NCBI RefSeq assembly: GCF_963921235.1
Contig: NC_086101.1
Location: 15,934,001 to 15,998,000, forward strand
DNA length: 64,000 bases
Source of the DNA: Mobula hypostoma
Taxonomy: Eukaryota
Direction of reading: 5' to 3'
Part shown: positions 1 to 64,000 of the stretch, one piece after another
How the letters are laid out: each line of letters starts with the position of its first letter
How positions within the stretch are numbered: the first letter of the stretch is position 1
Translations under genes and position numbers: made by a program
Notes under the pieces: generated by a model
What the model was told of the DNA's origin: nothing
Seen by the model: the letters and a program-made list of their open reading frames with translations, nothing else
Databases searched by the model: none

Positions 1-570
1 CAAATTCACCTATGGAGAGAATCGACTATCAATGTATCTGGTCAAGACTATTCACGAGATCTGAAATGTATAAGGAAGAGGGGACGTGGTTACTATATCC
101 ATCCTATCTTTCAGTCTCTGACAACATTCTCACTCTCTGCCCCACCCACCGTTTTTGGGGAATAGTTAACTTGTCGGTCGAAAACCGCTTCCATTGTGAT
201 GGTCATCGAATAGCCCATTTGAGGTATGAAGCAGCTCTTTCCCATTGTTTGTCTTGTGTGCCAGGTAACCGGTGTCCCATGTCAAGCACCTGGGGTATAA
301 GGGTAGCTCACTTGGGAGGCTTGCTAGCTTTGCCTTTGTCTCCAGGGACTCTTCACATTGACGTTGTGACCTGTGCTAAAGAACCATTGGGAAAGTTTGC
401 TCCAGACTTAAAAGGCCCCTGTGCACAAGGTTTGTGTTTGTTGAATATTTAGTTTTGTCATTTGTATAACTTGGGGACTTAGATGTTTGGTCGAATCTTT
501 TACTGTTGATAAATAAATCATTAATATGCTTATTTGTAGTCAGTGTCTTCTGCCTGACTCACCAAACCCA
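1..570 (+). mobile_element. Possible 3' part of an LTR-like repeat, truncated by the window edge
   Basis: Non-coding, with an AATAAA (~510) and a T-rich U5-like tail. The 146-aa ORF has no recognisable domain. Family not identified. Confidence 0.25.
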
Positions 571-574
571 TGAA

Positions 575-790
575 CCTGCTTCCACTTTAGACCCCCATCT
601 GCCGATCGCCCCTCTCACCTGCCAGCACATGCTCCATCTTTTTACATTTGACTATCTCCCCTCTAGTTTCCAGTGCAGAGGAAGGGTCTAAACCAGAGAC
701 TTTGACTCTCCATTTCCCACCACAGATATTTCCGGACACACTGAGTTCCTCCAGCATTGTGTGTACTGCTCCGGATTCCAGCATCGGCCC
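575..790 (+). mobile_element. Penelope-like element terminal (pLTR) fragment
   Basis: Contains ctgagttcctccagcattgtgtgt, the terminal motif shared with the larger Penelope copy at 8600-8700. Confidence 0.55.
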
Positions 791-1026
791 GAGTATGTGT
801 CTCTGGATGGCAATAAAGGGTATGATTCCCCTATAGGTTTATTATGCCAGCAATCCCACACTTGACTAGAGAGCTTGGTTAATCTGATGCTCTTTTAATT
901 CAGAGAGAGTAACTGAGGTGGAAGCTGATGTAAGCACAGAGACAGAAACTCGAGCCATTAACAGATTTCTTTCCTCGAAGACGGGGAGCAGTTGTGAATA
1001 ATCTGATGCCATCCGGGGTTCAAGGT

Positions 1027-1146
1027 TCAATCAAAGGAATGGAAACTGGAATCCTTATCATATTCATCACCGAACTGCTGAGAGCACGGTTGAGGACGGT
1101 TGAGAATCTTCCTCACGACCTGTTGGTTCATGGACCCATCTTCCTA
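1027..1146 (-). CDS. Candidate orphan terminal exon, possibly of the receptor locus
   Basis: Strong minus-strand acceptor ttcctctgtgttttcag in non-repeat DNA, with a tandem CAG/TAG. Reads VGRWVHEPTGREEDSQPSSTVLSAVR* (phase 1) or EDGSMNQQVVRKILNRPQPCSQQFGDEYDKDSSFHSFD* (TAG acceptor, phase 0). No homology recognised. Confidence 0.2.
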
Positions 1147-1344
1147 CTGAAAACACAGAGGAACCAATTTAATTCTGTGAAGTGGAGTCGCCCGACCGTT
1201 GGAAGGAAAGAACCAACTCCTTGGTAGTAGCAAGCAACAGGAGGAGGATATTCGGTCTATCTAGCCTGTACTGGCTCTTGCAAAAGCAATCCCACTGCTC
1301 CACTCTCAGCCCATTGACCTTCAAATGTTCTTTCACGTCCCTTC

Positions 1345-1500
1345 TTAAACACAAAATAATCTGCAGATGCTGGGGTCAAAGCAACACTCACAATACGCTG
1401 GAGGAACTCAGCAGGTCGGGCAGCATCCATGGAAATGACGAGTCGACGTTTCCATGGATGCTGCCAGACCTGCTGAGTTCCTCCAACGTGTTGTGAGTAT
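1345..1500. repeat. Fold-back mini-element derived from the Penelope terminus
   Basis: Arms 1386-1435 and 1449-1498 are near-perfect reverse complements (about 50 bp) around a 13-nt loop. Confidence 0.8.
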
Positions 1501-1699
1501 TTCCATGTCCCTTCTGCTCATTGTGATGGAATCTAACCCCAGGTTCCAATAATTCAGTGAGTGAAAAAGCCCCTCTTGTCTCATAAGGTCAGAGAAAAGG
1601 TTCTGTGGCCCATCGTTTCCGTGCCAATGATCAAACTGATCCTACCCTCACCAATTTTACCCTCATTGCATGCCTGTCAGCTCCTCCTCCAGCAGACTC

Positions 1700-1880
1700 T
1701 GCCGCTCATCTTATTTTTAGAGGCATCCGTTAGTCTCATGAGACCATGGATTTGCGCCTTGGAAGGGTTCCAGGGCGCAGGCCTGGGCAAGGTTGTATGG
1801 ATGACCGGCAATTGCTCATGTTGCAAGTCTCCCCTCTCCATGCCACCAATGTCGTCCAACAGCTGAGCAAGAATCTGAGA
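1700..1880 (-). mobile_element. SINE 3' fragment
   Basis: Near-identical to 41375-41520 (ccgttagtctcatgagac...gcaggcctgggcaaggttgtatgg). Confidence 0.6.
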
Positions 1881-1919
1881 AGAAGGGAGTGAAGAAATCA
1901 TGTACAAAAAGTCTTTTGA

Positions 1920-4900
1920 TTTTACACATTACTCGGGGATAAGGGACTGCACTGCGCAGGTACGGGACGTAGCGCGCCAAGGTTTAAAAACAGAGCACTA
2001 TATACAGCGGGCAGCGGAGTGAGAGGGAGCAGAGTGGGACGGCTTTGGTTCAACAGGCTTTGGCGAGAACAGTCAGAGGCCAGGGTAGATTTCGTTAAGT
2101 TGTTTGCCCAGTTTGTTTAGAGTAGAGAGAATGCCAGGCAGGATGTTGGAATGCTCCTCTTGCAGGATGTGGGAAGTCAGGAAGCCCTCCGGTGACCGTG
2201 ACAATGACACCTGCAAGAAAAGTGCATCCAGCTGCAGCTCCTATCAAACCGTGTTAGGGAACTGGAGCAGGAGCTGGATGACCTCCGATCATTCGGGAGA
2301 ATGAGGAAATTATAGATAATAGCTACAGGGAGGTAGTTAAGCCAAAGGAGCAGAGCACAGGAAATTGGGTCACTGTCAGGCGAGGGAAGAGGAAAGGGCA
2401 GGCAGAGCAGGGTTCTCAACAACAAGTATACCGCATTGGATACCGTTGTTGGTGATGACTTACCTGGGACAAGCTGCAGCAGCCAGATCTCTGGCACTGA
2501 GTCTGGTTCTGCAGTTCGGAAGGGAGGGTGGAAGAAGAGGAGAGCGGTAGTGATGGGGTACTCGATAGTTAGAGGTGCAGATAGGAGGTTCTGTGGTCGT
2601 GACAGAGAATCCAGGATGGTTTGTTGCCTCCCGGGTGCCAGAGTCAAGGATGTCTCTGATCGCTTGCATGACATTCTGAAGTGGGAGGGTGATCAGCCAG
2701 ATGCCATGGTGCATATCGGTACCAATGACATAGCAAGGAAGAGCGAGGAGGTCCTGGAGAGTGAGTATAGAGAGCTTGGTAGGAAGTTGAAAAGCAGGAC
2801 CTCGAGGTTGGTAATCTCAGGATTGCTACCTGTGCTACGTGCCAGTGAGGGTAAGAATAGGATGCTCTGGAGGATGAACAAGTGGCTGAGGAACTGGTGT
2901 AGGGAGCATGGTTTCAGATTTCAGGATCACTGGGGCCTCTTCTGGGGCAGGTGGGACCTGTACAAGAGAGACAGTTTACAGTTGAACTACGAGGGGACCA
3001 ATATCCTTTCAGGGAGGTTTGTTAGTGCTATTGTGGAGGCTTTACACTAAATTTGCAGGGGGATGGGAACCAGAGTGCCAGAGCTGACAGTGAGACTGGG
3101 ATGAAAATAAATGATGTTAAAAGTTCAAGCAAAGCCGCAAATAGAAAGGTTGTGAGTGGTGGTAAAAATCTTCTGAGGTGTATATATTTCAATGCTAGGA
3201 GTATTGCGGGGACAGCAGACGAGTTGAGGGCGTGGATTGACATGTGGAATTATGACGTTATAACAATTAGTGAAACTTGGCTACAGGAGGGGCAGGACTG
3301 CCAACTTAATATTCCAGGGTTCCAATGTTTCAGATGTGATCGAGGCAGAAGAATGAAAGCGGGGGGGGGGTGCGGGGTGTAGCATTGCTTGTCAGGGAAA
3401 ATGTTACAACAGCGCTCAGGCAGGGCAGATTAGAGGGCTTGTCTACTGAGTCCTTCTGGGTGGAGCTGAGAAAAAGGAAAGGTATGGCCACATTAGTGGG
3501 GTTGTATTATAGACCACCCAATAGTCAGCGAGAATTGGAGGAGCAAATCTGCAGAGAGATAGCAGGCAACTGCAGGAAACATAATGTTGTGGTGGTAGGG
3601 GATTTTAAATTTCCACATATTGATTGGGACTCCCATACTGTTAGGGGCCAGATGGGTTAGAGTTTGTAAAATGTGTTCAGGAAAGTTTTCTAAATCAATA
3701 TATAGAAGTACCAACTAGAGGGGATGCGATATTAGATCTCCTATTAGGAAATGAGTTAGGACAAGTGAGGAAGTGTGTGTAGGGGAGCACTTTGGTTCCA
3801 GTGATCATAACACAATTAGTTTCAACTTGATCATGGATAAAGATAGGGCTGAGGTTCTAAACTGGAAGAAGGCTAAATTTGAAGAAATGAGAAAGGGTCT
3901 AAAAAGTGTGGATTGGGACAGGTTGTTCTGTGGCAAGGATGTGATCGGTAAGTGGGAAGCCTTCAAAGGAGAAACTTTGAGAGTGCAGAGTTTGTATGTT
4001 CCTGTCATGATTGAAGGCAAAGTGAATAGGAATAAGGAATGTTGGTTCTCAAGGGATATTGCAACTCTGATAAAGAAGAAGAGAGAGATGTATGACATGT
4101 ATAGGAAACAGGGAGTAAATAAGGTGCTTGAGGAGTATAAAAAGTGCAAGAAAATACTTAAGAAGGAAATCAGGTCAGCTAGAAGAAGACATGAGGTTCC
4201 CTTGGCAGTCAAAGTGAACGATAATCCAAAGAGTTTTTACAGGTATATTAAGAGTAAAAGGATTGTAAGGGATAAATTTGGTCCTCTTGAAGATCAGAGT
4301 GGTCGGCTATGTGCAGAACCAAAAGAAATGGGGGAGATCTTAAATGTTTTTTTTGCATCTGTATTTACTAAGGAAACTGGCATGAAGTCTATGTAATTAA
4401 GGGAAACAAGTAGTGAGATCATGGAAACTGTACAGATTGAAAAGGAGGAGGTGCTTGTTATCTTGAGGCAAATTAAAGTGGATAAATCCCCACGACCTGA
4501 CAGGGTATTCCCTCGGACCTTGAAGGAGACTAGTGTTGGAAATGCAGGGGCCCTGGCAGATATACTTAAAATGTCGGTGTCTGCGGGTGAGGTGCCGGAG
4601 GATTGGAGAACGGTTCATGTTGTTCGGTTGTTTAAAAAAGGATCGAAAAATAGTCTGGGAAATTATAGACCAGTGAGTTTGACATCAGTAGTCAGTAAGT
4701 TATTGGAGGGAGTACTAAGAGACAGAATCTACAAGCATTTGGATAGACAGGGACTTATTAGGGAGAGTCAATATGGCTTTGTGTGTGGTAGGTCATGTTT
4801 GACCTATCTATTGGAGTTTTTCGAGGAGGTTACCAGGAAAGTGGATGAAGGGAAGGCAGTGGACATTGTCTACATGGATTTCAGTAAGGTCTTTGACAAG

Positions 4901-6010
4901 GTCCCGCATGGGAGGTTAGTTCGGAAAATTCAGTCGCTAGGTATACATGGAGAGGTGGTAAATTGGATTAGACATTGGCTCAATGGAAGAAGCCAAAGAG
5001 TGGTAGTAGAGGATTGCTTCTCAGAGTAGAGGCCTGTAACTAGTGGTGTGCCACAGGGATCAGTGCTGCGTCTATTGTTATTTGTCATCTATATCAATGA
5101 TCTGGATGATAATGTGGTAAATTGGATCAGCAAATTTGCTGATGATACAAAGATTGGAGGTGTAGTGGACAGTGAGGAAGGTTTTCAAAGCTTGCGGAGG
5201 GATTTGGACCAGCTGGAAAAATGGCAGATGGAGTTTAATACAGACAAGTGTGAGGTATTGCACTTTGGAAGGACAAACCAAGGTAGAACATATAAGGTAA
5301 ATGGTAAGGCACTGAGGAGTGCAGTAGAACAGAGGGATCCAGGAATACAGATACAAAATTCCCTAAAATGGTGTCACAGGTAGATAGGGTCGTAAAGAGA
5401 GCTTTTGGTACATGAGCCTTTATTAATCAAAGTATTGAGTATACAAGCTGGAATGTTATGATGAGGTTGTATAAGGCATTGGTGATGCCGAATCTGGAGT
5501 ATTGTGTTCAGTTTTGGTCACTAAATTACAGGAAGGATATAAATAAGGTTGTTTACAAGGATGTTGCTGGGACTTGAGAATCTCAGTTACAGAGAAAGGT
5601 TGAAGAGGTTAGGACTTTATTCCCTGGAGCGTAGAAGAATGAGGGGAGATTTGATAGAGGTCTCTAAAATTATGATGGGTATAGATAGAGTGAGCTATCT
5701 TTTTCCACTGAGGCAAGGGGAGAAAAAAACCAGAGGACAAAAAAACCAGAGGACATAGGTTAAGGGTGAAAGGGAAAAAGTTTAAAGAGAACATTAGGGG
5801 GGCTTCTTCACACAGAGAGTGGTGGGAGTGTGGAATGAACTGCCAGATGAGGTGGTAAATGCGGGTTCTTTTTTGACATTTAAGAATAAATTGGACAGAT
5901 ACATGGATGGGAGGTGTATGGAGGGATATGGTCCATGTGCAGGTCAGTGGGACTAGGCAGATAATGGTTCGGCCAGCCAAGAAGGGCCAAAAGGCCTGTT
6001 TCTGTGCTGT
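1920..6010 (+). mobile_element. Near full-length decayed CR1 LINE (ORF1 Zn-finger plus SGNH esterase; ORF2 APE endonuclease plus RT)
   Basis: ORF1 pieces MLECSSCRMWEV and VVMGYSIVRG...CCLPGARVKDV...VHIGTND. ORF2 pieces CIYFNARSI, YYRPPN, SDHN, PQGSVL, KFADDTKIGG, split by stops and frameshifts. Confidence 0.95.
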
Positions 6011-6034
6011 AGTTTTTCTATGGTTTCTATTAAA

Positions 6035-6190
6035 GGGCATTAGGACCCATACAGGTTGGCGCCGGTGCCGTCACAGAGCAATGTGTTGTTAAGTGCCTTG
6101 CTCAAGGACACAACACGCTTCCTCATCCAAGGCTCGAACTTGCGACCTTCAGATCAGTAGACGAACACCTTACCACTTGGCATCGCGGCA
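6035..6190 (-). mobile_element. tRNA-derived SINE fragment
   Basis: Reverse complement of the SINE head and body at 31203-31330; also matches 41520-41670. Confidence 0.6.
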
Positions 6191-6589
6191 ATACTCATCT
6201 ACGCAATTGGATAACTTACAATGGCTGATTATCCTACTAACCCGACCCGTAAATTGCTGGGGTCTGGGAGGCATAAATCATTGTCCTTATCAATAAAGTG
6301 AGCAGTTTCTGAGTCACTTGTGTCAAGTGGCCTCTGATGTACACTCTCCCAGTAGAGAGCAATTTTTATTCACACAGTTGTGTGAACACTCATGGCCTGG
6401 AATTTCTAGTTATTCTAGACTTAAGGGAATACAGGCCTCATCTACTCAGTCTCCCCTCTCACATCTCCAGTTCAGGGACTTATTGGATATAATTCAGCCA
6501 CAGGGACAGAAATGAAAAATGTTCTGACAGATTTTAACCCAATCACCACTTCATCTGATTTCTGAAGCTAAGGGCCAAACACAGCTCAA

Positions 6590-7430
6590 TTTAAGCAGCA
6601 CTCACAACACGCTGGAGAAACTCAGCAGGTCGGGCAGCATTCGTGGAAACGATCAGTCAACATTTCGGACCAGACCGTTTCGTCAGTACTGAAGAGGGAA
6701 GGGGCAGAGGCCCTATAAAGAATGTTGGGGGAGGGTGGGAAAGAGAAGGCTGGTAGGTTTCAGGTGAAGAACCAGTAAGGGGAAAGATAAAGGGGTGGGA
6801 GAGGGGAAGCAGGGAGGGGATAGGCAGGAAAGGTGAAGAAGGAAGAGGGGGAAACACAATGGGTAGTAGAAGGAGGCGGAACCATGAGGGAGGTGATAGG
6901 CAGCTGGGGGAGGGGAGAGTGAAATAGGGATAGGGGAAGGGAGGAGGAGGGAATTACCGGAAGTTGGAAAATTCTATGTTCCTACCAAGGGGCTGGAGAC
7001 TACCTGACAGTATATGAGGTGTTGCTCCTCCAACCTGAGCTTAGCCTCATCATGGCAGTAGAGGAGGCCATGTATGGACACATCTGAATGGGAATGTGAA
7101 GCAGAGTTGAAGTGGGTGGCAACCGGGAGATCCTGTCTGTTGTGGCGGACGGAGCGGAGGTGCTCGAAGAAGTAGTCCCCCAACCTGCGTCGGGTTTCAC
7201 TGATGTAGAGGAGGCCGCACCGAGAGCACTGGATGCAATAGATGACCCTAACAGACTCACAAGTGAAGTGTTGCCTCACCTGGAAGGACTGTTTGGGGCC
7301 CTGAATGGTGGCAAGAGAGGAGGTGTAGGGACAGGTGTAGCACTTACGCTTACAGGGATAGGTGCCGGGTGGGAGATTCGTGGGGAGGGACGTGTGGATC
7401 AGCGAGTCACGGAGGGACCGATCCCTGTGG
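6590..7430 (-). mobile_element. Penelope-like element 3' part (GIY-YIG endonuclease plus pLTR), inverted copy
   Basis: ORF 6974-7279 VIYCIQCSRCGLLYISETRRRLGDYFFEHL...HFNS. Mirrors 7835-8690. Confidence 0.9.
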
Positions 7431-8700
7431 AATAGTTATGAGGACTCTCATAACTACCTCGACTATACTTCTTCCCACCCTGTCACATGCAAAAATGCCA
7501 TTCCCTATTCCCAGTTCCTCCGTCTCCGCCGCATCTGCTCCCAGGATGAGGCTTTCCGTTCCAGGACATCTCAAATGTCCTCTTTCTTTAAGGATCGTGG
7601 TTTCCCTTCTGCCATCATCAATGATGCCCTCACACGCATCTCCTCTATTTCCCGCAATTCGGCCCTCACTCCATCCTCCCGCCACCACAACAGGGACAGA
7701 GTTCCCCTTGTCCTCACCTACCACCCCACCAGCCTCCGGATCCAGCACATTAACCTCCGCAACTTCTGCTACCTTCAACAGGACCCCACCACTAAGCACA
7801 TCTTTCCCTCTCCACCCCCTCTGCTTTCCGCAGGGATCGGTCCCTCCACGACTCCCTGATCCACACATCCCTCCCTACGAATCTCCCACCCGGCACTTAT
7901 CCCTGTAAGCGTAAGTGCTACACCTGTCCCTACACCTCCTCTCCTGCCACCATTCAGGGCCCCAAACAGTCCTTCCAGGTGAGGAAACACTTCACTTGTG
8001 AGTCTGTTGGGGTCATCTATTATATCCGATACTCCCGGTGCGGCCTCCTCTGCATCGGTGAAACCCGACGTAGATTGGGCGACCACTTCGTCGAGCACCT
8101 CCTCTCCATCCGCCAAAACAGACAGGAACTCCCTGTTGCCACCCACTTCAACTCTGCTTCCCATTCCCATTCGGATATGTCCACACATGGCCTCCTCTAC
8201 TGCCATGATGAGGCTAAACTCAAGTTGAAGGAGCAACACCTCATATACCGTCTAGGTAGTCTCCAGCCCCTTGGTATGAACATAGAATTCTCCAGCTTCC
8301 GGTCATTCCCTCCCCATCCCTTCCCCTATCCCTACTTCACTCTGCCCCGTCCCCCAGCTGCCTATCACCTCCCTCATGGTCCCGCCTCCTTCTACCACCC
8401 ATTGTGTTTTCCCCTATTCCTTCTTCATCTTTCCTGCTTATCACCTCCCTGCTTCCCCTCCCCACTCTTTTATCTTTCCCCTGACTGGTTTTTCACCTGG
8501 AACCTACCAGCCTTCTCCTTCCCACCCTCTCCCCACCTTCTTTATAGGGCCTCTGCCCCTTCCCTCTACAGTCCTGACGAAGGGTTCCGGCCCGAAACAT
8601 TGACTGATCGTTTCCACGGATGCTGCCCGACCTGCTGAGTTCCTCCAGCGTGTTGTGAGTGTTGCTTTGACCCCAGCATCTGCAGAGTATTTTGTGTTTA
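7430..8700 (+). mobile_element. Penelope-like element (RT C-terminus, GIY-YIG, pLTR)
   Basis: YLDYTSSHPVTCKNAIPYSQFLRLRRICS (PLE RT C-terminus) followed by [26 protein letters not shown] (GIY-YIG) and the terminal repeat. Confidence 0.92.
8569..8606 (+). ncRNA. Minimal type I hammerhead ribozyme motif in the Penelope pLTR (probably mutated)
   Basis: CAGTC-CTGACGA-AGGG-TTCCGG-CCC-GAAAC-ATT-GACTG. Helix I (CAGTC/GACTG), core CUGANGA/GAAA and helix II are present. Cleavage region reads ATT where other copies have GTC. Confidence 0.55.
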
Positions 8701-8989
8701 CAGCTCAATTTAAGATTTCTCAGCTACATTTTCGAATCTCTCCGGGATCTCCCCACTTCCCCTGACCTCAGCAAATGCTTGCTTTCTTACCTGATTTGTG
8801 GTTTCTTCAGGCTGGAGGCTACGTTCTGCTGTGAATTAGAGAAAGAAGCAAATGAGGCATCAAAAGCATCAGTAAACTTTGTCAGAGTAAGACACTTGCT
8901 CGATCATTCAAGTGGATTGAGGATGATCTGCTAACTTGGTGCCATTTTCTGGCACCAATCCTATATCCTTTGATGTTTTACCACCACTG

Positions 8990-10600
8990 CCCATTTATCC
9001 CAGTCCCCATTTACCCCATTCCTGTTTTAAACTTCAGTCCCCATTTTACTCCATTGTTTAATCCTCAGTCCCCACTTAACCCCATCCTGTTTAATCCTCA
9101 GACCCCATTTAGCCCCATTCCTGTTTAACCCCCTCAGTCTCTGTTTAACGCCATTCCTGTTTAAACCTCTCAGTCCCCATTTAGTCCCATTCTTATTTAA
9201 CTCTCTCAGTCTCCATTTAGCCCCATTCTGATTTAATCCCCAGTCCCCATTTAGCCCCATTCCTGTTCAACCCCCTCAGTCTCTGTTTAGCCCCATTCCT
9301 GTTTAATCCCCTCAGTCTCCATTTAGCCCCATTCCTATTTAGTCCCCAATCCCCATTCAGCCCCATTCCTGTCTAAATCCCTCAGACCTCATTTAGCCCC
9401 ATTCTTGTTTAACCCCCTCAGTGCTGATTTTGCCTCATTCCTATTTAAACCCCAGTCCCCATTGAGCCCCATTCCTGTTTAACCCACAGAGTCTCTGTTT
9501 AATCTCATTCTTGTTTAACCCTCTCTGTCCCCATTTAGCCCCATACCTGTTTAACCCCGTCAGTCTCTGTTTAGTCTCATTCCTGTTTAACCCACTCTGT
9601 CCCCATTTAGCCCCATTCCTATTTAACCCCCTCAGTCCCAATTTAGCATTGCTATTTAAACCCCAGTCCCCATTTAGCCCCATACCTGTTTAACCCCCTC
9701 AGTCTCTGTTTAGTCTCATTCCTGTTTAACCCTATCTGTCCCCATTTAGCCACATTCTTGTTTAACCCCGTCAGTCCCCAATTAGCCCCATTCCTATTTA
9801 TACCGCTCAGTCCCCATTTAGCCTCATTCCTATTTAAACCCCAGTCCCTATTTAGCCCCATTCCTGTTTAACCCCCTCAGTCTCTGTTTAGTCTCATTCC
9901 TGTTTAACCCCCTCAGTGTCCATTTAGCCCCATTCTGTTTAACCCCCTCAGTGTCCATTTAGCCTCATTCCTGTTTAACCCTCTCTTTCCCCATTTAGTC
10001 CCATTCCTGTTTAATCTCCTCAGTTCCTATTTATCCCCATTATTGTTTAATCCCCACAGTCCCTATTTAGCACAATTCTTGTTAACACCTCTGCCTATTT
10101 TAATGTGTTCACAAAGAACCTCTATTCTCATTTTACTCCTCAATCCCCACTCTAATGGCTGTATCCATTTTAACCACTCCATCCCCATTTAACCCCACTG
10201 ATATATTTACCCCATCCCCATTTTATTACAGTCCCCATTTTAAATCTGTTGCCATTTTAACCTCACTGACTAGTTTACTCCATTCCTATTTAACCCCACT
10301 GACTATTTTACCCCAGTCTCTATTTAAACCCCATTGATTATTTTACCCCATTCCCAATTTAACCTTATTATTTTACCCAGTCCCCATTTTACTCCCACTA
10401 TTTTACCCCAGTTCCCCTGAACCCCCATTCATATTTTAGCTCTGAGTCGCCACTTTATTGACTGTATCCATTTTAACCCCTCAGTCCCCACTTTAACCCC
10501 ACTATTTTACCCCAGCTCCCATTTAACCCGACTATTATATTCCACTTCCCATTTAACCCCACTGACTATTTGTTTACCGCACTTCCCATGCACTCCCAGA
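8990..10600. repeat. C-rich minisatellite, about 36-bp unit ccccatttagccccattcctgtttaaccccctcagt, decaying into shorter units
   Basis: About 30 visible tandem units from 9000 to 10080, with two alternating variants, then degenerate ttttaccccagtccccattt units. Confidence 0.95.
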
Positions 10601-10651
10601 GTCCCCTTTGCCCCAGACTCTCCACAATGCTTTGCTACCCGTGATGCTCAC

Positions 10652-10682
10652 CTGTCAAATTCAGCTCCTCGTCGCTGTCATC
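10652..10682 (-). CDS. Candidate 31-nt exon (DDSDEELNLT, phase 0 to 1)
   Basis: cttcctttggcgggcag acceptor and ACAG|gtgagc donor. Only phase-0 entry is stop-free. Confidence 0.3.
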
Positions 10683-10751
10683 CTGCCCGCCAAAGGAAGT
10701 GGGGGAGGATGAGGTTAATGAGACCAGGACTCAGTGCTGGTGGCATTTTAC

Positions 10752-10900
10752 CTTTCTGTGGCGACTGGTGTCAGATTTTAACTTTACGAAACTCAGCATC
10801 TTCGCTCTGAGAAGCCCAAGCTACACAATCCCAGTGCTCTTGCCTGCCCTGCTGTTTAATCCTTTGGGGAGACTCTGACAAGCCGTGACATGACTTTCTC
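10752..10900 (-). CDS. Candidate 149-nt exon (one TAG in the phase-1 frame)
   Basis: ttttcaacag acceptor 97 nt after the upstream donor; AAAG|gtaaaa donor. Phase 1 reads GESHVTACQSLPKGLNSRAGKSTGIV*LGLLRAKMLSFVKLKSDTSRHRK; phase 0 reads EKVMSRLVRVSPKD*. Confidence 0.25.
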
Positions 10901-10997
10901 CTGTTGAAAACCCTCACAATAAGGAGATGGATCTGGTGACCTCTTGTAGTGGGTGCACTGGGGCAGCCCCACAGTATCTTCCTACTCCCACCATTAC

Positions 10998-11114
10998 CTG
11001 CTGCACCCGGTGCACAGTGACACTGGCTGCACTGGAGCCAGACCTGAGGTGTATTTTGTAAGAGGAATCTATGCAGTGCCCTCTCCCCCAGTACTGTGTT
11101 TCTACCCCACTGTT
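10998..11114 (-). CDS. Candidate 117-nt symmetric exon, possible distal cytoplasmic exon of the receptor
   Basis: Very strong acceptor ttttgctccttttcctgcag and CAG|gtaatg donor. Phase 0 reads NSGVETQYWGRGHCIDSSYKIHLRSGSSAASVTVHRVQQ, compatible with the phase-0 end of exon 21294. Confidence 0.35.
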
Positions 11115-11204
11115 CTGCAGGAAAAGGAGCAAAACTACTCAACTCATTCAAGAGGCGAGTGAAGTCATGAAAAATATGTATAATTTATGCGTTGCTTGAG
11201 AATT

Positions 11205-11490
11205 ATGTCAGTACGATAAACACAGGAGATTCTGCAGAAGCTGGAAATCCAACGCAACACAGACAAATGCCACTCAGCTTCCCTCTCACCTGGTCTCACC
11301 TATCACCTGTCAGCTTGTATTCCTTACCCCCACCACCATTCCCTTCTCATTCCGGCTTCTCTACTTCTCCCCCCACCCCACTTCCTTTTCAGTCACGATG
11401 AAGGTCTCAGCCTGAAACAGAGAGTGTTTATTCCTCTCCATAGATTCTGCCTGACCTGCTGAGTTCCTCCAGCATTTTGTGTGTAACTCT
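11205..11490 (+). mobile_element. Penelope pLTR fragment
   Basis: Ends ctgcctgacctgctgagttcctccagcattttgtgtgt; decayed hammerhead-like segment near 11392-11420. Confidence 0.7.
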
Positions 11491-12019
11491 GTTTACGGGA
11501 TGCTATGTGATCTTCTACAATTAGGTGTTTCATTGCATCCATGAATATGACAATAAACTCGAGTGTGACTTTTACTCACAGAATTCAACCATGTCAGACG
11601 TGACGATTTGGTGTTATTTTTGGTTATATATTAATGCATCTTTTATCATTATTTTAATTGTTAGATTACATCATTAATATTAAAATTGAATAGTTGTAAC
11701 AAACATCAAATATTAGAGGAAATGCACTTCAGGTGAGAGGGAGAAAGATCAGAGGAGATTATGGAGTATGTGTTCTTCTCTTAAACTTTGAAGTCGATCT
11801 CGTGTGGAGCACTTGCACGGGCAGCTCATTCCACACTCTCATGACCCTCTGAGTGAAGAAGTTTCACCCCATGTTCCCCTTAAACTTCTCATCTTTCATC
11901 CTTAAGCCATGACAAATGGTTATAATCCCACCCAACCTCAATGGAACAAAGCCTGCTTGCAATCATCCTATCTATATCCCTCATAATTCTATAAGTTTCA
12001 ATGAGAATTAAATGCCAGA

Positions 12020-13200
12020 ATCCTGTACATGATTTCAGTTCAGCGTTCAATACCATCATCCCGCAGAGACTAGTGGGGAAACTGTCGCTGCTTGGCCTTA
12101 GCACTGCTATGTGTCGTTGGATTCTGGATTTCTTGACAGAGAGACCACAGTCAGTCCGTGTGGGCAGGAACATCTCTGACTCCATCACACTGAGCACTGG
12201 ATCCCCACAAGGCTGTGTGCTTAGCCCATTGTTGTTTACACTGCTAACACATGACTGTGCAGCCAGATTCAAGGAGAACTTGATTATTAAATTTGCAGAT
12301 GATACCACAGTGGTGGGGCTCATCAGCAAAAATGATGAAACAATGTACAGGGAGGAGGTCAAACACCTAGAGAGCTGGTGCAGGGATAACAACTTGATGC
12401 TTAATGTCACCAAAACCAAGGAGATGATCGTCGATTTCAGACGGTCTCAGCCTGATCACACACCCTTCAGCATCAGCGGCTGCACAGTGGAGAGACTGGA
12501 AAACATCAAGTTCCTTGGGGTGCAGATCTCGGACAATCTCACCTGGTCCAGGAACACCACTGGGATTGTGAAACGGGTCCAGCAGAGATTGCACTTTCTG
12601 AGGAAGTTTAAACAAGCATCACTCCCCACTAACATCTTAACTACATTCTACAGAGGCGTGGTTGAGAGTGTGCTGACCTTTTGCATCACAACCTGGTACT
12701 CCAGCTGCAGTGCTGTCGACAAAAAAGCCTTGCAGAGGGTGGTTAGGGGAGCAGAGAAGGTTATTGGGGTCTCCCTACCTTCTGTCCAAGACCTCTTTCA
12801 GAGTCGATGCCTCCAGAAGACACGGTACATCATTAAAGACCCCTCACACCCTCTCCAAGAACTGTTTGTTCTTCTGCCATCAGGCAAACGTTACAGGAGC
12901 ATCAAAACTAAAACCACAAGGCTACTAAACAGCTTCCTCCCACAGGCAGTCAGACTGCTAAATAGCTGCTCCACCTGACTCTGCTTTGGACACTTTTAAC
13001 TTGCACTGGACACTTATAACTGATTTTAACTGACATGTGGCTATTGTGTTTTACTATTTATTGTTATGTTTATTATTTAGTGCTGCGTTTGTTATGTTAT
13101 GATTGCACTGCCCCTGAGAAATGCTGTCTCATTCTGCCCTGCAGAGCTGGTGTATGGTTAGAATGACAATAAAGTTTTTTGAATCTTGAATCTTGAATCT
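12020..13200 (+). mobile_element. Rex-Babar/L2-like LINE, 5'-truncated, open RT C-terminal ORF and (tcttgaa)n tail
   Basis: 325-aa ORF with [32 protein letters not shown] and [13 protein letters not shown]; aataaa followed by tcttgaa repeats at about 13168-13200. Confidence 0.9.
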
Positions 13201-13279
13201 TTGAGATCCCCCTTCATTGCTCTAAACCAGGGAGTACAGGTACAGAGCTATCAAGTGCTCCTCATACCATAATCTTTTC

Positions 13280-13550
13280 ATAGTCATAGTCATAGTCATA
13301 CTTTATTGATCCCGGGGAAAACTGGTTTTCGTTACAGTTGCACCATAAATGATAAATAGTAATAGAACCATAAATAGTTAGATAGTAATATGTAAATTAT
13401 ACCAGTAAACTATAAAATAAGTCCAGGACCAGCCTATCGTCTCAGGATGTTTGACCCTCCAAGGGAGGAGTTGTAAAGTTTGATGGACACAGGCAGGAAT
13501 GACTTCCTATGACGCTCTGTGCTGCATCTCGGTGGAATGAGTCATTCATT
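13280..13550 (-). mobile_element. LINE 3' end with (catagt)n tail
   Basis: catagtcatagtcatagtcatactttattg is the reverse complement of aataaa plus a microsatellite tail. Confidence 0.55.
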
Positions 13551-14639
13551 CTGAATCATTCTCTTGAACCTCCTCTGGACTGTATCCAGTACCAACACAT
13601 CTTTTCTTAGATATGGGGCCCAGAACTGCTCTCAATGCTCCAAGTGCAGTCGACCAATGCCTTATAAAGCCTGAGCATCACAGTCTTCCTTTTATACTCT
13701 AATCCTCGTGGAATGAATACTAACTTTTCATTTGCCTTCCTTACCACTGACTCAATCTGTAAGTTCACATTTGGGAATCTTGAACAGGGGCTTCTAAGTC
13801 CCGTTGCACCTCTAATTTTTGAATTTTATCCCCATTTAGAAAGTAGTCTATGCCTTTATACCTTCTACCAAAGTGCATGACCATTCACTTCTCTACACTA
13901 TATTCCATCTGCCACTTTACCCATTTTCCCAGTCTGTCAGAATCCCTGCTTCCTCAACACTACCAGCCCTCTCCATCTATCATTGTATCATCTGCAAACT
14001 TGGCCACAACTCCATAACCTCTGCTATTCAAATTGTTGACATACAACATGAAAAGAAGTGCTCCCAACACTGACCCCTGAGGAATACTACTAGTCACCGG
14101 CAGTCAACCAGAATTGGCCCCATTTATTCCAACCTTCCAACCCTCTTGCCAATCAGCCAACCTTCTGTCCACGTTAGCATCTCTCCTGTTATACCATGGG
14201 GTCTTATCTTGTCATTCAGCCTCATGTGTGGCACCTTGTCAAAGGCCTTCTGAAAATCCACATAAGCAACATACACATCGGAAACTCCCTTGTCTATCCC
14301 GCCTGTTATTTCCTTTAAGAATTCCAATAGATTGGTCAGGCAATATTTCTCCTTAAGGAATCAATTCTGAATTTGGCCTATTTTATCATGCGCCTACAAG
14401 TACCCTGAAACCTCATTCTTAATAATGGACTCCAACCTCTTCACAACACTGAAGTCAGGCTAACTAGCAGATAATTTCCTCCTTCTCCCTCCCTTCCAGA
14501 AGAACGAACTAGCTTACCTTCATATTTCATCTTTTCTCTCCTTATGGATTTTAGATGCCTTCTGTTGGTTTTTAAAAGCTTCCCAATCCCCTAACATCTC
14601 GCTGTTTTTCTATATTATATGCCCTCTCTTTTGCTTTTA

Positions 14640-16430
14640 TAGAAATATAGAAACATAGAAACCTACAGCACAATACAGGCCCTTAGGCCCACAAAGTTGT
14701 GCTGAACTTGTCCCTACCTTAGAGATTACTAGGGTTGCCCATAGCCCTCTATTTTTCAAAGCTTCATGTACCTATCCAAAAGTCTCTTAAAAAACCCTAT
14801 CGTATCCGCCTTCACCAACGTTGCCGGCAACCCATTCCACACACTCACCACGCTCTGCATAAAAAACTTACCCCTGACATCTCATCTGTAACTACTCCCA
14901 AGCACCATAAACCTGTGCCCTCTTGTGGCAGCCATTTCGTCTCTGGGATAGAACCTCTGAATATCCACACGATCAATGCCTCTCATCCTCTAGTACACCT
15001 CTTTCAGGTCACCTCCCATCCTCTAGCGCTCCAAGGAGAAAAGGCCAAGTTCTCTCAACCTGTTTTCATAAGGTATGCTCCCCAATCCAGGCAACATCCT
15101 TGTAAATCTCCTCTGCACCCTTTCTATGATTTCCACATCATTCCTGTAGTGAGGCGACCAGAACTGAGCACAGTACTCCAAGGGGTGTCTGACCAGGGTC
15201 CTATATAGCTGCAACATTATCTCTCGGCTCCTAAATTCAATTCCACGATTGATGAAAGGCAATACACCATATGCCTTCTTAACCACAGAGACAACCTACA
15301 CAGCTGCTTTGAGCGTCCTATGGACTCGGACCCCAAGATCCCTCTGATCCTCCACACTGCCAAGAGTCTTACCATTAATACTATATTCCGCCATCATATT
15401 TGACCTACCAAAATGAACCACTTCACACTTATCTGGGCTGAATTCCACCTGCCACTTCTCAGCCCAGTTTTGCATCCTATCAATGTCCCGCTGCAACCTC
15501 TGACAGCTGTCTACACTATCCACAACGCCGCCAATCTTTGTGTCATCAGAAAACTTACTAACTGTAATTCCACTTCCTTATCCAGGTCATTTATAAAATT
15601 CAGAAGGAGTAGAGGTCCCAGATCAGATCCCTGAGCCACACTACTGGTGAACGACCTCCATGCAGAATATGACCCGTCTACAACCACTCTTTGCCTTCTG
15701 TGGGCAAGCCAGTTCTGGATCCACAAAGGAATGTCCCCTTGGATCCCATGCCTCCTTACTTTCTCAATAAGCCTTTCATGGGGTACCTTATGAAATGCCT
15801 TGCTGAAATCCATATATGCTATATCTACTGCTTTTCCTTCAACAATATGTTTAGTCACATCCTCAACAAATTCAATCAGGCTCGTAAGGCACGACCTGCC
15901 CTTGGCAAAGCCATGCTGACAATTCCAAATCAGATTATAACTCCCCAAATATTCATAAATCCTGCCTCTCAGGATATTCTCCATCAACTTACCAACCACT
16001 GAAGTAAGACTCACTGGTCTACAATTTCCTGGGCCATCTCTACTCCCTTTCTTGAATGAGGGAACAACATCCGCAACCCTCCAATCCTCTGGAACCTCTC
16101 CGGGGATTGTTGATGCAGAGATCATCACCAGAGGCTCAGCAATCTCCTCCCTCGCCTTCCACAGTAGGTTAGGGTACATCCCATCAGGTCCTGGCGACTT
16201 ATCCAACTTGATGCTTTCCAAAAGCTCCAGCACAACCTTTTTCTTAATATCTACATGTTCAAGCTTTTCAGTCTGCTGTAAGTCATCACTACCATCACCA
16301 AGATCCTTTTCCATAGTGAATACTGAAGTAAAGTATTCATTAAGTACCTCTGTTATTTCCTCCGGTTCCATACACACTTTCCCACCATCACACTTGATAG
16401 GTCCTATTCTTTCACATCTTATCCTCTATT
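14640..16430 (-). mobile_element. CR1 ORF2 RT and 3' UTR
   Basis: ORFs 15511-16377, 15296-15523 and 15023-15286 (NCRPVSLTS, MDFSKAFHKVPH, LEYCAQFWSP); tagaaa-repeat tail at 14640. Confidence 0.92.
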
Positions 16431-16669
16431 ATCTAGCTCTCAGAACCTTACGCTGCCTTTGACTTTGTTTGTTAGCCCCCGTTGACTTATCTTCCCTTTA
16501 GAAAACTTGTTCATCTTTGGGATGTATCTCTTTTGTTCTTCCCACATTACCCCCAGAAGCTCCAGCCATTGTTGCTCTGCTATCATACCTGATAGTGACC
16601 CCTTCCAATCAACTTTGGCCAGCTGCACTCTCATGCCTCTGTAACTCCCTTTACTCCACTGTAATACTA

Positions 16670-18900
16670 TAACCATATAACCATATAACAATTACAGCAC
16701 GGAAACAGGCCATCGCGGCCCTTCTAGTACGTGCCGAACTCTTACTCTCACCTAGTCCCACCGACCTGCACTCAGCCCATAACCCTCCATTCCTTTCCTG
16801 TCCATATAGCTATCCAATTTAACTTTAAACAACAACATCGAACTTGCCTCAACCACTTCTGCTGGAAGCTCGTTCCACACAGCTACCACTCTCTGAATAA
16901 AGAAGCTCCCCCTCATGTTACCCCTAAACTTTTGCCCTTTAACTCTCAACTCATGTCCTCTTGTTTGAATCTCCCCCACTCTCAATGGAAAAACCTATCC
17001 ACGTCAACTCTATCTTTCACCCTCATAATTTTAAACACCTCTATCAAGTCCCCTCTCAACCTTTTACCCTCCAAAGAATAAAAACCTAACTTGTTCAACC
17101 TGTCTCTGTAACTTAGGAGATGAAACCCAGGCAACATTTTAGTAAATCTTCTCTGTACTCTCTCAACTTTATTGATATATTTCCTATAATTCGGTGACCA
17201 GAACTGTACACAATACTCCAAATTTGGCCTTACCAATGCCTTATACAATTTAAACATTACATCCCAACTCCTATACTCAATGCTCTGATTTATAAAGGCT
17301 AGCATACCAAAAGCTTTCTTCACCACTCTATCCACATGAGATTCCACCTTCAGGGAACTATGCACCATTATTCCTAGATCCCTCTGTTCTACAGCATTCT
17401 TCAATGCCCTACCATTTACCATGTATGTCCTATTTTGGTTAGTCCTACCAAAATGTAGCACCTCACATTTTTCAGCATTAAACTCCATCTGCCATCTTTC
17501 AGCCCACTCTTCTAAATGGCCTAAATCTCTCTGCAAGCTTTGGAAACCTACTTCATTATCCACAACGCCACCTATCTTAGTATCATCTGCATACTTACTA
17601 ATCCAATTTACAACCCCATCATCCAGATCATTTATATATATGACAAACAACATTGGAACCAGTACAGATCCCTGAGGCACACCACTACACACCGTCCTCC
17701 AATCTGACACACAGTTATCCACCACTACTCTCTGACGTCTCCCATCCAGCCACTGCTGAATCCATTTTACTACTTCGATATTAATGCCTGACGATTGAAC
17801 CTTCCTAACTAACCTTCCGTGTGGAACCTTGTCAAAGGCCTCATTGAAGTCCATATAGACAACATCCACCACACTACCCTCATTAGCCTTCCTAGTAACC
17901 TCATCAAAAAATTCAATAAGATTTGTCAAACACGATCTTCCATGCACAAATCCATGTTGACTGTTCCTATAATTATATATACAATCTCTAAGAATACCTT
18001 CCATCAATTTACCCACCACTGATGTCAAACTCACAGGCTGATAATTGCTAGGTTTACTCTTAGAACCCTTTTTAAACAATGGAACCACATGAGCAATACG
18101 CCAATCCTCTGGCACCATCCTCGTTTCTAATGACATTTGAAATATTTCTGTCAGAGCCCCTGCTATTTCCACACTAATTTCCTTCAAGGTCCTATGGAAT
18201 ATCTTGTCCGGAATCGGAGACTTAGACACTTTTATATTCCTTAAAAGCACCTGTACTTCCTCCTCTTTAATCATCATAGCTTCCATAACTACCCTACTTG
18301 TTTCCCTTACCTTACACAATTCAATATCCTTCTCCTTAGTGAATACCGAAGAAAAGAAATTGTTCAAAATCTCCCCCATCCCTTTTGGCTCCGCACATAG
18401 CCGTCCAATCTGATTCTCTAAGGGACCAATTTTATCTCTCACTATCCTTTTGCTGTTAATATAACTGTGGAAACCCTTTGGATTTATTTTCACCTTACTA
18501 GCTAAAGCTGCCTCGTATTTTCTTTTAGCTTTTCTAATTTCTTTCCTAAGATTCTTCTTATATTCTTTATATTCCTCGAGCACCTCATTAACTCCAAGTT
18601 GCCTATATTTATTGTAGATCCCTCTCTATTTCCAAACCAAGTTTCCAATATCCCTTGAAAACCATGGCTCTCTCAAACTTTTAACCTTTCCTTTCAACCT
18701 AACAGGAACATAAAGATCCTCTACCCTCAAAATTTCAGCTTTAAATGACCTCCATTTCTCTATAACATCCTTCCCATAAAACAAATTGTCCCAATCCACT
18801 CCTTCTAAATCCTTTCGCATCTCTTCAAAGTTAGCCTTTCTCCAATCAAAAATCTGAACCCTGTGTCCAGTCCTATCCTGCTCCATAATTATATTGAAAC
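16670..18900 (-). mobile_element. Younger CR1 ORF2 (533-aa open stretch) inserted into an older CR1
   Basis: ORF 16982-18583 with NYQPVSLTS, PQGSVL and KYADDTKIGG; (aaccatat)n tail at about 16670-16690. Confidence 0.95.
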
Positions 18901-19560
18901 TAATGGTACATCTGGTAATGGTACTGATACATCTGAGTTTATATTCTCCCTCTGAAAATGCAGGGTATATTCTGTCATATTGAGGTCACTACCATCCAAA
19001 TGTTTCTTTGCTTTAATGTCCATTACCAAATTTGGTTCATTACACAACACCCAATCCAGAATCGCCTTTCTCCCACTGGGTTCAACAACAAGCTGATCTA
19101 AAATGTCATCTTGCAAGCATTCTACGAATTCCCTCTCAGGATCCAGCACCAATCTGATTTTCGCAATCTACCTGCACATGGAATTCCACCATGACTATCG
19201 TAACATTGCCCTTGTTAAATGCCTTTTCTAGTTCCTGTTGAAATCTGTATCTCAATTCCTAGCTTCTGTTCGGGAGCCTGTACATAACTTGCATCAGGGT
19301 CTTTTCAGCCTTGCAGTTTCTTAACTGTAGCCATAATAACTCTACATCTTCCAACCCTATGTCACTGCTTTCTAAGGATTTCATTTCATTTTTTACCAGC
19401 AGTGTCACCCCACCCCCCTGCCTACCTGCCTATCCTATTGGTACAAGGTGTATTCTTGGATGTTAAGCTCCCAATTATGATCTTTCTGCGACGTGATGCC
19501 CACAATATCACGTCTGCCAATCTCTAACTGTGCCAAAGATAATCTAACTTATTCTGTATA
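18900..19560 (-). mobile_element. Older CR1 endonuclease region, continuous with 16430-16670
   Basis: FVECLQDDILDQLVVEPSGRKAILDWVL...SDLN; RGSYRGM..QLAKVDW continues at 16440-16690. Confidence 0.75.
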
Positions 19561-19569
19561 ACGTGCAAT

Positions 19570-20330
19570 AAATGGCGACTCCTTTGCTTGCATCCTCGGA
19601 AGCAGCTCTATTTCTATCTTTTTCCCTTTAAAGTTCCTTCTGAAGATCCGACCTGGTTCTTTGTGGGAATGGGACCTGCTCTCAGGGCCTCAAGACCAGC
19701 AACTTTTTGATATCCCGAGGATGGGGCCTGGAAGACTAGCGCGCCTTCAGGGTGCCGGATTTCAGTGGCTCTGGAGATGGGTTGATTCAAGGTCAGTGTC
19801 TGACTGAGGCGTCGCAGGAGAACACGGAATATCGGGAGCAGTGGGCTAGCTGCTGGCTGTGTGCCCAGAGGCCTAAGTTCTTTGGGCAGAGAGCTCGGTA
19901 AAGAATGACACAACAGACTTTTAAGACCTTGTTATCAGTGAGTTGTTTGCTTCGTCTCCTCTCTCATTTTGAAAGAGGGACAACTTTTTTTTCACTTATC
20001 AGGGCAAGGGAGAGCCTGTAGTATGTCGATTTACCGGGTGAATGAGTAGTCTTTGGATTACTGCAAGTCTGTGTCTTTATTGATACTTTGCTGTACGCTT
20101 GACAGCTTGGTGGGGGTCGCCAATGCTTTTTGCAGGTGGGGAAGGGGGGACTCACTGCCTTGCTGCTGCTTGTGTATGGAAGGGGGGAGGGGGGGGTCTT
20201 TGGGTTTCTAACGTTTAACTGTCATTCATTCTTTCGGGAACTCCTCTGCTTTCGTGGATGTTTGTGAAGAAAAATAATTTCAGGATGTATATTATATATA
20301 TTTCCCTGACATTAAACGTACCCATTGACC
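19570..20330. mobile_element. Unclassified interspersed repeat
   Basis: Non-coding, sits between CR1 pieces and ends in a T-rich tail. Family not identified. Confidence 0.35.
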
Positions 20331-20559
20331 CTATTAAAATATAACATCTCAATTCTGTATTCATCACCCTTTTTGATTTTGACCCCATGTTACAGTTCCA
20401 CCCATCCCACTGACTACAATTTTGCTCTGTCATATACATAATCTCATAACACAATGTATCGACTTGAATACCAACTACTCCATCCGCAGCCCTATCACTA
20501 AGGTTCCCATCCCCTTGCCGACTTAGCTTAACCCCTCCCCTACAGTTCGAGCAAACAGG

Positions 20560-21060
20560 CCTGGAGTCACGTGTGCACATAGGTGTGGGGTCAGGTGTGA
20601 ACACAGGTCTGGGTCAGGAATTACACAGGTGCCAGATCAGGTACACACAGGCTCAATGTCAGGTGCATGCACAGGCTTAAGATAAGTGTACGTTGCATGC
20701 ACAGGCTTAAGATAAGTGTGCAAACAAGCTTGTGACATGTGCATAGGCAGACTTGAGATCAGGTTATGAAATAGTCCTAGAGGACAGGCATAGTGTCAGG
20801 TGTGTGCGTAGTGCATAGTGCCTGGTTTGGCTACATTCACTCTCTCTGATTCATGTATATATACAGATGCATACGTGGGCTCAGGGTCAGGCACATATAC
20901 AGACAGAGATCAAATATGTAAAAAGACCCAGTGGTCAGGTACAGACACAGGCCTAGTGGAATCTTAATGCAGAAGCCTGAGGTTCGGTTTGTGCACAGCC
21001 CGGGATCAAGAGCACAAGCTCAGGTCTGTGCACTGTCCAGATACAACGACCTGCAGTTCA
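20560..21060. repeat. Degenerate ~20-bp tandem repeat (gggtcaggtgtgcacacagg-like)
   Basis: Recurring tcagg...cacagg units. Confidence 0.6.
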
Positions 21061-21293
21061 CATCCAGAGACAGGTTAAAGTTCACACCAATTATCAGAGA
21101 CTCTGAGCAAGGTAAAACCCCCTTCCCTGGGGAAATCCCACTCGCCACATTGACACACACCACCCCTCACATTGTACACCATGACCCTCTCTACCTTATT
21201 CCCTTCCTACCATGATGTCAGGGCACCAGGCTTCACCGCTTCATCCTGCTAGTCCAGTCTGCTCATTGGATGGACAACAAGCTGTACCGTTAC

Positions 21294-21359
21294 CTGATAA
21301 TGAACTCTCCTCAGCAGAGGGTCAGTTTGCGGATGGCGATCCATCTCCCTGCTTCCCTG
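21294..21359 (-). CDS. Cytoplasmic exon 4: [22 protein letters not shown] (phase 0-0; NAGNAG acceptor gives 66 or 63 nt)
   Basis: ctattcag/cag acceptor, CAG|gtaacg donor, 99-nt upstream intron. Confidence 0.75.
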
Positions 21360-24300
21360 CTGAATAGAGCACGCAGACAGCAGTGTAACACTGGACCCTA
21401 GGTAATGCTCCATTTGGGCCAAGCCAACTAATCTAGCGGTGGCTGAATCCATACTCACATTTGCATTGGTGGGCAGATCAATTGCTCTTCTGGCTGGAAC
21501 TCCTAAAGAAGGAAAATTAAGCCATGTCACAGATCATAACACCGTAAGACGTAGGAGTATAAGACCCAAGACATAGAAGCAGAATTGGGCCATTCAGCCC
21601 TTCGAATCTCCTCTGCCATTCCATTCTGGATGATTCAGGATCCCACTCAACCCCACACACCTGCCTTCTCGCCATATCCTTTGATGCCCTGACTGATCAG
21701 GAAACGATCAACTTCTGCCTTAAATATACTCACGGATTTGGCCTCCACTGCAGTCAGTGGCAGAGCATTCTACAGATTCATTACTCTCTGCCCCCACCAA
21801 AAAAAAGCATTACTCTGTTTTAAAGGGTCGCCCCTCAATTTTGAGGCTGTGCCCTCTAGTTCTGGATACACCCACCCAAGGAAACATGCTCTCCACTTAA
21901 ACCCTATCTAGTCCTTCCAACATTTGGTAGGTTTCAATGAGATCCTCCCACCTCCACATGCTTCTAAATTCCAGTGAGTACAGGCCCAAAGTTGCCAAAT
22001 GCTCCTCATGTGTTAACTCCTTCATTCCTGGAATCATCCTTGTGAACCTCCTCTGGAATCTCTCCAATGACAACACGTCCTTTCTGAGGTATGGGGCTCA
22101 AAACTGTTGACAACTGTTGACAATACTCCAAGTGCGGCCTGACTAGTGTCTTATAAAGGATTAGCATTATCTCCTTGCTTTTAGATTCGATTCCCCTTGA
22201 CGTGAATGCCTACATTGCATTTGACTTCTTTACTACAAACTCAACCTGTAAGTTAACCTTCTGGGAGTCTTGCATGAGGATCCCTAGGTCCCTATGCACC
22301 TCTGATGTTTGAATTTTCTCCTTATTTACATAATAGTCTGCACTATTGTTCCTTTTACCAAAATGCAGTATCATTCAGTTCCCAACACTGCATCCCATCT
22401 GCCACATTTTTGCCCATTCTTCCAATTTGTTGCAAATGAATTGCTTCTTCAGCGCTATCTACCCCTTCACCTACTTTTCCACAAAGCCATCAATTCAACT
22501 ATCTAAATCATTGACAAACAATGTGAAAAGCAGCGGTCCCAATACTGACTCCTGAGGAGCACAAGTCAACAATGGCAGCCAACGAGAAAAGGCCCTCTTT
22601 ATTCCCACTCACTGTCCTGTGCCTGTTAGCCATTCCTTTATCCATCCATATCTCTTTCCTTTAATGTATTGGATTTCATCTTGTTAAGCAGCTTCATGTG
22701 TTGCACCTTATCAAACGCCTTCTGAAAATCCAGGTAAATGACATCTACTGCCTTTCCTTTGTTCACCCTGCTTGTAACTTCCTCAAAGAACTCTAACAGA
22801 TTTCCCAGGCAAGATTGCCCTTCACAGAAACCATGCTGACTTTGACTTACTTTATCATTAAACTCATCCTTAACAATGGACTCCAACAGTTTTCCCAACC
22901 ACTGGGGTTAGGCTAACAGGCCTATAATTTCCTTTCTTTTGCCTTCCTCTCTTCTTAAAGAGTGAAGTAATATTTGCATTCTTCCAGTCCGCTGCGACCA
23001 TGCCAGAATCAAGTGATTGTTGAAAGATCATGCCCAATGCAAGTTTGATTCTATGACATCAAGAGATTTTAAAAATTCCAAGGTCAAGTTTATTGTTCGA
23101 TGCACAAGTACAGTATGTGCATGTACAGGTGCAATGAAAAGCTTACTTGCAGCAACATCACAGGCATCAGCATCAGGTACACAACATTCACAGAAAAATA
23201 TATGTTAAACATAAAACATACACAACATAGAAACATGAGAAAGTCTGCAGATGATAGAAATCCAAAGTGACACACACAAAGTGCTGGAGGAACTCAGCAG
23301 GATGTATGGAAAAGAATAAACTGTCGATGATTCAGACCGAGGCCCTTCTTCAGGTCTGAGAAGGAAGGGGGAAGATGCCAGAATCAAAAGATGGGGGTGG
23401 GGGGTAGAGAACGAGTCTAGTTAGAAGGTGTTAAGTGAAGCCAGATGGATGGGAAGGGTCAAGGACTGGAGAAGAAAGAATCAGATAGAAGAGAAAAGTG
23501 TACCATAGGAGGAAGGGAACCTAGAGGGAAAGAATAGGCAGGTGAGAAGAAGTAAAAAGTCTGAATGGAGAATAGAGGATGTTGGGAGTTGGGGCGGAAT
23601 TTGCTTCCCAGAAGGAGAAATCAATATTCATGCCATCAGATTCGAGGATACCCAGACCAGGAATAAGGTTTTACTCCTCCACCCTGAGGTTGGCCTCCCC
23701 TTGGCACAAGAGCAGGCCATAGATCGACACGTCAGAATAGGAATGGGATATTGGAATTGACCTATTTGGCCACCAGGGAGTCCCACTTCTTGTAGATGGT
23801 GAGGAGGTGCTCGATGAAGCAGTCCCCCAATTTACAATGTGTCTCCCCAATGCAGAGGAGGCCATATCAGGAGGACCAGACGCAATAGATGTCCCCAGCA
23901 GATTCGCACGTTAAGAGTTGCATCACCTGGAAGGACTGTTTGGGGCCCTGAATGGAGGTGAGGGAGGAGGTCTAAGGACAGGTGTTGGGTTGGCATGGAC
24001 TAGATTCGTCGAAGAATAGAATAGAATTGAACCTTATTGTTGTTGCTCAAGACAACGATATTGTGGTGCTACTCCAGTCCGTGCAAAACAGATATTTACA
24101 AAGCATGAGGTACGGCTTAATTTAAAAAAAAACAGTATTTACATGCAACAAGTGACTTTGCTAGTCCATAACACACAGAAGCCACTGTCAGTATTAGAAG
24201 AACCTGTTTTTGTGTTATGGTGCTCAATGGCTCCAATGATTTAAGAGAAAACCCAACTAGAACAAATACAAAGTCCACTGTAGTGTTACGTTGTTATACT

Positions 24301-27300
24301 GAGGTGGGAAGTAGGGTTGTGCAGCTTGGTTCAAGAAACGAATGTTCAGTGATCAGATAAGGAATAATATCCATGGATTCCATTAGGAAAGGGTTCCGGC
24401 ACCTTGTGTGGAGTTAGTGGGAGCTCCCTGGGTCAATAGAGGAGGCAGAGAAAACTTAAGGTCAATAACAGTGATTAACAGAGTCGTGGATACTCATGAC
24501 AATGGACAGAATGGAGAGAATTGAAACATGCACAGGTGGAAGAGATGAGCGTAATTAGACACCAGTACTTTATTTAGTCCAGCATTAATTGTGGGCTGAA
24601 ATCCTGTTCCTGTGGTCTACTGTTTGACAAACTATGATGAACAAAGGCTGACAAACAACCAGAGTGCAAAAGAAGATAAATAATAAATATAAATACTCAA
24701 GTAATATTGAATTTGAAAGATCTTGAAAGCGAGTGTATTGGTTGTGGAGTCAATTTAGCGCTGAGGTGAGTAAGATTGTTCACATTGTTTCAGGAGCCTG
24801 ATGGTTGCAGGAAAGGGTTTGAAACCTGGGATCCATGGACCCTTTGCCTAATGGAATTGGTCCATGGCATTAAAAATGATTGGGATCGCGTGTTATCAGG
24901 TAATAACTGTTCCTGAACTGGTAGCATGGGACCAAAGGCTTTGGTACTTCATGCTTGATGTTAGTAGTGAGAAGACAGCATCGCCTGGATGGTGGGATCC
25001 TTGATAATGGATGCTCCTTTCTTGTGGCAGAGCTCCTTGTAAATAAGGTGAAGCAGAGACTTTCACAAAAGAGGAAAAGCACAGAGATGAACACTTGACG
25101 CTTTTCTAAGCAAAATGTCCACGTCCTCCCTCATGGCGAGCAATCCCCACTTATGACATGCAGTCTCTCTCGCTCTCCACTCTTTTATTCCCTCTACCCA
25201 TCCCCTGCTCACAGAAATCCAATTTATGTTTTCAATTTTGCCCAGTTCTGTTGAAAACCCGATTTTCCAGAACCTTAACTCTGCTTGATTCTCTGCAGAT
25301 GCTGTTTAACCTGCTGAATATCCCAACATTCTCTGATTTTACTTCAGATTTCCAGCATCTGCGGGCTTTTTACGACTTACCGTCTCAGGTCCTTCCTCCA
25401 ATTGGTCTGAAGTTAAATCATCTGTAAAATTAATGATGTGCATATTAATGCAAACACTGGCAGATTTACAACTATCCTCTGCGTTCTACAGGCACCCACA
25501 CTCTCTGTGTAAAGAACTTCCCTCTGATCTCTGCCTCTTGTCATTTTGTACTCCTCTGTCAATTCACATCTTTCCTCCTTCACTCTAAAGAGAAAAGCCC
25601 TGGCTCACTCAGCCTATCCTCTCCAATCCAGGTGGCATTGGCCATGTAAATAATGATGTGGTGCGAACACAGTGGAAACATTAAAAACCTACAGCACAGT
25701 ACAGGCCCCTTCAACCCACAATGCTGTGCCGAGTATGTACTTATTTTAGACATTACCAAGGGTTACCCATAGCCCTCTGTTTTCTAAGCTCCATGTACCT
25801 ATCCAGGAGTCTCTTAAAAGACCCGATCGTTTCCGCCTCCACCATCGTTGCCGGCAGCCCATTCCACGCACTCACTACTCTCTGCATAAAAAAAAAACTT
25901 ACCCCTACCATCTCCATACAACTTAACACAATAAACAAAGGGTTTTATAGAGATGCAACATTACTTCACAGTTCTTAAACTCAATCTCCCAATTAATGAA
26001 GGTCAACACACTATACACTTTTGTCATGTCTCAATCAACCTGCACGGCAACTTTGAGGGATCTATGGATGTGGACTCCAAGTTCCCTCTGTTCCTCCACA
26101 TTGCTAGAAATTCTGCCATTCACCCTGTATTCTGCCTTCAAATTAAGGCTTCTGAAGTGAATCACTTCCCACTTTTCAGGATAGAATTCCGCGTGCCATT
26201 CTCAGCCCAGCTCTGCATCCTATCAATGCCCTGTTGTACTCCTTGCCACCATTTCACACTATCCACAACTCCACAACCTTAATGTTATGTACAAGCTTAG
26301 AAACACATCCTCCCACTTCAACTGAATCATTAACAAAAATCACGAAGACCGATGGTCCCAGAACAGATCGCTACAGAGCACCACAGTTCACCATTCTCCA
26401 GGCAGAATAGACTTCACCTTCAACTACCCTCTGCCATGTACAGGCAAGCAAATTCTGAATCCCCTCTGTGGGCAAGGCAATCCTGAATCGATATTCGAAT
26501 TACCAAGGGCACGAGGCTAAGTAGTGGAAGGCGGGGTTAATACTGATGGGTAATCACAGGTCAGCATGGAGAAGAAGGGATGAATGGCCAGGTTCTAGGC
26601 TGTATGACTCTCCAACTAACATCACAGACAAATCTGCTTAATACACTCACACGGTTTGGCTCTGGGGGCTTTTACTTACCCGATGTGGTGCTGTCATTCA
26701 GAGTAGATAGCTCCTGTCTGAAGAGAAAAAGTGGAAAATGTTTACTCCCTGTGTGTCCCTTTACATTGCAATGGAACACATTCTGTAAAACACAAGCGTG
26801 CAACAAGCACTCACCTTTGAACCCGGAGAGAATCTGTGAAGGGAAGGAGAGAAGAAAGATGCTGATTAATCAATAAACACAAGTGATTCTGCAGATGCTG
26901 GAAGTCCAGCGATCCACACACAAAATGCTGGATGAACTCAGCGGGTCAGGCAGCATTGATGGAAAGCAATAAACGGTCGATGCTTCTGATCAAGAGCCTC
27001 CAACAGGACTGGAAAGGAAGGGGGTAGAAGCCAGAACAAGAAGATAATGTGAGGGGAAGGGAGTGGAGTACAAACTGCCAAGTGATAGGTGAGACCAGGT
27101 GAGGGGGAAGGTGGGCAGGTGATGGAAGGCGCATGAAATAAGAAGCTGGGGGGAGGGTGATAAGTAGAACAGGTGAAGGGCTGAAGATGAAGGAATCTGA
27201 CAGGAGAGGACAGAGAATAATTGAAGGGAAGGACAAGGGGCATCTGAGGAAGGAGATGATTGGGTAAGGAGAAGGAAAGGGGCTGAGAGGGTAACCAGAA

Positions 27301-30300
27301 TGAGGAATGGAAAAAGAGAGGGGAGAGAAGCTGAGAGAAACCAATGTTAATGCCACCAGGTTGGAGGCTACCTACATGGAATATGAGGTGTTGCTCCTCC
27401 ATCCTAAGTTTGACCTCATTGTGGTGGTAGAGGAAGCCATGGACAGTCATGTCAGAATGGGAATAGGAAGTCAAATCGAAATGAGTGCGCTTGTTCTCAG
27501 TTCCACCCAGGAGGGAAAGGTGGCTTCAGAATGCACTGGTTTCCCACTTAGCACTCATAACCGAGTCAGTTGTATGGACAAATCATATGGATACTTGCTT
27601 CCATTGGGCAACGCAGGGAGTATAAAAGATAATGATACGGCTTTATAAGGAATTGGTTAGGTCACAGCTGGAGGACTGTACACAATTCAGGTACCACGCT
27701 GAAGGAAGGATGTGATTGCACTGGAGAGGGTGCAAAGACAATTTACAAGGATGTGACCCACTGCCACTCACATAGAGATAATTGTTCTTAGTATCTTCAT
27801 TCTTGTTTATGTTATTTTTATTTAGGGACACAGGGCAGTAACAGACCCTTCCAGCCCAACGAGACTGCTCTGTGCAGTTACACCCATGTCACCAATTAAC
27901 CTGACAACTTGTATGTCTTTAGGATGTGGAGGGAACTGCTGCACCCAATGGAAACCTACGCATTCACGGGGAGAACACACAAATTCCTTAGAGTCAGTGG
28001 AAGGAATTGTGCCACCCCTTTGCTGGCACTGTAACAGTGTTACAGGAACCACAATGTCACCGCGCCACCCCACTATTCTACCTTCACTGTCCCTGATGAG
28101 CATTTCTTTTTGCACTACGATGCATTGCACTGCTCTCCTTGCACCAGTCTGTTGTCTTGTCCTCATGGCTGTATTTGATGTTGTATTTAATATTACCACG
28201 TACACCAGTGAGCTTCAAACAGGGAAAGGATTTCATCGCATCTTGGAGCGGTTGACAATAAATTTATCCAGCCTAGTCATCAGAGAAAGCTGCAGAATTG
28301 GGCACAATTACAATTAGAGGCCAGCTGACTGGGCCTTGTGCCTCTTGATCGCACTGATGTTCAATACTGGGACCCACCAACTCGAGACAGTCCGGTATTC
28401 ACGGGTGTCCTTCGTGTAAATTTTCACCCACATTACTAACCTTTGTGCACAGAGGAGAGGCCTAAACTCTGAATGTACTTCATCGCCATGACAGTATCAC
28501 TGGATTTCAAGCACGGAGCAGAGTCCTGGACTCGGAGTGCACCTTCTCAACTATCCACATCACTGGGTGCAGAGTGGAGTGCTGACCTCTACCTCCTTCA
28601 TGTCCCTGTCTATGTCCATACACCCTAATCTGACCCCTAACTCCATTCACTGTCCTGAAAACCATTCCTACAAACTTAAAAGCACAACAAAGTCTGGGCC
28701 ATGATCTCAAGAGATACCACAGCTCGCACCATTATGACCAAAGATTTATGGGCCATCTCAGTCAGCAGAGATGAGTTGGGCTGAAGGGCCTGTGTCTGTG
28801 CTGATGACTCACAGATCTACTACCTCAATTGCCCCACTTATCTGCACATGCTGGTGAACCCCTTGGGCTTTCCAGATGTTCCTCTCCTTTAAGGATATAA
28901 GGCATTGGTCAAAGAACATTGGCAGTGTTGTGTGCAGTTTTGGGCTTCATATCTAAGAAACAATGTGCAGGTGTTGGAGAGGATCCAGAGGAGAATGACA
29001 AAACAGATCTGGGAATGAAAGAGTTAACGTATGAGGATTGCAGACTCTGAGCCGTACTTGCTGGAGTTTAGAAGAATGGTGGGGAGGGATCTTACTGACA
29101 TCTATCAAATACTGAAAGGCCTAAACAGAGTGTATGTGGAGAGAATATTTCCAATATTGAGAGAGTCTTGGACCTGAGGGCACTGCTCAGAATAGGATAT
29201 AAGGAGGAGTTTCATTACCCAGAAGATTCATTACCACAGATGAATGTGGAGGCCAAATGATTGGGTATATTTAAAACAGAAGGTGATAGGTTGAGTATTG
29301 GTTTCTAAGGTTATGGAGGAAGGCAGGAGAATGGTGTTGAGACGGAAAAAAATCCCTCAATGTGGAATGATGGAGTAAATTCGTTGGGCCAAATGGCCAA
29401 ATCCTTATATGTCTGATGATCCTAAACTGGCCATAGAGGTAAAGAATTCAGTCTCTTTACTTTCCGCTCTGCGTAGTTTTCGAAGAAACAGGATGCTGAC
29501 GAGCAGGATGCTCCCTTGTATTCCAAAGACCGTTAACAGGATCACCAGGACAATCGTGACAGGTTTCATTTTGCCTGTGGGAGAGAAAACAACTCAGAAC
29601 ACACGAGCACATATGGGCCATTTGGCCCTTCGAGACTGGTGAAGCACACAATGATATGGCAGCTGACCTGAAAGTGATTAACCCCAGTGGTGAGATCGTT
29701 CCTGTCCCTGCCACACCCCCTCCTCACTATTCCAGGGCAGGAAGCACAGGGAAGTTGCTCTTCCAATAATTGTATAGGATGACCAAAAGGTGATAAAGTC
29801 ATATCAAACGTTGATCTTCGTCTAACATTAATAAGTCCTACACTAATCCCATTTACATTTTCCTATTAATTTTACTGATAACTGATCCTCTCCACCTTCT
29901 CTTCAAATCCATCCAACTTTTTCCACTTGGCAACACACTGGGGGCAACTTACAGCAATCAATTAAACCACTGACCCACACATCCTTGGGGTGTGGGAGAA
30001 AACACCAACAACCGGAGGTGGGGGTTGGCCACACCATCACAGGAAGAATGCATTGAGAATAGGATAGGACAGTGTGTAACCCACTACCCCACCGGGTCCC
30101 AGAGGGGGATAGGACAGTGTGTGACCCACTGCCCCTCCGGGTCCCAGAGTGGGGTTCGACAGAGTATAACCCACTGCCCCAGCAAGTCCCAGAGGGGGAA
30201 GAGGGTAGTGTGTGACTGACTGCTTCACCTCGACCAAGAGGGGCAGAGAACATCTTGTAACTCACTGCCCCACCCAGTACCAGAGGGAAGAGGACAGTGT

Positions 30301-33300
30301 GTGACCCACTGCCGTACTGGGTACCAGTGTGAGGGAGGATCGTGTGTGACCCATTGCCACTGTTCTATAATCTGCACACTGAGCCAATCATTGTTTACGG
30401 GTTGATAAGTGTGTGATCTCTAGCCAGTCACCCCAATGTAATTCTTGTTATCTTTAGTCTCCCATCTACATTCAACGATGGTCAGCCAGTCCTGTTGGTG
30501 ATGACACTGGAAGTGAAGGCAGGAAACCAGACAGGGCTCATGAATAGAAAGTTGATGGGGGAGGGTGTGTGTTAGTGGGTGGTAATAAGCTCAGTATTGT
30601 CTGGGCTGGGGAACCACTCACGTGTGTGACTGACTGTCAGCCATACTCCTTCTCCGATTTCCTCGCCAATCCCGTCTATCCGTACTTTGCAGTGGTACAT
30701 TGCGGTATCACACTCCTTCACATCCATCCGCTTCATGGAAGCTTTGAAGGAATCCTCCTGGTCAGGCCCAAGGACGCGCCCTGCATACTCTGCCGTCCCG
30801 TTGGAGGCTTCAGATGCTTTGCTGTACCAGCTGTAGAACACAATGTCTCCGGAGTGATTGGCATTTGACCTACAGATCATGAGGTCCGTTTCACCCTCAC
30901 GTACAAATATACTGGACTGGCCTTGCGTAACCGTGAAGCTCTTGCTTTTTCCTGAAATGGGAAAGGAGAAAGTAAATGCTTCCCGTTTGGAAGTTGGCCA
31001 TTGGGGTGGGAATTAAGGCCCAGTGTTAAAGACTGGAAACATTCAACATTTGAGATTGTTTGTTGTCAATCGTCAGTACAATAGTTTAAAGGAAGATGAA
31101 ATCATTGTTTCTCCAGTTCTGATGCAGCATTAAAAAGAGACAATAAGCATAAAAACAAAAAACTATAGTGTATAAATATACACCCATCCTGTAAAATGTG
31201 TGGCGCGTGGCCAAGTGGTTAGGGCGTTGGGTTCACGATCTGAAGGTCGTGGGTTCGAGTTTCGGTCAAGGCAGCGTGTTGTGTCTTTCAGCAAGGCACA
31301 TTACCACATACTGCTCCAGTCCACCCCCAGCTGAAAATGGGTACTGGCAAAATACTGGGGGTTAACCTCACGATAGACTGGCGTCCAATCCGCAGGGTAG
31401 TCAGGTACTCTCAGTCGCTTCACGCCGCTGAAACTGGCATAAGCACCGGCCCGCTGGGCAACAAAGGCTCAGACTTTAACTTTTAACTGATCCTATAAAA
31501 CACAATGTACAAGTAACTGTAAAGTGACAGTGCATGGGAAGGGTGCTGAGGGCTGTGGAGAGGAGTGGCTGATGTGGATGTAGTGGTGGTGGGGTGGGTT
31601 AATGGTGGAGGTGTTGATCAACCTGATAACATTGGTTGAAGTATCTGATTTTGATTCTGATCTTTGATGGTGGATAGGCCAATACCGAGGTTGTGTTCTG
31701 CATTTTGAAGGACACATATGACAAGCTGTTCATTGGCTTGTCATATGAAGAGTGTTTGATGGCTCTGGGTCTGGGTCTGTATTCGCTGGAATTCAGAACA
31801 AGGGGTGACCTCATTGAAGCCTATCAAACAGTGAAAGGCCTTGAAAGAGTGGATATGGGGAGGATGTTCCTATGGAGGACGAGTCTAAGACCGGAGGACA
31901 CAGCCTCAGAATAGAGGGGTGTCCTTTAGGAAGGAGATGAGGAGCAGTTTCTTTAGCCATTGAGTGGTTAATCTCTGGAATTTCTTGCCACAGACAGCTG
32001 TGGAGGCCAAGTGTTCATGTATACTTGAGACAGAGGTTCTTGATTGGTCAGGACATGAAGAGACACAGAGAGAAGGCAAGTGATTGGGGTTGAGAGGAGA
32101 ATGGATCAGACATGATGAAATAACGGAACAGACTCTTCCAAATCAGGCCAAATGGCCTAATTCTACACCTATATCTTATGGTGTTATTTAACTACCTGCT
32201 GTAGAGTCGTCCTATCCATCACTGTGAGTTTCTGTACCACACAGCGATCCAGCATGTTAGGATGCTCTCTAATGTGCATCCAAACATGTTCCATAACCTG
32301 GGCTTCTAAACGTCCCTCTGCAACTCTATTCTTGCCATCCTCACTGGGAGACCAGAGTCTGTGCGGGTTGGAAATAATATCACCACCTCGCTGACAATCA
32401 ACACTGGTGTACCTCAAGGATGCATGCTTGGCCCACTGCTCTACTATCTCTACACTGGCAATTGTGTGGCTAGGCACAGCTCAACTGCCATTTATAAATT
32501 GGCTGTCATCATAATTATTGTTGGTAAAATTTTAGATGGTGATGAGGAGGTGTACAGGAGTGAGAAAGACCAGCTGGTTGAGTGGTGTTGCAACAACAAA
32601 CTTGAATTTAATATCAATAAGACCAATAAATTGATTGTGTACTTCATGAAGGGGAAGTCAAGGGAACACACCCCAGTCCTCATCAGAAGTGGAAAGGGTG
32701 AGCGGTTTCAAGTTCGTGGGTGTCACCATCCCTGTGGATCTATCCTGGCCCCAGGATATTGATCCAATGACACAGAAGGTACAACATATTCAATATTGTA
32801 TTCGGACTCTGGAGATTTGGTACGTCATCAAAGATACCTGCAGATTTGTAGATTTCTACAGATGTGCTAACTGTTTGCATTACTGCCTGACATTGAGCGG
32901 CCTCTGCACAGGACTGGAAAAAGTTGCATAAAATAGAGATTTCAGTGAGAGACAATCAGTCTCTCTCTGAGATGCATGGAATATCTTCCCCTATCTGGGA
33001 GTATTATTCTGGGGGGCGGTCCAGTCTCAACAAAGGAGCTGGCTATTTGGGATAGATGGGTCCATGGGCTGGAGAGCCTTAGGATGGTTATAGAAGCTGA
33101 GCTGCAGAGTATGTTCAAGCAGAGTTTGACAGATTCTGCCTTCCGTCACTGTGATTTTGGAACCAGAGTTTTCCCATACTAATGGAGAACACAGCAGATG
33201 ATGGAGGAACTCAGTGGGTCGGGCAGCAGCTATGGCAGGAGAAATTTCCAGTCGTCTGGACTGGAAGACTGAAGAGAATTGGCCAGAAACAGAAAGGTAA

Positions 33301-36300
33301 TGGGGAAGGGGTAGAGCAAGTGCAGGTGGATCCAAGTGAGGAGGAGGTGATAGGCAGAAGGGGGAAGGAAGGTGGAGGTAGCCATGGAGGCTGGGAGGTG
33401 GTAGGTAGCTGTGACAAAGTACTGCAGATGTTGGAGTTTTAGAACTCAGGTCTCAGCATTTCATTATTGTGCAGTTTGTCGTCTTTTGTTTGTAGGGATA
33501 ACGGAGTAGATCAGGAGGAGGGGAAAAGGGTCAGAGGGGGAGCAGTTTACAGTAAGTTGAAGAATTCAAAGTTCACACTGTCAGCTTGTGGACAGCCCAG
33601 GGGGAAGTGGAAAATGACGTTCCTCTAGCTTGCGTTTGAGCTGACCCTGACTGAGGAGACTGAGGATAGATGTGTTGGTATGGAGATTGGGCGGGGGGTG
33701 GAGTGGAAATGAAATGGGTAGCAACTGAGAATGGGGAACATCATCCATACTAGCTCGAGTGAGCTTGTGTCAGTCACCATGGAAGCAACAACTTGCCCAA
33801 ATATCCTGCCAGCATCCTTCAAGGAGAGAAATGGATGATCTCAAACCGGGAATTTACCACTCAACTCTTCGAGGCCCCTCTGAACGTAGCTGCCCCAGTT
33901 CAAGACCCAAGGAGGGGGATAGACTCGCCCCACATGGTAGGTAATCTGGCAGACTTGAGAAAGGGTAAAATGAGGAAACACGAGCCAATCCATATGCAGG
34001 GATCAGAAGTGGAGAGAGTGAGCAATGTCAAGTTCCTGGCTGTCTGGGGATCTAACCTGGCCGCAACATATTGATGCAGTGATAAAGGAGGCAAGACAGC
34101 AACTGTATTTTATTACGAATTTAAGGGGATCTGTTTTGTTACCTAAAACACTTGAAAACTTCTACAGATGTACCATGGGGAGCATTTTGACAGGCTGCAT
34201 CAAGTCTGGTATGGGTAGGGGGTGGGGAGGTGTGCTACTGCACAGCATCAGAAGAAGCTACAGATATCTGTAAAATTAGTCAGCTCCATCTTGGGTACCA
34301 GCCTCCGCAGTATCTAAGACATCTTCAAGCAGTGGTGCCTCCGAAAGGTGGCGTCCATCATTAAGGACCCCCATCACCCAAGACATGCCCTCTTCTCATT
34401 GTTACCATCGGGAAGGAGGTACAGAAGCCTGAAGGCTCACACACTCAGCGGTTCAGGAACAGCTTCTTCCCTCTGCCGTCTGATTTCTCAATGGATTTTG
34501 AACCCATGAACACTACCTTATATTTTTTAAAATTATTTCTGTTTTTGCACGATTTTTAAATTAAGTATTTAATATACATTTATACTTACTGTAATTGATC
34601 TGCTTATCTATTACTTTTTCTACATTATCATGTATTGCATTGTATTGCAGCTTAAGTAAACAAATTTCACAACATATGCCGGTGATATTAAACCCGATTC
34701 TGTTACTGATTCCGTTTCTGCTTCGGATCCTGCCATCAGTCAGAGTTGGCATTGGGGGTAGAAACTTTGGAAGAATGAGGTGGTAAAACTTGAGCAGAAA
34801 TATTTTAACAAAGAGTGTGATTGGGCTATGGACCGGACAGTTCAGTAGTTACTATTTCAAATACATTTGACAGTACTGTACAGGAACGGGCCCTTCAGTA
34901 AACAATGTTGTGCCAAACTAATTGGTGACCAAATGTCCAATTAAACTAACCCTTCCCAACATAATGTCCGTATCCCTCATTTCCTGCACATCCATGTGCC
35001 TGTTTAAGAGCCTGTTGAATGCCTGATTGTATCTGTCTGTGAAAAACACTTGCCCACACTTCTCCTTTGAATATATCCCCTCTCACTTAAAATTCATGCC
35101 CTCTGGAATCGGACATTTTTCCCCTGTGACAATGATATCAATTGTATGCTCTGTCTGTCTCTAATAAGCTATAAACCTCTATCAGGTCAAAGGCATCGGC
35201 GGCAGTGGAAGGCAGGCAGTGCACCACCAAACGTGATGAGTTCCTTCTCCTTGTGTGGGGATTTTTCTTATTTTTAAACCGTAAAAGAGAGATCAGATCC
35301 AGCGGAGTGGCCATCTTTGAACAAGAAGCGGCTGAGGCCAATGAAACAGGTAGCAAGGGGAGTTTTTTTTCCCTTTCGTTATTGCTGATTTGGTCTTGGC
35401 TGCCCATAGTACAGTGCAGGCAGGATGGCAGATGTGGCAGTGGAATGCTGCTCTTTCAGGATGTGGCAATTCATGGAACCTGATCGTCTCCCTGATGTCT
35501 ACAACTGTGGGAGGTGCAGCCAACTCCAGCTCATGAAAGACTACATGATGGAGCTGGAGCAACACACATCAAGGTTGCTGGTGAACGTAGCAGGCCAGGC
35601 AGCATCTCTAGGAGGAAGTACAGTTGACGTTTCGGGCTGAGACCCTACGTCAGGACTAACTGAAAGAAGAACTACTAAGAGATTTGAAAGTGGGAGGGGG
35701 AGGAGGAGATCCAAAATGACAGGAGAAGACAGGAGGGGGAGGGATGGAGCCAACAGCTGGACAGGTGATTGGCAAAAGAGATATGAGAGGATCATGGGAC
35801 AGGAGGCCTAGGGAGAAAGAAGCGGGCGGGGGGGAACCAGAGGATGGGCAAGGGATATAGTGAGAGGGACAGAGGGAGAAAAAGGAGAGAGAGAGAAAGA
35901 ATGTGTGTATATAAATAAATAACGGATGAGGTATGAGGGGGAGGTGGGGCATTAGCGGAAGTTTGAGAAGTCAATGTTCATGCCATCAGGTTGGAGGCTA
36001 CCCAGACGGAATATAAGGTGTCGTTCCTCCAACCTGAGTGTGGCTTCATCTTTACAGTAGAGGAGGCCGTGGATAGACATATCAGAACAGGAATGGGATG
36101 TGGAATTAAAATGTGTGGCCACTGGGAGATCCTGCTTTCTCTGGCGGGCAGAGCGTAGGTGTTCAGTGAAATGATCTCACAGTCTGCGTCGGGTCTCACC
36201 AATATATAAAAGGCCACATCAGGAGCACCGGACGCAGTATATCACCCCAGCTGACTCACAGGTGAAGTGTTGCCTCACCTGGAAGGACTGTCTGGGGCCC

Positions 36301-39300
36301 TGAATGGTGGTAAGGGAGGAAGTGTAAGGGCATGTGTAGCACTAGTTCCGCTTACAAGGATAAGTGCCAGGAGGGAGATCGGTGGGGAGGGATGGGGGGG
36401 ACCAATGGACAAGGGAGTCGCGTTGGGAGCGATCCCTGTGGAAAGCAGAGAGAGCGGGAGAGGAAAAGATGTGCTTAGTGGTGGTGGGATCCCGTTGGAG
36501 GTGGCGGAAGTTACGGAGAATAATATGCTGGACCCAGAGGCTGGTGGGGTGGTAGGTGAGGACAAGGGGAACCCTATTCCTAGTGGGGTGGCGGGAAGAT
36601 GGAGTGAGAGCAGATGTGCGTGAAATGGGGGAGATGCGTTTGAGAGCAGAGTTGATGGTGGAGGAAGGGAAGCCCCTTTCTTAAAAAAAAAGGAGGACAT
36701 CTCCCTCGTCCCACCACTAAACACATAGTTAAGAAGGAAAGAAAAGTTTATGAGAGGTTCAAGAAACTTGGTACTGTTCGAGCTCTAGAAAATTACAAGG
36801 TTGCTAGGAAGGAGCTTAAGAATGAAACTAGGAGAGCTAGAAGGAGCCACGAGAAGGCCTTAGTAAGAAGGATTAAGGAAAACCCCAAGGCAGTTTACAA
36901 GTATGTGAAGAGCAAGGGGATGAGCCATGTGGGAATAGGACCAATCAGGTACAAAAGTGAAAACATGTGCATGGTGTCGGAGGCAGAAGCAGAGGTACTT
37001 AATGAAAACTTTGCTTCAGTATTCACCAGAGGAAAGAAACTTGGCAATTGTAGGGATGACGTACAGCAGACTGAACCACTTGAGCATATAGACCCTAAGG
37101 AAAAGGATGTGCTGGAGATTTTGAAAAGTATTAAGTTAGATATGTCTCTGGGACCAGACGAAATACACTCCAGGCTACTGTGGACAGTAAGGGAGAAGAT
37201 TGCTGAGCCTCTGTTGATGATCTTTGCATCACTAATATGGATTAGTGAAGCACTAGAGGATGAGAGGGTTGCAAATGTTGTTCCCCTGTTCAAGAAAAGG
37301 AGTAAAGATAACACAGGAAATTATAGACCAGTGACTCTAACTTCAGTGGTGGGCAGGTTGTTGGAGAAGATTCTGAGAGGCAGGATTTATGAGCATTTGG
37401 AGAGGCATAACCTGATTAGGGATAGTCAGCATGGCTTTGTCAAGGGCAGGTCATGCCTTACAAGCCTGATTGAATTCTTTGTGGATGTAACAAAATACAT
37501 CGATGATCGAAGAGTAGTGGATGCACTGCATATGGATTTCAGTAAGGCAGTTGATAAGGTTTCCCATGCAAGGCTCTTTCAGAAATTAAGACAACCTGGG
37601 ATCCAGGGAGACTTTGCATTGTGGATTCAGAATTGGCTTGCCTAGAGAAGGTAAGGGGTGTAGATGGTTTGTATTCTACATGGAGGTCAATGATGCAGTG
37701 TTCTGCAGGGATCTGTTCTGGGACCCTCTCCTCTTTGAGAGTTTTATAAATGACCTGAATTAGGAAGTAGAAATGTAATTTTGTACGTTTGCTTTTGACA
37801 CAAAAGCTGAAGGTGTTGTGAATAGTCTGGAGGGTTGTCAGAAATTACAACGGGACATTGATAGGATACAGAACTGGCTGAGAAATGGCAGATGGATTTC
37901 AACTGAGATAAGTGTGAAGTGGTTCATTTTGGTAGGTCAACTTTGAAGACAGAATATGAAATTAATGGTAAGACTCTTGGCAGTATGCCGAATCACAGAG
38001 ATCGAAAGGACACTCAAAGCTGCTGCGCAGGTTAACGGTGTTGTTAAGAAGGTGTATGGTGTGATGGTCTTCAACAACCATGGATTGAGTTCAAGAGTGT
38101 GAGGTAATGTTGCAACTGCAGTATTAGACATTGGGCAGTCCCCACTTGGGATTCTGTGCTCAGTTCAGGAAGGATGTGGATAACATACAGAGTGTGCAGA
38201 GGAGATTTACAAGGATGTTGCCTGGATTGTAGAGTGTACCTTATGAGAATAGGTGAGTGAATGTGGCCTTTTCTGCCTGGAGGGATGAAGGATGAGACCT
38301 GACCTGACAGAGGGGTATAAGATGATGAGAGGCTTTGATCGTGTGGATAGTCAGAGGCGTTTTCCCAGGACTGAAGTGGCTATCATGAGAGGGCACAGTT
38401 TTAAGGTGCTTGGAAGTAGGTAATGGGGGTTGTGAGAGGTAAGTTTTTCACACAGAGAGTGGTGAATGTGTGGCACGCACTGCCAGTGATGGTAGTAAAA
38501 ACAGATAAGGGACTCTTAGATACAGGGAGCTTAGAAAATAGAGGGCTATGTGGTAGGGAAATTCTAGGCAGTTTCTAGAATAGGTTACATGGTCGGCACA
38601 ACATTGTAGACTGAAGGGCCTGTAAAGTGCTGTAGGGTCTATGTTCTATGGTCTAGGTCTCTGATCAGTTTCTGCCTCTCCAGGGAAAACAGCACACGTT
38701 CGGCCTTGACCAGCCATGACCAGATTCTGTTTGTGTGGTGTGTCTGATTCGCACTTACAAGGAGATACTTGAAGGCTGACTTACCTCTCACTGTGAGATT
38801 CGTCCCCGCCCCACATATTTCCCATTCCTTAGTCTCTAACTTGCAGAAGTACATCGCAGAATCACTCAGCCGCACGTGCTTCAGTTGCAGGGAGACATCT
38901 GTGCTGTTAGTGGAGGGATCATCCCCTTGAGGTCTCAAGAAGCGGCCTCTGTACTCTGCTGTTTCATTGGTCACTTCTGTTCCATTTCTGGCACCCTTGA
39001 CCCAGTGGTGCGACCATATCTTACTCGTGGAATTGTGTCTGCATGGAATAACCACCGTCTCCCCTTCTGTGGCAACGATGCTGGACTTGTCCTGAATGAC
39101 CACAAACTTCTCAGCACCAATGCCTGAAAGCAGGGAGCAAACTTTAAAATGGGTAAATTGGTTTATTATGGTCACATGTATTGAGGTACAGTGAAAAGCT
39201 ACGTTTTGTCTGCCATCCATACAGATCATTTTATCACATCAATTCAATCAGTTCGTGCAAAGGAGGAACAATAGCAGAATGGGTAATAAAGTGTTACAGT

Positions 39301-42300
39301 TACAGGGAAAGTGCAATGCAGGCAGAGAATAACATACAAGGTTGATTGTGTTGTATTTTAATGCACACAGCATAGGTAATAAAATGGACGATCTTGAAAT
39401 TCAGCGACAGATCAGCAAATATGATGTTATGGCCATCTCTGAAACTTGGCTAAAGGATGGCTGCCATTGGGAGCTTAACTTCCAAGAATGTATGGTATAT
39501 TGGAAAGATAGGTTAGTAGGCAGAGGGGGTGATGTGGCTCTGTGTATAAGAAATAATATTAAGTCATTAGAAAGAGATGACACAGAATTGCAAGGTGTAC
39601 AGTCTCTATGGGTTGAGTTAAGAAACGGCAAGGGTAAAAGGACCATAATGTCAGTTGTATACAGGCCTCCAAAAACAGCACCCGGGATGTGGATTACAAA
39701 TTACAGCAGAAGATACAAAAGATGTGTCAAAAGGGCAATGTTATGATAATCTTTCTTTCTTTAGTAATCTTTTTATAGATTTAAAAGGAGCAAAAATACA
39801 ATCAAGTGGCGAATTATCTCAAATATATATATCAGTAGCAGTCCAACTGAGATTAAGGTAGACATTTTCAAATTTATCGATATTGTTAAACAAGTATAAA
39901 ATATATAATAAAAAAATGAAAATAGCAATTCTCCTCTTATCAGTTTATGAAGAGAAAAGAAAAAAAAATTGAGTTTTAAATGAAGAGAAAAAAAATCCCA
40001 CTACACTATGTTAAAAAAAACAAAAAAAAGCGACTGGGCAGTCCATTTTGAGGATACGACCAAAAAAAAAAAGAAAGAAAGACTTTCTGATCAAATCTAA
40101 AATTTTGAAAAAATATTGAAAGAGTAATCAATCAAATTAAATGAAAACATTGGATAAAAGGTCCCCAGATTTGCTCAAGTTTAAAGGATGTATCAAATGT
40201 CCGATTTCTTATTTTCTCTAAACTTAAACAGGACATAATGGAGGAGAGCCAATAAAAGACTGTCGGTGGATTAGAATCCTGCCACTTCAATAAAATGATT
40301 CTCCAAGTCAGTAAGGTTTGAAAAGGCTATCATACGTTGAGCGTAAACAGGAATACTTCCTGCTTCCAGTGGGATAATCCCCAAAACTTGCCGTTAGCAA
40401 ATGAGGTTGTAAATCCAGATCCAAAACTTTTGATAGCATTTTAAAAACATCTCTCCAAAAGTTATCTAGCTTGATACAAGACCAATACATATGAGTTACA
40501 GTGGGCAGCTCAGTATTACATCTGTCACAAATAGGATTGATATTGGAGAAAATATGCACATTTATCCTTTGACATATGGGCCTGATGCACCACTTTGAGC
40601 TCTATCAAGGAATGTCGGGCACCAATAGATGAGTTATTAACCAAATGAAAAGTTTTACTCCGTTGATTATCTGAAAATGACTCTTGAAATTCCGATTCCC
40701 AAGCGCATTTAATTTTATCAATAGATGTCATTCGTGAGTTCAATAACGGTTTATAGATTATATCAACCCTTTTTGAAATGGTTTAAACTGAAAGAGAGCA
40801 TTTGTCATATGAAGTGGATAAGCAACAAATATGGCAACAAACCATGTAAAAAGTTCCTAATTTGTAAATATCTAAAAAAGTGTACATCAGATAAATCATA
40901 TTTATCCACGAACTGAGAAAAAGACCTTAAACAGTCCTCTAAAAACAAATCTGAAAAAGTTATTATTCCCTTGGTTTCCAAATTTAAAAAAGCCTTATCC
41001 AAAATTGATAGTTTAAAAATATTGAGATGGATATTACCAGAAAGGATAAAATTATTTAACTCAAAAATCTACGAAACTGAAAGCAAATTCTTAACGTATG
41101 TTTATTAATGGGATTAAAATCTTGTCTACTAATCTTAGAAAACAAAAAGGGAAGAGGAGCTCCCAGTAAAGAGGTCAAAGAGAATCCTTTCACAGAGTTT
41201 TCCTCCAAATCCAACCATGAAGGACATTAATGTGTACCTGAATAGTGAATCCAAAAAGTAATATACCGAATATTAATTGCCCTAAAGTTAATTCTAAAAT
41301 TTGGCAAAACTATACCACCATCCTTTTTTAATTTCTGCAAACAGGGTTTACTCAATCTAGGATTTTTATTTTATAGGGTTCCGTTAGTCTCATGAGACAA
41401 TCGATTTGCGCCTTGGAAAGTTTCCAGGGTGCAGGCCTGGGCAAGGTTGTATGGAAGACCTGCAGTTGCTCATGCTGCAAGCATTCCCTCTCCACGGAAC
41501 CGATGTTGTCCAAGGGAAGGGCATTGGGACCCATACAGCTTGGCACCTGTGTCGTCGCAGAGCAAAATGTGTTTAAGTGCCTTGCTCAAGGATACAACAT
41601 GTTGCCTCAGCCAGTGCTCGACCTAGCGACCTTCAGATAACTAGACGAACGCCTTAACCACTTGGCCATCCTAAAAACTAGGATTTTTATTGTTCCCAAT
41701 ATAAGATAAGGTTATAGAATCTATTCTATCAAAAAACTTTTTAGGAACAAAGGAAGGAACTGCTTGAAATATATATATAAGAGTTTCGGTAAAACTATCA
41801 TTTTATTATCATTAATTCGAACTATTAATCATAATGTCATAGGAGACCATTTAGAAAGATTTGTTTGGTGTAGTCAATTAATGGAAAAATATATTTATAG
41901 AGATCCTCAAAATTTTAGTAATTTTAATACAAAGATAGATAAATTAATTTTTAGCAATACTAAATGGTACTTGATGATTTGGATACGAGTAATTATAAAT
42001 AGGAAGTAACTCACCTTTATGTAAATCTAATTTATACTCAGTAAAACAACTGAATTCAGAAAATATAGATAACATAGAAGGAACAGATTTCCTAGGATCT
42101 GAAATATAAACTAACAGGACATCTGCATATAAAGAAACCTTGTGTATTTTGTCCACTCTTTTAATACCCTGAACAGTGTTAGAATCTCTAAGAGCAATAG
42201 CAAGGGGTTCTAAAGCCAAGTTAAATAATAAAGGGCTAAGACAACATCTCCGCTGTGTATCTCTGTATAATCTAAAATAGGGAGAACTTTTTTATTATTA

Positions 42301-45300
42301 GTTATAACCGCAGCTATAGGAGCATAATAGATCAAATTAATCCAGGAAATAAATCCCGGGCCAAGATGACATCTTTCCAAAGCCTCAAATAAGTAAGACC
42401 ACTCCACCCTATCAAGGGCTGTCTCCGCATCAAGAGAAGCAACACATTCAAATTCTTTCGATGGAGAAGAATGAATAATATTTAATAATCTTCGACTGTT
42501 AAAACGGCAGCCGAGGATATTAAACCCGATTCAGATAGTGATGTCGTTTCCGGTTCTGATCCTGCCATCAGCCGGAGTTGGCATTGGGGGTAGAAACTTT
42601 GAAAGAATGAGGTGGTAAAACGTGAGCAGAAATATTTTAACAAAGGGTGTGATTGGGCTATGGACTGGATAATTCAGCAATTGCTATTTTAAAAACATTA
42701 GACAATACCGTACAGTAACGGGCCCTTCGGTAAACAATGTTGTGACAAACTAATTGGTGACCAGATGTCCAATTAGACTAACCCTTCCCAACATAATGTC
42801 CGTATCCCTGATTTCCTGCACATCCATGTGCCTGTTTAAGAGTCTGTTCAATGCCCTATTGTATCTGCCTCTACCTCGACCACCACCAGTGCATTCCAGG
42901 TACCCGCCATTCTCCGTGTAAAACAATTGCCCACACATCTTTGAATAGACCCCCTCTCACTATAAATGCATTCACTCTGGTATTAGACACTTTTCCCTGT
43001 GAAAATGATATCAACTGTCTGCTCTGTCCGTGTCTCTTATAAATTATAAACCTCTACCAGGTCTCTGCTCAGCTTCTGCTGCTCCAGAGAAAACAACCCT
43101 CATTCGTCCAACCTTCCCTTATAGCACCTGCCCTCTAATCCAGACGGACTGCAGGTAAACCTCTTCTGCACCTTTTCCAAAACCTCACCCTGTTTTTATA
43201 ACGGGGTGAACAGAACTGAATGCAATACCAGATGCAAACTAAATAATTATGTAAAGCTGCAATGCAACTTCCCAACTCTTGAACTGATTTCTTTGAGTAA
43301 TTATGGAAAATAAGCCGTAAGTCTTCTTTTCCATCCTATTAACGTATCTGGCCCCCTTCAAGGGAGCTTTGGACTTGGACTCCAAGAGATCCTTCTGCTC
43401 ATTTGTATTGTTAAGGGACTTGCCACTAACAGCGTACTCGGTGTATACATTTGAATAATATTACTGTTCAAGAGCAAACAGGGAGGTATTTGACTGGGAA
43501 GTGTTTGCCAGGCTCTGGAGAGAAGCTGAAGCATGTAATTGTTGGTGCATGGACTCAGTACAGACAGAATGGGCCGAGTGTCCCCTTTTGAAAGGTCAAC
43601 TCTCAATCTCCCTCCCTATATTCTGCCTGAAATACGAGTTCCTCCAGCATTGTGTTTCGTTCATTCCAGGTTTCAGCATCTGCAGCCTCTTTGGAATTGG
43701 TATTAGTTTATTATTGTCCCATAATCTGAGGTACAGTGAAAAACTTGTCTTGCATACTGTTCATTCAGATCAGATCATTACATGGCGCACGGTGAGGTAG
43801 TACTGTACTCGGTAAATCAATAGCAGAGTAATGTGTAACAGTGACAGAGAAAGTGCAGTGTAGGGAGACAATGTCATAACGAGGTAAATTATGAGGTCCA
43901 GAGCCCATCTGATCATACCTGGGAACCAGGTAATAGTCTGATAACAGTGGGATAGAAGCTGTCCTTGCGCCTGGTAGTTTGTGGTTTCAGGCTTTTGTAT
44001 CTTCTGCCCGGGGGAGAGGGGAGAGGAGAGAATGTCCTGGGTGGGTGGGGTCCTTCATTATGTTGGAAGCTTTACTGAGGCAGCAAGAAATCAGAAGACA
44101 GAGTCCTTGGAGGGAAGGTTTGATTTGTTAGTACTCACCCCCTCTCCCACATTTTCTGTTCTGGAACGATTTTATCATTATCCAGTTGGTGAAATTCTAA
44201 TAATGAAAATTTAAAACCTGCAGATGCGGGAAATCTGTGGTAAAAAAAAACTAGATATGCTGGAAACGCTCAGCAGGTCAGGTAGCATCTGTGGGAAGTG
44301 AAACAGAGTTAATGCTTGAAGGGGAAGATCTTTCCTCAGCACTGGGCAAAAATTGTTTACAAGATATTTCTTTCTTCTTGTTTACCCTCCTTCTCTTCCC
44401 TGAGGATTGGTCACAGATCTGAACATTTTGCTGCTTCTCTCCCCACAGTAGCTGACTGACCTGCTAAGTGACTCCAGCATTTTCCAGCCTTGACCAAATT
44501 CTGTTCGGGTGGTGGGTCTGATTTGCTTAGACAAGGAGATACTTGATGATTAGCTTACCTCTCACTGCGAGATTCGTCCCTGCCCCACACATTTTCCATT
44601 TTATTGCCTCCAACTTGCAGAAGTACATCCCAGAATCACTCGGCCGCACGTCCTTCAGTTGCATAGAAACATCTATGCTGTTAGTGGAGGGATCACCCCC
44701 TTGAGGTTTGAAGAAGCGGCCTCTGTACTCTGCTGTTTGATTGGTCACTTCTATTCCATTTTGGGCACCTTTGAACCAACGGTATGACCATACCTTATTC
44801 GTGACATTGTGTCTGCATGGAATAACCACCGTCTCCCCTTCTGTGGCAACAATGCTGGACTTGTCCTGAATGACCACAAACTTCTCAGCACCAATGCCTG
44901 AAAGCAGGGAGCAAACTTTAAAAATTGGTAAATTGGTTTACTGTGGTCACATTTTGTTCTTCATACATATCATTTTATCACATCGATCCAATGAGTTAGT
45001 GTAAAGGAGGAACAATAACAGAATGGGGAATGAAGTGTTACAGTTACCGAGAAAGTGCGGATCGGAGCCTGGAAAAGAGGAACCTAGGAGTACGAGTGCA
45101 CAGCTCATTGAAAGCGGCAGACAGGTAGTGAAGACAATGTTCAGTACGCTGAGCTTCAGTCAGAGCTTTGCGGACAGGAGTCCAGAAGTTATGTTACTGT
45201 TGTACAAGTCGTTGGTGAGGCTGCATTTGGAATATTTTGTACAGAATTGGCCACCCTGTTGCAGATGTTATTAATTAGAAAGCGCGCAGATATGGTTTAC

Positions 45301-46433
45301 CTGGATGTCGTCAGAATTTGGGGGCCCGAGTTACAAGGAGAGGTTGCATAGACTAGTACTTTATTCTCTGGAATGTAGGAGATTGAGGGGGTCACCTGAT
45401 AGGGATATGAAACACAATAAAGGGCATAGATATTCTGAAAGCAGCATTTTACACCGGTGGGGGGGGGGGGAGGGTGTTGTTAACAACAAGAGAGCATGGG
45501 TTTAAGAATAGATGAGAGAGTTTTGAAAGGGATATTAGACAATTTCTTCACACAAAATTGGTGGTGTTACGTGGCTGAAATGAGCTGACAGAAATGGCGG
45601 TGGCGGCGAGTAAACTACAAATATCTTAAAGCCTTGTAGATGAGTACATGGGTCGGAGGGATTTTAGGGAGCTGTGGGCCAAACGCGGGCAGATGGGACG
45701 AGTTCGCTGGTTAACACGATCGACAAGGACGAGTTGGGCCGAAGGGCCTGTTTCGGGGCTAGGAGTCCACAATCACGGAGGCTAAAATTGTACAGAATAT
45801 CCCAAGTGCGGCCTCACGGTCACTGGTACATCTGTAACAAAACCTCCCAATTCCCACACTCAAGAGATTCTGCACATGCGGGAAATCCAGAGTAACAGGA
45901 CGAACTCGGGAGGTCAGGCAGCAGTTGTGGAGGGGAATAACCAGTTGACGTTCCGGGCTGAGACCCTTCATCATGATTGGAAAAGAAAGAGGGAGAAACG
46001 AGAAGTCTGCGTCCTCAGTGTTCGACCTGGAATTCAGCCCCCCCCCCCCCCCCCCCCCCGTCGGCTAGTCAGGGGGTCGATGCCGGAAGCCTGGAGACTA
46101 GAAGCCCGAACGTTGTTCTCGGAATTGGTGGACTGTCCGTGTGTGCGCGTGGGAGGGAGGAAAGGGGCTTGTTTTGTTGCGTTTTGTTGTGCTTTATGTT
46201 GTTCTGCCGACATTGTGGACATTAATGTTGGCGCCGGAATGTGTGGCGACCCTCGCGGGCTGCCCACAGTGCCTCCGTAGGTGTGTTGGTTGTGAACGCA
46301 AATGAAGCAGACGAACCTTCCCGCTTTTCCCGCGCTGCCCATTGCCTTCTCCCCCAAGCTGTAGCTGTAAAGGAACAGAAAGCTACTTACCGGAGGAGAC
46401 GGTCAGGAGCCACAGAATGGCGCCCACCTCCAT
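21294..46433 (-). CDS. NCR3: NKp30/NCR3-family receptor gene model: leader, V1, V2, V3, TM and four cytoplasmic exons (444 codons; 3' end unresolved)
   Basis: Nine exons with GT-AG sites and matching phases (43+339+339+330+114+19+38+44+66 = 1332 nt, no stop). V domains share NKp30 hallmarks: V.Q...I...EG....C, E..N.T.EY.GR, D...Y.C and a germline G-x-G J-like strand. The symbol marks family membership, not proven orthology. Confidence 0.8.
21459..21502 (-). CDS. Cytoplasmic exon 3: [15 protein letters not shown] (44 nt, phase 1-0)
   Basis: ttttccttctttag acceptor and AAT|gtgagt donor. Confidence 0.8.
21550..23050 (-). mobile_element. Decayed CR1 RT and 3' UTR
   Basis: [23 protein letters not shown] and [10 protein letters not shown] (22638-22898). 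Confidence 0.85.
23230..23990 (-). mobile_element. Penelope-like 3' fragment
   Basis: Same GIY-YIG and pLTR sequence as 6590-7430, more decayed. Confidence 0.8.
24700..25050 (-). mobile_element. Rex-Babar-like 3' fragment
   Basis: Reverse complement of the element type at 33940-34500 (atcattaaggatccccaccatccag). Confidence 0.55.
25460..26480 (-). mobile_element. CR1 3' fragments
   Basis: [14 protein letters not shown] and the 3' UTR shared with 14640-14900. Confidence 0.75.
26680..26717 (-). CDS. Cytoplasmic exon 2: [13 protein letters not shown] (38 nt, phase 2-1)
   Basis: ctttttctcttcag acceptor and CGG|gtaagt donor. Stop-free in phase 2, which the 19-nt exon upstream supplies. Confidence 0.8.
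26815..26833 (-). CDS. Cytoplasmic micro-exon 1: NSLRVQ (19 nt, phase 1-2)
   Basis: tctttcttctctccttcccttcacag acceptor and AAG|gtgagt donor; 97-nt intron to the next exon. Confidence 0.8.
26880..27480 (-). mobile_element. Penelope-like 3' fragment
   Basis: [35 protein letters not shown] plus pLTR. Confidence 0.85.
27830..28070 (-). mobile_element. Probable SINE
   Basis: Similar ~240-bp units at 46870-47080 and 50400-50560. Confidence 0.45.
28260..28740 (+). mobile_element. Highly decayed Rex-Babar/L2-like RT fragment
   Basis: actgatgttcaatactgggacccaccaa aligns with the LxTGxPQG region of 32380-32420. Confidence 0.4.
28885..29430 (+). mobile_element. CR1 3' fragment
   Basis: Decayed YKALV...CVQFW...LE.IQRR motifs and 3' UTR. 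Confidence 0.7.
29461..29574 (-). CDS. Transmembrane exon: [38 protein letters not shown] (114 nt, phase 1-1)
   Basis: gttttctctcccacag acceptor and GAAA|gtaaag donor; about 26 hydrophobic residues followed by the basic stop-transfer RKLRR. Absent from the ORF track in this frame. Confidence 0.88.
30060..30360. repeat. 45-bp tandem repeat, about 6-7 diverging copies
   Basis: gagggggataggacagtgtgtgacccactgcccctccgggtccca units in the V3-TM intron. Confidence 0.85.
30622..30951 (-). CDS. NCR3: Ig VJ-type exon V3 (membrane-proximal; most NKp30-like)
   Basis: 330 nt, phase 1-1, ttctcctttcccatttcag acceptor and CAC|gtgagt donor. [60 protein letters not shown]...[29 protein letters not shown]. 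Confidence 0.9.
31203..31480 (+). mobile_element. tRNA-derived SINE
   Basis: Head ggcgcgtggccaagtggttag (A box) ... ggttcgagt (B box); no complete cloverleaf; related copies elsewhere in the window. Confidence 0.8.
31700..32170 (+). mobile_element. CR1 3' fragment
   Basis: [29 protein letters not shown]. Confidence 0.8.
32230..32990 (+). mobile_element. Rex-Babar/L2-like RT fragment
   Basis: [22 protein letters not shown]...[17 protein letters not shown]. Confidence 0.8.
33170..33620 (-). mobile_element. Decayed Penelope pLTR fragment
   Basis: ggaggaactcagtgggtcgggcagca terminal motif. Confidence 0.6.
33940..34690 (+). mobile_element. Rex-Babar-like 3' end with UTR
   Basis: [10 protein letters not shown]...[21 protein letters not shown]...ENFYRCT. 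Confidence 0.8.
34686..35185 (+). repeat. Local duplicate block B (paralogous to 42515-43060)
   Basis: Colinear match gatattaaacccgattc...ttggcattgggggtagaaacttt...ataaacctcta; lies in the intron 3' of V2. Confidence 0.85.
35567..36715 (-). mobile_element. Penelope-like element (RT C-terminus, GIY-YIG, pLTR)
   Basis: Reverse-complement match to 7560-8640. Confidence 0.9.
36720..38650 (+). mobile_element. CR1 ORF2 RT and 3' UTR
   Basis: ORF 36905-37645 [12 protein letters not shown]...[19 protein letters not shown]; (ttctatg)n-like tail at about 38635-38650. Confidence 0.92.
38785..39123 (-). CDS. NCR3: Ig VJ-type exon V2
   Basis: 339 nt, phase 1-1, ctccctgctttcag acceptor and GAG|gtaagt donor. 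[63 protein letters not shown]...[26 protein letters not shown]. Confidence 0.92.
39335..39735 (+). mobile_element. CR1 endonuclease fragment
   Basis: [16 protein letters not shown]...ISETWL...VVYRPP. Confidence 0.85.
39735..42500 (-). mobile_element. L1/Tx1-like LINE, 5'-truncated ORF2 and 3' end
   Basis: [11 protein letters not shown]...[15 protein letters not shown] (RT) and PICDRC...THMYWSC (C-terminal CCHC); AT-rich. Confidence 0.85.
41375..41670 (-). mobile_element. tRNA-derived SINE inserted in the L1-like element
   Basis: Matches 1700-1880 and 6035-6190; tRNA-like head at about 41640-41670. Confidence 0.75.
42515..43060 (+). repeat. Local duplicate block A (paralogous to 34686-35185)
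   Basis: Colinear match to block B; lies in the intron 3' of V1. Confidence 0.85.
44559..44897 (-). CDS. NCR3: Ig VJ-type exon V1 (membrane-distal)
   Basis: 339 nt, phase 1-1, ctccctgctttcag acceptor and GAG|gtaagc donor. [63 protein letters not shown]...[26 protein letters not shown]. Confidence 0.92.
45130..45760 (+). mobile_element. CR1 3' fragment
   Basis: [19 protein letters not shown]; [21 protein letters not shown]. Confidence 0.8.
46038..46059. repeat. C22 homopolymer (G22 on the sense strand of intron 1)
   Basis: Direct count. Confidence 0.9.
46391..46433 (-). CDS. Leader (signal peptide) exon [15 protein letters not shown]
   Basis: gcaacgATGG start, hydrophobic core, phase-1 donor CCG|gtaagt. 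Splicing to GIGA of V1 gives a plausible cleavage after G-I-G-A. Confidence 0.88.
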
Positions 46434-48500
46434 CGTTGCTCCACTAAAGCAGAGGAGATATTTAGTGTTCGCTACTTCTCCCTTCTTACAGCCGCGCCTC
46501 CTCGTGCAACCTGTTGGAAAATTGGGAGGAATTAAGTACTGTCCACTGGATTTTTCCAGTTGATTTCCAAATCACCGGAACGAGCTGGATAAACCACTAG
46601 GAGAGTTACAAAGAGATTAGAAGCGGGGGAAGCGTGACAGTAAGCACTTCACTGATGTTAGGGACGCTCAGCGATGAGCCACGTCCTCTTCTTGGTAAGA
46701 TGCCCTTTTGGACTGACAGATTCCAAACACAGTTTCACGTTCAAATCCCTCACCGCGCAGCGCGCGAAGAAGGCAATTCAGCCCACGCCGATCGCCGGCT
46801 CTACTCCAGTGCTGACTGGGCTACACATTCTCCCCAATTACCCTTCCACTCCTCCCGTAATTCGCTCCCACACCTGAGACAATTCCCAGATGCAATCCAC
46901 AAGTCGTAGGGACGCGGAATGAATCGTAGCTCCCGGCGGTGTCGGGGGAGTCCACACGGCTGGTGCACCCGCAGGGAAACAGGTGGAATATGCAAACTCC
47001 ACCCATAAAAACTGCACCAAAGTTAGGGGTCGAACCCGTGTCGCAGGAGCTGCGAGAAAACAGCGCTAACATTTGCGGCAATGGTTTTTCGTATTAAACC
47101 GAAATGGTTAACGAAAGCTTGCGAAACTGTCGTATCTCAGTTAATGTAAATTATTTCGTATTTGACTTTAATCCCCACAACAACGTGTCACTTTAACGGA
47201 AGAGGTTAAATAATTGGTAACATATCAGTTGGTAATAGTGAAATGGGCTGTCCAGGGAGGGCGAGCACCTCTGCTGAAGCGGCTTGACCTCTCCATTCTG
47301 GGACAACTCACCTACCCTTGGGTTCCACCAGACGCTCAGCTCCAAGTTCCTGTCTGCATGCGAAAGCGGCCACATTCGGTTACACCGGTTCGACAGGCGG
47401 GCTAAACCAGGTGAAGACAGCCGGTGGACCTCATACTCGAGTGAGATAGGGAAATCCCTGTCCTATCATACGAAGGAAACTAATGGAAATCTATTCAATG
47501 GGAAACAGAATTAATATTGATCTCATCCGCCGGACTGGACAGATGTGATCAACAGTGAGATCCAACAGCCAGGAAGGCCGTTCTGCAACTCTCCATGGAC
47601 AGCGCACGGCATGACAAGGCACGGAAGATGTCATGGTCACCCACTACAACCAAGGAAGACCCCAGTTTGTGTCGACTACTCGTACCACTGCACCCGGACA
47701 TCCGAGGGTAAGAGTGTGGAACTGCTCCTGTTAACTTTCCCACGTTAGAAACCCCGCGCGGGTCTCCTGTGATTGTTGGTACGCCGGAAAACCGCCAACA
47801 AACGATCGCGTCGTTCACACCTCTTGACGGAATAGATAAAACAATTAAGATAGCATATTGTAGATTTTGGAAATATGAAATAAAAACAGAAAATGCTTTA
47901 AAAAACTCAGCAAGTCACGCAGCATCTGCGAAAAGAGAAACAATTAATATTTCTATCCTGAGTCACAGCGAGATGTTAACGTTTCCGTTTTGCCTGAAGG
48001 ATCTCAGAACTGTAAACATTAACTGTAATTTCCATTCCATGGACCCCCACTATTTCCTGTTTTATTGGGAATTAGGAAAGGTTCCACAATTCGATGCAGT
48101 CCACAATCCGCAAAGGAATGGAAATTACAGAACTTTTATATCGTCGAAGACAAATTCTCCCCGATCCCTCCCGGAAAAGCTAATAATTAATAAAAATTTA
48201 GTTCTAATTCTACCTTTGCTCTCTATCAGGTAAATTATCCGAGACCCCACATGCGTCCGAGATGACAACTCCCTGCCGATAAATCCGGCTTGCTTTCAGA
48301 TGTCAACTAACTTTGCAGTAGATCTTTACCCCACTCCCACCCTTGCCTGTCTCACAGCGTCCGGTTTCCGGCCGCCTGTAAAACTAGTCGCTCAGCGTTC
48401 GGCAGCTGCGGTAGCGGTGTGAAGAGCTGATGCAGGCAAACCGCCCGCTCCGTGCTCAGCCCAGCGAGAAGCAGCTCTAACTCACCGCACCACCGAGTAT
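46434..48500. promoter_or_regulatory. CpG-rich region upstream of the leader; putative promoter
   Basis: Visibly more CG dinucleotides than the flanks. ETS-like ccggaa motifs (about 46574; about 48361-48372 on the minus strand) and an NF-kB-consensus GGGAAATCCC at 47449-47458. Part of the CpG content comes from repeats. Confidence 0.4.
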
Positions 48501-48950
48501 AGGATTATAGGAAGGATGAGGAGAGGGTGAAAAATAGGTTTACCGGGATTCTGGCTAGATTAGATGGCTTCATAAGTTTTGCGTTATATTATGAGGACAG
48601 ACTAGACTAGTCAAGCGTGTACGATATGCACTATATTATCAAAGGCATTGATAGGGTAGGTATTAATAAACTTCACAAAGGCAGAGGTGTCTTATACCGG
48701 AGAGAATGGGTTTAAGGAGAAGAGTAAGCGAAGATCTGAGTGAGATTTTTTTTTTGCTTAAGAGGATGCTTGGAACCTGGGATACAATGTCTGAGGGGTG
48801 GTGGAGGCAGACACTCTCACTACATTGAAGAAGCATTTGGATGAGTGTGAACTGTAAAGGGGGAGAAGGTTGCAGACCACATGCTGGTATGATGGGCTGA
48901 GTACAGAATGCTACTTTATAGATATGATGGAACAAAGGAGCTCTGTGCTG
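48500..48950 (+). mobile_element. Decayed CR1 3' fragment
   Basis: gaaggatgaggagagggtg...aggtttaccgggatt...tggaacctggga UTR pattern. Confidence 0.6.
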
Positions 48951-49014
48951 AGTGATTCTGTGGGTCACAGTCATGCACACACTCCTACACACAAATATAC
49001 ACGCTCATTCAGAA

Positions 49015-49056
49015 ACACACAGACATACACACAAACACACACACACACACACACAC
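49015..49056. repeat. (CA)n microsatellite
   Basis: Direct observation; a further CA-rich tract at 49595-49745. Confidence 0.85.
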
Positions 49057-49064
49057 AAACTGTT

Positions 49065-49540
49065 ACAAGCAGCGACTGAAGTGCACCTAAGTGCAGGACA
49101 CAGGTACGGAGATAGGGTTGAGAGGTCCTTGCACCGTCGCGAAAGTGGAACAGATAGCCAGGAGGATTCTTGACACGGAGACGGGGTTTTCATTGAATAA
49201 CTTGTGTTCGGTCGGAGGGCACAAGGGGCGGACGGAAACCGGTTTTAATTGGGAAACGTGAAATGTAGGATGGATGTGTATAGATTTAGGCAGTTTGAGT
49301 CGAACCGCCATGGGGTCACTCAACCTGTCTAGACGGGGTTTTCATGGAATATCTTGAAGCTAGACCTGAACTTAGAACTAACGGTTCTAAGCGGTCGGGA
49401 GACGAAGTTTTCACACGGGAATAGACCAACGAACTGGCGACCCCTGGCTGTGACGCCAGAGTTCTTAACTTGCGGTCTCTGATGGAAACCAGATGTGCTG
49501 TAATTAAGTGAACTAGCAGCAACTGGGAATCTAATGACTA
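49065..49540 (-). mobile_element. Gypsy integrase C-terminus / chromodomain remnant
   Basis: AVRLKLPKSIHIHPTFHVSQLKPV, typical of the pre-chromodomain region of Gypsy integrases. Confidence 0.7.
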
Positions 49541-50670
49541 GAATTAATGTATAATCAAGGAGATAGGAGCGAGATGGTGGACAGCCAGTCGGGACCATGA
49601 CACAAACATACACACTCAAACACAAACACACGCAGAAATATACAAATACACACACACTTACATAAATATACGCACTCATACGTACACACGTGCACACAGT
49701 CATTCACAACAGACACACACTCAATATACAAACATATACGTCACACTGATTTTACTGTTGGAAGTTATTCACATGGAGTCCGGCGTTTACTTACAGGACA
49801 AATTTATTTTGCTTTAACCAGACGTCAATCAGAGAGTCACTCCTCCTGGGGCGAATGCTCTCCGATCCAAAGCTTCCATCGTTCCCATGCTCTGACTGAT
49901 CTACATGAGCCCACTCTCTCCACCCCGCATGCGCTGTGTATACCCGAGTGAGGTAAAGCTTTGTTCATTGAGGAGCTTCGGTGCCTGGGTACCGCTGTGT
50001 GAGCTGCGAGCAGCTCCGTCGTTAACTTAAACATACAATGGTAAGGTCCTGCCCCGGAGTTTATGGGATAGTTGCAAAAACAGTTATAGGAGGTATCGGC
50101 GCCCTTAACGCACATTAAGATGGGGAAATACCCTAAGCCTGATCAAGTGCATTCTTGGATCTCATGTGAAGCTACGGAAGAAATTGCAGAGGCACTTGCA
50201 AAGATTCTTGGATCCTCCTTACCTACGGGAGAGGTTCCAAAGGACTAGAGGATGGCTAAGGTTCATTCATAGGGGCAGAAAAGACAAAAGATTAAAGATT
50301 GGTTTCACCTATCACATGGACATCGAAACATACAGTGAAATGCATCGCGTGCGTCAATTCATACCAGCGAGGATTGTCGCCACGCTTCGGGGGCTAGCTT
50401 AGCATGCCAATAACTCAGTAAGCCGAGCAATAACTGCACGCCTTTGGAATGCCGGAGGAAATCGGCGTGCCCGTAGGAAACCCACATGGTTTCCTTGCTG
50501 ACAGTGGTGGTAATCGTACTCCGATCTAACAGCTAATCATGACGTTACTCTGCCAAGTGAGCCTAACATCGGAGGTGATAAAATATTGGAATTAAATCTG
50601 ATGGACGGGATCTACCAGCATTTAGATAAACAGGACTGATTAGCTTTATGTGTGGTAAATGACATCTCAC

Positions 50671-52006
50671 TCTCATGGTGCGGTCCGTAAATTCCACATT
50701 CCAGTTCATGGTCCGGTCCATCGATCCTTATTCCAGGTTTTCCGGTTTCCCCCAGGTTCCATTGGGTTCCATAATTGAGGCACCTGATTCGCTTTTTGGG
50801 TTGGCACATAAATACCTCTGCAAACCAAGAATTCCCTACTGGACAGTTCCCTCCCCTTCCTTCTGAAACCCTCGCCTGAAATCTCGTCAGTATCGCTGTC
50901 AAGTCCAGGCGCCCGTGTTCCAGCCCTGTCAACGTCTGAGCTTCCTGTCCTCATGCAGTTCTGGTGCCTCTTCCAGTCCATGTTTCTCGCCCAGCCCGGG
51001 ATTACCTCGCCCAGCCCAGGAGTACCTCGCCCAGACCAGGAGTACCTCGCACAGCCCAGGAATACCTCGCCCAGCCCAGGATTACCTCGCCCAGCCCAGG
51101 ATTACCTCGCCCAGCCCAGGATTACCTCGCCCAGCCCGGTGCTGGAGATTCCTCATCCTGTGCTGGATCGTCCCCATCCGAATCCTCGGCAGTTCACCTG
51201 GACAGTTTACCTCGGCAGTTGACCTTGTCAGTCGTCCTGGCCCTGCGTCCTAAAAAGGGTCCTGGCCCTGCGTCCTAGGAAGCATCCAGGCGCTGCGTCC
51301 AAGAATGGGTCCCAGCCCTGCGAAAGCATCCCGGCCCTGCGTCCTAGGAGGAGTCCCGGCTCCGCACCCAAGAGCCTAACCAAGCCGAGTCCAAGAGCCC
51401 AGCCAAACCTAATCCAAGAGCCTCGTCCTGCCCTGGAGTACCTCGTCCAGTCCATGTGCAAGGCTCTGAGTGTCCAGTCAAAGTCCAAGGCTCTGTGTTT
51501 CTGTGTTCCAAGACCAAGTCCCGGTTCCGTGTTCCAGCCCCGTCCAAATCTGAGCTTCCTGTCCTCGTCCTGTGCTGGAGATCCATGTCCAGTCCTTGAG
51601 TACCTCGTCCTGTGCTGGAGTACCTCGTCCTGTCCTGTAGCCTCGTCCTGTCCTTGCCAAGATCCTAGTACCGAGTCCTTGCCCACAGCCGGGTTCCTGT
51701 TCCGAGTCAAGACCCAGGTTCTGAGTCCCAACCAAGACCCAGGTTCCGGGTCCTTGTCCAGACTCTGGTTCCGAGTTCCATCTTCCTAGTCCAGGCTCCT
51801 TGTTCCTAGTTCCACGTCCGTGTCCCGTATTTCTAACCCAAGTCCGAGCCCAGGCCCTGAATCCTAGTGTCGTCCAGGGCCTGTGTTAATGTCTAGAGTC
51901 TTTTCTTCCTGACTCACCTTGCTGTCTTGATAATTCTAGTGCTGTTCCTGGTACTTCTGCGACTGTGTCTTGCATTTGGGTCCGCTACCAGCGCCACTTT
52001 GCAACA
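50671..52006 (+). mobile_element. Solo LTR with internal tandem arrays, 5-bp TSD ctcac, inserted in a CR1
   Basis: Starts tctcatggtgcggtccg and ends ttgggtccgcta...gcaaca, like the LTRs at 56560 and 57792. ctcac at 50666-50670 and 52007-52011. Confidence 0.8.
50981..51140. repeat. 20-bp tandem array (attacctcgcccagcccagg) x8
   Basis: Direct observation; a ~21-bp array follows at about 51235-51350. Confidence 0.95.
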
Positions 52007-52009
52007 CTC

Positions 52010-53860
52010 ACAACTCTATTAGAAATTATAAAAGAAGTAATCAAGAGGACTGATGAGGGCAAAGTGGTGGATGTGGTCTATATGAACTTTAGCAAGACCT
52101 TTGATGAGGTCCCTTGTGGAAGGCTTGGGATCCGGGGTGAGAGAGCTAAGTGGATTCATCATTGATAGGAAGCAGAAGCTAATAGTGGAAGGTTGCTTTC
52201 CGGACTGGAGGTCTGTGACTAGTGATGTCCCACAGGTGCGCCCATTGTTGTTCATCATTTACATCAACAACTCGGTTGAGAATGGTTAGTTTGCACTTGA
52301 CACCAAAATAGCTGTTACCATAGGCAGTGCAGAAGATTATGAAGAACAACAGGGTTTCTTGATCAGCTGACTAAATAGGAAAAGTTATATTGACGAATAG
52401 CGTTGAATTCAATTTTGTATGCTGTTTTGCATTTTAACCAAGGTCGAACTTTCACAGTTAGTGGCTGGTCGCTGGGGAGTGCTGTAGAACAGAGGGACCG
52501 AGGAATACAAATACATAGTTCCCTGAAAGTAACGTCACCGGGAGACAAGGAGGTGAAGAAGGTATTTGGCACACAGAATCAGAGTTGAAATTTCAACTTG
52601 CAGTTGTGCAAGACATTGATAAGGCTGCACCTCTTTTGGTCACCCCGCTGTCGGATAAGCTATCAGGTGGCGGGAAGGAGGTACATCTGCCAGTCGCCCT
52701 GGGCAAGGTGTAGCACCTGCGTAGCACCCCGCCCCCCCCAAATTCCCACCGTCCCCTGAATCAGAGTCATATGAAGCCATGGGAGCAGGTGGTGGTGATG
52801 GTCATATGGGCTGCTGGTACATATCAAAAGTCCTGGCAATGCGCCCACTAACGCCAGGCAATCAATCTCTGAAGATACTGGAGTTACCCATTTTATGATG
52901 ATGGAATAGATGGCTTTGTTACCAAGGCTACAGATGATATGAAGATTGGTGGAGTGGCTAGTAGATGTTGAGGAAACAGGCAGGCTGCAGAAGGACTTAG
53001 ACAGATTAGGAGAATGGGCAAGAAAGTGACAAATGAAATACAATGTTGGAAAATGCATGGTCACGCATCTGTAGTAGAAATAAATGTGCAGACTATTTCC
53101 TGAATGGGGAGAAAATCCAAACTGTAAGACACAAAAGGAATTGGGAATCCTTGTGCAGAGCACCCTAAAGGGTAACTTGCAGGTTGAATCGGCGGTGAGG
53201 AAAGCAGATTCAATCTTAGCATTTATTTCAAGAAGTCCAGAATACAAGAGCAAGGATGTGATACTGAGGCTTTATAAGGCACTGGTGAGGTTTCACCTCG
53301 AGTATTGTGAACGGTTTGCGGCTCCTCCTCGAAGAAAAGATGCCCTAGCCTTGCAGAGGGTCCAGAGGAGGTTCACAAGGATGATTTCAGGAATGAAAGG
53401 GTTACTTTTCGAGGAACATTTGATGGCTCTGGGTCTGTACTCGCTGGAATGCAGGATGAGGGGGAATCTCATTGAAACCTTTTCAATATTGAAAGATCTA
53501 GGCAGACGAATTGTTGAAAAGATGTTCCCCATGATGGGGGAGGCTAGGACAACAGGGCACAGCCTGAGGATAGAGGATCGTCCATTTAAAACAGAGATTT
53601 CTGTTGGAAATTTCTTTAGGCAGCGGGTGGGGAATTTGTGGAATTTGTTTCCACAGGCATCTGTCGAGGCCAGGTATTTTGATATGGTTAAAGCAGAATT
53701 TAATAGGTTCTTGATTAGACATGGAATCAAAGGTTACTGGGAGAAAGCCGGGGAGTGGGGCTGAGGAAGGAAACAAAGGATCAGCCAAGATTAACGGCGA
53801 GGCAGACTTGGTGGGCCAAATGGCTTAATTATGCTCCTCTGTCTAATGGTCTGATGGTCT
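52010..53860 (+). mobile_element. CR1 fragments (two copies), with a small insert at about 52660-52890
   Basis: VVYMNFSKTFDEVP; ORF 53084-53764 LRLYKALVRFHLEYC...LYSLEC. Confidence 0.85.
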
Positions 53861-54029
53861 TGTACATACTTGGCATCAAAGAAGTCAATGGCAAACCACT
53901 TCCGTAGAAAAATTTAGCAAGAACAATCATGGTCATGGAAAGACCACGAGCGCCCACGTTATACAAAACGGCGCATAATGATGGTTATTCCCCAGGAAAG
54001 ACTTCGTTAAGCAGAAAAAGAAATGAAAA

Positions 54030-54410
54030 CAATATTTGCCAGGACGACAGAGGCTGTGTTACAGGGAGAGGTGAGACACGATAGAACTTTATTCCTTGGA
54101 ACGTAGGAGACTGACGGGTGATGTTAAAGAGGTGTATAGAATCACGAGTGCGTAGATAGGATGAACGCCAACAATCTTTTATCCAACGGAAAGGGACCCA
54201 AAATCTAGAGGCCATAGATTTAAAGTGAGAGGGCAATAGGGAGAATATGGAATGAGCTGTCAAAGGAAATGATTGAGGCGAGTACAATCGCAAAATTTAA
54301 AAGACCGTTGGATAGGAAAGGGTGAGAGGCAGATGGCCCAAACATGGGTAAACATGATTAGTTTAGAAGAACATTTTCGTCTGTATGGACCAGGTATTCT
54401 GAAGGGCCTG
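54030..54410 (+). mobile_element. CR1 3' fragment
   Basis: tttattccttggaacgtaggagactgacggg and the 3' UTR. Confidence 0.65.
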
Positions 54411-54659
54411 GCTGTTTGTTGTATGACTCGATAACACTGTAGTTCACGGTGGCCTGCAGCTTGTGGTCCGGGTAGCTTGAAACGGATCCCAGTAGCCCTG
54501 GCTGGTACCTAACCTGAGACTTCCAGGCGACAGAGTTTCAGAGAGGAGCAAACAAAAGTGCCTCGCTAATTTTCCACCCCTCCAGAGGTGTCCCGGTGTC
54601 CCCTGCTGCACAGATCCACAGAGTATATCCTTCCTGGTCCTGGTAACATCCTCTCCCTC

Positions 54660-54850
54660 ATATATATACACATGCATATCTCTCTGCTACAGGTACACAC
54701 ACGCATACAGATTATCCACAGAACCATCTCCTCCTTAACGATTCTTTCTCTTTCTCACACACATACACACATTCATAAACAGAACTCGCATTCATAGACA
54801 CACGCACACACACACATTCACTCTTTTCTCTCTCTCTCTGTGTCTCTCTC
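54660..54850. repeat. (CA)/(CT) microsatellite-rich tract
   Basis: Direct observation. Confidence 0.8.
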
Positions 54851-55279
54851 TGTTTTCCGGTGGACAATGAGCACAAAATGTGACCCGCTCACACTTTCAC
54901 GGATGGTACAGCATGTGCCTGATATGAGTAAGTTGGTGCGTGTTTGTGAACAGGGATATATAGATACTGACAGATGGACACATAATCACCCCCCACAGCC
55001 CCCACCCCCCGCTCCCCCAAGATAATTACATAAATATTGTAGTATGTTCACACAGACAGGCTTCGCACGTGTAATACGTGATGCTATTAATATAGATGTA
55101 TTCACGCTTCACGCTGCCAAAAATACCTGCCGCTTTGTTATAAAGTCTGCTGAGCCACTCGTATGATATAAAGCCTTTGAGCTGACACATTTATTCGTAC
55201 CGAACAGAGTTCAATGCTGACTAGTAGCTGTTGCGACGCTTCTGGTATCGGTCTCTACAGTTCGTTTGCGTTCAACAGA

Positions 55280-56425
55280 TGCATGGAGATGCATTTCAAG
55301 TTCCCAGGTGTGAAGATGTCGGAAGATCTCACCTAGTCCCGAAATACCGATGCAGCTGTAAGGAAGGCAAGACAGCGGAAATATTGCATTTGGAGTTTGA
55401 AGAGATTTGGTTTGTCAACAAAAACACTCGAAACAATCTATAGATACACTGCGGAGAGTATTCTGACAGGCTGCGTTACATTCTGGAATGCGGCGGGGGG
55501 GGGGCGCGGGTGGCGGCGGCCGCACAGGACTTATGGTAATTTATAATATGTACAACAGGCCAGTCAATATAACACAGAAATTCAATTGTATCAGCATGAA
55601 TTAATCAGTTTGATGGCCTGGTGGAAGAAGCTGACCCAAAGCCTGTTAGTCCTGGCTTCACCGACGACCTCGCTTGGTCTGTGCACACCAGCTCTGTGGT
55701 GAAAAAGGCAAAACGGTGCCTCTTTCATCTCAGACGTTTGAGGAAGTTTGGTACGGGCTCCTAAATCCTAACAACTTTCTACAGGAGCACAATTGGGAGC
55801 ATCCTGACTGGCTGCATCATTGCCTGGTATGGGAAAGATACCTCTCTTTTTCGCAGCAATCTGCTGATAGTGGTGCGGACGGCCCAGCGCATCTGTGGTT
55901 GTGAACTTCCTATGATTCAGGAAATCTACAAGACCAGGTGTGTATAAAGGGCCCGTGCGATCACTGGGGACCCAAGCCAACCCAACCACAATCTATTCCG
56001 GCTGCTACCATCCGGGAAGCGGTACTGCAACCGAAAAGCCAGGACCAACAGTTTCTGATACAGCTTCTTCCCTCAGACTGATGAACGCACGCTAACTTGA
56101 GTGTACAGTATATTGCATCGCCTGTTCTATTTATTATAAATTACTACCATTGCACATTGTACATTTAGATGCAGATGTAACGTAAAGACTTTTACTGCTC
56201 ATGTATGTGAAAAATGCAAGAAATAAAGTCAGTTCAATTCAATTTTGTGCTGCAGTGCCGTTTCCTGGAAGGTAGCAGCTAGAACAGTTTGTGGTTGGGG
56301 TGATTCGGGTCTCCAATGACCCTTCGGGCCCTTTTTACACACCTATCTTGGTAAATGTCCTGAATAGTGGGAAGTTCACATCTGCAGATGCGCTGGCCTG
56401 TCCGCACCACTCTCTGCAGAGTCCT
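55280..56425. mobile_element. Interleaved Rex-Babar-like 3' fragments on both strands
   Basis: The plus-strand copy 55650-56240 ends aataaagtcagttcaattcaatt; 55510-55650 and 56240-56425 are minus-strand pieces of the same family. Confidence 0.7.
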
Positions 56426-56426
56426 C

Positions 56427-59167
56427 TGTTACGTGCCAGCAGCAATAGATATGAAATTAAGTTGGGTTTTTATAGATAAACAACGAAATTTATTAACCTC
56501 GACTGAAAAACATACCAAAGTAAACAAACGACTAACTTAAATGGACGTTAACAATGCTGTGTCATGGTCCGGTCCGTGAAATCCGTATTCGGGTTCACGG
56601 TCCGGTCCGTCGACCCTTGCTCTAGGTTTTTCCTGTCCGCCCGGTTTCTGTTCCTGTTAAGCACTAATTAAGGCAGCTGATGCCTGTTGGGGCTGGCTGC
56701 ATAAATACCTTCAGAGACCCAGGCGCGGCTACTGGATTGTTCTTGTCCTTGCTCCTTGTATCTCTTCCTCTGCCTTCTGTTTCCTCGCCTGGAGCCTAGC
56801 CTTGTCTTGCCGGTAACTCTCGCCTCGCCTGAAGTTCTCGTCTCGCCTTGCATTGCCTGAAGCCTTGCCTTGTCTTGCTGGTGCTCTCGCCTCGTCTCGC
56901 CTGCAGTCTTGTCCTGGAGCAACCCTATACCTAGCTCCCTTCCTGTCCCTTGCCTCCACCCAGGTAAGCCAGGCCGTCTTGCCGTTACCTGTGGTTGGTT
57001 CTGTCCCTTCCTGTCCCTTGCCCCTGTCGGGTGGTGATCCACGCCCTGCCCAGGAGTACCGCACCTTGCCTAGGAGGAGCCTGCCTAGCCTCAAGCCTGA
57101 AGACTGCAGCCTCCTGCCTCCTGCCAAGCCTTGCCTCTAGCCTCAAGCCTGAAGACTCCAGTCTCCTGCCTCCTGCCAAGCCTTGCCTCTAGCCTCAAGC
57201 CTGAAGACTCCAGCCTCCTGCCTCCTGCCAAGCCTCGCCTCTAGCCTCAAGTCCGAAGACTGTAGCCTCCTGCCAAGTCTCGCCTCTAGCCTCAAGCCTG
57301 AAGACTCCAGCCTCCTGCCTCCTGCCAAGTCTCGCCTCTAGCCTCAAGCCTGAAGACTCCAGCCTCATCCTGCCTGCCTGCCAAGCCTTGTCCTTGCCTG
57401 GTTCTGGGGTACGAGCCAGAGGCAAGACCCAGGTAGTGGGTCCTTGTCCAGTCTCTGGCTCGGAGTCCAAGCCCGGGCTCCTAGCTCTCTTGTCCAGTCC
57501 TGTTCCAGGTTCCAGGTTTTCGTGTCCATGTCCTTACCCTCAGCCTGTATCCTAGTCCTGTCCCTAGTCCTTCAGTGTCTGTCTCTTGCACTTGGGTCTG
57601 TTCCCAGCCACGCCTGTATGAAAGAACGATCCAGCCAACCATGGACCCAGCGACACAGACACTGTCGTTTTCCTCTTGCCACCCGGGGTTGCTTTCTGTT
57701 AAATACCCTCTCACCCGCCCAGGTCTTCCATAGTCTGTATTCCCTGTTTGGTCGCAAGGAGGCTCCCGTAAGGGGGAGGGGGGGGGATTACTATCATGTT
57801 CCGGTCCGTGAAATCCGTATTCCAGTTCACAGTCTGGTCCATCCACCCTTCCTCCAGGTTTTCCTGTCTACCCTGTTTCTGTTCCTGTTAAGCACTAATA
57901 TAGGCAGCTGATGCCTGTTGGGGCTGGCTGCATAAATACCTTCAGAGACCCAGGCGTGTCTGCTAGATTGTTCTTGTCCTTACTCCTTGTATCCCTTCTC
58001 TTGCCTTCTGTTCCTGGCCTGTAGTCCTGCCTTGTCTTGCTGGTAACTCTCGCCTTGCCTGAAGTTCTCATCCCGCCTTGCATTGCCTGAAGCCTTGCTT
58101 TGTCTTGCTGGTACTCTCGCCTCTTCTCGCCTGCAGTCTTGTCCTGGAGCCACCCTGTACCTAGCTCCCTTCCTGTCCCTTGCCTCTTCCCAGGTAAGCC
58201 AGGCCGTCTTGCCATTACCTGTGGTTGGTTCTGTCCCTTCCTGTCCCTTGCCTCTGTCGGGTGGTGATCCGCGCCCTGCCCAGGAGGAGCCTGCCTAGCC
58301 TCAAGCCTGAAGACTGCAGCCTCCTGCCTCTTGCCAAGTCTCGCCTCTAGCCTTAAGCCTGAAGACTCCAGCCTCGTCCTGCCTGCCTGCCAAGCCTCGT
58401 CCTTGCCTGGTTCTGGGGTCTGAGCCAGAGGTAAGACTCAGGTACTGGGTCCTTGTCCAGTCTCTGGCTCTGAGTCCAAGCCCGGACTCCTAGCTCTCTT
58501 GTCCAGTCCTGTTCCAGGTTCCTGATTTTCGTGTCCATGTCCTTGCCCTCAGCCTGTATCCTAGTCCTGTCCCTAGTCCTTCAGTGTCTGTCTCTTGCAC
58601 TTGGGTCCGTTCCCAGCCACGCCCATATGGCATGCTGTGCGTCTATAGCTATCAAACAGTCGAACTTAGAGACAATTCTTAAGAGATCTTACTCAAGCAC
58701 AGTCTTAAACTGGTAGTCTAAAAGTCCAAGTGATTCATGAAATAAGTGAGGGGACAATCTTCATGAAACAGTGATGAGGCGATTCATGAAGAAACGAAGA
58801 ATACGTTGACGCCAATCCCAGCCGAGAAGTATCTTCTACGAAGAGTGAGTTTTCTCACAGTAACTGACCTTTCGCTGAAGTGGTCATGACGCATCACTCA
58901 AACCATGTAAGGGTTAACAAAAGTGCGCGCCATCTATGAATTATACCCAGTGTCATTCACACCCGAAATGCACCGAATGCCGATGATTAACCCCAGTCCT
59001 TTGGGTTCGACTGCAACTCCCCAACAAAGCAACTCCCAACAATCGGCGGTCCCTCTTTTTATACCAGTGGGATATGCAATCATGTGACGCTCACAGGTAA
59101 CAAGGTCATGGAACACTCACGGGAATCATGAGACACTCACGGGAATCGATAATGCTGACAAGTAACA
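56427..59167 (-). mobile_element. 3' LTR of a minus-strand Gypsy element (about 660 bp after removing the nested insert)
   Basis: Begins tgttac at 59167 directly after the PPT ttggggggagg and ends gtaaca at 56427. Sequence is continuous across the tgctg TSD. Confidence 0.8.
56560..58632 (+). mobile_element. Non-autonomous two-LTR element (TRIM-like) with a ~170-bp internal region
   Basis: LTRs 56560-57623 and 57792-58632; PBS-region-like gaacgatccagccaaccatggacccagcg; G-rich PPT at about 57770-57790; 5-bp TSD tgctg at 56555-56559 and 58633-58637. Confidence 0.88.
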
Positions 59168-60862
59168 CCTCCCCCCAAGAAAAGAAACTTTTGATCTATC
59201 CGGAGCAAATTTTAACTACAATTTACAAAATATACAATTGTATAAAATTTACAAAATGCCCAATACACATACAGTTATCATAGAGCACCCTACAAATTAA
59301 TATAACATATGGCAGGAGTGTTTACAAATATCAAAATTCAACTCCATTAATGAAAAAAACATTATTTTTCAAGTTCATCATCTGGACAGACAGTCGGCAA
59401 TTACATTATCTTTGCCTTTAGTGCGAGTTATTAAGAGATCATATTCCTGTAAAATTAAACTCCTATTCAGCAAATTTCTATTTTGTTTTTCAGTTTACTC
59501 AAATATACCAATGTGTTATGATCGGTGTAAACCACAAATGGTTTCTGAGTTGCGCCAACATAAACAACAAATGTTGCAGAGCCAAAATAAGGGATAATAA
59601 TTCCTTTTCTATGGTTGAATACTTTCTTTGATGTCCATTAAATTTCTGGAAAAGTAAGGCACAAAATGGTCAACATCATCATAAGTATCCCTTTGCAGTA
59701 ATATTGCTACTGCAACCTCGTCACTGGCATCCACAGCTCGGGAAAATGGCTTGGCAAAATCATGTGACCTGAGCACAGGTTGGTGACATAAGATAGCTTT
59801 CAATTTATCAAATGCCTCCTGACAAGGTTCTGTGAAAACAAACTTTTCACCCTTCTTCAGGAGGTCAGTCAATGGGAGAACAATATCAGCAAATTCTTAT
59901 GGAACTTACAGTAATATCCTACCATTCCCGAGAATCTTCTGAGAGCCTTTTTAACCGTTGGAGTGGGAACCTCTAAAATTGCCTGAACAGGAGCCAGCCT
60001 GCCTTGACTCACAACGTAACCAAGATAGGTCACAGTGGCATGGCCAAATTCAGTTTTTGCTAAGTTAATGGCGAGGTTAGCTTTTGAGAGCCTTTCAAAT
60101 AGCTTTTCCACTGCAGAGATATATGCTTCCCAAGTGTGATTCCCTATTACTAAATCATCAATATAGGCATCTGTGTGTTTTAACCCTTGAATTACAGAAT
60201 TAATCATTCTCTGGAAGGTTCCTGGAGCATTCTTCATTCCAAATGGCAAAACATTGTATTCATATAACTCAGATAGCATTACAAATGCAGAAATTTCTCT
60301 ACATTTATCCGTCAATGGAGCACACCAACACCCTTTTAACAGATCAATCTTTGTAAGAAACTTAGCTTTTCCAACCTTGTCCACACAATCATCTACCCTA
60401 GGGATTAGATAAGCATCTGTTTTTGTTACAGCATTCACCTTTCTGCAAGCAGTACAAAACCGAATACTACTATCTGGTTTAGGCACCATGACACAAGTTG
60501 AACTCCAATCCCAATCAGAAGATCTAATAATATCATTTTCTAACATATACTTAATTTCTTGTTCGGCAAGTGAATATTTTTCCACGATCATTCGATTTGG
60601 ATGTTGCTTTACGGGTTTGGCGTTTCCAGCATCTACAAGGAAATGATATGATTTGGCGACATGAGTCAGCAGCACCTTTCCTCATTCCCTGTCATGCACT
60701 ATTGAGCTTGAATGCACGCGAGGTCATTACCCGCGCGTCATTCATGTCAGCGCAGGAAGGAGATCAACTCCTCGAGCTTGCAAATGACAGCGGGCTGAAA
60801 AGTATGTTTGACATAACATCTCTGCCGGCATTCTGGATCAAAGTCAAGGCTAAATATCCTGA

Positions 60863-61061
60863 CAACATACATCAAAGTTGCTGGTGAACGCAGCAGGCCA
60901 AGCAGCATCTATAGGAAGAAATCAGGGTCCTGACGAAGGGTCTCGGCCTGAAACGTCGACTGCGCTTCTTCCTATAGATGCTGCTTGGCCTGCTGCGTTC
61001 ACCAGCAACTTTGATGTAGGTTGCTTGAATTTCCAGCATCTGCAGAATTCCTGTTGTTTGC
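60863..61061 (+). mobile_element. Penelope-derived fold-back mini-element with a 15-bp TSD
   Basis: TSD ggctaaatatcctga (60848-60862 and 61062-61076); perfect ~51-bp arms 60869-60919 and 60967-61017. Confidence 0.88.
60927..60962 (+). ncRNA. Minimal hammerhead ribozyme motif with intact core
   Basis: GTC-CTGACGA-AGG-GTCTCGG-CCT-GAAAC-GTC-GAC: intact core, 3-bp helix II, palindromic ACGT helix III, GUC cleavage triplet, short helix I. Confidence 0.65.
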
Positions 61062-62394
61062 GGCTAAATATCCTGAGATAGCCACGAAAGCACTGAAAAC
61101 GTTGCTTCCATTTCCAACATCATATGGCTGCGAAGCAGAGTTTTCCGCAATGAATGCAACGAAAACTAAATTACGGAATAGACTGGACATAAGAAACCCC
61201 CTTCGAGTATCACTGTCTCCTATTACCCCTCGATAGGACCGTCTTGTTGCAGGAAAACAAGCCCAGGGCTCCCACTGATTCAGCGATATTGGTGTGTTGC
61301 AATGATTTTATATGTTCATATGGGGAAAATATGTGCTGTGTGTTTAATATCCAAACGTTACTTAAAATGTTATGATGCTATTGACATAAGTGATTTATAT
61401 AACTATATAACAATTACAGCACAGAAACAGGGCATCTCTGCCCTTCTAGTCCATGGCAAACTCTTACTCTTACCTAGTCCTACCGACCTGCACTCAGCCC
61501 ATAACCCTCCATTCCTCTCCTGTCCATATACCTATCCAATTTTTCTTTAAATGATAATATCGAACCTGCGTCAACCCCCTCCTACTGGAAGTTCGTTCAA
61601 CACTTACTTCAAGCTACCCTATCCTCCCCTGATAATTGACTTATCACTATATTCAAGCGAGGAAAATATGCGCTGTGTGTTTAATATTAAATTCGTTATA
61701 TAAACCCTTTTAGAAACAAAATTGACCTATATTCCGGCCGTGATTAACCCCCTCCCCACCCGCACAGAATCGCCAAAAACGAATCGTAGGGGAAAAAAAA
61801 TCGTCGCGTACACGCATGCGCACTGGTGCCCGCGCAAGGCTTCATGGTCATTGTAGTCTCTTGGGGTAAACACAACGTATTTGACTGCTACTCTTGTCCA
61901 TTGGCAATCCCCCCCCCCCCGCCCCACAGGATCAGCCGGTCCGCAAGAATATTGTCAATAATAAACCGGTCCGCAGTGCAAAATAGGTTGGGGACCCCTG
62001 ATCTACATCTTGTGAGGCTACTGTGGTTCTTTTTGGAACTTCTGGAAATAAATTTTTAAATTTCATTTGCTGCCACTGCTGTGGCTGTAGATGAGCCAAT
62101 TCGTCATCAATATTTTGCAAAATTGTCGAATTTGTTAGTCTGGAAGAAATAATGTTCCGTTTAAAATAAGCCTCAGATGGATCAACTACCAAGTTCCCAG
62201 GGAGGGCGGACTCATTGTTATTGACAACAACAGTCATAGCGGCGGACTGTTTTTCATAATATGGTTTTATCATGTTTACATGACAAAGCTGCGTTGACCT
62301 TTGTCGATCTGGTGTTTTTACCACATCGTCCACATTATTAACTTTAGATATATATCTCCTAAGCACCATGAAATTTAGCTTGCAAAGGGTTCGT

Positions 62395-64000
62395 TTGCTG
62401 TTCCGGTGACGTCATAGTTCAGAATGGCACCTTAAATCAATATATCCTCCGGAAAAACCCATGTATTGCCCCGTTAATCCATCAAATTATAAGATCTTTC
62501 GAAAATATCTGAATTGATAAGGGGGGCAAGAATAGGGAAAAAGAATGGAGATTTTAAAAAAAAGCATCACTGCGGGGCCTATGGACGAGAGAGTTGCAAC
62601 ACGCTGCTCTCCTAACCGAACGCGTGCTAGCGAGGCTGACGATAGGCCTCATTCAGGCGAAGCGGCAAATATGATAAAAATTTTGGAAGAGATACGGGAA
62701 TTCCAAAAAGATATAAAACAGCAACTCAATGATATCAAGTCAGAGCTCGCCAACGTCAATCAAAAAATAGCGGTGGCAGATACTCGAATTGAGAAGGTGG
62801 AAGATCTCATGCAAAACGTAGAACCGGTACTCATAGACGATAAAAATATAAAATCAACAAGGAAGTAAACTGATTGACCAGGAGGGAAGACCACGACGGA
62901 AAAATATCAGGATATACAATGTTCCTGAAGGAGCGGAGGGTTTGTCTATGATGGAGTTTGTAGGAAAGTTGCAGTGGGACGCGCTAGAGATTCCCTCCTC
63001 TATGGAGCTTGAAATTGCGAGGGCTCATCGTGTGCTGATCCCGAGGCCTACTGGAGACAGAGAAGATAAGCTTCGCTCAATAGTAATTAGATTCATTCGA
63101 CACTATACCAAGGCAGAGATTCTACGATTGGCCTGGTGTAAGAAGAGGGTGTTTTTGGACAGGAAATTAATATATTTCGATCAAGATTAACCCCCAGCGG
63201 TCTGCAGAAACGTAAAGAACGCTCTGCAGTAAGACGAATATTAAAGCAAGGAAAGATTAGATTCCAAAATCCGTACCCTGCTAAACTGCGGGTGTTTTAT
63301 GAAAATGATATGCAACTGTATCAGACAGTGGAAGAGGCGACGACAGACATGAGGAACAGAGGGCTGCCCATCAGCATGATCAAACCAAGGGAAAACCTGG
63401 CTGAGCAGTTATCCCGATCTGCTTGGGAAATAGTAAGAGAACCGAGAAAGCAGGGGACGGGAGCAGGGCGAGAGAATATCAGAAAGAGACTGAGTTTTCC
63501 GAAGACAGCCTTCACCCCCTCCAGAAGAGCCATAAGGTTTGGCTAACTTTAAAAGTGATGATGAGATAAACGGAAGCAAAAATAGACGGTGCTATACCTA
63601 TTTCAAGAAATACTTATTATAATGTGGATTTTATATTACTTAATTTTTTTTATTCATTCATTCACTCCTTTTTCCCCACCTAAATGAGAATATATCTATG
63701 TGGGAGGAATACACAGGGAGTCTTTTCTGTGTAATGGACATAGACTTGTTCACTTACTTTTATGAGTACTGTAATGGGGGCCCTCAACTCACAGGGAGGA
63801 AGGGCTATCCCCCACGGCTAGACATTTCCTTTAGCTCAATCCAGGGTCATCTACTGGAGACCTCAGCCTTAGAATCACACCTTCGTTGCCTTTTTTATTA
63901 TTCACATTTATTGGTTCTTATTTGTTGAGGGAGTAGATCGATTAAGTTTTATTCTCCTAATTTCAATGATATATTGACAGATAAATACACATGGCTAAGG
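62395..64000 (+). mobile_element. L1/Tx1-like LINE 5' UTR and decayed ORF1
   Basis: Coiled-coil ILEEIREFQKDIKQQLNDIKSEL, then RKNIRIYNVPEG and EIARAHRV...RSIVIRF, characteristic of L1 ORF1p. Confidence 0.85.

What the first reader, a model, noticed from the sequence alone, without database searches (positions are those of the whole stretch)
21294..46433. Hidden three-V-domain NKp30/NCR3-like receptor with a non-activating architecture
Nine exons scattered over 25 kb of repeats join into one 444-codon frame: signal peptide, three non-rearranging VJ-type Ig domains, TM and a tail of at least 60 aa. Established: mammalian NKp30 has one VJ domain, an Arg in the TM for CD3zeta/FcRgamma pairing and a short tail; shark NCR3-family genes exist, are diverse and MHC-linked. 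Here there are tandem V domains, a neutral TM and a multi-micro-exon tail with a Tyr. This suggests an inhibitory or adaptor-independent counterpart in a paired-receptor system. I cannot tell whether this architecture has already been described.
Basis: partly seen in the sequence, partly recalled or inferred. Interest (0 to 1): 0.88.

Follow-up and report, generated by a model that had tools for sequence, protein, structure and literature searches.

The report
Three-V NKp30-like devil ray receptor
This ray DNA holds a real gene for a cell-surface immune receptor whose outer part can be read as three antibody-like units related to the human killer-cell receptor NKp30; it belongs to a large family that public annotation already models in rays and sharks under misleading names.

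Summary
The exons are real. On the minus strand lie one leader, three V-set exons (V1, V2, V3) and one transmembrane (TM) exon. A partial RefSeq model from Mobula birostris joins leader-V1-V2-V3 at the same boundaries.

A family profile and an AlphaFold model both rank human NKp30 as the best single-domain match, with SIRP second. The TM has no charged residue.

RNA contigs support only V3-to-TM (in a relative) and TM-to-19-nt micro-exon-to-next exon (exact). No RNA shows V1, V2 and V3 joined, and V1 had no coverage.

The gene does not end at 21294. Homologous tail exons continue to about 8791. A neighbouring paralogue carries YTPM, an ITIM (IQYAVI) and GYDEL. Here two of those tyrosines are replaced (Cys, Asp) and no ITIM exon was found, so "inhibitory" is weakly supported for this gene.

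RefSeq already models NKp30-like proteins with 2, 3 and 5 V domains in rays and sharks, and this scan noted the same family elsewhere in this genome.

Verdict: a new variant of the NCR3 family, of moderate interest.

The parts
46391..46433 (-). Leader exon, 43 nt. ATG sits in a good Kozak context. It encodes the signal peptide [14 protein letters not shown] and ends in phase 1.
   Evidence: It is identical to the leader of P0001 and P0003. It is the only leader in the window.
44559..44897 (-). V1 exon, 339 nt, a VJ-type V-set domain. Its J-like motif reads [10 protein letters not shown].
   Evidence: Pfam V-set E 6e-11. 95% identical to domain 1 of P0003. No RNA coverage in X1-X3.
38785..39123 (-). 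V2 exon, 339 nt, a tandem duplicate of V1: 89.7% nt identity, 23 of 113 residues differ.
   Evidence: 95% identical to domain 2 of the M. birostris model. Only a 96%-identical RNA contig lies on it.
30622..30951 (-). V3 exon, 330 nt, the divergent membrane-proximal V domain. Its J-like motif reads IGEGVWLTV.
   Evidence: Pfam V-set E 4e-7. NKp30 is its best PDB match. Its donor is joined to the TM exon in X4/X5 contigs.
29461..29574 (-). TM exon, 114 nt. An uncharged helix ([27 protein letters not shown]) is followed by RKLRR.
   Evidence: An X1 contig matches it exactly over 112 nt. Joint 30622/29574 is seen in X4/X5. The four differences listed for organism B are three synonymous changes and one Val-to-Ile change seen in X5 only; 3-4 further differences were not listed.
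26815..26833 (-). 19-nt cytoplasmic micro-exon.
   Evidence: Exact match to the loose end of the X1 contig that follows the TM exon. AG/GT flanks.
26680..26717 (-). Tail exon, 38 nt ([12 protein letters not shown]).
   Evidence: Its first 11 nt are matched exactly by the X1 contig. Homologous to the P0003 tail.
25381..25421 (-). Tail exon, 41 nt ([14 protein letters not shown]).
   Evidence: tblastn against P0003, 85% over 13 aa, with canonical splice sites. A like exon follows the TM directly in organism B.
21459..21502 (-). Tail exon, 44 nt ([14 protein letters not shown]). It is the homologue of the family's IYxPM exon with Tyr replaced by Cys.
   Evidence: Best hit of the tail HMM, with canonical splice sites.
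21294..21356 (-). It is open in frame after 25381 but has no detectable homology to family tails.
   Evidence: If 21502-21459 is included upstream, the frame hits a stop inside this exon.
10652..10682 (-). Tail exon candidate, 31 nt (DDSDEELNLT). It is the homologue of the family's DDGYDELN exon with Tyr replaced by Asp.
   Evidence: tblastn and HMM hits collinear with the other tail exons, with AG/GT flanks.
8791..8828 (-). Tail exon candidate, 38 nt (AERSLQPEETTNQ). It is the homologue of the last 13 residues of P0003 and ends at a GT donor.
   Evidence: 85% identity over 13 aa. The HMM hit is collinear with the other tail exons.
38710..39314 (-). Duplication unit around V2. It pairs with 44484-45058 around V1.
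   Evidence: blastn 88.5% over 469 nt plus 88.7% over 97 nt. No second leader lies in the unit.

Best explanation
This is a real, at least partly transcribed member of the large NKp30 (NCR3)-like receptor family of the lesser devil ray.

Architecture (inferred from the gene structure):
- It most likely encodes a type I membrane protein: signal peptide, three tandem single-exon VJ-type V domains, almost no stalk, an uncharged TM helix and a cytoplasmic tail assembled from many short exons.
- V1 and V2 arose by tandem duplication of one V exon. V3 is an older, divergent membrane-proximal type.

Mechanism (inferred):
- The ectodomain binds a ligand through NKp30-type V domains.
- With no basic TM residue it cannot recruit CD3zeta, FcRgamma or DAP12 the way mammalian NKp30 does.
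- The family tail carries YxPM, an ITIM and YDEL. In this gene two of those tyrosines are substituted and no ITIM exon is detectable.
- This copy is therefore more likely a weakly signalling or non-signalling (decoy-like or co-receptor-dependent) variant than a classical inhibitory receptor.

Shown versus inferred:
- Shown: the exons, phases, family relationship, uncharged TM, and the TM-to-tail and V3-to-TM splices.
- Inferred: inclusion of all three V exons in one mRNA, the tail beyond 25381, and the function.
For: - Exon anatomy, and a single leader and single TM in the window.
- Pfam V-set for all three V exons.
- The family profile gives NKp30 76 bits as the best single-domain match, with SIRP at 53-60 bits.
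- The AlphaFold model (pLDDT 85) has NKp30 3NOI_A as its top structural match.
- The M. birostris RefSeq model P0001 reads leader-V1-V2-V3 with the same junctions.
- V1-type and V2-type domains each group across species, so the duplication predates the species split and both copies stayed intact.
- The first 93 nt of V1 and V2 differ at 2 sites, against 19 of 132 in the adjoining intron (p = 0.002).
- An exact RNA contig covers TM + micro-exon + next exon, and a spliced V3-TM joint is seen in a relative.
- The listed TM changes in that relative are almost all synonymous.
- Tail exons are collinear with paralogue tails, with Tyr-to-Cys and Tyr-to-Asp changes.
Against: - No RNA joins V1-V2-V3. 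V1 has zero depth in three RNA runs, and the only contig on V2 is 96% identical and mosaic.
- The M. birostris model is partial, and its RNA support is unknown.
- V1/V2 dN/dS is 0.69, and exon identity is about equal to intron identity outside the 5' third.
- Each domain has an unusual extra Cys. In V1 and V2 it replaces the J-motif aromatic residue.
- The tail downstream of 25381 is unresolved, so an ITIM from an undetected exon cannot be excluded.
Confidence: 0.5

Rival explanations
1. The gene makes two-V proteins. V1 and V2 are alternative or partly skipped cassette exons, so products are leader-V1-V3-TM or leader-V2-V3-TM rather than a three-V chain.
For: - All V exons are phase 1 to 1, so any subset stays in frame.
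- Separate genes in the same species carry V1-type + V3-type (P0003) or V2-type + V3-type domains (P0002).
- An RNA contig confirms a direct V1-type to V3-type splice in the paralogue.
- V1 has no RNA coverage, while a V2-like contig carries 46 nt upstream that do not come from the V1 exon.
Against: - V1 and V2 have identical acceptor sequences and near-identical strong donors.
- The M. birostris model includes both.
- Three-V models exist in Heterodontus.
- The V2-like contig is not identical to this gene.
Confidence: 0.25
2. This is the reader's reading: an intact inhibitory receptor whose tail carries a working ITIM, paired with an activating counterpart.
For: - The TM is uncharged.
- Paralogues and shark relatives share a conserved tail with (I/V)(Q/H)Y(A/T)x(I/L), IYxPM and Y(D/E)EL.
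- Other first-stage notes report activating/inhibitory pairs in this cluster (unchecked).
Against: - Two of the three family tyrosines are substituted here, and no ITIM exon was found by tblastn or HMM.
- Joining the VHYQ exon to the next recognisable exon gives VHYQDD, which is not an ITIM.
- The VHYQ exon has no detectable homology to family tails.
- A relative's transcript ends nine codons after the TM exon.
Confidence: 0.15
3. This is a decaying copy, a transcribed pseudogene or a gene under relaxed constraint, within a rapidly turning-over multigene cluster.
For: - Signalling tyrosines are lost.
- Cys replaces the J-motif aromatic residue in V1 and V2, and V3 has an extra Cys.
- V3 sits on a long terminal branch (0.2 against 0.02-0.06 for paralogues).
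- V1/V2 dN/dS is 0.69.
- RNA coverage is very low.
Against: - All twelve recognised exons keep open frames and canonical splice sites.
- The V3 start is identical in the M. birostris orthologue, so its divergence is old and has been maintained.
- The TM peptide is conserved through mostly synonymous change.
- The 5' third of V1 and V2 is far better conserved than the intron.
Confidence: 0.1

Closest known systems
Mammalian NKp30 (NCR3)
   Same: It has a single-exon VJ-type V domain. It is the best single-domain match by profile (76 bits) and by fold (3NOI_A, TM 0.80). Both are type I membrane proteins.
   Different: NKp30 has one V domain, an Arg in the TM that pairs with CD3zeta/FcRgamma, and a short tail without signalling motifs (PMC6514059). 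Here there are three V exons, an uncharged TM and a long multi-exon tail.
Shark NCR3 family genes (Kinlein et al. 2021, Immunogenetics 73:333; eight nurse-shark subtypes, MHC-linked)
   Same: Both are elasmobranch, multigene, divergent NKp30-like VJ domains. A Stegostoma relative (P0013, 48% identical to V1) is named NCR3-like by NCBI.
   Different: The paper could not be read here. I therefore could not check whether it describes tandem-V forms, neutral TMs or ITIM tails.
RefSeq gene models of the same family: M. birostris partial 'SIRP-alpha-like' (P0001), M. hypostoma XP_062903900 (2 V) and XP_062903898 (5 V), Heterodontus XP_067865773 (3 V), Scyliorhinus XP_038671255 (2 V)
   Same: They share the same V-domain family, the same leader and tandem V domains. 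P0001 has the same leader-V1-V2-V3 junctions. Several share the conserved tail.
   Different: The paralogue P0003 keeps YTPM, IQYAVI and GYDEL, and this gene does not. V-domain number varies from 1 to 5. NCBI's names (SIRP-like, pIgR-like, turtle-like) do not reflect the NKp30 relationship.
SIRP-alpha/beta paired receptors
   Same: They have a VJ-type N-terminal V domain, which is the second-best sequence and fold match. The paired inhibitory/activating logic is the closest functional analogy.
   Different: SIRPs have one V and two C1-set domains. Here V3 is spliced directly to the TM, and no C-type exon is present.
Teleost NITRs (novel immune-type receptors)
   Same: They are germline-joined V domains with a J motif, in large clusters with inhibitory (ITIM) and activating (charged TM) members. 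This comparison is from general knowledge and was not tested here.
   Different: NITRs are a teleost family with V or V+I domains. No sequence comparison was made here.

Membership tests
NCR3 / NKp30 family | Non-rearranging V domain with the J segment in the same exon (G-x-G motif before the exon's donor) | tested here: met
   V1 reads [11 protein letters not shown]2 reads [10 protein letters not shown] and V3 reads [10 protein letters not shown], each in one exon ending at a GT donor. The aromatic residue before G-x-G is replaced by Cys in V1 and V2 and by Ile in V3.
NCR3 / NKp30 family | V domain closer to NKp30 than to other IgSF V domains | tested here: met
   The family profile scores NKp30 at 76 bits as a single domain, SIRP at 53-60 bits and the one Ig V multi-domain hit shown in detail at about 17-23 bits per domain. 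Foldseek's top hit is 3NOI_A. V3 alone has NKp30 as its top hit. V1 alone slightly favours SIRP. No explicit tree with NKp30, CD28, TCR or NITR references was built.
NCR3 / NKp30 family | Single V domain ectodomain | tested here: not met
   Three V exons lie between one leader and one TM. The orthologue model joins all three.
NCR3 / NKp30 family | Basic residue in the TM for ITAM-adaptor pairing | tested here: not met
   The TM helix has no Arg, Lys, Asp or Glu.
NCR3 / NKp30 family | MHC linkage | not testable with these tools
   No MHC gene lies in the window. Another first-stage note places DDR1 about 146 kb away, which I did not check.
NCR3 / NKp30 family | Binding of B7-H6 | not testable with these tools
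   This needs a binding experiment.
SIRP family | One V domain followed by two C1-set domains | tested here: not met
   V3 is spliced directly to the TM exon across a 1,047-nt intron. No other Ig exon is in the window.
ITIM-bearing inhibitory IgSF receptors | (S/I/V/L)xYxx(I/V/L) in the cytoplasmic tail | tested here: inconclusive
The tail up to 25381, of which RNA supports only the part up to about 26707, has no Tyr. The homologue of the IYxPM exon has Cys and the homologue of the YDEL exon has Asp. No ITIM exon was found.

The most novel reading that the evidence does not exclude
Rays have turned the ancient, MHC-linked NKp30-type VJ exon into a modular building block. Exon duplication makes receptors with one to five tandem V domains. 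A shared multi-exon tail is trimmed motif by motif, giving inhibitory, silent and possibly activating versions of the same ectodomain. This gene would then be a three-V, signalling-poor (decoy-like) member of such a system, which the papers I could read do not describe.
Probability: 0.25. Interest if true: 0.6.

Novelty: new variant of a known kind. Interest (0 to 1): 0.4.

Why it matters
NKp30 is the one NK-cell receptor traceable across jawed vertebrates. Its germline-joined VJ domain is often discussed as a relative of the V exon that the RAG transposon invaded.

A ray family that strings this domain into tandem arrays, with uncharged TMs and a conserved tyrosine-motif tail, would show that the NKp30 lineage was once a diversified receptor system with inhibitory-type and perhaps activating members, rather than a single activating receptor. 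It would also provide natural variants for testing what the V domains bind.

For this particular gene the value is modest. It is one more member, its three-V product is unproven, and its tail looks degenerate.

Tried and rejected
- **V1 and V2 as two separate genes:** rejected. There is only one leader and one TM in the window, and no leader inside the duplicated unit.
- **The V2-like RNA contig as a k-mer chimera of V1 and V2:** rejected. V1-type and V2-type letters interleave within 23 nt.
- **'QYDRIYPAFSE' at 18982-18950 as the missing ITIM exon:** rejected. It scores E 5.9, and no acceptor gives that frame because stop codons lie just upstream.
- **'SFASFSNS' at 8855-8814 as the SLKTFSNS exon:** rejected. 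It is out of order and overlaps the last exon in another frame.
- **SIRP and pIgR membership (NCBI's names for relatives):** rejected on domain architecture and per-domain scores.
- **Searches that gave nothing useful:**
  - The look-up of encoding contigs returned no DNA for P0001 or P0003.
  - A protein search with the TM exon found nothing.
  - A V1 word search found only one shark protein.
  - Rfam and tRNA scans of the heavily covered repeat at 41264-41657 were empty.
- **Papers not held:** Kinlein 2021 and Flajnik 2012.
- for three tail exons was corrected.
Full report
**1. What is in the sequence**

The gene lies on the minus strand.
- A 43-nt leader exon starts at an ATG at 46433 and ends at a GTAAGT donor.
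- Three exons of 339, 339 and 330 nt follow: V1 44897-44559, V2 39123-38785 and V3 30951-30622.
- A 114-nt TM exon follows at 29574-29461.
- Each has an AG acceptor and a GT donor, and each starts and ends in phase 1.
- All three V exons match Pfam V-set (E 6e-11, 2e-10, 4e-7).
- A tblastn of each exon against the whole window finds no further leader, V or TM exon. So these are not two adjacent genes.
- The introns carry LINE reverse-transcriptase and endonuclease fragments and tandem repeats.
- Joining these five exons with 26833-26815, 26717-26680, 25421-25381 and 21356-21294 gives an open frame of 442 codons.

**2. The V1/V2 duplication**

- V1 and V2 sit in a duplicated unit of about 600 bp (44484-45058 against 38710-39314, about 88.5% identical).
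- The exons are 89.7% identical in DNA and differ at 23 of 113 residues. dN/dS is 0.69.
- The differences are not spread evenly. The first 93 nt differ at 2 sites, against 33 of 246 in the rest of the exon and 19 of 132 in the adjoining intron (p about 0.002).
- That part of the domain is identical in all ray relatives. This fits protein-level constraint on both copies, or gene conversion.

**3. Relatives**

- A word-index search with V2 returned one protein, P0001. It is a partial RefSeq model from Mobula birostris named 'SIRP-alpha-like'. It reads leader-V1-V2-start of V3 with the junctions proposed here, and its V3 start is identical to the window's.
- An exhaustive HMMER search with V1 found further relatives:
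  - M. hypostoma XP_062903900 (P0003): leader, V1-type, V3-type, TM and a long tail.
  - M. hypostoma XP_062903898 (P0002): five V domains.
  - A three-V protein from Heterodontus (P0004, with isoforms).
  - A two-V protein from Scyliorhinus (P0005).
  - Single-V shark proteins, one of which NCBI names NCR3-like (P0013).
- In a maximum-likelihood tree, the window's V1 groups with domain 1 of P0003 and P0001 (98/88). V2 groups with domain 2 of P0001 and domain 1 of P0002 (90/87). V3 groups with the other ray V3-type domains (100/100), on a long terminal branch.
- The V1/V2 duplication is therefore older than the split of the two Mobula species, and both copies stayed intact.

**4. Family assignment**

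- Single-sequence searches of the PDB are ambiguous for V1 (SIRP 6e-9, NKp30 4e-8). They favour NKp30 for V3.
- A profile of 19 family V domains (A1) gives NKp30 76 bits as one domain and SIRP 53-60 bits. The one antibody multi-domain hit shown in detail scores about 17-23 bits per domain. Polymeric Ig receptor chains reach about 76-77 bits only as whole-chain sums.
- An AlphaFold model of V1 (pLDDT 85) has NKp30 3NOI_A as its best Foldseek match (TM 0.80, rmsd 2.5 A). SIRP-alpha is close behind at rmsd 3.7-4.0 A.
- I accept 'NKp30-like V domain'. I did not build a tree with outside reference families.

**5. RNA evidence**

The two read-laying runs used Logan contigs.

In organism A:
- One X1 contig matches the TM exon exactly over 112 nt. 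It continues with 30 visible letters that match 26833-26815 (a 19-nt micro-exon) and the first 11 nt of 26717-26680 exactly. This shows transcription and two splices.
- A second contig, in X2, joins a V1-type 3' end reading YGAGTILAVR, as in P0003, to a V3-like exon. This ties organism A to M. hypostoma, and a follow-up note in this scan also names the genome as the lesser devil ray.
- It also shows the paralogue's two-V splice.

In organism B (X4, X5):
- A joint links 30622 to 29574, which is V3 to TM. V3 is about 99% identical and the TM exon about 93% identical in DNA.
- The differences the tool listed leave the TM peptide the same, apart from one Val-to-Ile change seen in X5 only.
- There the TM exon is followed by a tail2-like exon that reaches a stop after nine codons.

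Evidence against the three-V reading, or neutral to it:
- The V1 exon had zero depth in three runs.
- The only contig on V2 is 96% identical and mosaic. It carries V1 letters at 5 of 15 diagnostic sites, interleaved with V2 letters.
- Its 46 upstream letters do not come from the V1 exon.
- So no RNA seen here joins V1, V2 and V3 of this gene.

**6. The tail**

- Mapping P0003 and a five-sequence tail HMM onto the window gives collinear hits at 26722, 25431, 21502, 10688 and 8832.
- With splice sites, the exons are 26717-26680, 25421-25381, 21502-21459 ([14 protein letters not shown]), 10682-10652 (DDSDEELNLT) and 8828-8791 (AERSLQPEETTNQ, ending at a donor).
- The gene therefore extends about 12.5 kb beyond the finding's end.
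- Relatives from rays and sharks share IYxPM, an ITIM of the form (I/V)(Q/H)Y(A/T)x(I/L), and Y(D/E)EL.
- Here the first Tyr is Cys and the last is Asp. No ITIM exon was detectable.
  - It is in frame only if 21502-21459 is skipped.
  - If it is joined to 10682-10652 it gives VHYQDD, which is not an ITIM.
  - If 21502-21459 is included, the frame stops inside the ninth exon.
- The true 3' structure needs cDNA.

**7. Interpretation**

- *Shown:* a structurally intact NKp30-like gene with three V exons and an uncharged TM, with part of it transcribed and spliced as predicted.
- *Inferred:* a three-V product, from the orthologue model, identical strong splice sites and long retention of both duplicates.
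- The TM lacks the basic residue that mammalian NKp30 uses to pair with CD3zeta/FcRgamma (PMC6514059). So an adaptor-dependent activating role is unlikely.
- The family tail looks inhibitory. This copy has lost two of its three motifs, and a related organism's transcript (possibly the orthologue's) has a very short tail.
- I therefore rate 'weakly signalling or non-signalling variant' above 'classical inhibitory receptor'.
- Extra cysteines in all three domains and the long V3 branch are compatible with relaxed constraint. The intact frames and splice sites, and the conserved TM peptide, argue against a dead gene.

**8. Novelty**

- Tandem-V NKp30-like proteins with 2, 3 and 5 domains are already modelled in RefSeq for several elasmobranchs, under names that hide the relationship.
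- This scan has flagged the same family at many other places in this genome. One follow-up there also noted that RefSeq already models such genes.
- In the searchable literature I found no description of tandem-V NCR3 receptors. The key paper (Kinlein et al. 2021) is not held, so prior description cannot be excluded.
- I class this as a new variant of a known kind, of moderate interest.

Noticed in passing
window 9001-10091: A 1.1-kb minisatellite (36-nt unit, about 31 copies, 77% matches) lies in the intron between the last two recognisable tail exons.
   Followed up: no
window 41264-41657: RNA contigs at 95-99% identity pile up to a word depth of 6,000-25,000 in three runs, inside the V1-V2 intron. 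This is a highly expressed repeat family. It has no Rfam or tRNA match.
   Followed up: partly
window 30062-30358: A 45-nt tandem repeat (6.6 copies) lies in the V3-TM intron. It is matched by many short RNA contigs at 93-97% identity, which presumably come from other copies.
   Followed up: no
window 38947-39124: An RNA contig from organism A is a mosaic of V2 and V1 letters (96% identical to V2). It looks like an allele or a gene-converted paralogue of the V exon.
   Followed up: partly
window 29461-29574 and 25381-25421: In a related organism (X4/X5) the TM exon is spliced directly to a tail2-like exon, skipping the 19- and 38-nt exons in frame. A stop follows after nine codons, which gives a very short cytoplasmic tail.
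   Followed up: partly
window 44559-44897, 38785-39123, 30622-30951: Each V domain has a cysteine that relatives lack. The Tyr of the J-motif YGxGT is Cys in both V1 and V2, and RESD is KECD in V3.
   Followed up: no
window 36905-37645, 22641-22907, 39342-39746, 32361-32762, 41947-42291: LINE fragments (reverse transcriptase, endonuclease) lie on both strands inside the introns.
   Followed up: yes

Follow-up and report, generated by a model that had tools for sequence, protein, structure and literature searches.

Our results suggest, with a probability of roughly 0.58, that this 64-kb stretch of Mobula hypostoma DNA (hereafter the window) contains a receptor gene of an NKp30/SIRP-like multi-V cluster, in which the membrane-distal V exon was duplicated long ago and whose product would likely consist of a leader, the V domains V1, V2 and V3, a transmembrane (TM) segment and a tail (Table 1). 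The distal V exon was duplicated in tandem, taking along about 190 bp of intron on its upstream side and a portion of the intron that follows it, and the copies have diverged into two recognisable domain types. In the scenario that we favour, the product would string V1 and V2 in series, giving two different distal V domains per chain. With a serial product, the gain in recognition surface would be additive, instead of depending on one exon chosen per transcript. We infer that this gene is expressed and that both exons are included in its transcripts.

Table 1. Exons, duplicated intron blocks and transposon remnants of the gene, in window positions.
Feature	Position	Strand	Description
Leader exon, coding part	46391..46433	minus	14 residues + first base of a Gly codon
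Intron flank upstream of V1	44898..45058	minus	homologous to 39124-39314, upstream of V2
V1 exon	44559..44897	minus	339 nt, phase 1-1, V-set, "V1 type" (WFKGA...EAIKWKM)
Intron block downstream of V1	42510..43063	minus	homologous to 34678-35188
Transposon-filled spacer	39315..42509	.	end of duplication copy 1 to start of copy 2; contig depth
Exo_endo_phos (endonuclease) fragment	39342-39743		between the V copies; Pfam
V2 exon	38785..39123	minus	339 nt, phase 1-1, V-set, "V2 type" (WVKGA...TKEWEI)
LINE reverse-transcriptase fragment	36905..37642	plus	V2-V3 intron; Pfam RVT_1, E=2.5e-13
Intron block downstream of V2	34678..35188	minus	partner of 42510-43063
V3 exon	30622..30951	minus	330 nt, phase 1-1, different V-set type (KSKSFTV...)
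Transmembrane exon	29461..29574	minus	37 residues; tblastn to TM of P0002, P0153, P0154
Span of three cytoplasmic-tail exons	21459..26722	minus	tblastn to P0153 and P0002 tails; splice sites read directly
Tail exon	about 26722-26685	minus	12 residues
Tail exon	about 25430-25390	minus	14 residues
Tail exon	21502-21459	minus	14 residues

The duplication itself is documented by two pairs of intron blocks recovered with blastn, one of 83.7% identity between 44484-45058 and 38710-39314, the other of 80.5% over 558 columns downstream of V1 and V2. The upstream flanks align over 160 bases with 19 mismatches and 2 indels, and the downstream blocks over 507 bases with 58 mismatches and 4 indels; the block downstream of V1 is mostly single-copy judging from DNA contig depth, while the depth of the spacer between the copies ranges from hundreds to about 1e5. 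Blastn retrieved no second copy of the leader region within the 64-kb window, whose sole leader lies upstream of both V1 and V2 and has a phase 1 donor (G/gtaagt). The preliminary description of this stretch, in which a V exon and its downstream intron had been duplicated in tandem without the leader, is borne out by these blocks for the exon and part of that intron. It had also proposed independent transposon insertions, and these are indeed seen, as the reverse-transcriptase fragment is restricted to the V2-V3 intron, blastn giving no equivalent on the downstream side of V1, and the endonuclease fragment lies between the copies.

Both V exons are recognised as V-set domains by Pfam (E=6.6e-11 for V1 and 2.2e-12 for V2), and in each of them the first two bases finish a split codon and one extra base is left at the end, so that the frame is kept when both are included. 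Since the leader ends in G, either exon yields the Gly-Ile-Gly-Ala junction that had been noticed previously. The last 24 intron bases before the two acceptors are identical, the donor AGAG/gtaag is common to both, and all sites are GT-AG, including those of the 5.4-kb intron that separates V1 from V2. The exons differ by 35 nucleotides and 23 amino acids (79% identity), the latter number being the same as that counted earlier, and the first 30 full codons are identical save one silent change, close to the 31 identical residues reported. A Nei-Gojobori count gave 25 replacement and 10 silent changes, compared with the earlier hand count of about 26 and 9-10. All the countable claims of the preliminary description were reproduced. 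In addition, a DNA contig from the same species spans the V1 region (44545-44923) with one base different.

The remainder of the gene also resembles its relatives. The leader is 100% identical to those of P0002 and P0154 over 14-15 aa (tblastn), and a leader of this sequence followed by an IGAEKF-type V domain is a feature of the elasmobranch cluster (LOC134346461/462 and relatives), as is a KSKSF-type proximal V domain followed by an uncharged TM segment; both are present here. V3 is only about 38% identical to V1 and V2 (Pfam V-set, E=5.2e-07) and is placed with the membrane-proximal domains (clade support 100/100), but its terminal branch is long, 0.21 compared with 0.06 or less in relatives. 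The TM exon is 71-84% identical to those of relatives and its 27-residue span has no charged residues. It is located 1 kb from V3, with no C1-set exon between them, all three ectodomain exons being V-set. At least four tail exons were found, reaching down to about 8.8 kb in the window, and the leader, the three V exons, the TM exon and these tail exons all have open frames and consensus splice sites. The join between TM and tail was not found: the TM exon ends in phase 1, the next tail exon needs phase 2, and a motif search did not retrieve the micro-exon implied by the relatives (..NSLQVQ..). A tblastn match at 14379-14326, apparently the relic of an ITIM exon with a stop codon, was discarded as the sequence is transposon-like. 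Each of V1, V2 and V3 contains an additional cysteine not found in the relatives.

In the domain tree, V1 and V2 branch in separate clades, each with domains of other Mobula genes. V1 groups with the first domains of P0002, P0153 and P0156, and V2 with the second domains of P0156 and P0153 and the first domain of P0001 (support 98/97); V1 is 96% identical to the first domain of P0002 and V2 95% identical to the second domain of P0156. Forcing V1 and V2 as sisters costs 64 lnL units and is rejected (p-AU 3.4e-5). Across all eight Mobula domains, 13 of 112 positions separate the two types (8 fixed and 5 disjoint), and each type persists as an open domain in four Mobula genes. The introns of the two copies have diverged by 0.124, and DNA contigs from a second Mobula-like organism diverge by about 3% on unique intron pieces. 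From these comparisons, the duplication is to be regarded as old, preceding both the multiplication of the cluster's genes and the split between M. hypostoma and M. birostris. Whether a stingray V-V pair derives from the same duplication was not decided either way by the AU tests (p=0.26 and p=0.22).

The annotated relatives place the two domain types in series. The M. hypostoma paralogue P0153 (an XP_ record, LOC134346461, 467 aa) reads ...NLAVRG/IGAEKF...TYLTVRA/KSKSF..., followed by the TM segment and tail, and P0156 (M. birostris, partial) and P0155 (Hemitrygon akajei, 534 aa) likewise present V1-type, V2-type and V3 domains in this order. All three are RefSeq models, in which the V1-V2 junction may be a computed one that no transcript backs. 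P0153 has the same leader, three V types, uncharged TM segment and tail with EFQPE(D/E)..LICPPMQM as the window gene, its two distal domains belong to the same two clades as V1 and V2 here, and it shares a chromosome-sized contig with the other cluster genes; its annotation is "uncharacterized protein". Nevertheless, it is a paralogue, differing at 9 of 112 positions in V1, 18 of 112 in V2 and about 24% in V3, with Tyr at position 103 of both domains where the window gene has Cys. P0156, annotated as [quoted passage not shown] (263 aa), is the closest to V2, from which it differs at 6 positions, and its V3 begins in the same diverged way as that of the window gene (FVREGETD, within a stretch of 22 residues), in a sequence annotated as coding; it is probably the orthologue of the window gene, although it ends inside V3, has Tyr103 in both domains and differs by 9 residues in V1. 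The two options offered previously for V1 and V2 were stacking and use as interchangeable cassettes, and our analysis favours the former as the best reading, given the order in these three models.

The use of V1 and V2 as alternative cassettes, giving leader-V1-V3 or leader-V2-V3 products besides or instead of the serial one, appears distinctly unlikely. In its favour, either phase 1-1 exon completes the split leader codon in the same way, and in P0002 (V1-type) and P0001 (V2-type) the distal domain directly follows the leader and precedes V3-type domains, so both leader junctions are structurally tolerated. By the strand map of the structural model, the type-specific residues would lie in the C strand, FG hairpin and G strand, the face that NKp30 and SIRPalpha use for their ligands. 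However, nothing enforces exclusivity: joint inclusion keeps the frame, the length of the V1-V2 intron excludes steric hindrance, the splice sites are ordinary GT-AG, and the paralogue and M. birostris models include both exons. In addition, the three annotated isoforms of the horn shark gene (n=3) all retain the three V domains, their sequences diverging only beyond residue 350. The splice-level diversity suggested in the preliminary description is therefore without support. Tandem, homologous and phase-compatible Ig exons behind shared upstream exons are also known in the Dscam exon clusters and FGFR2 IIIb/IIIc, systems that have mechanisms forbidding joint inclusion. In contrast, no frame shift, steric block or incompatible splice-site classes that would bar V1 and V2 from joint inclusion are visible in the sequence here, and the relatives are modelled with both exons. 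A slightly less credible idea still is the combinatorial use of V1, V2 or both, which would allow one gene to make receptors with different ligand faces, or a disulfide formed by the parallel Tyr-to-Cys replacements at the same G-strand position of V1 and V2 and locking domains or chains, which would imply that V1 and V2 are co-expressed and form a new quaternary arrangement for an NKp30/SIRP-like receptor. The complex prediction for a V1:V2 pairing scored 0.07, against a mark of 0.34, and gives no evidence either way.

The differences between V1 and V2 had been described as focused on CDR-equivalent loops and, in this respect, the enrichment was confirmed but not its interpretation as selection-driven replacement. 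Residues 28-39 and 94-103 (the BC and FG segments, 22 residues) hold 10 of the 23 amino acid differences (Fisher p=0.003), and, of the nucleotide differences, the initial 92 nt contain a single one and the other 247 nt contain 34 (p=2e-4). The overall dN/dS is 0.68, not different from 1 (p=0.39), and it falls to 0.41 in these two segments because silent changes are concentrated there too (4.5 of 10 within 22 of 112 codons); positive selection on the loops is rejected on the present data. The exon divergence (0.103) is not significantly below that of the introns (p=0.36), and no indels separate the exons where 2.7 would be expected (P=0.064). The absence of replacements in codons 1-30, where 8.6 would be expected at the intron rate (P=2e-4), argues that both copies have been kept under protein constraint. 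It is very improbable that one exon, most likely V2, is a skipped and drifting pseudo-exon with the function carried by the other. Aggregate dN (0.10) is close to the intron divergence (0.12-0.14), as if one copy were unconstrained, and V2-type domains vary more among paralogues (6-20 differences vs 5-12 in V1-type). Nevertheless, a model with one drifting copy predicts 4.3 replacements in codons 1-30, none of which is seen (P=0.013); the splice signals are identical, both frames are open, each type is open in four Mobula genes and has a clade of its own, and eight type-specific residues are fixed within each type.

It is also unlikely, though less so than the preceding alternatives, that the gene has fallen silent or is decaying within a birth-and-death receptor cluster, with frames left open by the slow mutation of elasmobranchs and neither V exon used. 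Indeed, a search of 5.8 billion proteins found none identical to the exons of this gene, and this copy seems to have no RefSeq protein model, whereas three neighbouring paralogues on the same chromosome do. A query with the V2 exon retrieved no short protein fragments spanning exon junctions (62-196 aa range), and no RNA contig of this very gene was found for the region 38950-44940, the returned contigs being mostly transposon. The contigs that cover V1 or V2 in runs guessed to be RNA are only 90-96% identical and are probably from paralogues. One of them, a 224-nt contig from run X2, whose assignment to RNA is a guess, aligns at 96% identity with the initial 174 nt of V2 and departs from the genome exactly at the V2 acceptor, with 46 further bases upstream; it looks like a spliced transcript of a paralogue of the P0001 or P0153 type, uninformative on this gene. 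The long V3 branch, the unpaired cysteines, the missing TM-to-tail join and a dN/dS not different from 1 would also suit decay, and the chance of both copies remaining stop-free under neutrality is about 0.2, which means that open frames by themselves show little. Against decay, however, stand the series of open exons with consensus splice sites, from the leader to at least four tail exons, the absence of replacements in the first 30 codons of both copies, and the closest M. birostris model, which shares the diverged V3 start and is annotated as coding. Moreover, the runs guessed to be RNA are tiny (about 0.14 Gb) and their tissue is not given.

The gene is one more, apparently unannotated, member of a family of V-domain receptors that do not rearrange; in sharks and rays this family expands through whole V-exon duplication, and the two V types are kept side by side in several of its genes and in at least two species. 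Here, exon duplication appears to have led to stable multi-domain receptors with differentiated domains rather than to an engine of diversity based on picking one exon, a tidy case of subfunctionalising domains for V-domain diversification without RAG rearrangement, which opens no new question. It is a modest variant, as the V1-V2 series is already present in the public annotation of related genes and no new diversity mechanism is involved. Full-text literature searches found no description of multi-V NKp30/SIRP-like receptors in rays.

Regarding known families, the AlphaFold model of the V domain (pLDDT 83) is nearest to SIRPalpha D1 and NKp30, with TM-scores of 0.78-0.80. The gene shares with NKp30/NCR3 the single-exon V-set domain, the J-like G-x-G-T-x-L-x-V end and the (E/A)(F/Y)RGR motif (phmmer E=4e-8; Foldseek TM-score 0.78, rmsd 2.7 A), but its three V domains, uncharged TM span and long multi-exon tail set it apart from NKp30, which carries a single V domain, a short tail and a charged residue in the TM segment. 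SIRPalpha is the best match of the V domain in both sequence (E=1e-8) and fold (TM-score 0.80), and the SIRP family shares the uncharged TM span and long-tail layout; however, SIRPs are V-C1-C1 and the window gene has no C1-set exon. Therefore, the V domain, of the non-rearranging VJ type, fits SIRPalpha as well as or better than NKp30, and the two families are not told apart. UrIg/UrIg2 belong to a different, V-C1 family. Within the cluster, P0001 ("polymeric immunoglobulin receptor-like", five V domains, 602 aa) has the same leader, V types and tandem phase 1-1 duplication read in series, but there the proximal V3-type exon was amplified recently and its copies are nearly identical, whereas in the window gene the distal exon was duplicated once, long ago.

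The receptor gene lies on the minus strand of the window, which contains no N, and its two duplicate V-set exons, V1 and V2, share the same 24 nt in their acceptor region (...ttaaagtttgctccctgctttcag/GC, the slash marking the exon boundary) and the donor AGAG/gtaag. Both are in phase 1-1, with two initial bases completing a split codon and one extra base at the end, and each encodes 112 residues matching the Pfam V-set profile (E=6.6e-11 for V1, 2.2e-12 for V2). The domain is a non-rearranging VJ-type V-set domain. The preliminary description had proposed that a V exon was duplicated without its leader; this duplication is real and was correctly described, as the exons, the counts and the homologous intron blocks were all reproduced, and by blastn the leader region occurs only once in the window. 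Between the two exons there are 35 base differences in 339 and 23 residue differences in 112. Their reportedly identical start holds, with a single, silent change in codons 1-30, and the estimate of ~26 replacement to 9-10 silent changes becomes 25 to 10 by Nei-Gojobori counting.

Features of the receptor gene and its surroundings
Feature	Position	Strand	Length	Description
Leader exon	46433 (ATG) to 46391	minus		14 residues and first base of a Gly codon, ...TCC G/gtaagt
V1 exon	44897-44559	minus	339 nt	
V2 exon	39123-38785	minus	339 nt	
V3 exon	30951-30622	minus		V-set, phase 1-1, different type, ~38% identical to V1 and V2
TM exon	29574-29461	minus		uncharged transmembrane span, downstream of V3
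Tail exons	near 26.7, 25.4, 21.5, 8.8 kb	minus		recognised by similarity to relatives
Codon 103 (TGT), V1; V2	44587-44589; 38813-38815			
Homologous intron blocks (blastn)	44484-45058 and 38710-39314			
Homologous intron blocks (blastn)	42510-43063 and 34678-35188			
Reverse-transcriptase fragment	36905-37642			
Endonuclease fragment	39342-39743			
Repeat with characteristic 3' end	39142-39350			..ttttcactgtacctcaatacatgtgac..
Second copy of this repeat	43689-43893			68% similar
Very high-copy element	41350-41750			
Tandem-repeat open frames	50700-51900	minus		..GRGNPGLGEV.., ..GTRNRDLVLEHR..
Open stretch	21294-21359			ends ..RRVHYQ/gt

The intron blocks are 1.4 kb apart on the V1 side versus 3.5 kb on the V2 side because the reverse-transcriptase fragment is present only downstream of V2, bearing out the independent transposon insertions noted previously. 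Transposon sequence, with an endonuclease fragment and a contig depth of up to ~1e5, fills the 3.2 kb that separate the two duplication units. The repeat with a characteristic 3' end lies directly upstream of V2, is partly deleted upstream of V1 and has its second copy in the intron downstream of V1; unequal exchange between such copies could have duplicated the V exon. The very high-copy element, with a depth of ~1e5 in DNA runs and ~1e4 in runs that may be RNA, is probably a SINE-like repeat. Upstream of the leader, the long open frames of degenerate tandem repeats are probably satellite or low-complexity repeats, not coding sequence.

The family was gathered by a phmmer search with V1 (1.8 billion representatives), by name look-ups and by a second search with P0002, a M. 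hypostoma paralogue.

Relatives of the window gene and their V-domain order (types are named after the window's V1, V2 and V3; L, leader; TM, transmembrane)
Protein	Species	Length	Domain order
P0153 (LOC134346461)	M. hypostoma	467 aa	L-V1type-V2type-V3type-TM-tail
P0156	M. birostris	263 aa, partial	L-V1type-V2type-V3 start
P0155	Hemitrygon akajei	534 aa	L-V-V-V3type-TM
P0002 (LOC134346462)	M. hypostoma	419 aa	L-V1type-V3type-TM-long tyrosine-motif tail
P0001 ('polymeric immunoglobulin receptor-like')	M. hypostoma	602 aa	L-V2type, then four V3type domains
P0154	Hypanus sabinus	426 aa	two V domains
Horn-shark proteins	Heterodontus francisci		three V domains
Catshark proteins	Scyliorhinus canicula		two V domains

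Sequence comparisons indicate that the exon duplication is old. In a maximum-likelihood tree of 36 single domains, the window V1 groups with the first domains of P0002, P0153 and P0156, and the window V2 forms a clade with the second domains of P0156 and P0153 and the first domain of P0001 (support 98/97). A topology with the window V1 and V2 as sisters was rejected (delta lnL 64, p-AU 3.4e-5), and the stingray V-V pair may stem either from the same duplication or from another (p-AU 0.26 and 0.22). Across the eight Mobula domains compared, the V1 and V2 types each have their own fixed residue at positions 41, 48, 67, 85, 89, 98, 102 and 110, and disjoint residue sets at positions 39, 62, 82, 97 and 99; therefore, 13 of the 23 differences between V1 and V2 are old and type-defining, the rest being lineage-specific. 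DNA contigs of a second organism differ from single-copy intron pieces by ~3% (74/2215 bases), compared with 12.4% between the duplication copies, a gap that fits a duplication several times as old as the species divergence, if the contigs are orthologous.

The differences between V1 and V2 are unevenly spread, with one in the first 92 nt and 34 in the remaining 247 (p=2e-4). The preliminary description had read them as focused on the CDR-equivalent loops, and residues 28-39 and 94-103 indeed hold 10 of the 23 residue changes (p=0.003, for a partition picked post hoc). The clustering thus stands, but its selective reading does not, because silent changes cluster in the same segments (4.5 of 10 within 22 codons), where omega is 0.41. 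Regional rate differences would fit this clustering as well, and so would a mosaic history with gene conversion among many paralogous exons. Over the whole exon, dN=0.102, dS=0.150 and omega=0.68, which does not differ from 1 (p=0.39), and the divergence between copies is 0.124 in the intron (742 aligned bases) versus 0.103 in the exon, a non-significant difference. Codons 1-30 indicate protein constraint on both V1 and V2, having no replacement where the intron rate would predict 8.6 (P=2e-4), or 4.3 under drift in one copy only (P=0.013). That the exon has neither indels (P=0.064, with 2.7 expected) nor stop codons (P about 0.2) lends weak support to constraint on both copies.

The best reading of the gene's sequence would be a serial V1-V2-V3 receptor as the preferred product, with two differentiated distal V domains set in series on a third. 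Such a receptor would continue with an uncharged transmembrane span and then a tail bearing tyrosine motifs. The three-V architecture is already in public annotation, in a M. hypostoma paralogue and a M. birostris relative. The proposal that V1 and V2 act as interchangeable cassettes giving splice-level diversity is not supported by the evidence at hand. These two models carry their three V domains in series; nothing in the sequence would either prevent or enforce occasional skipping of V1 or V2. The three horn-shark isoforms all have the same three V domains, diverging only past residue 350. A 224-nt contig from run X2 matches V2 at 96% identity over its 5' part (38950-39124); the match ends exactly at the V2 acceptor and is followed by 46 nt more, consistent with a spliced transcript in which a paralogous V2-type exon is joined to a leader or V1-type exon.

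The gene could also be silent or decaying. No protein identical to the window exons was found among the family members returned, a short-fragment search was also empty, and this copy seems to lack a RefSeq protein model; P0001, P0002 and P0153 are carried by one 199-Mb contig. Likewise, contigs from runs guessed to be RNA include none of exactly the window gene. V3 has an end branch of 0.21, versus at most 0.06 for all other membrane-proximal domains; the partial M. birostris model has the same diverged first 22 residues, and therefore the V3 divergence seems to have arisen before the two species separated. The phase-1 end of the TM exon does not fit the tail exon recognised next, which requires two bases from upstream (29461-26722). 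Relatives carry ~8 extra residues (..NSLQVQ..) between TM and tail, implying a micro-exon, which a motif search did not find; a transcript reading past the TM exon donor would instead encode a short tail followed by a stop. From the lack of a protein model and of an RNA contig, the long V3 branch and the phase gap, we therefore retain a modest probability, perhaps one chance in several, that the gene is silent or decaying. Further along the tail, exon 21502-21459 ends in phase 2, and the open stretch downstream of it would be out of frame if directly joined.

For the V domain of the serial receptor, SIRPalpha D1 (E=1e-8) is the closest solved relative by sequence, with NKp30 also close (E=4e-8), and both are also the closest by fold (TM-score 0.78-0.80) to an AlphaFold model built from a 35-domain alignment (pLDDT 83). 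In the strand map of this model, the type-specific residues 39 and 41 fall at the end of the BC loop and in the C strand, 82, 85 and 89 in the E-F turn, and 97-102 and 110 in the F-G hairpin and G strand. This region presumably corresponds to the ligand-facing side in the NKp30-B7-H6 and SIRPalpha-CD47 complexes, and the type-specific residues would thus lie roughly on that side. In addition, an extra N-G-T sequon at 46-48 is kept in V2-type domains and absent from V1-type ones. Unlike the adaptor-coupled layout of NKp30, that of the window gene, with its uncharged span and tyrosine-motif tail, would be inhibitory or mixed.

Both V1 and V2 have a cysteine at residue 103, directly preceding the G-x-G bulge, a position held by Tyr in all nine related domains. 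V1 and V2 differ on either side of it, in the third bases of codons 102 and 105, limiting any gene-conversion tract at Cys103 to ~8 nt, and parallel acquisition at homologous sites by chance is unlikely. If the two residues pair, such parallel change would be expected; Cys103-Cys103 pairing of V1 and V2 is a lead only. A same-species DNA contig spans V1 with one unplaced mismatch. V3 has an extra cysteine of its own (KEC, near 30710), at a position occupied by Ser in relatives.
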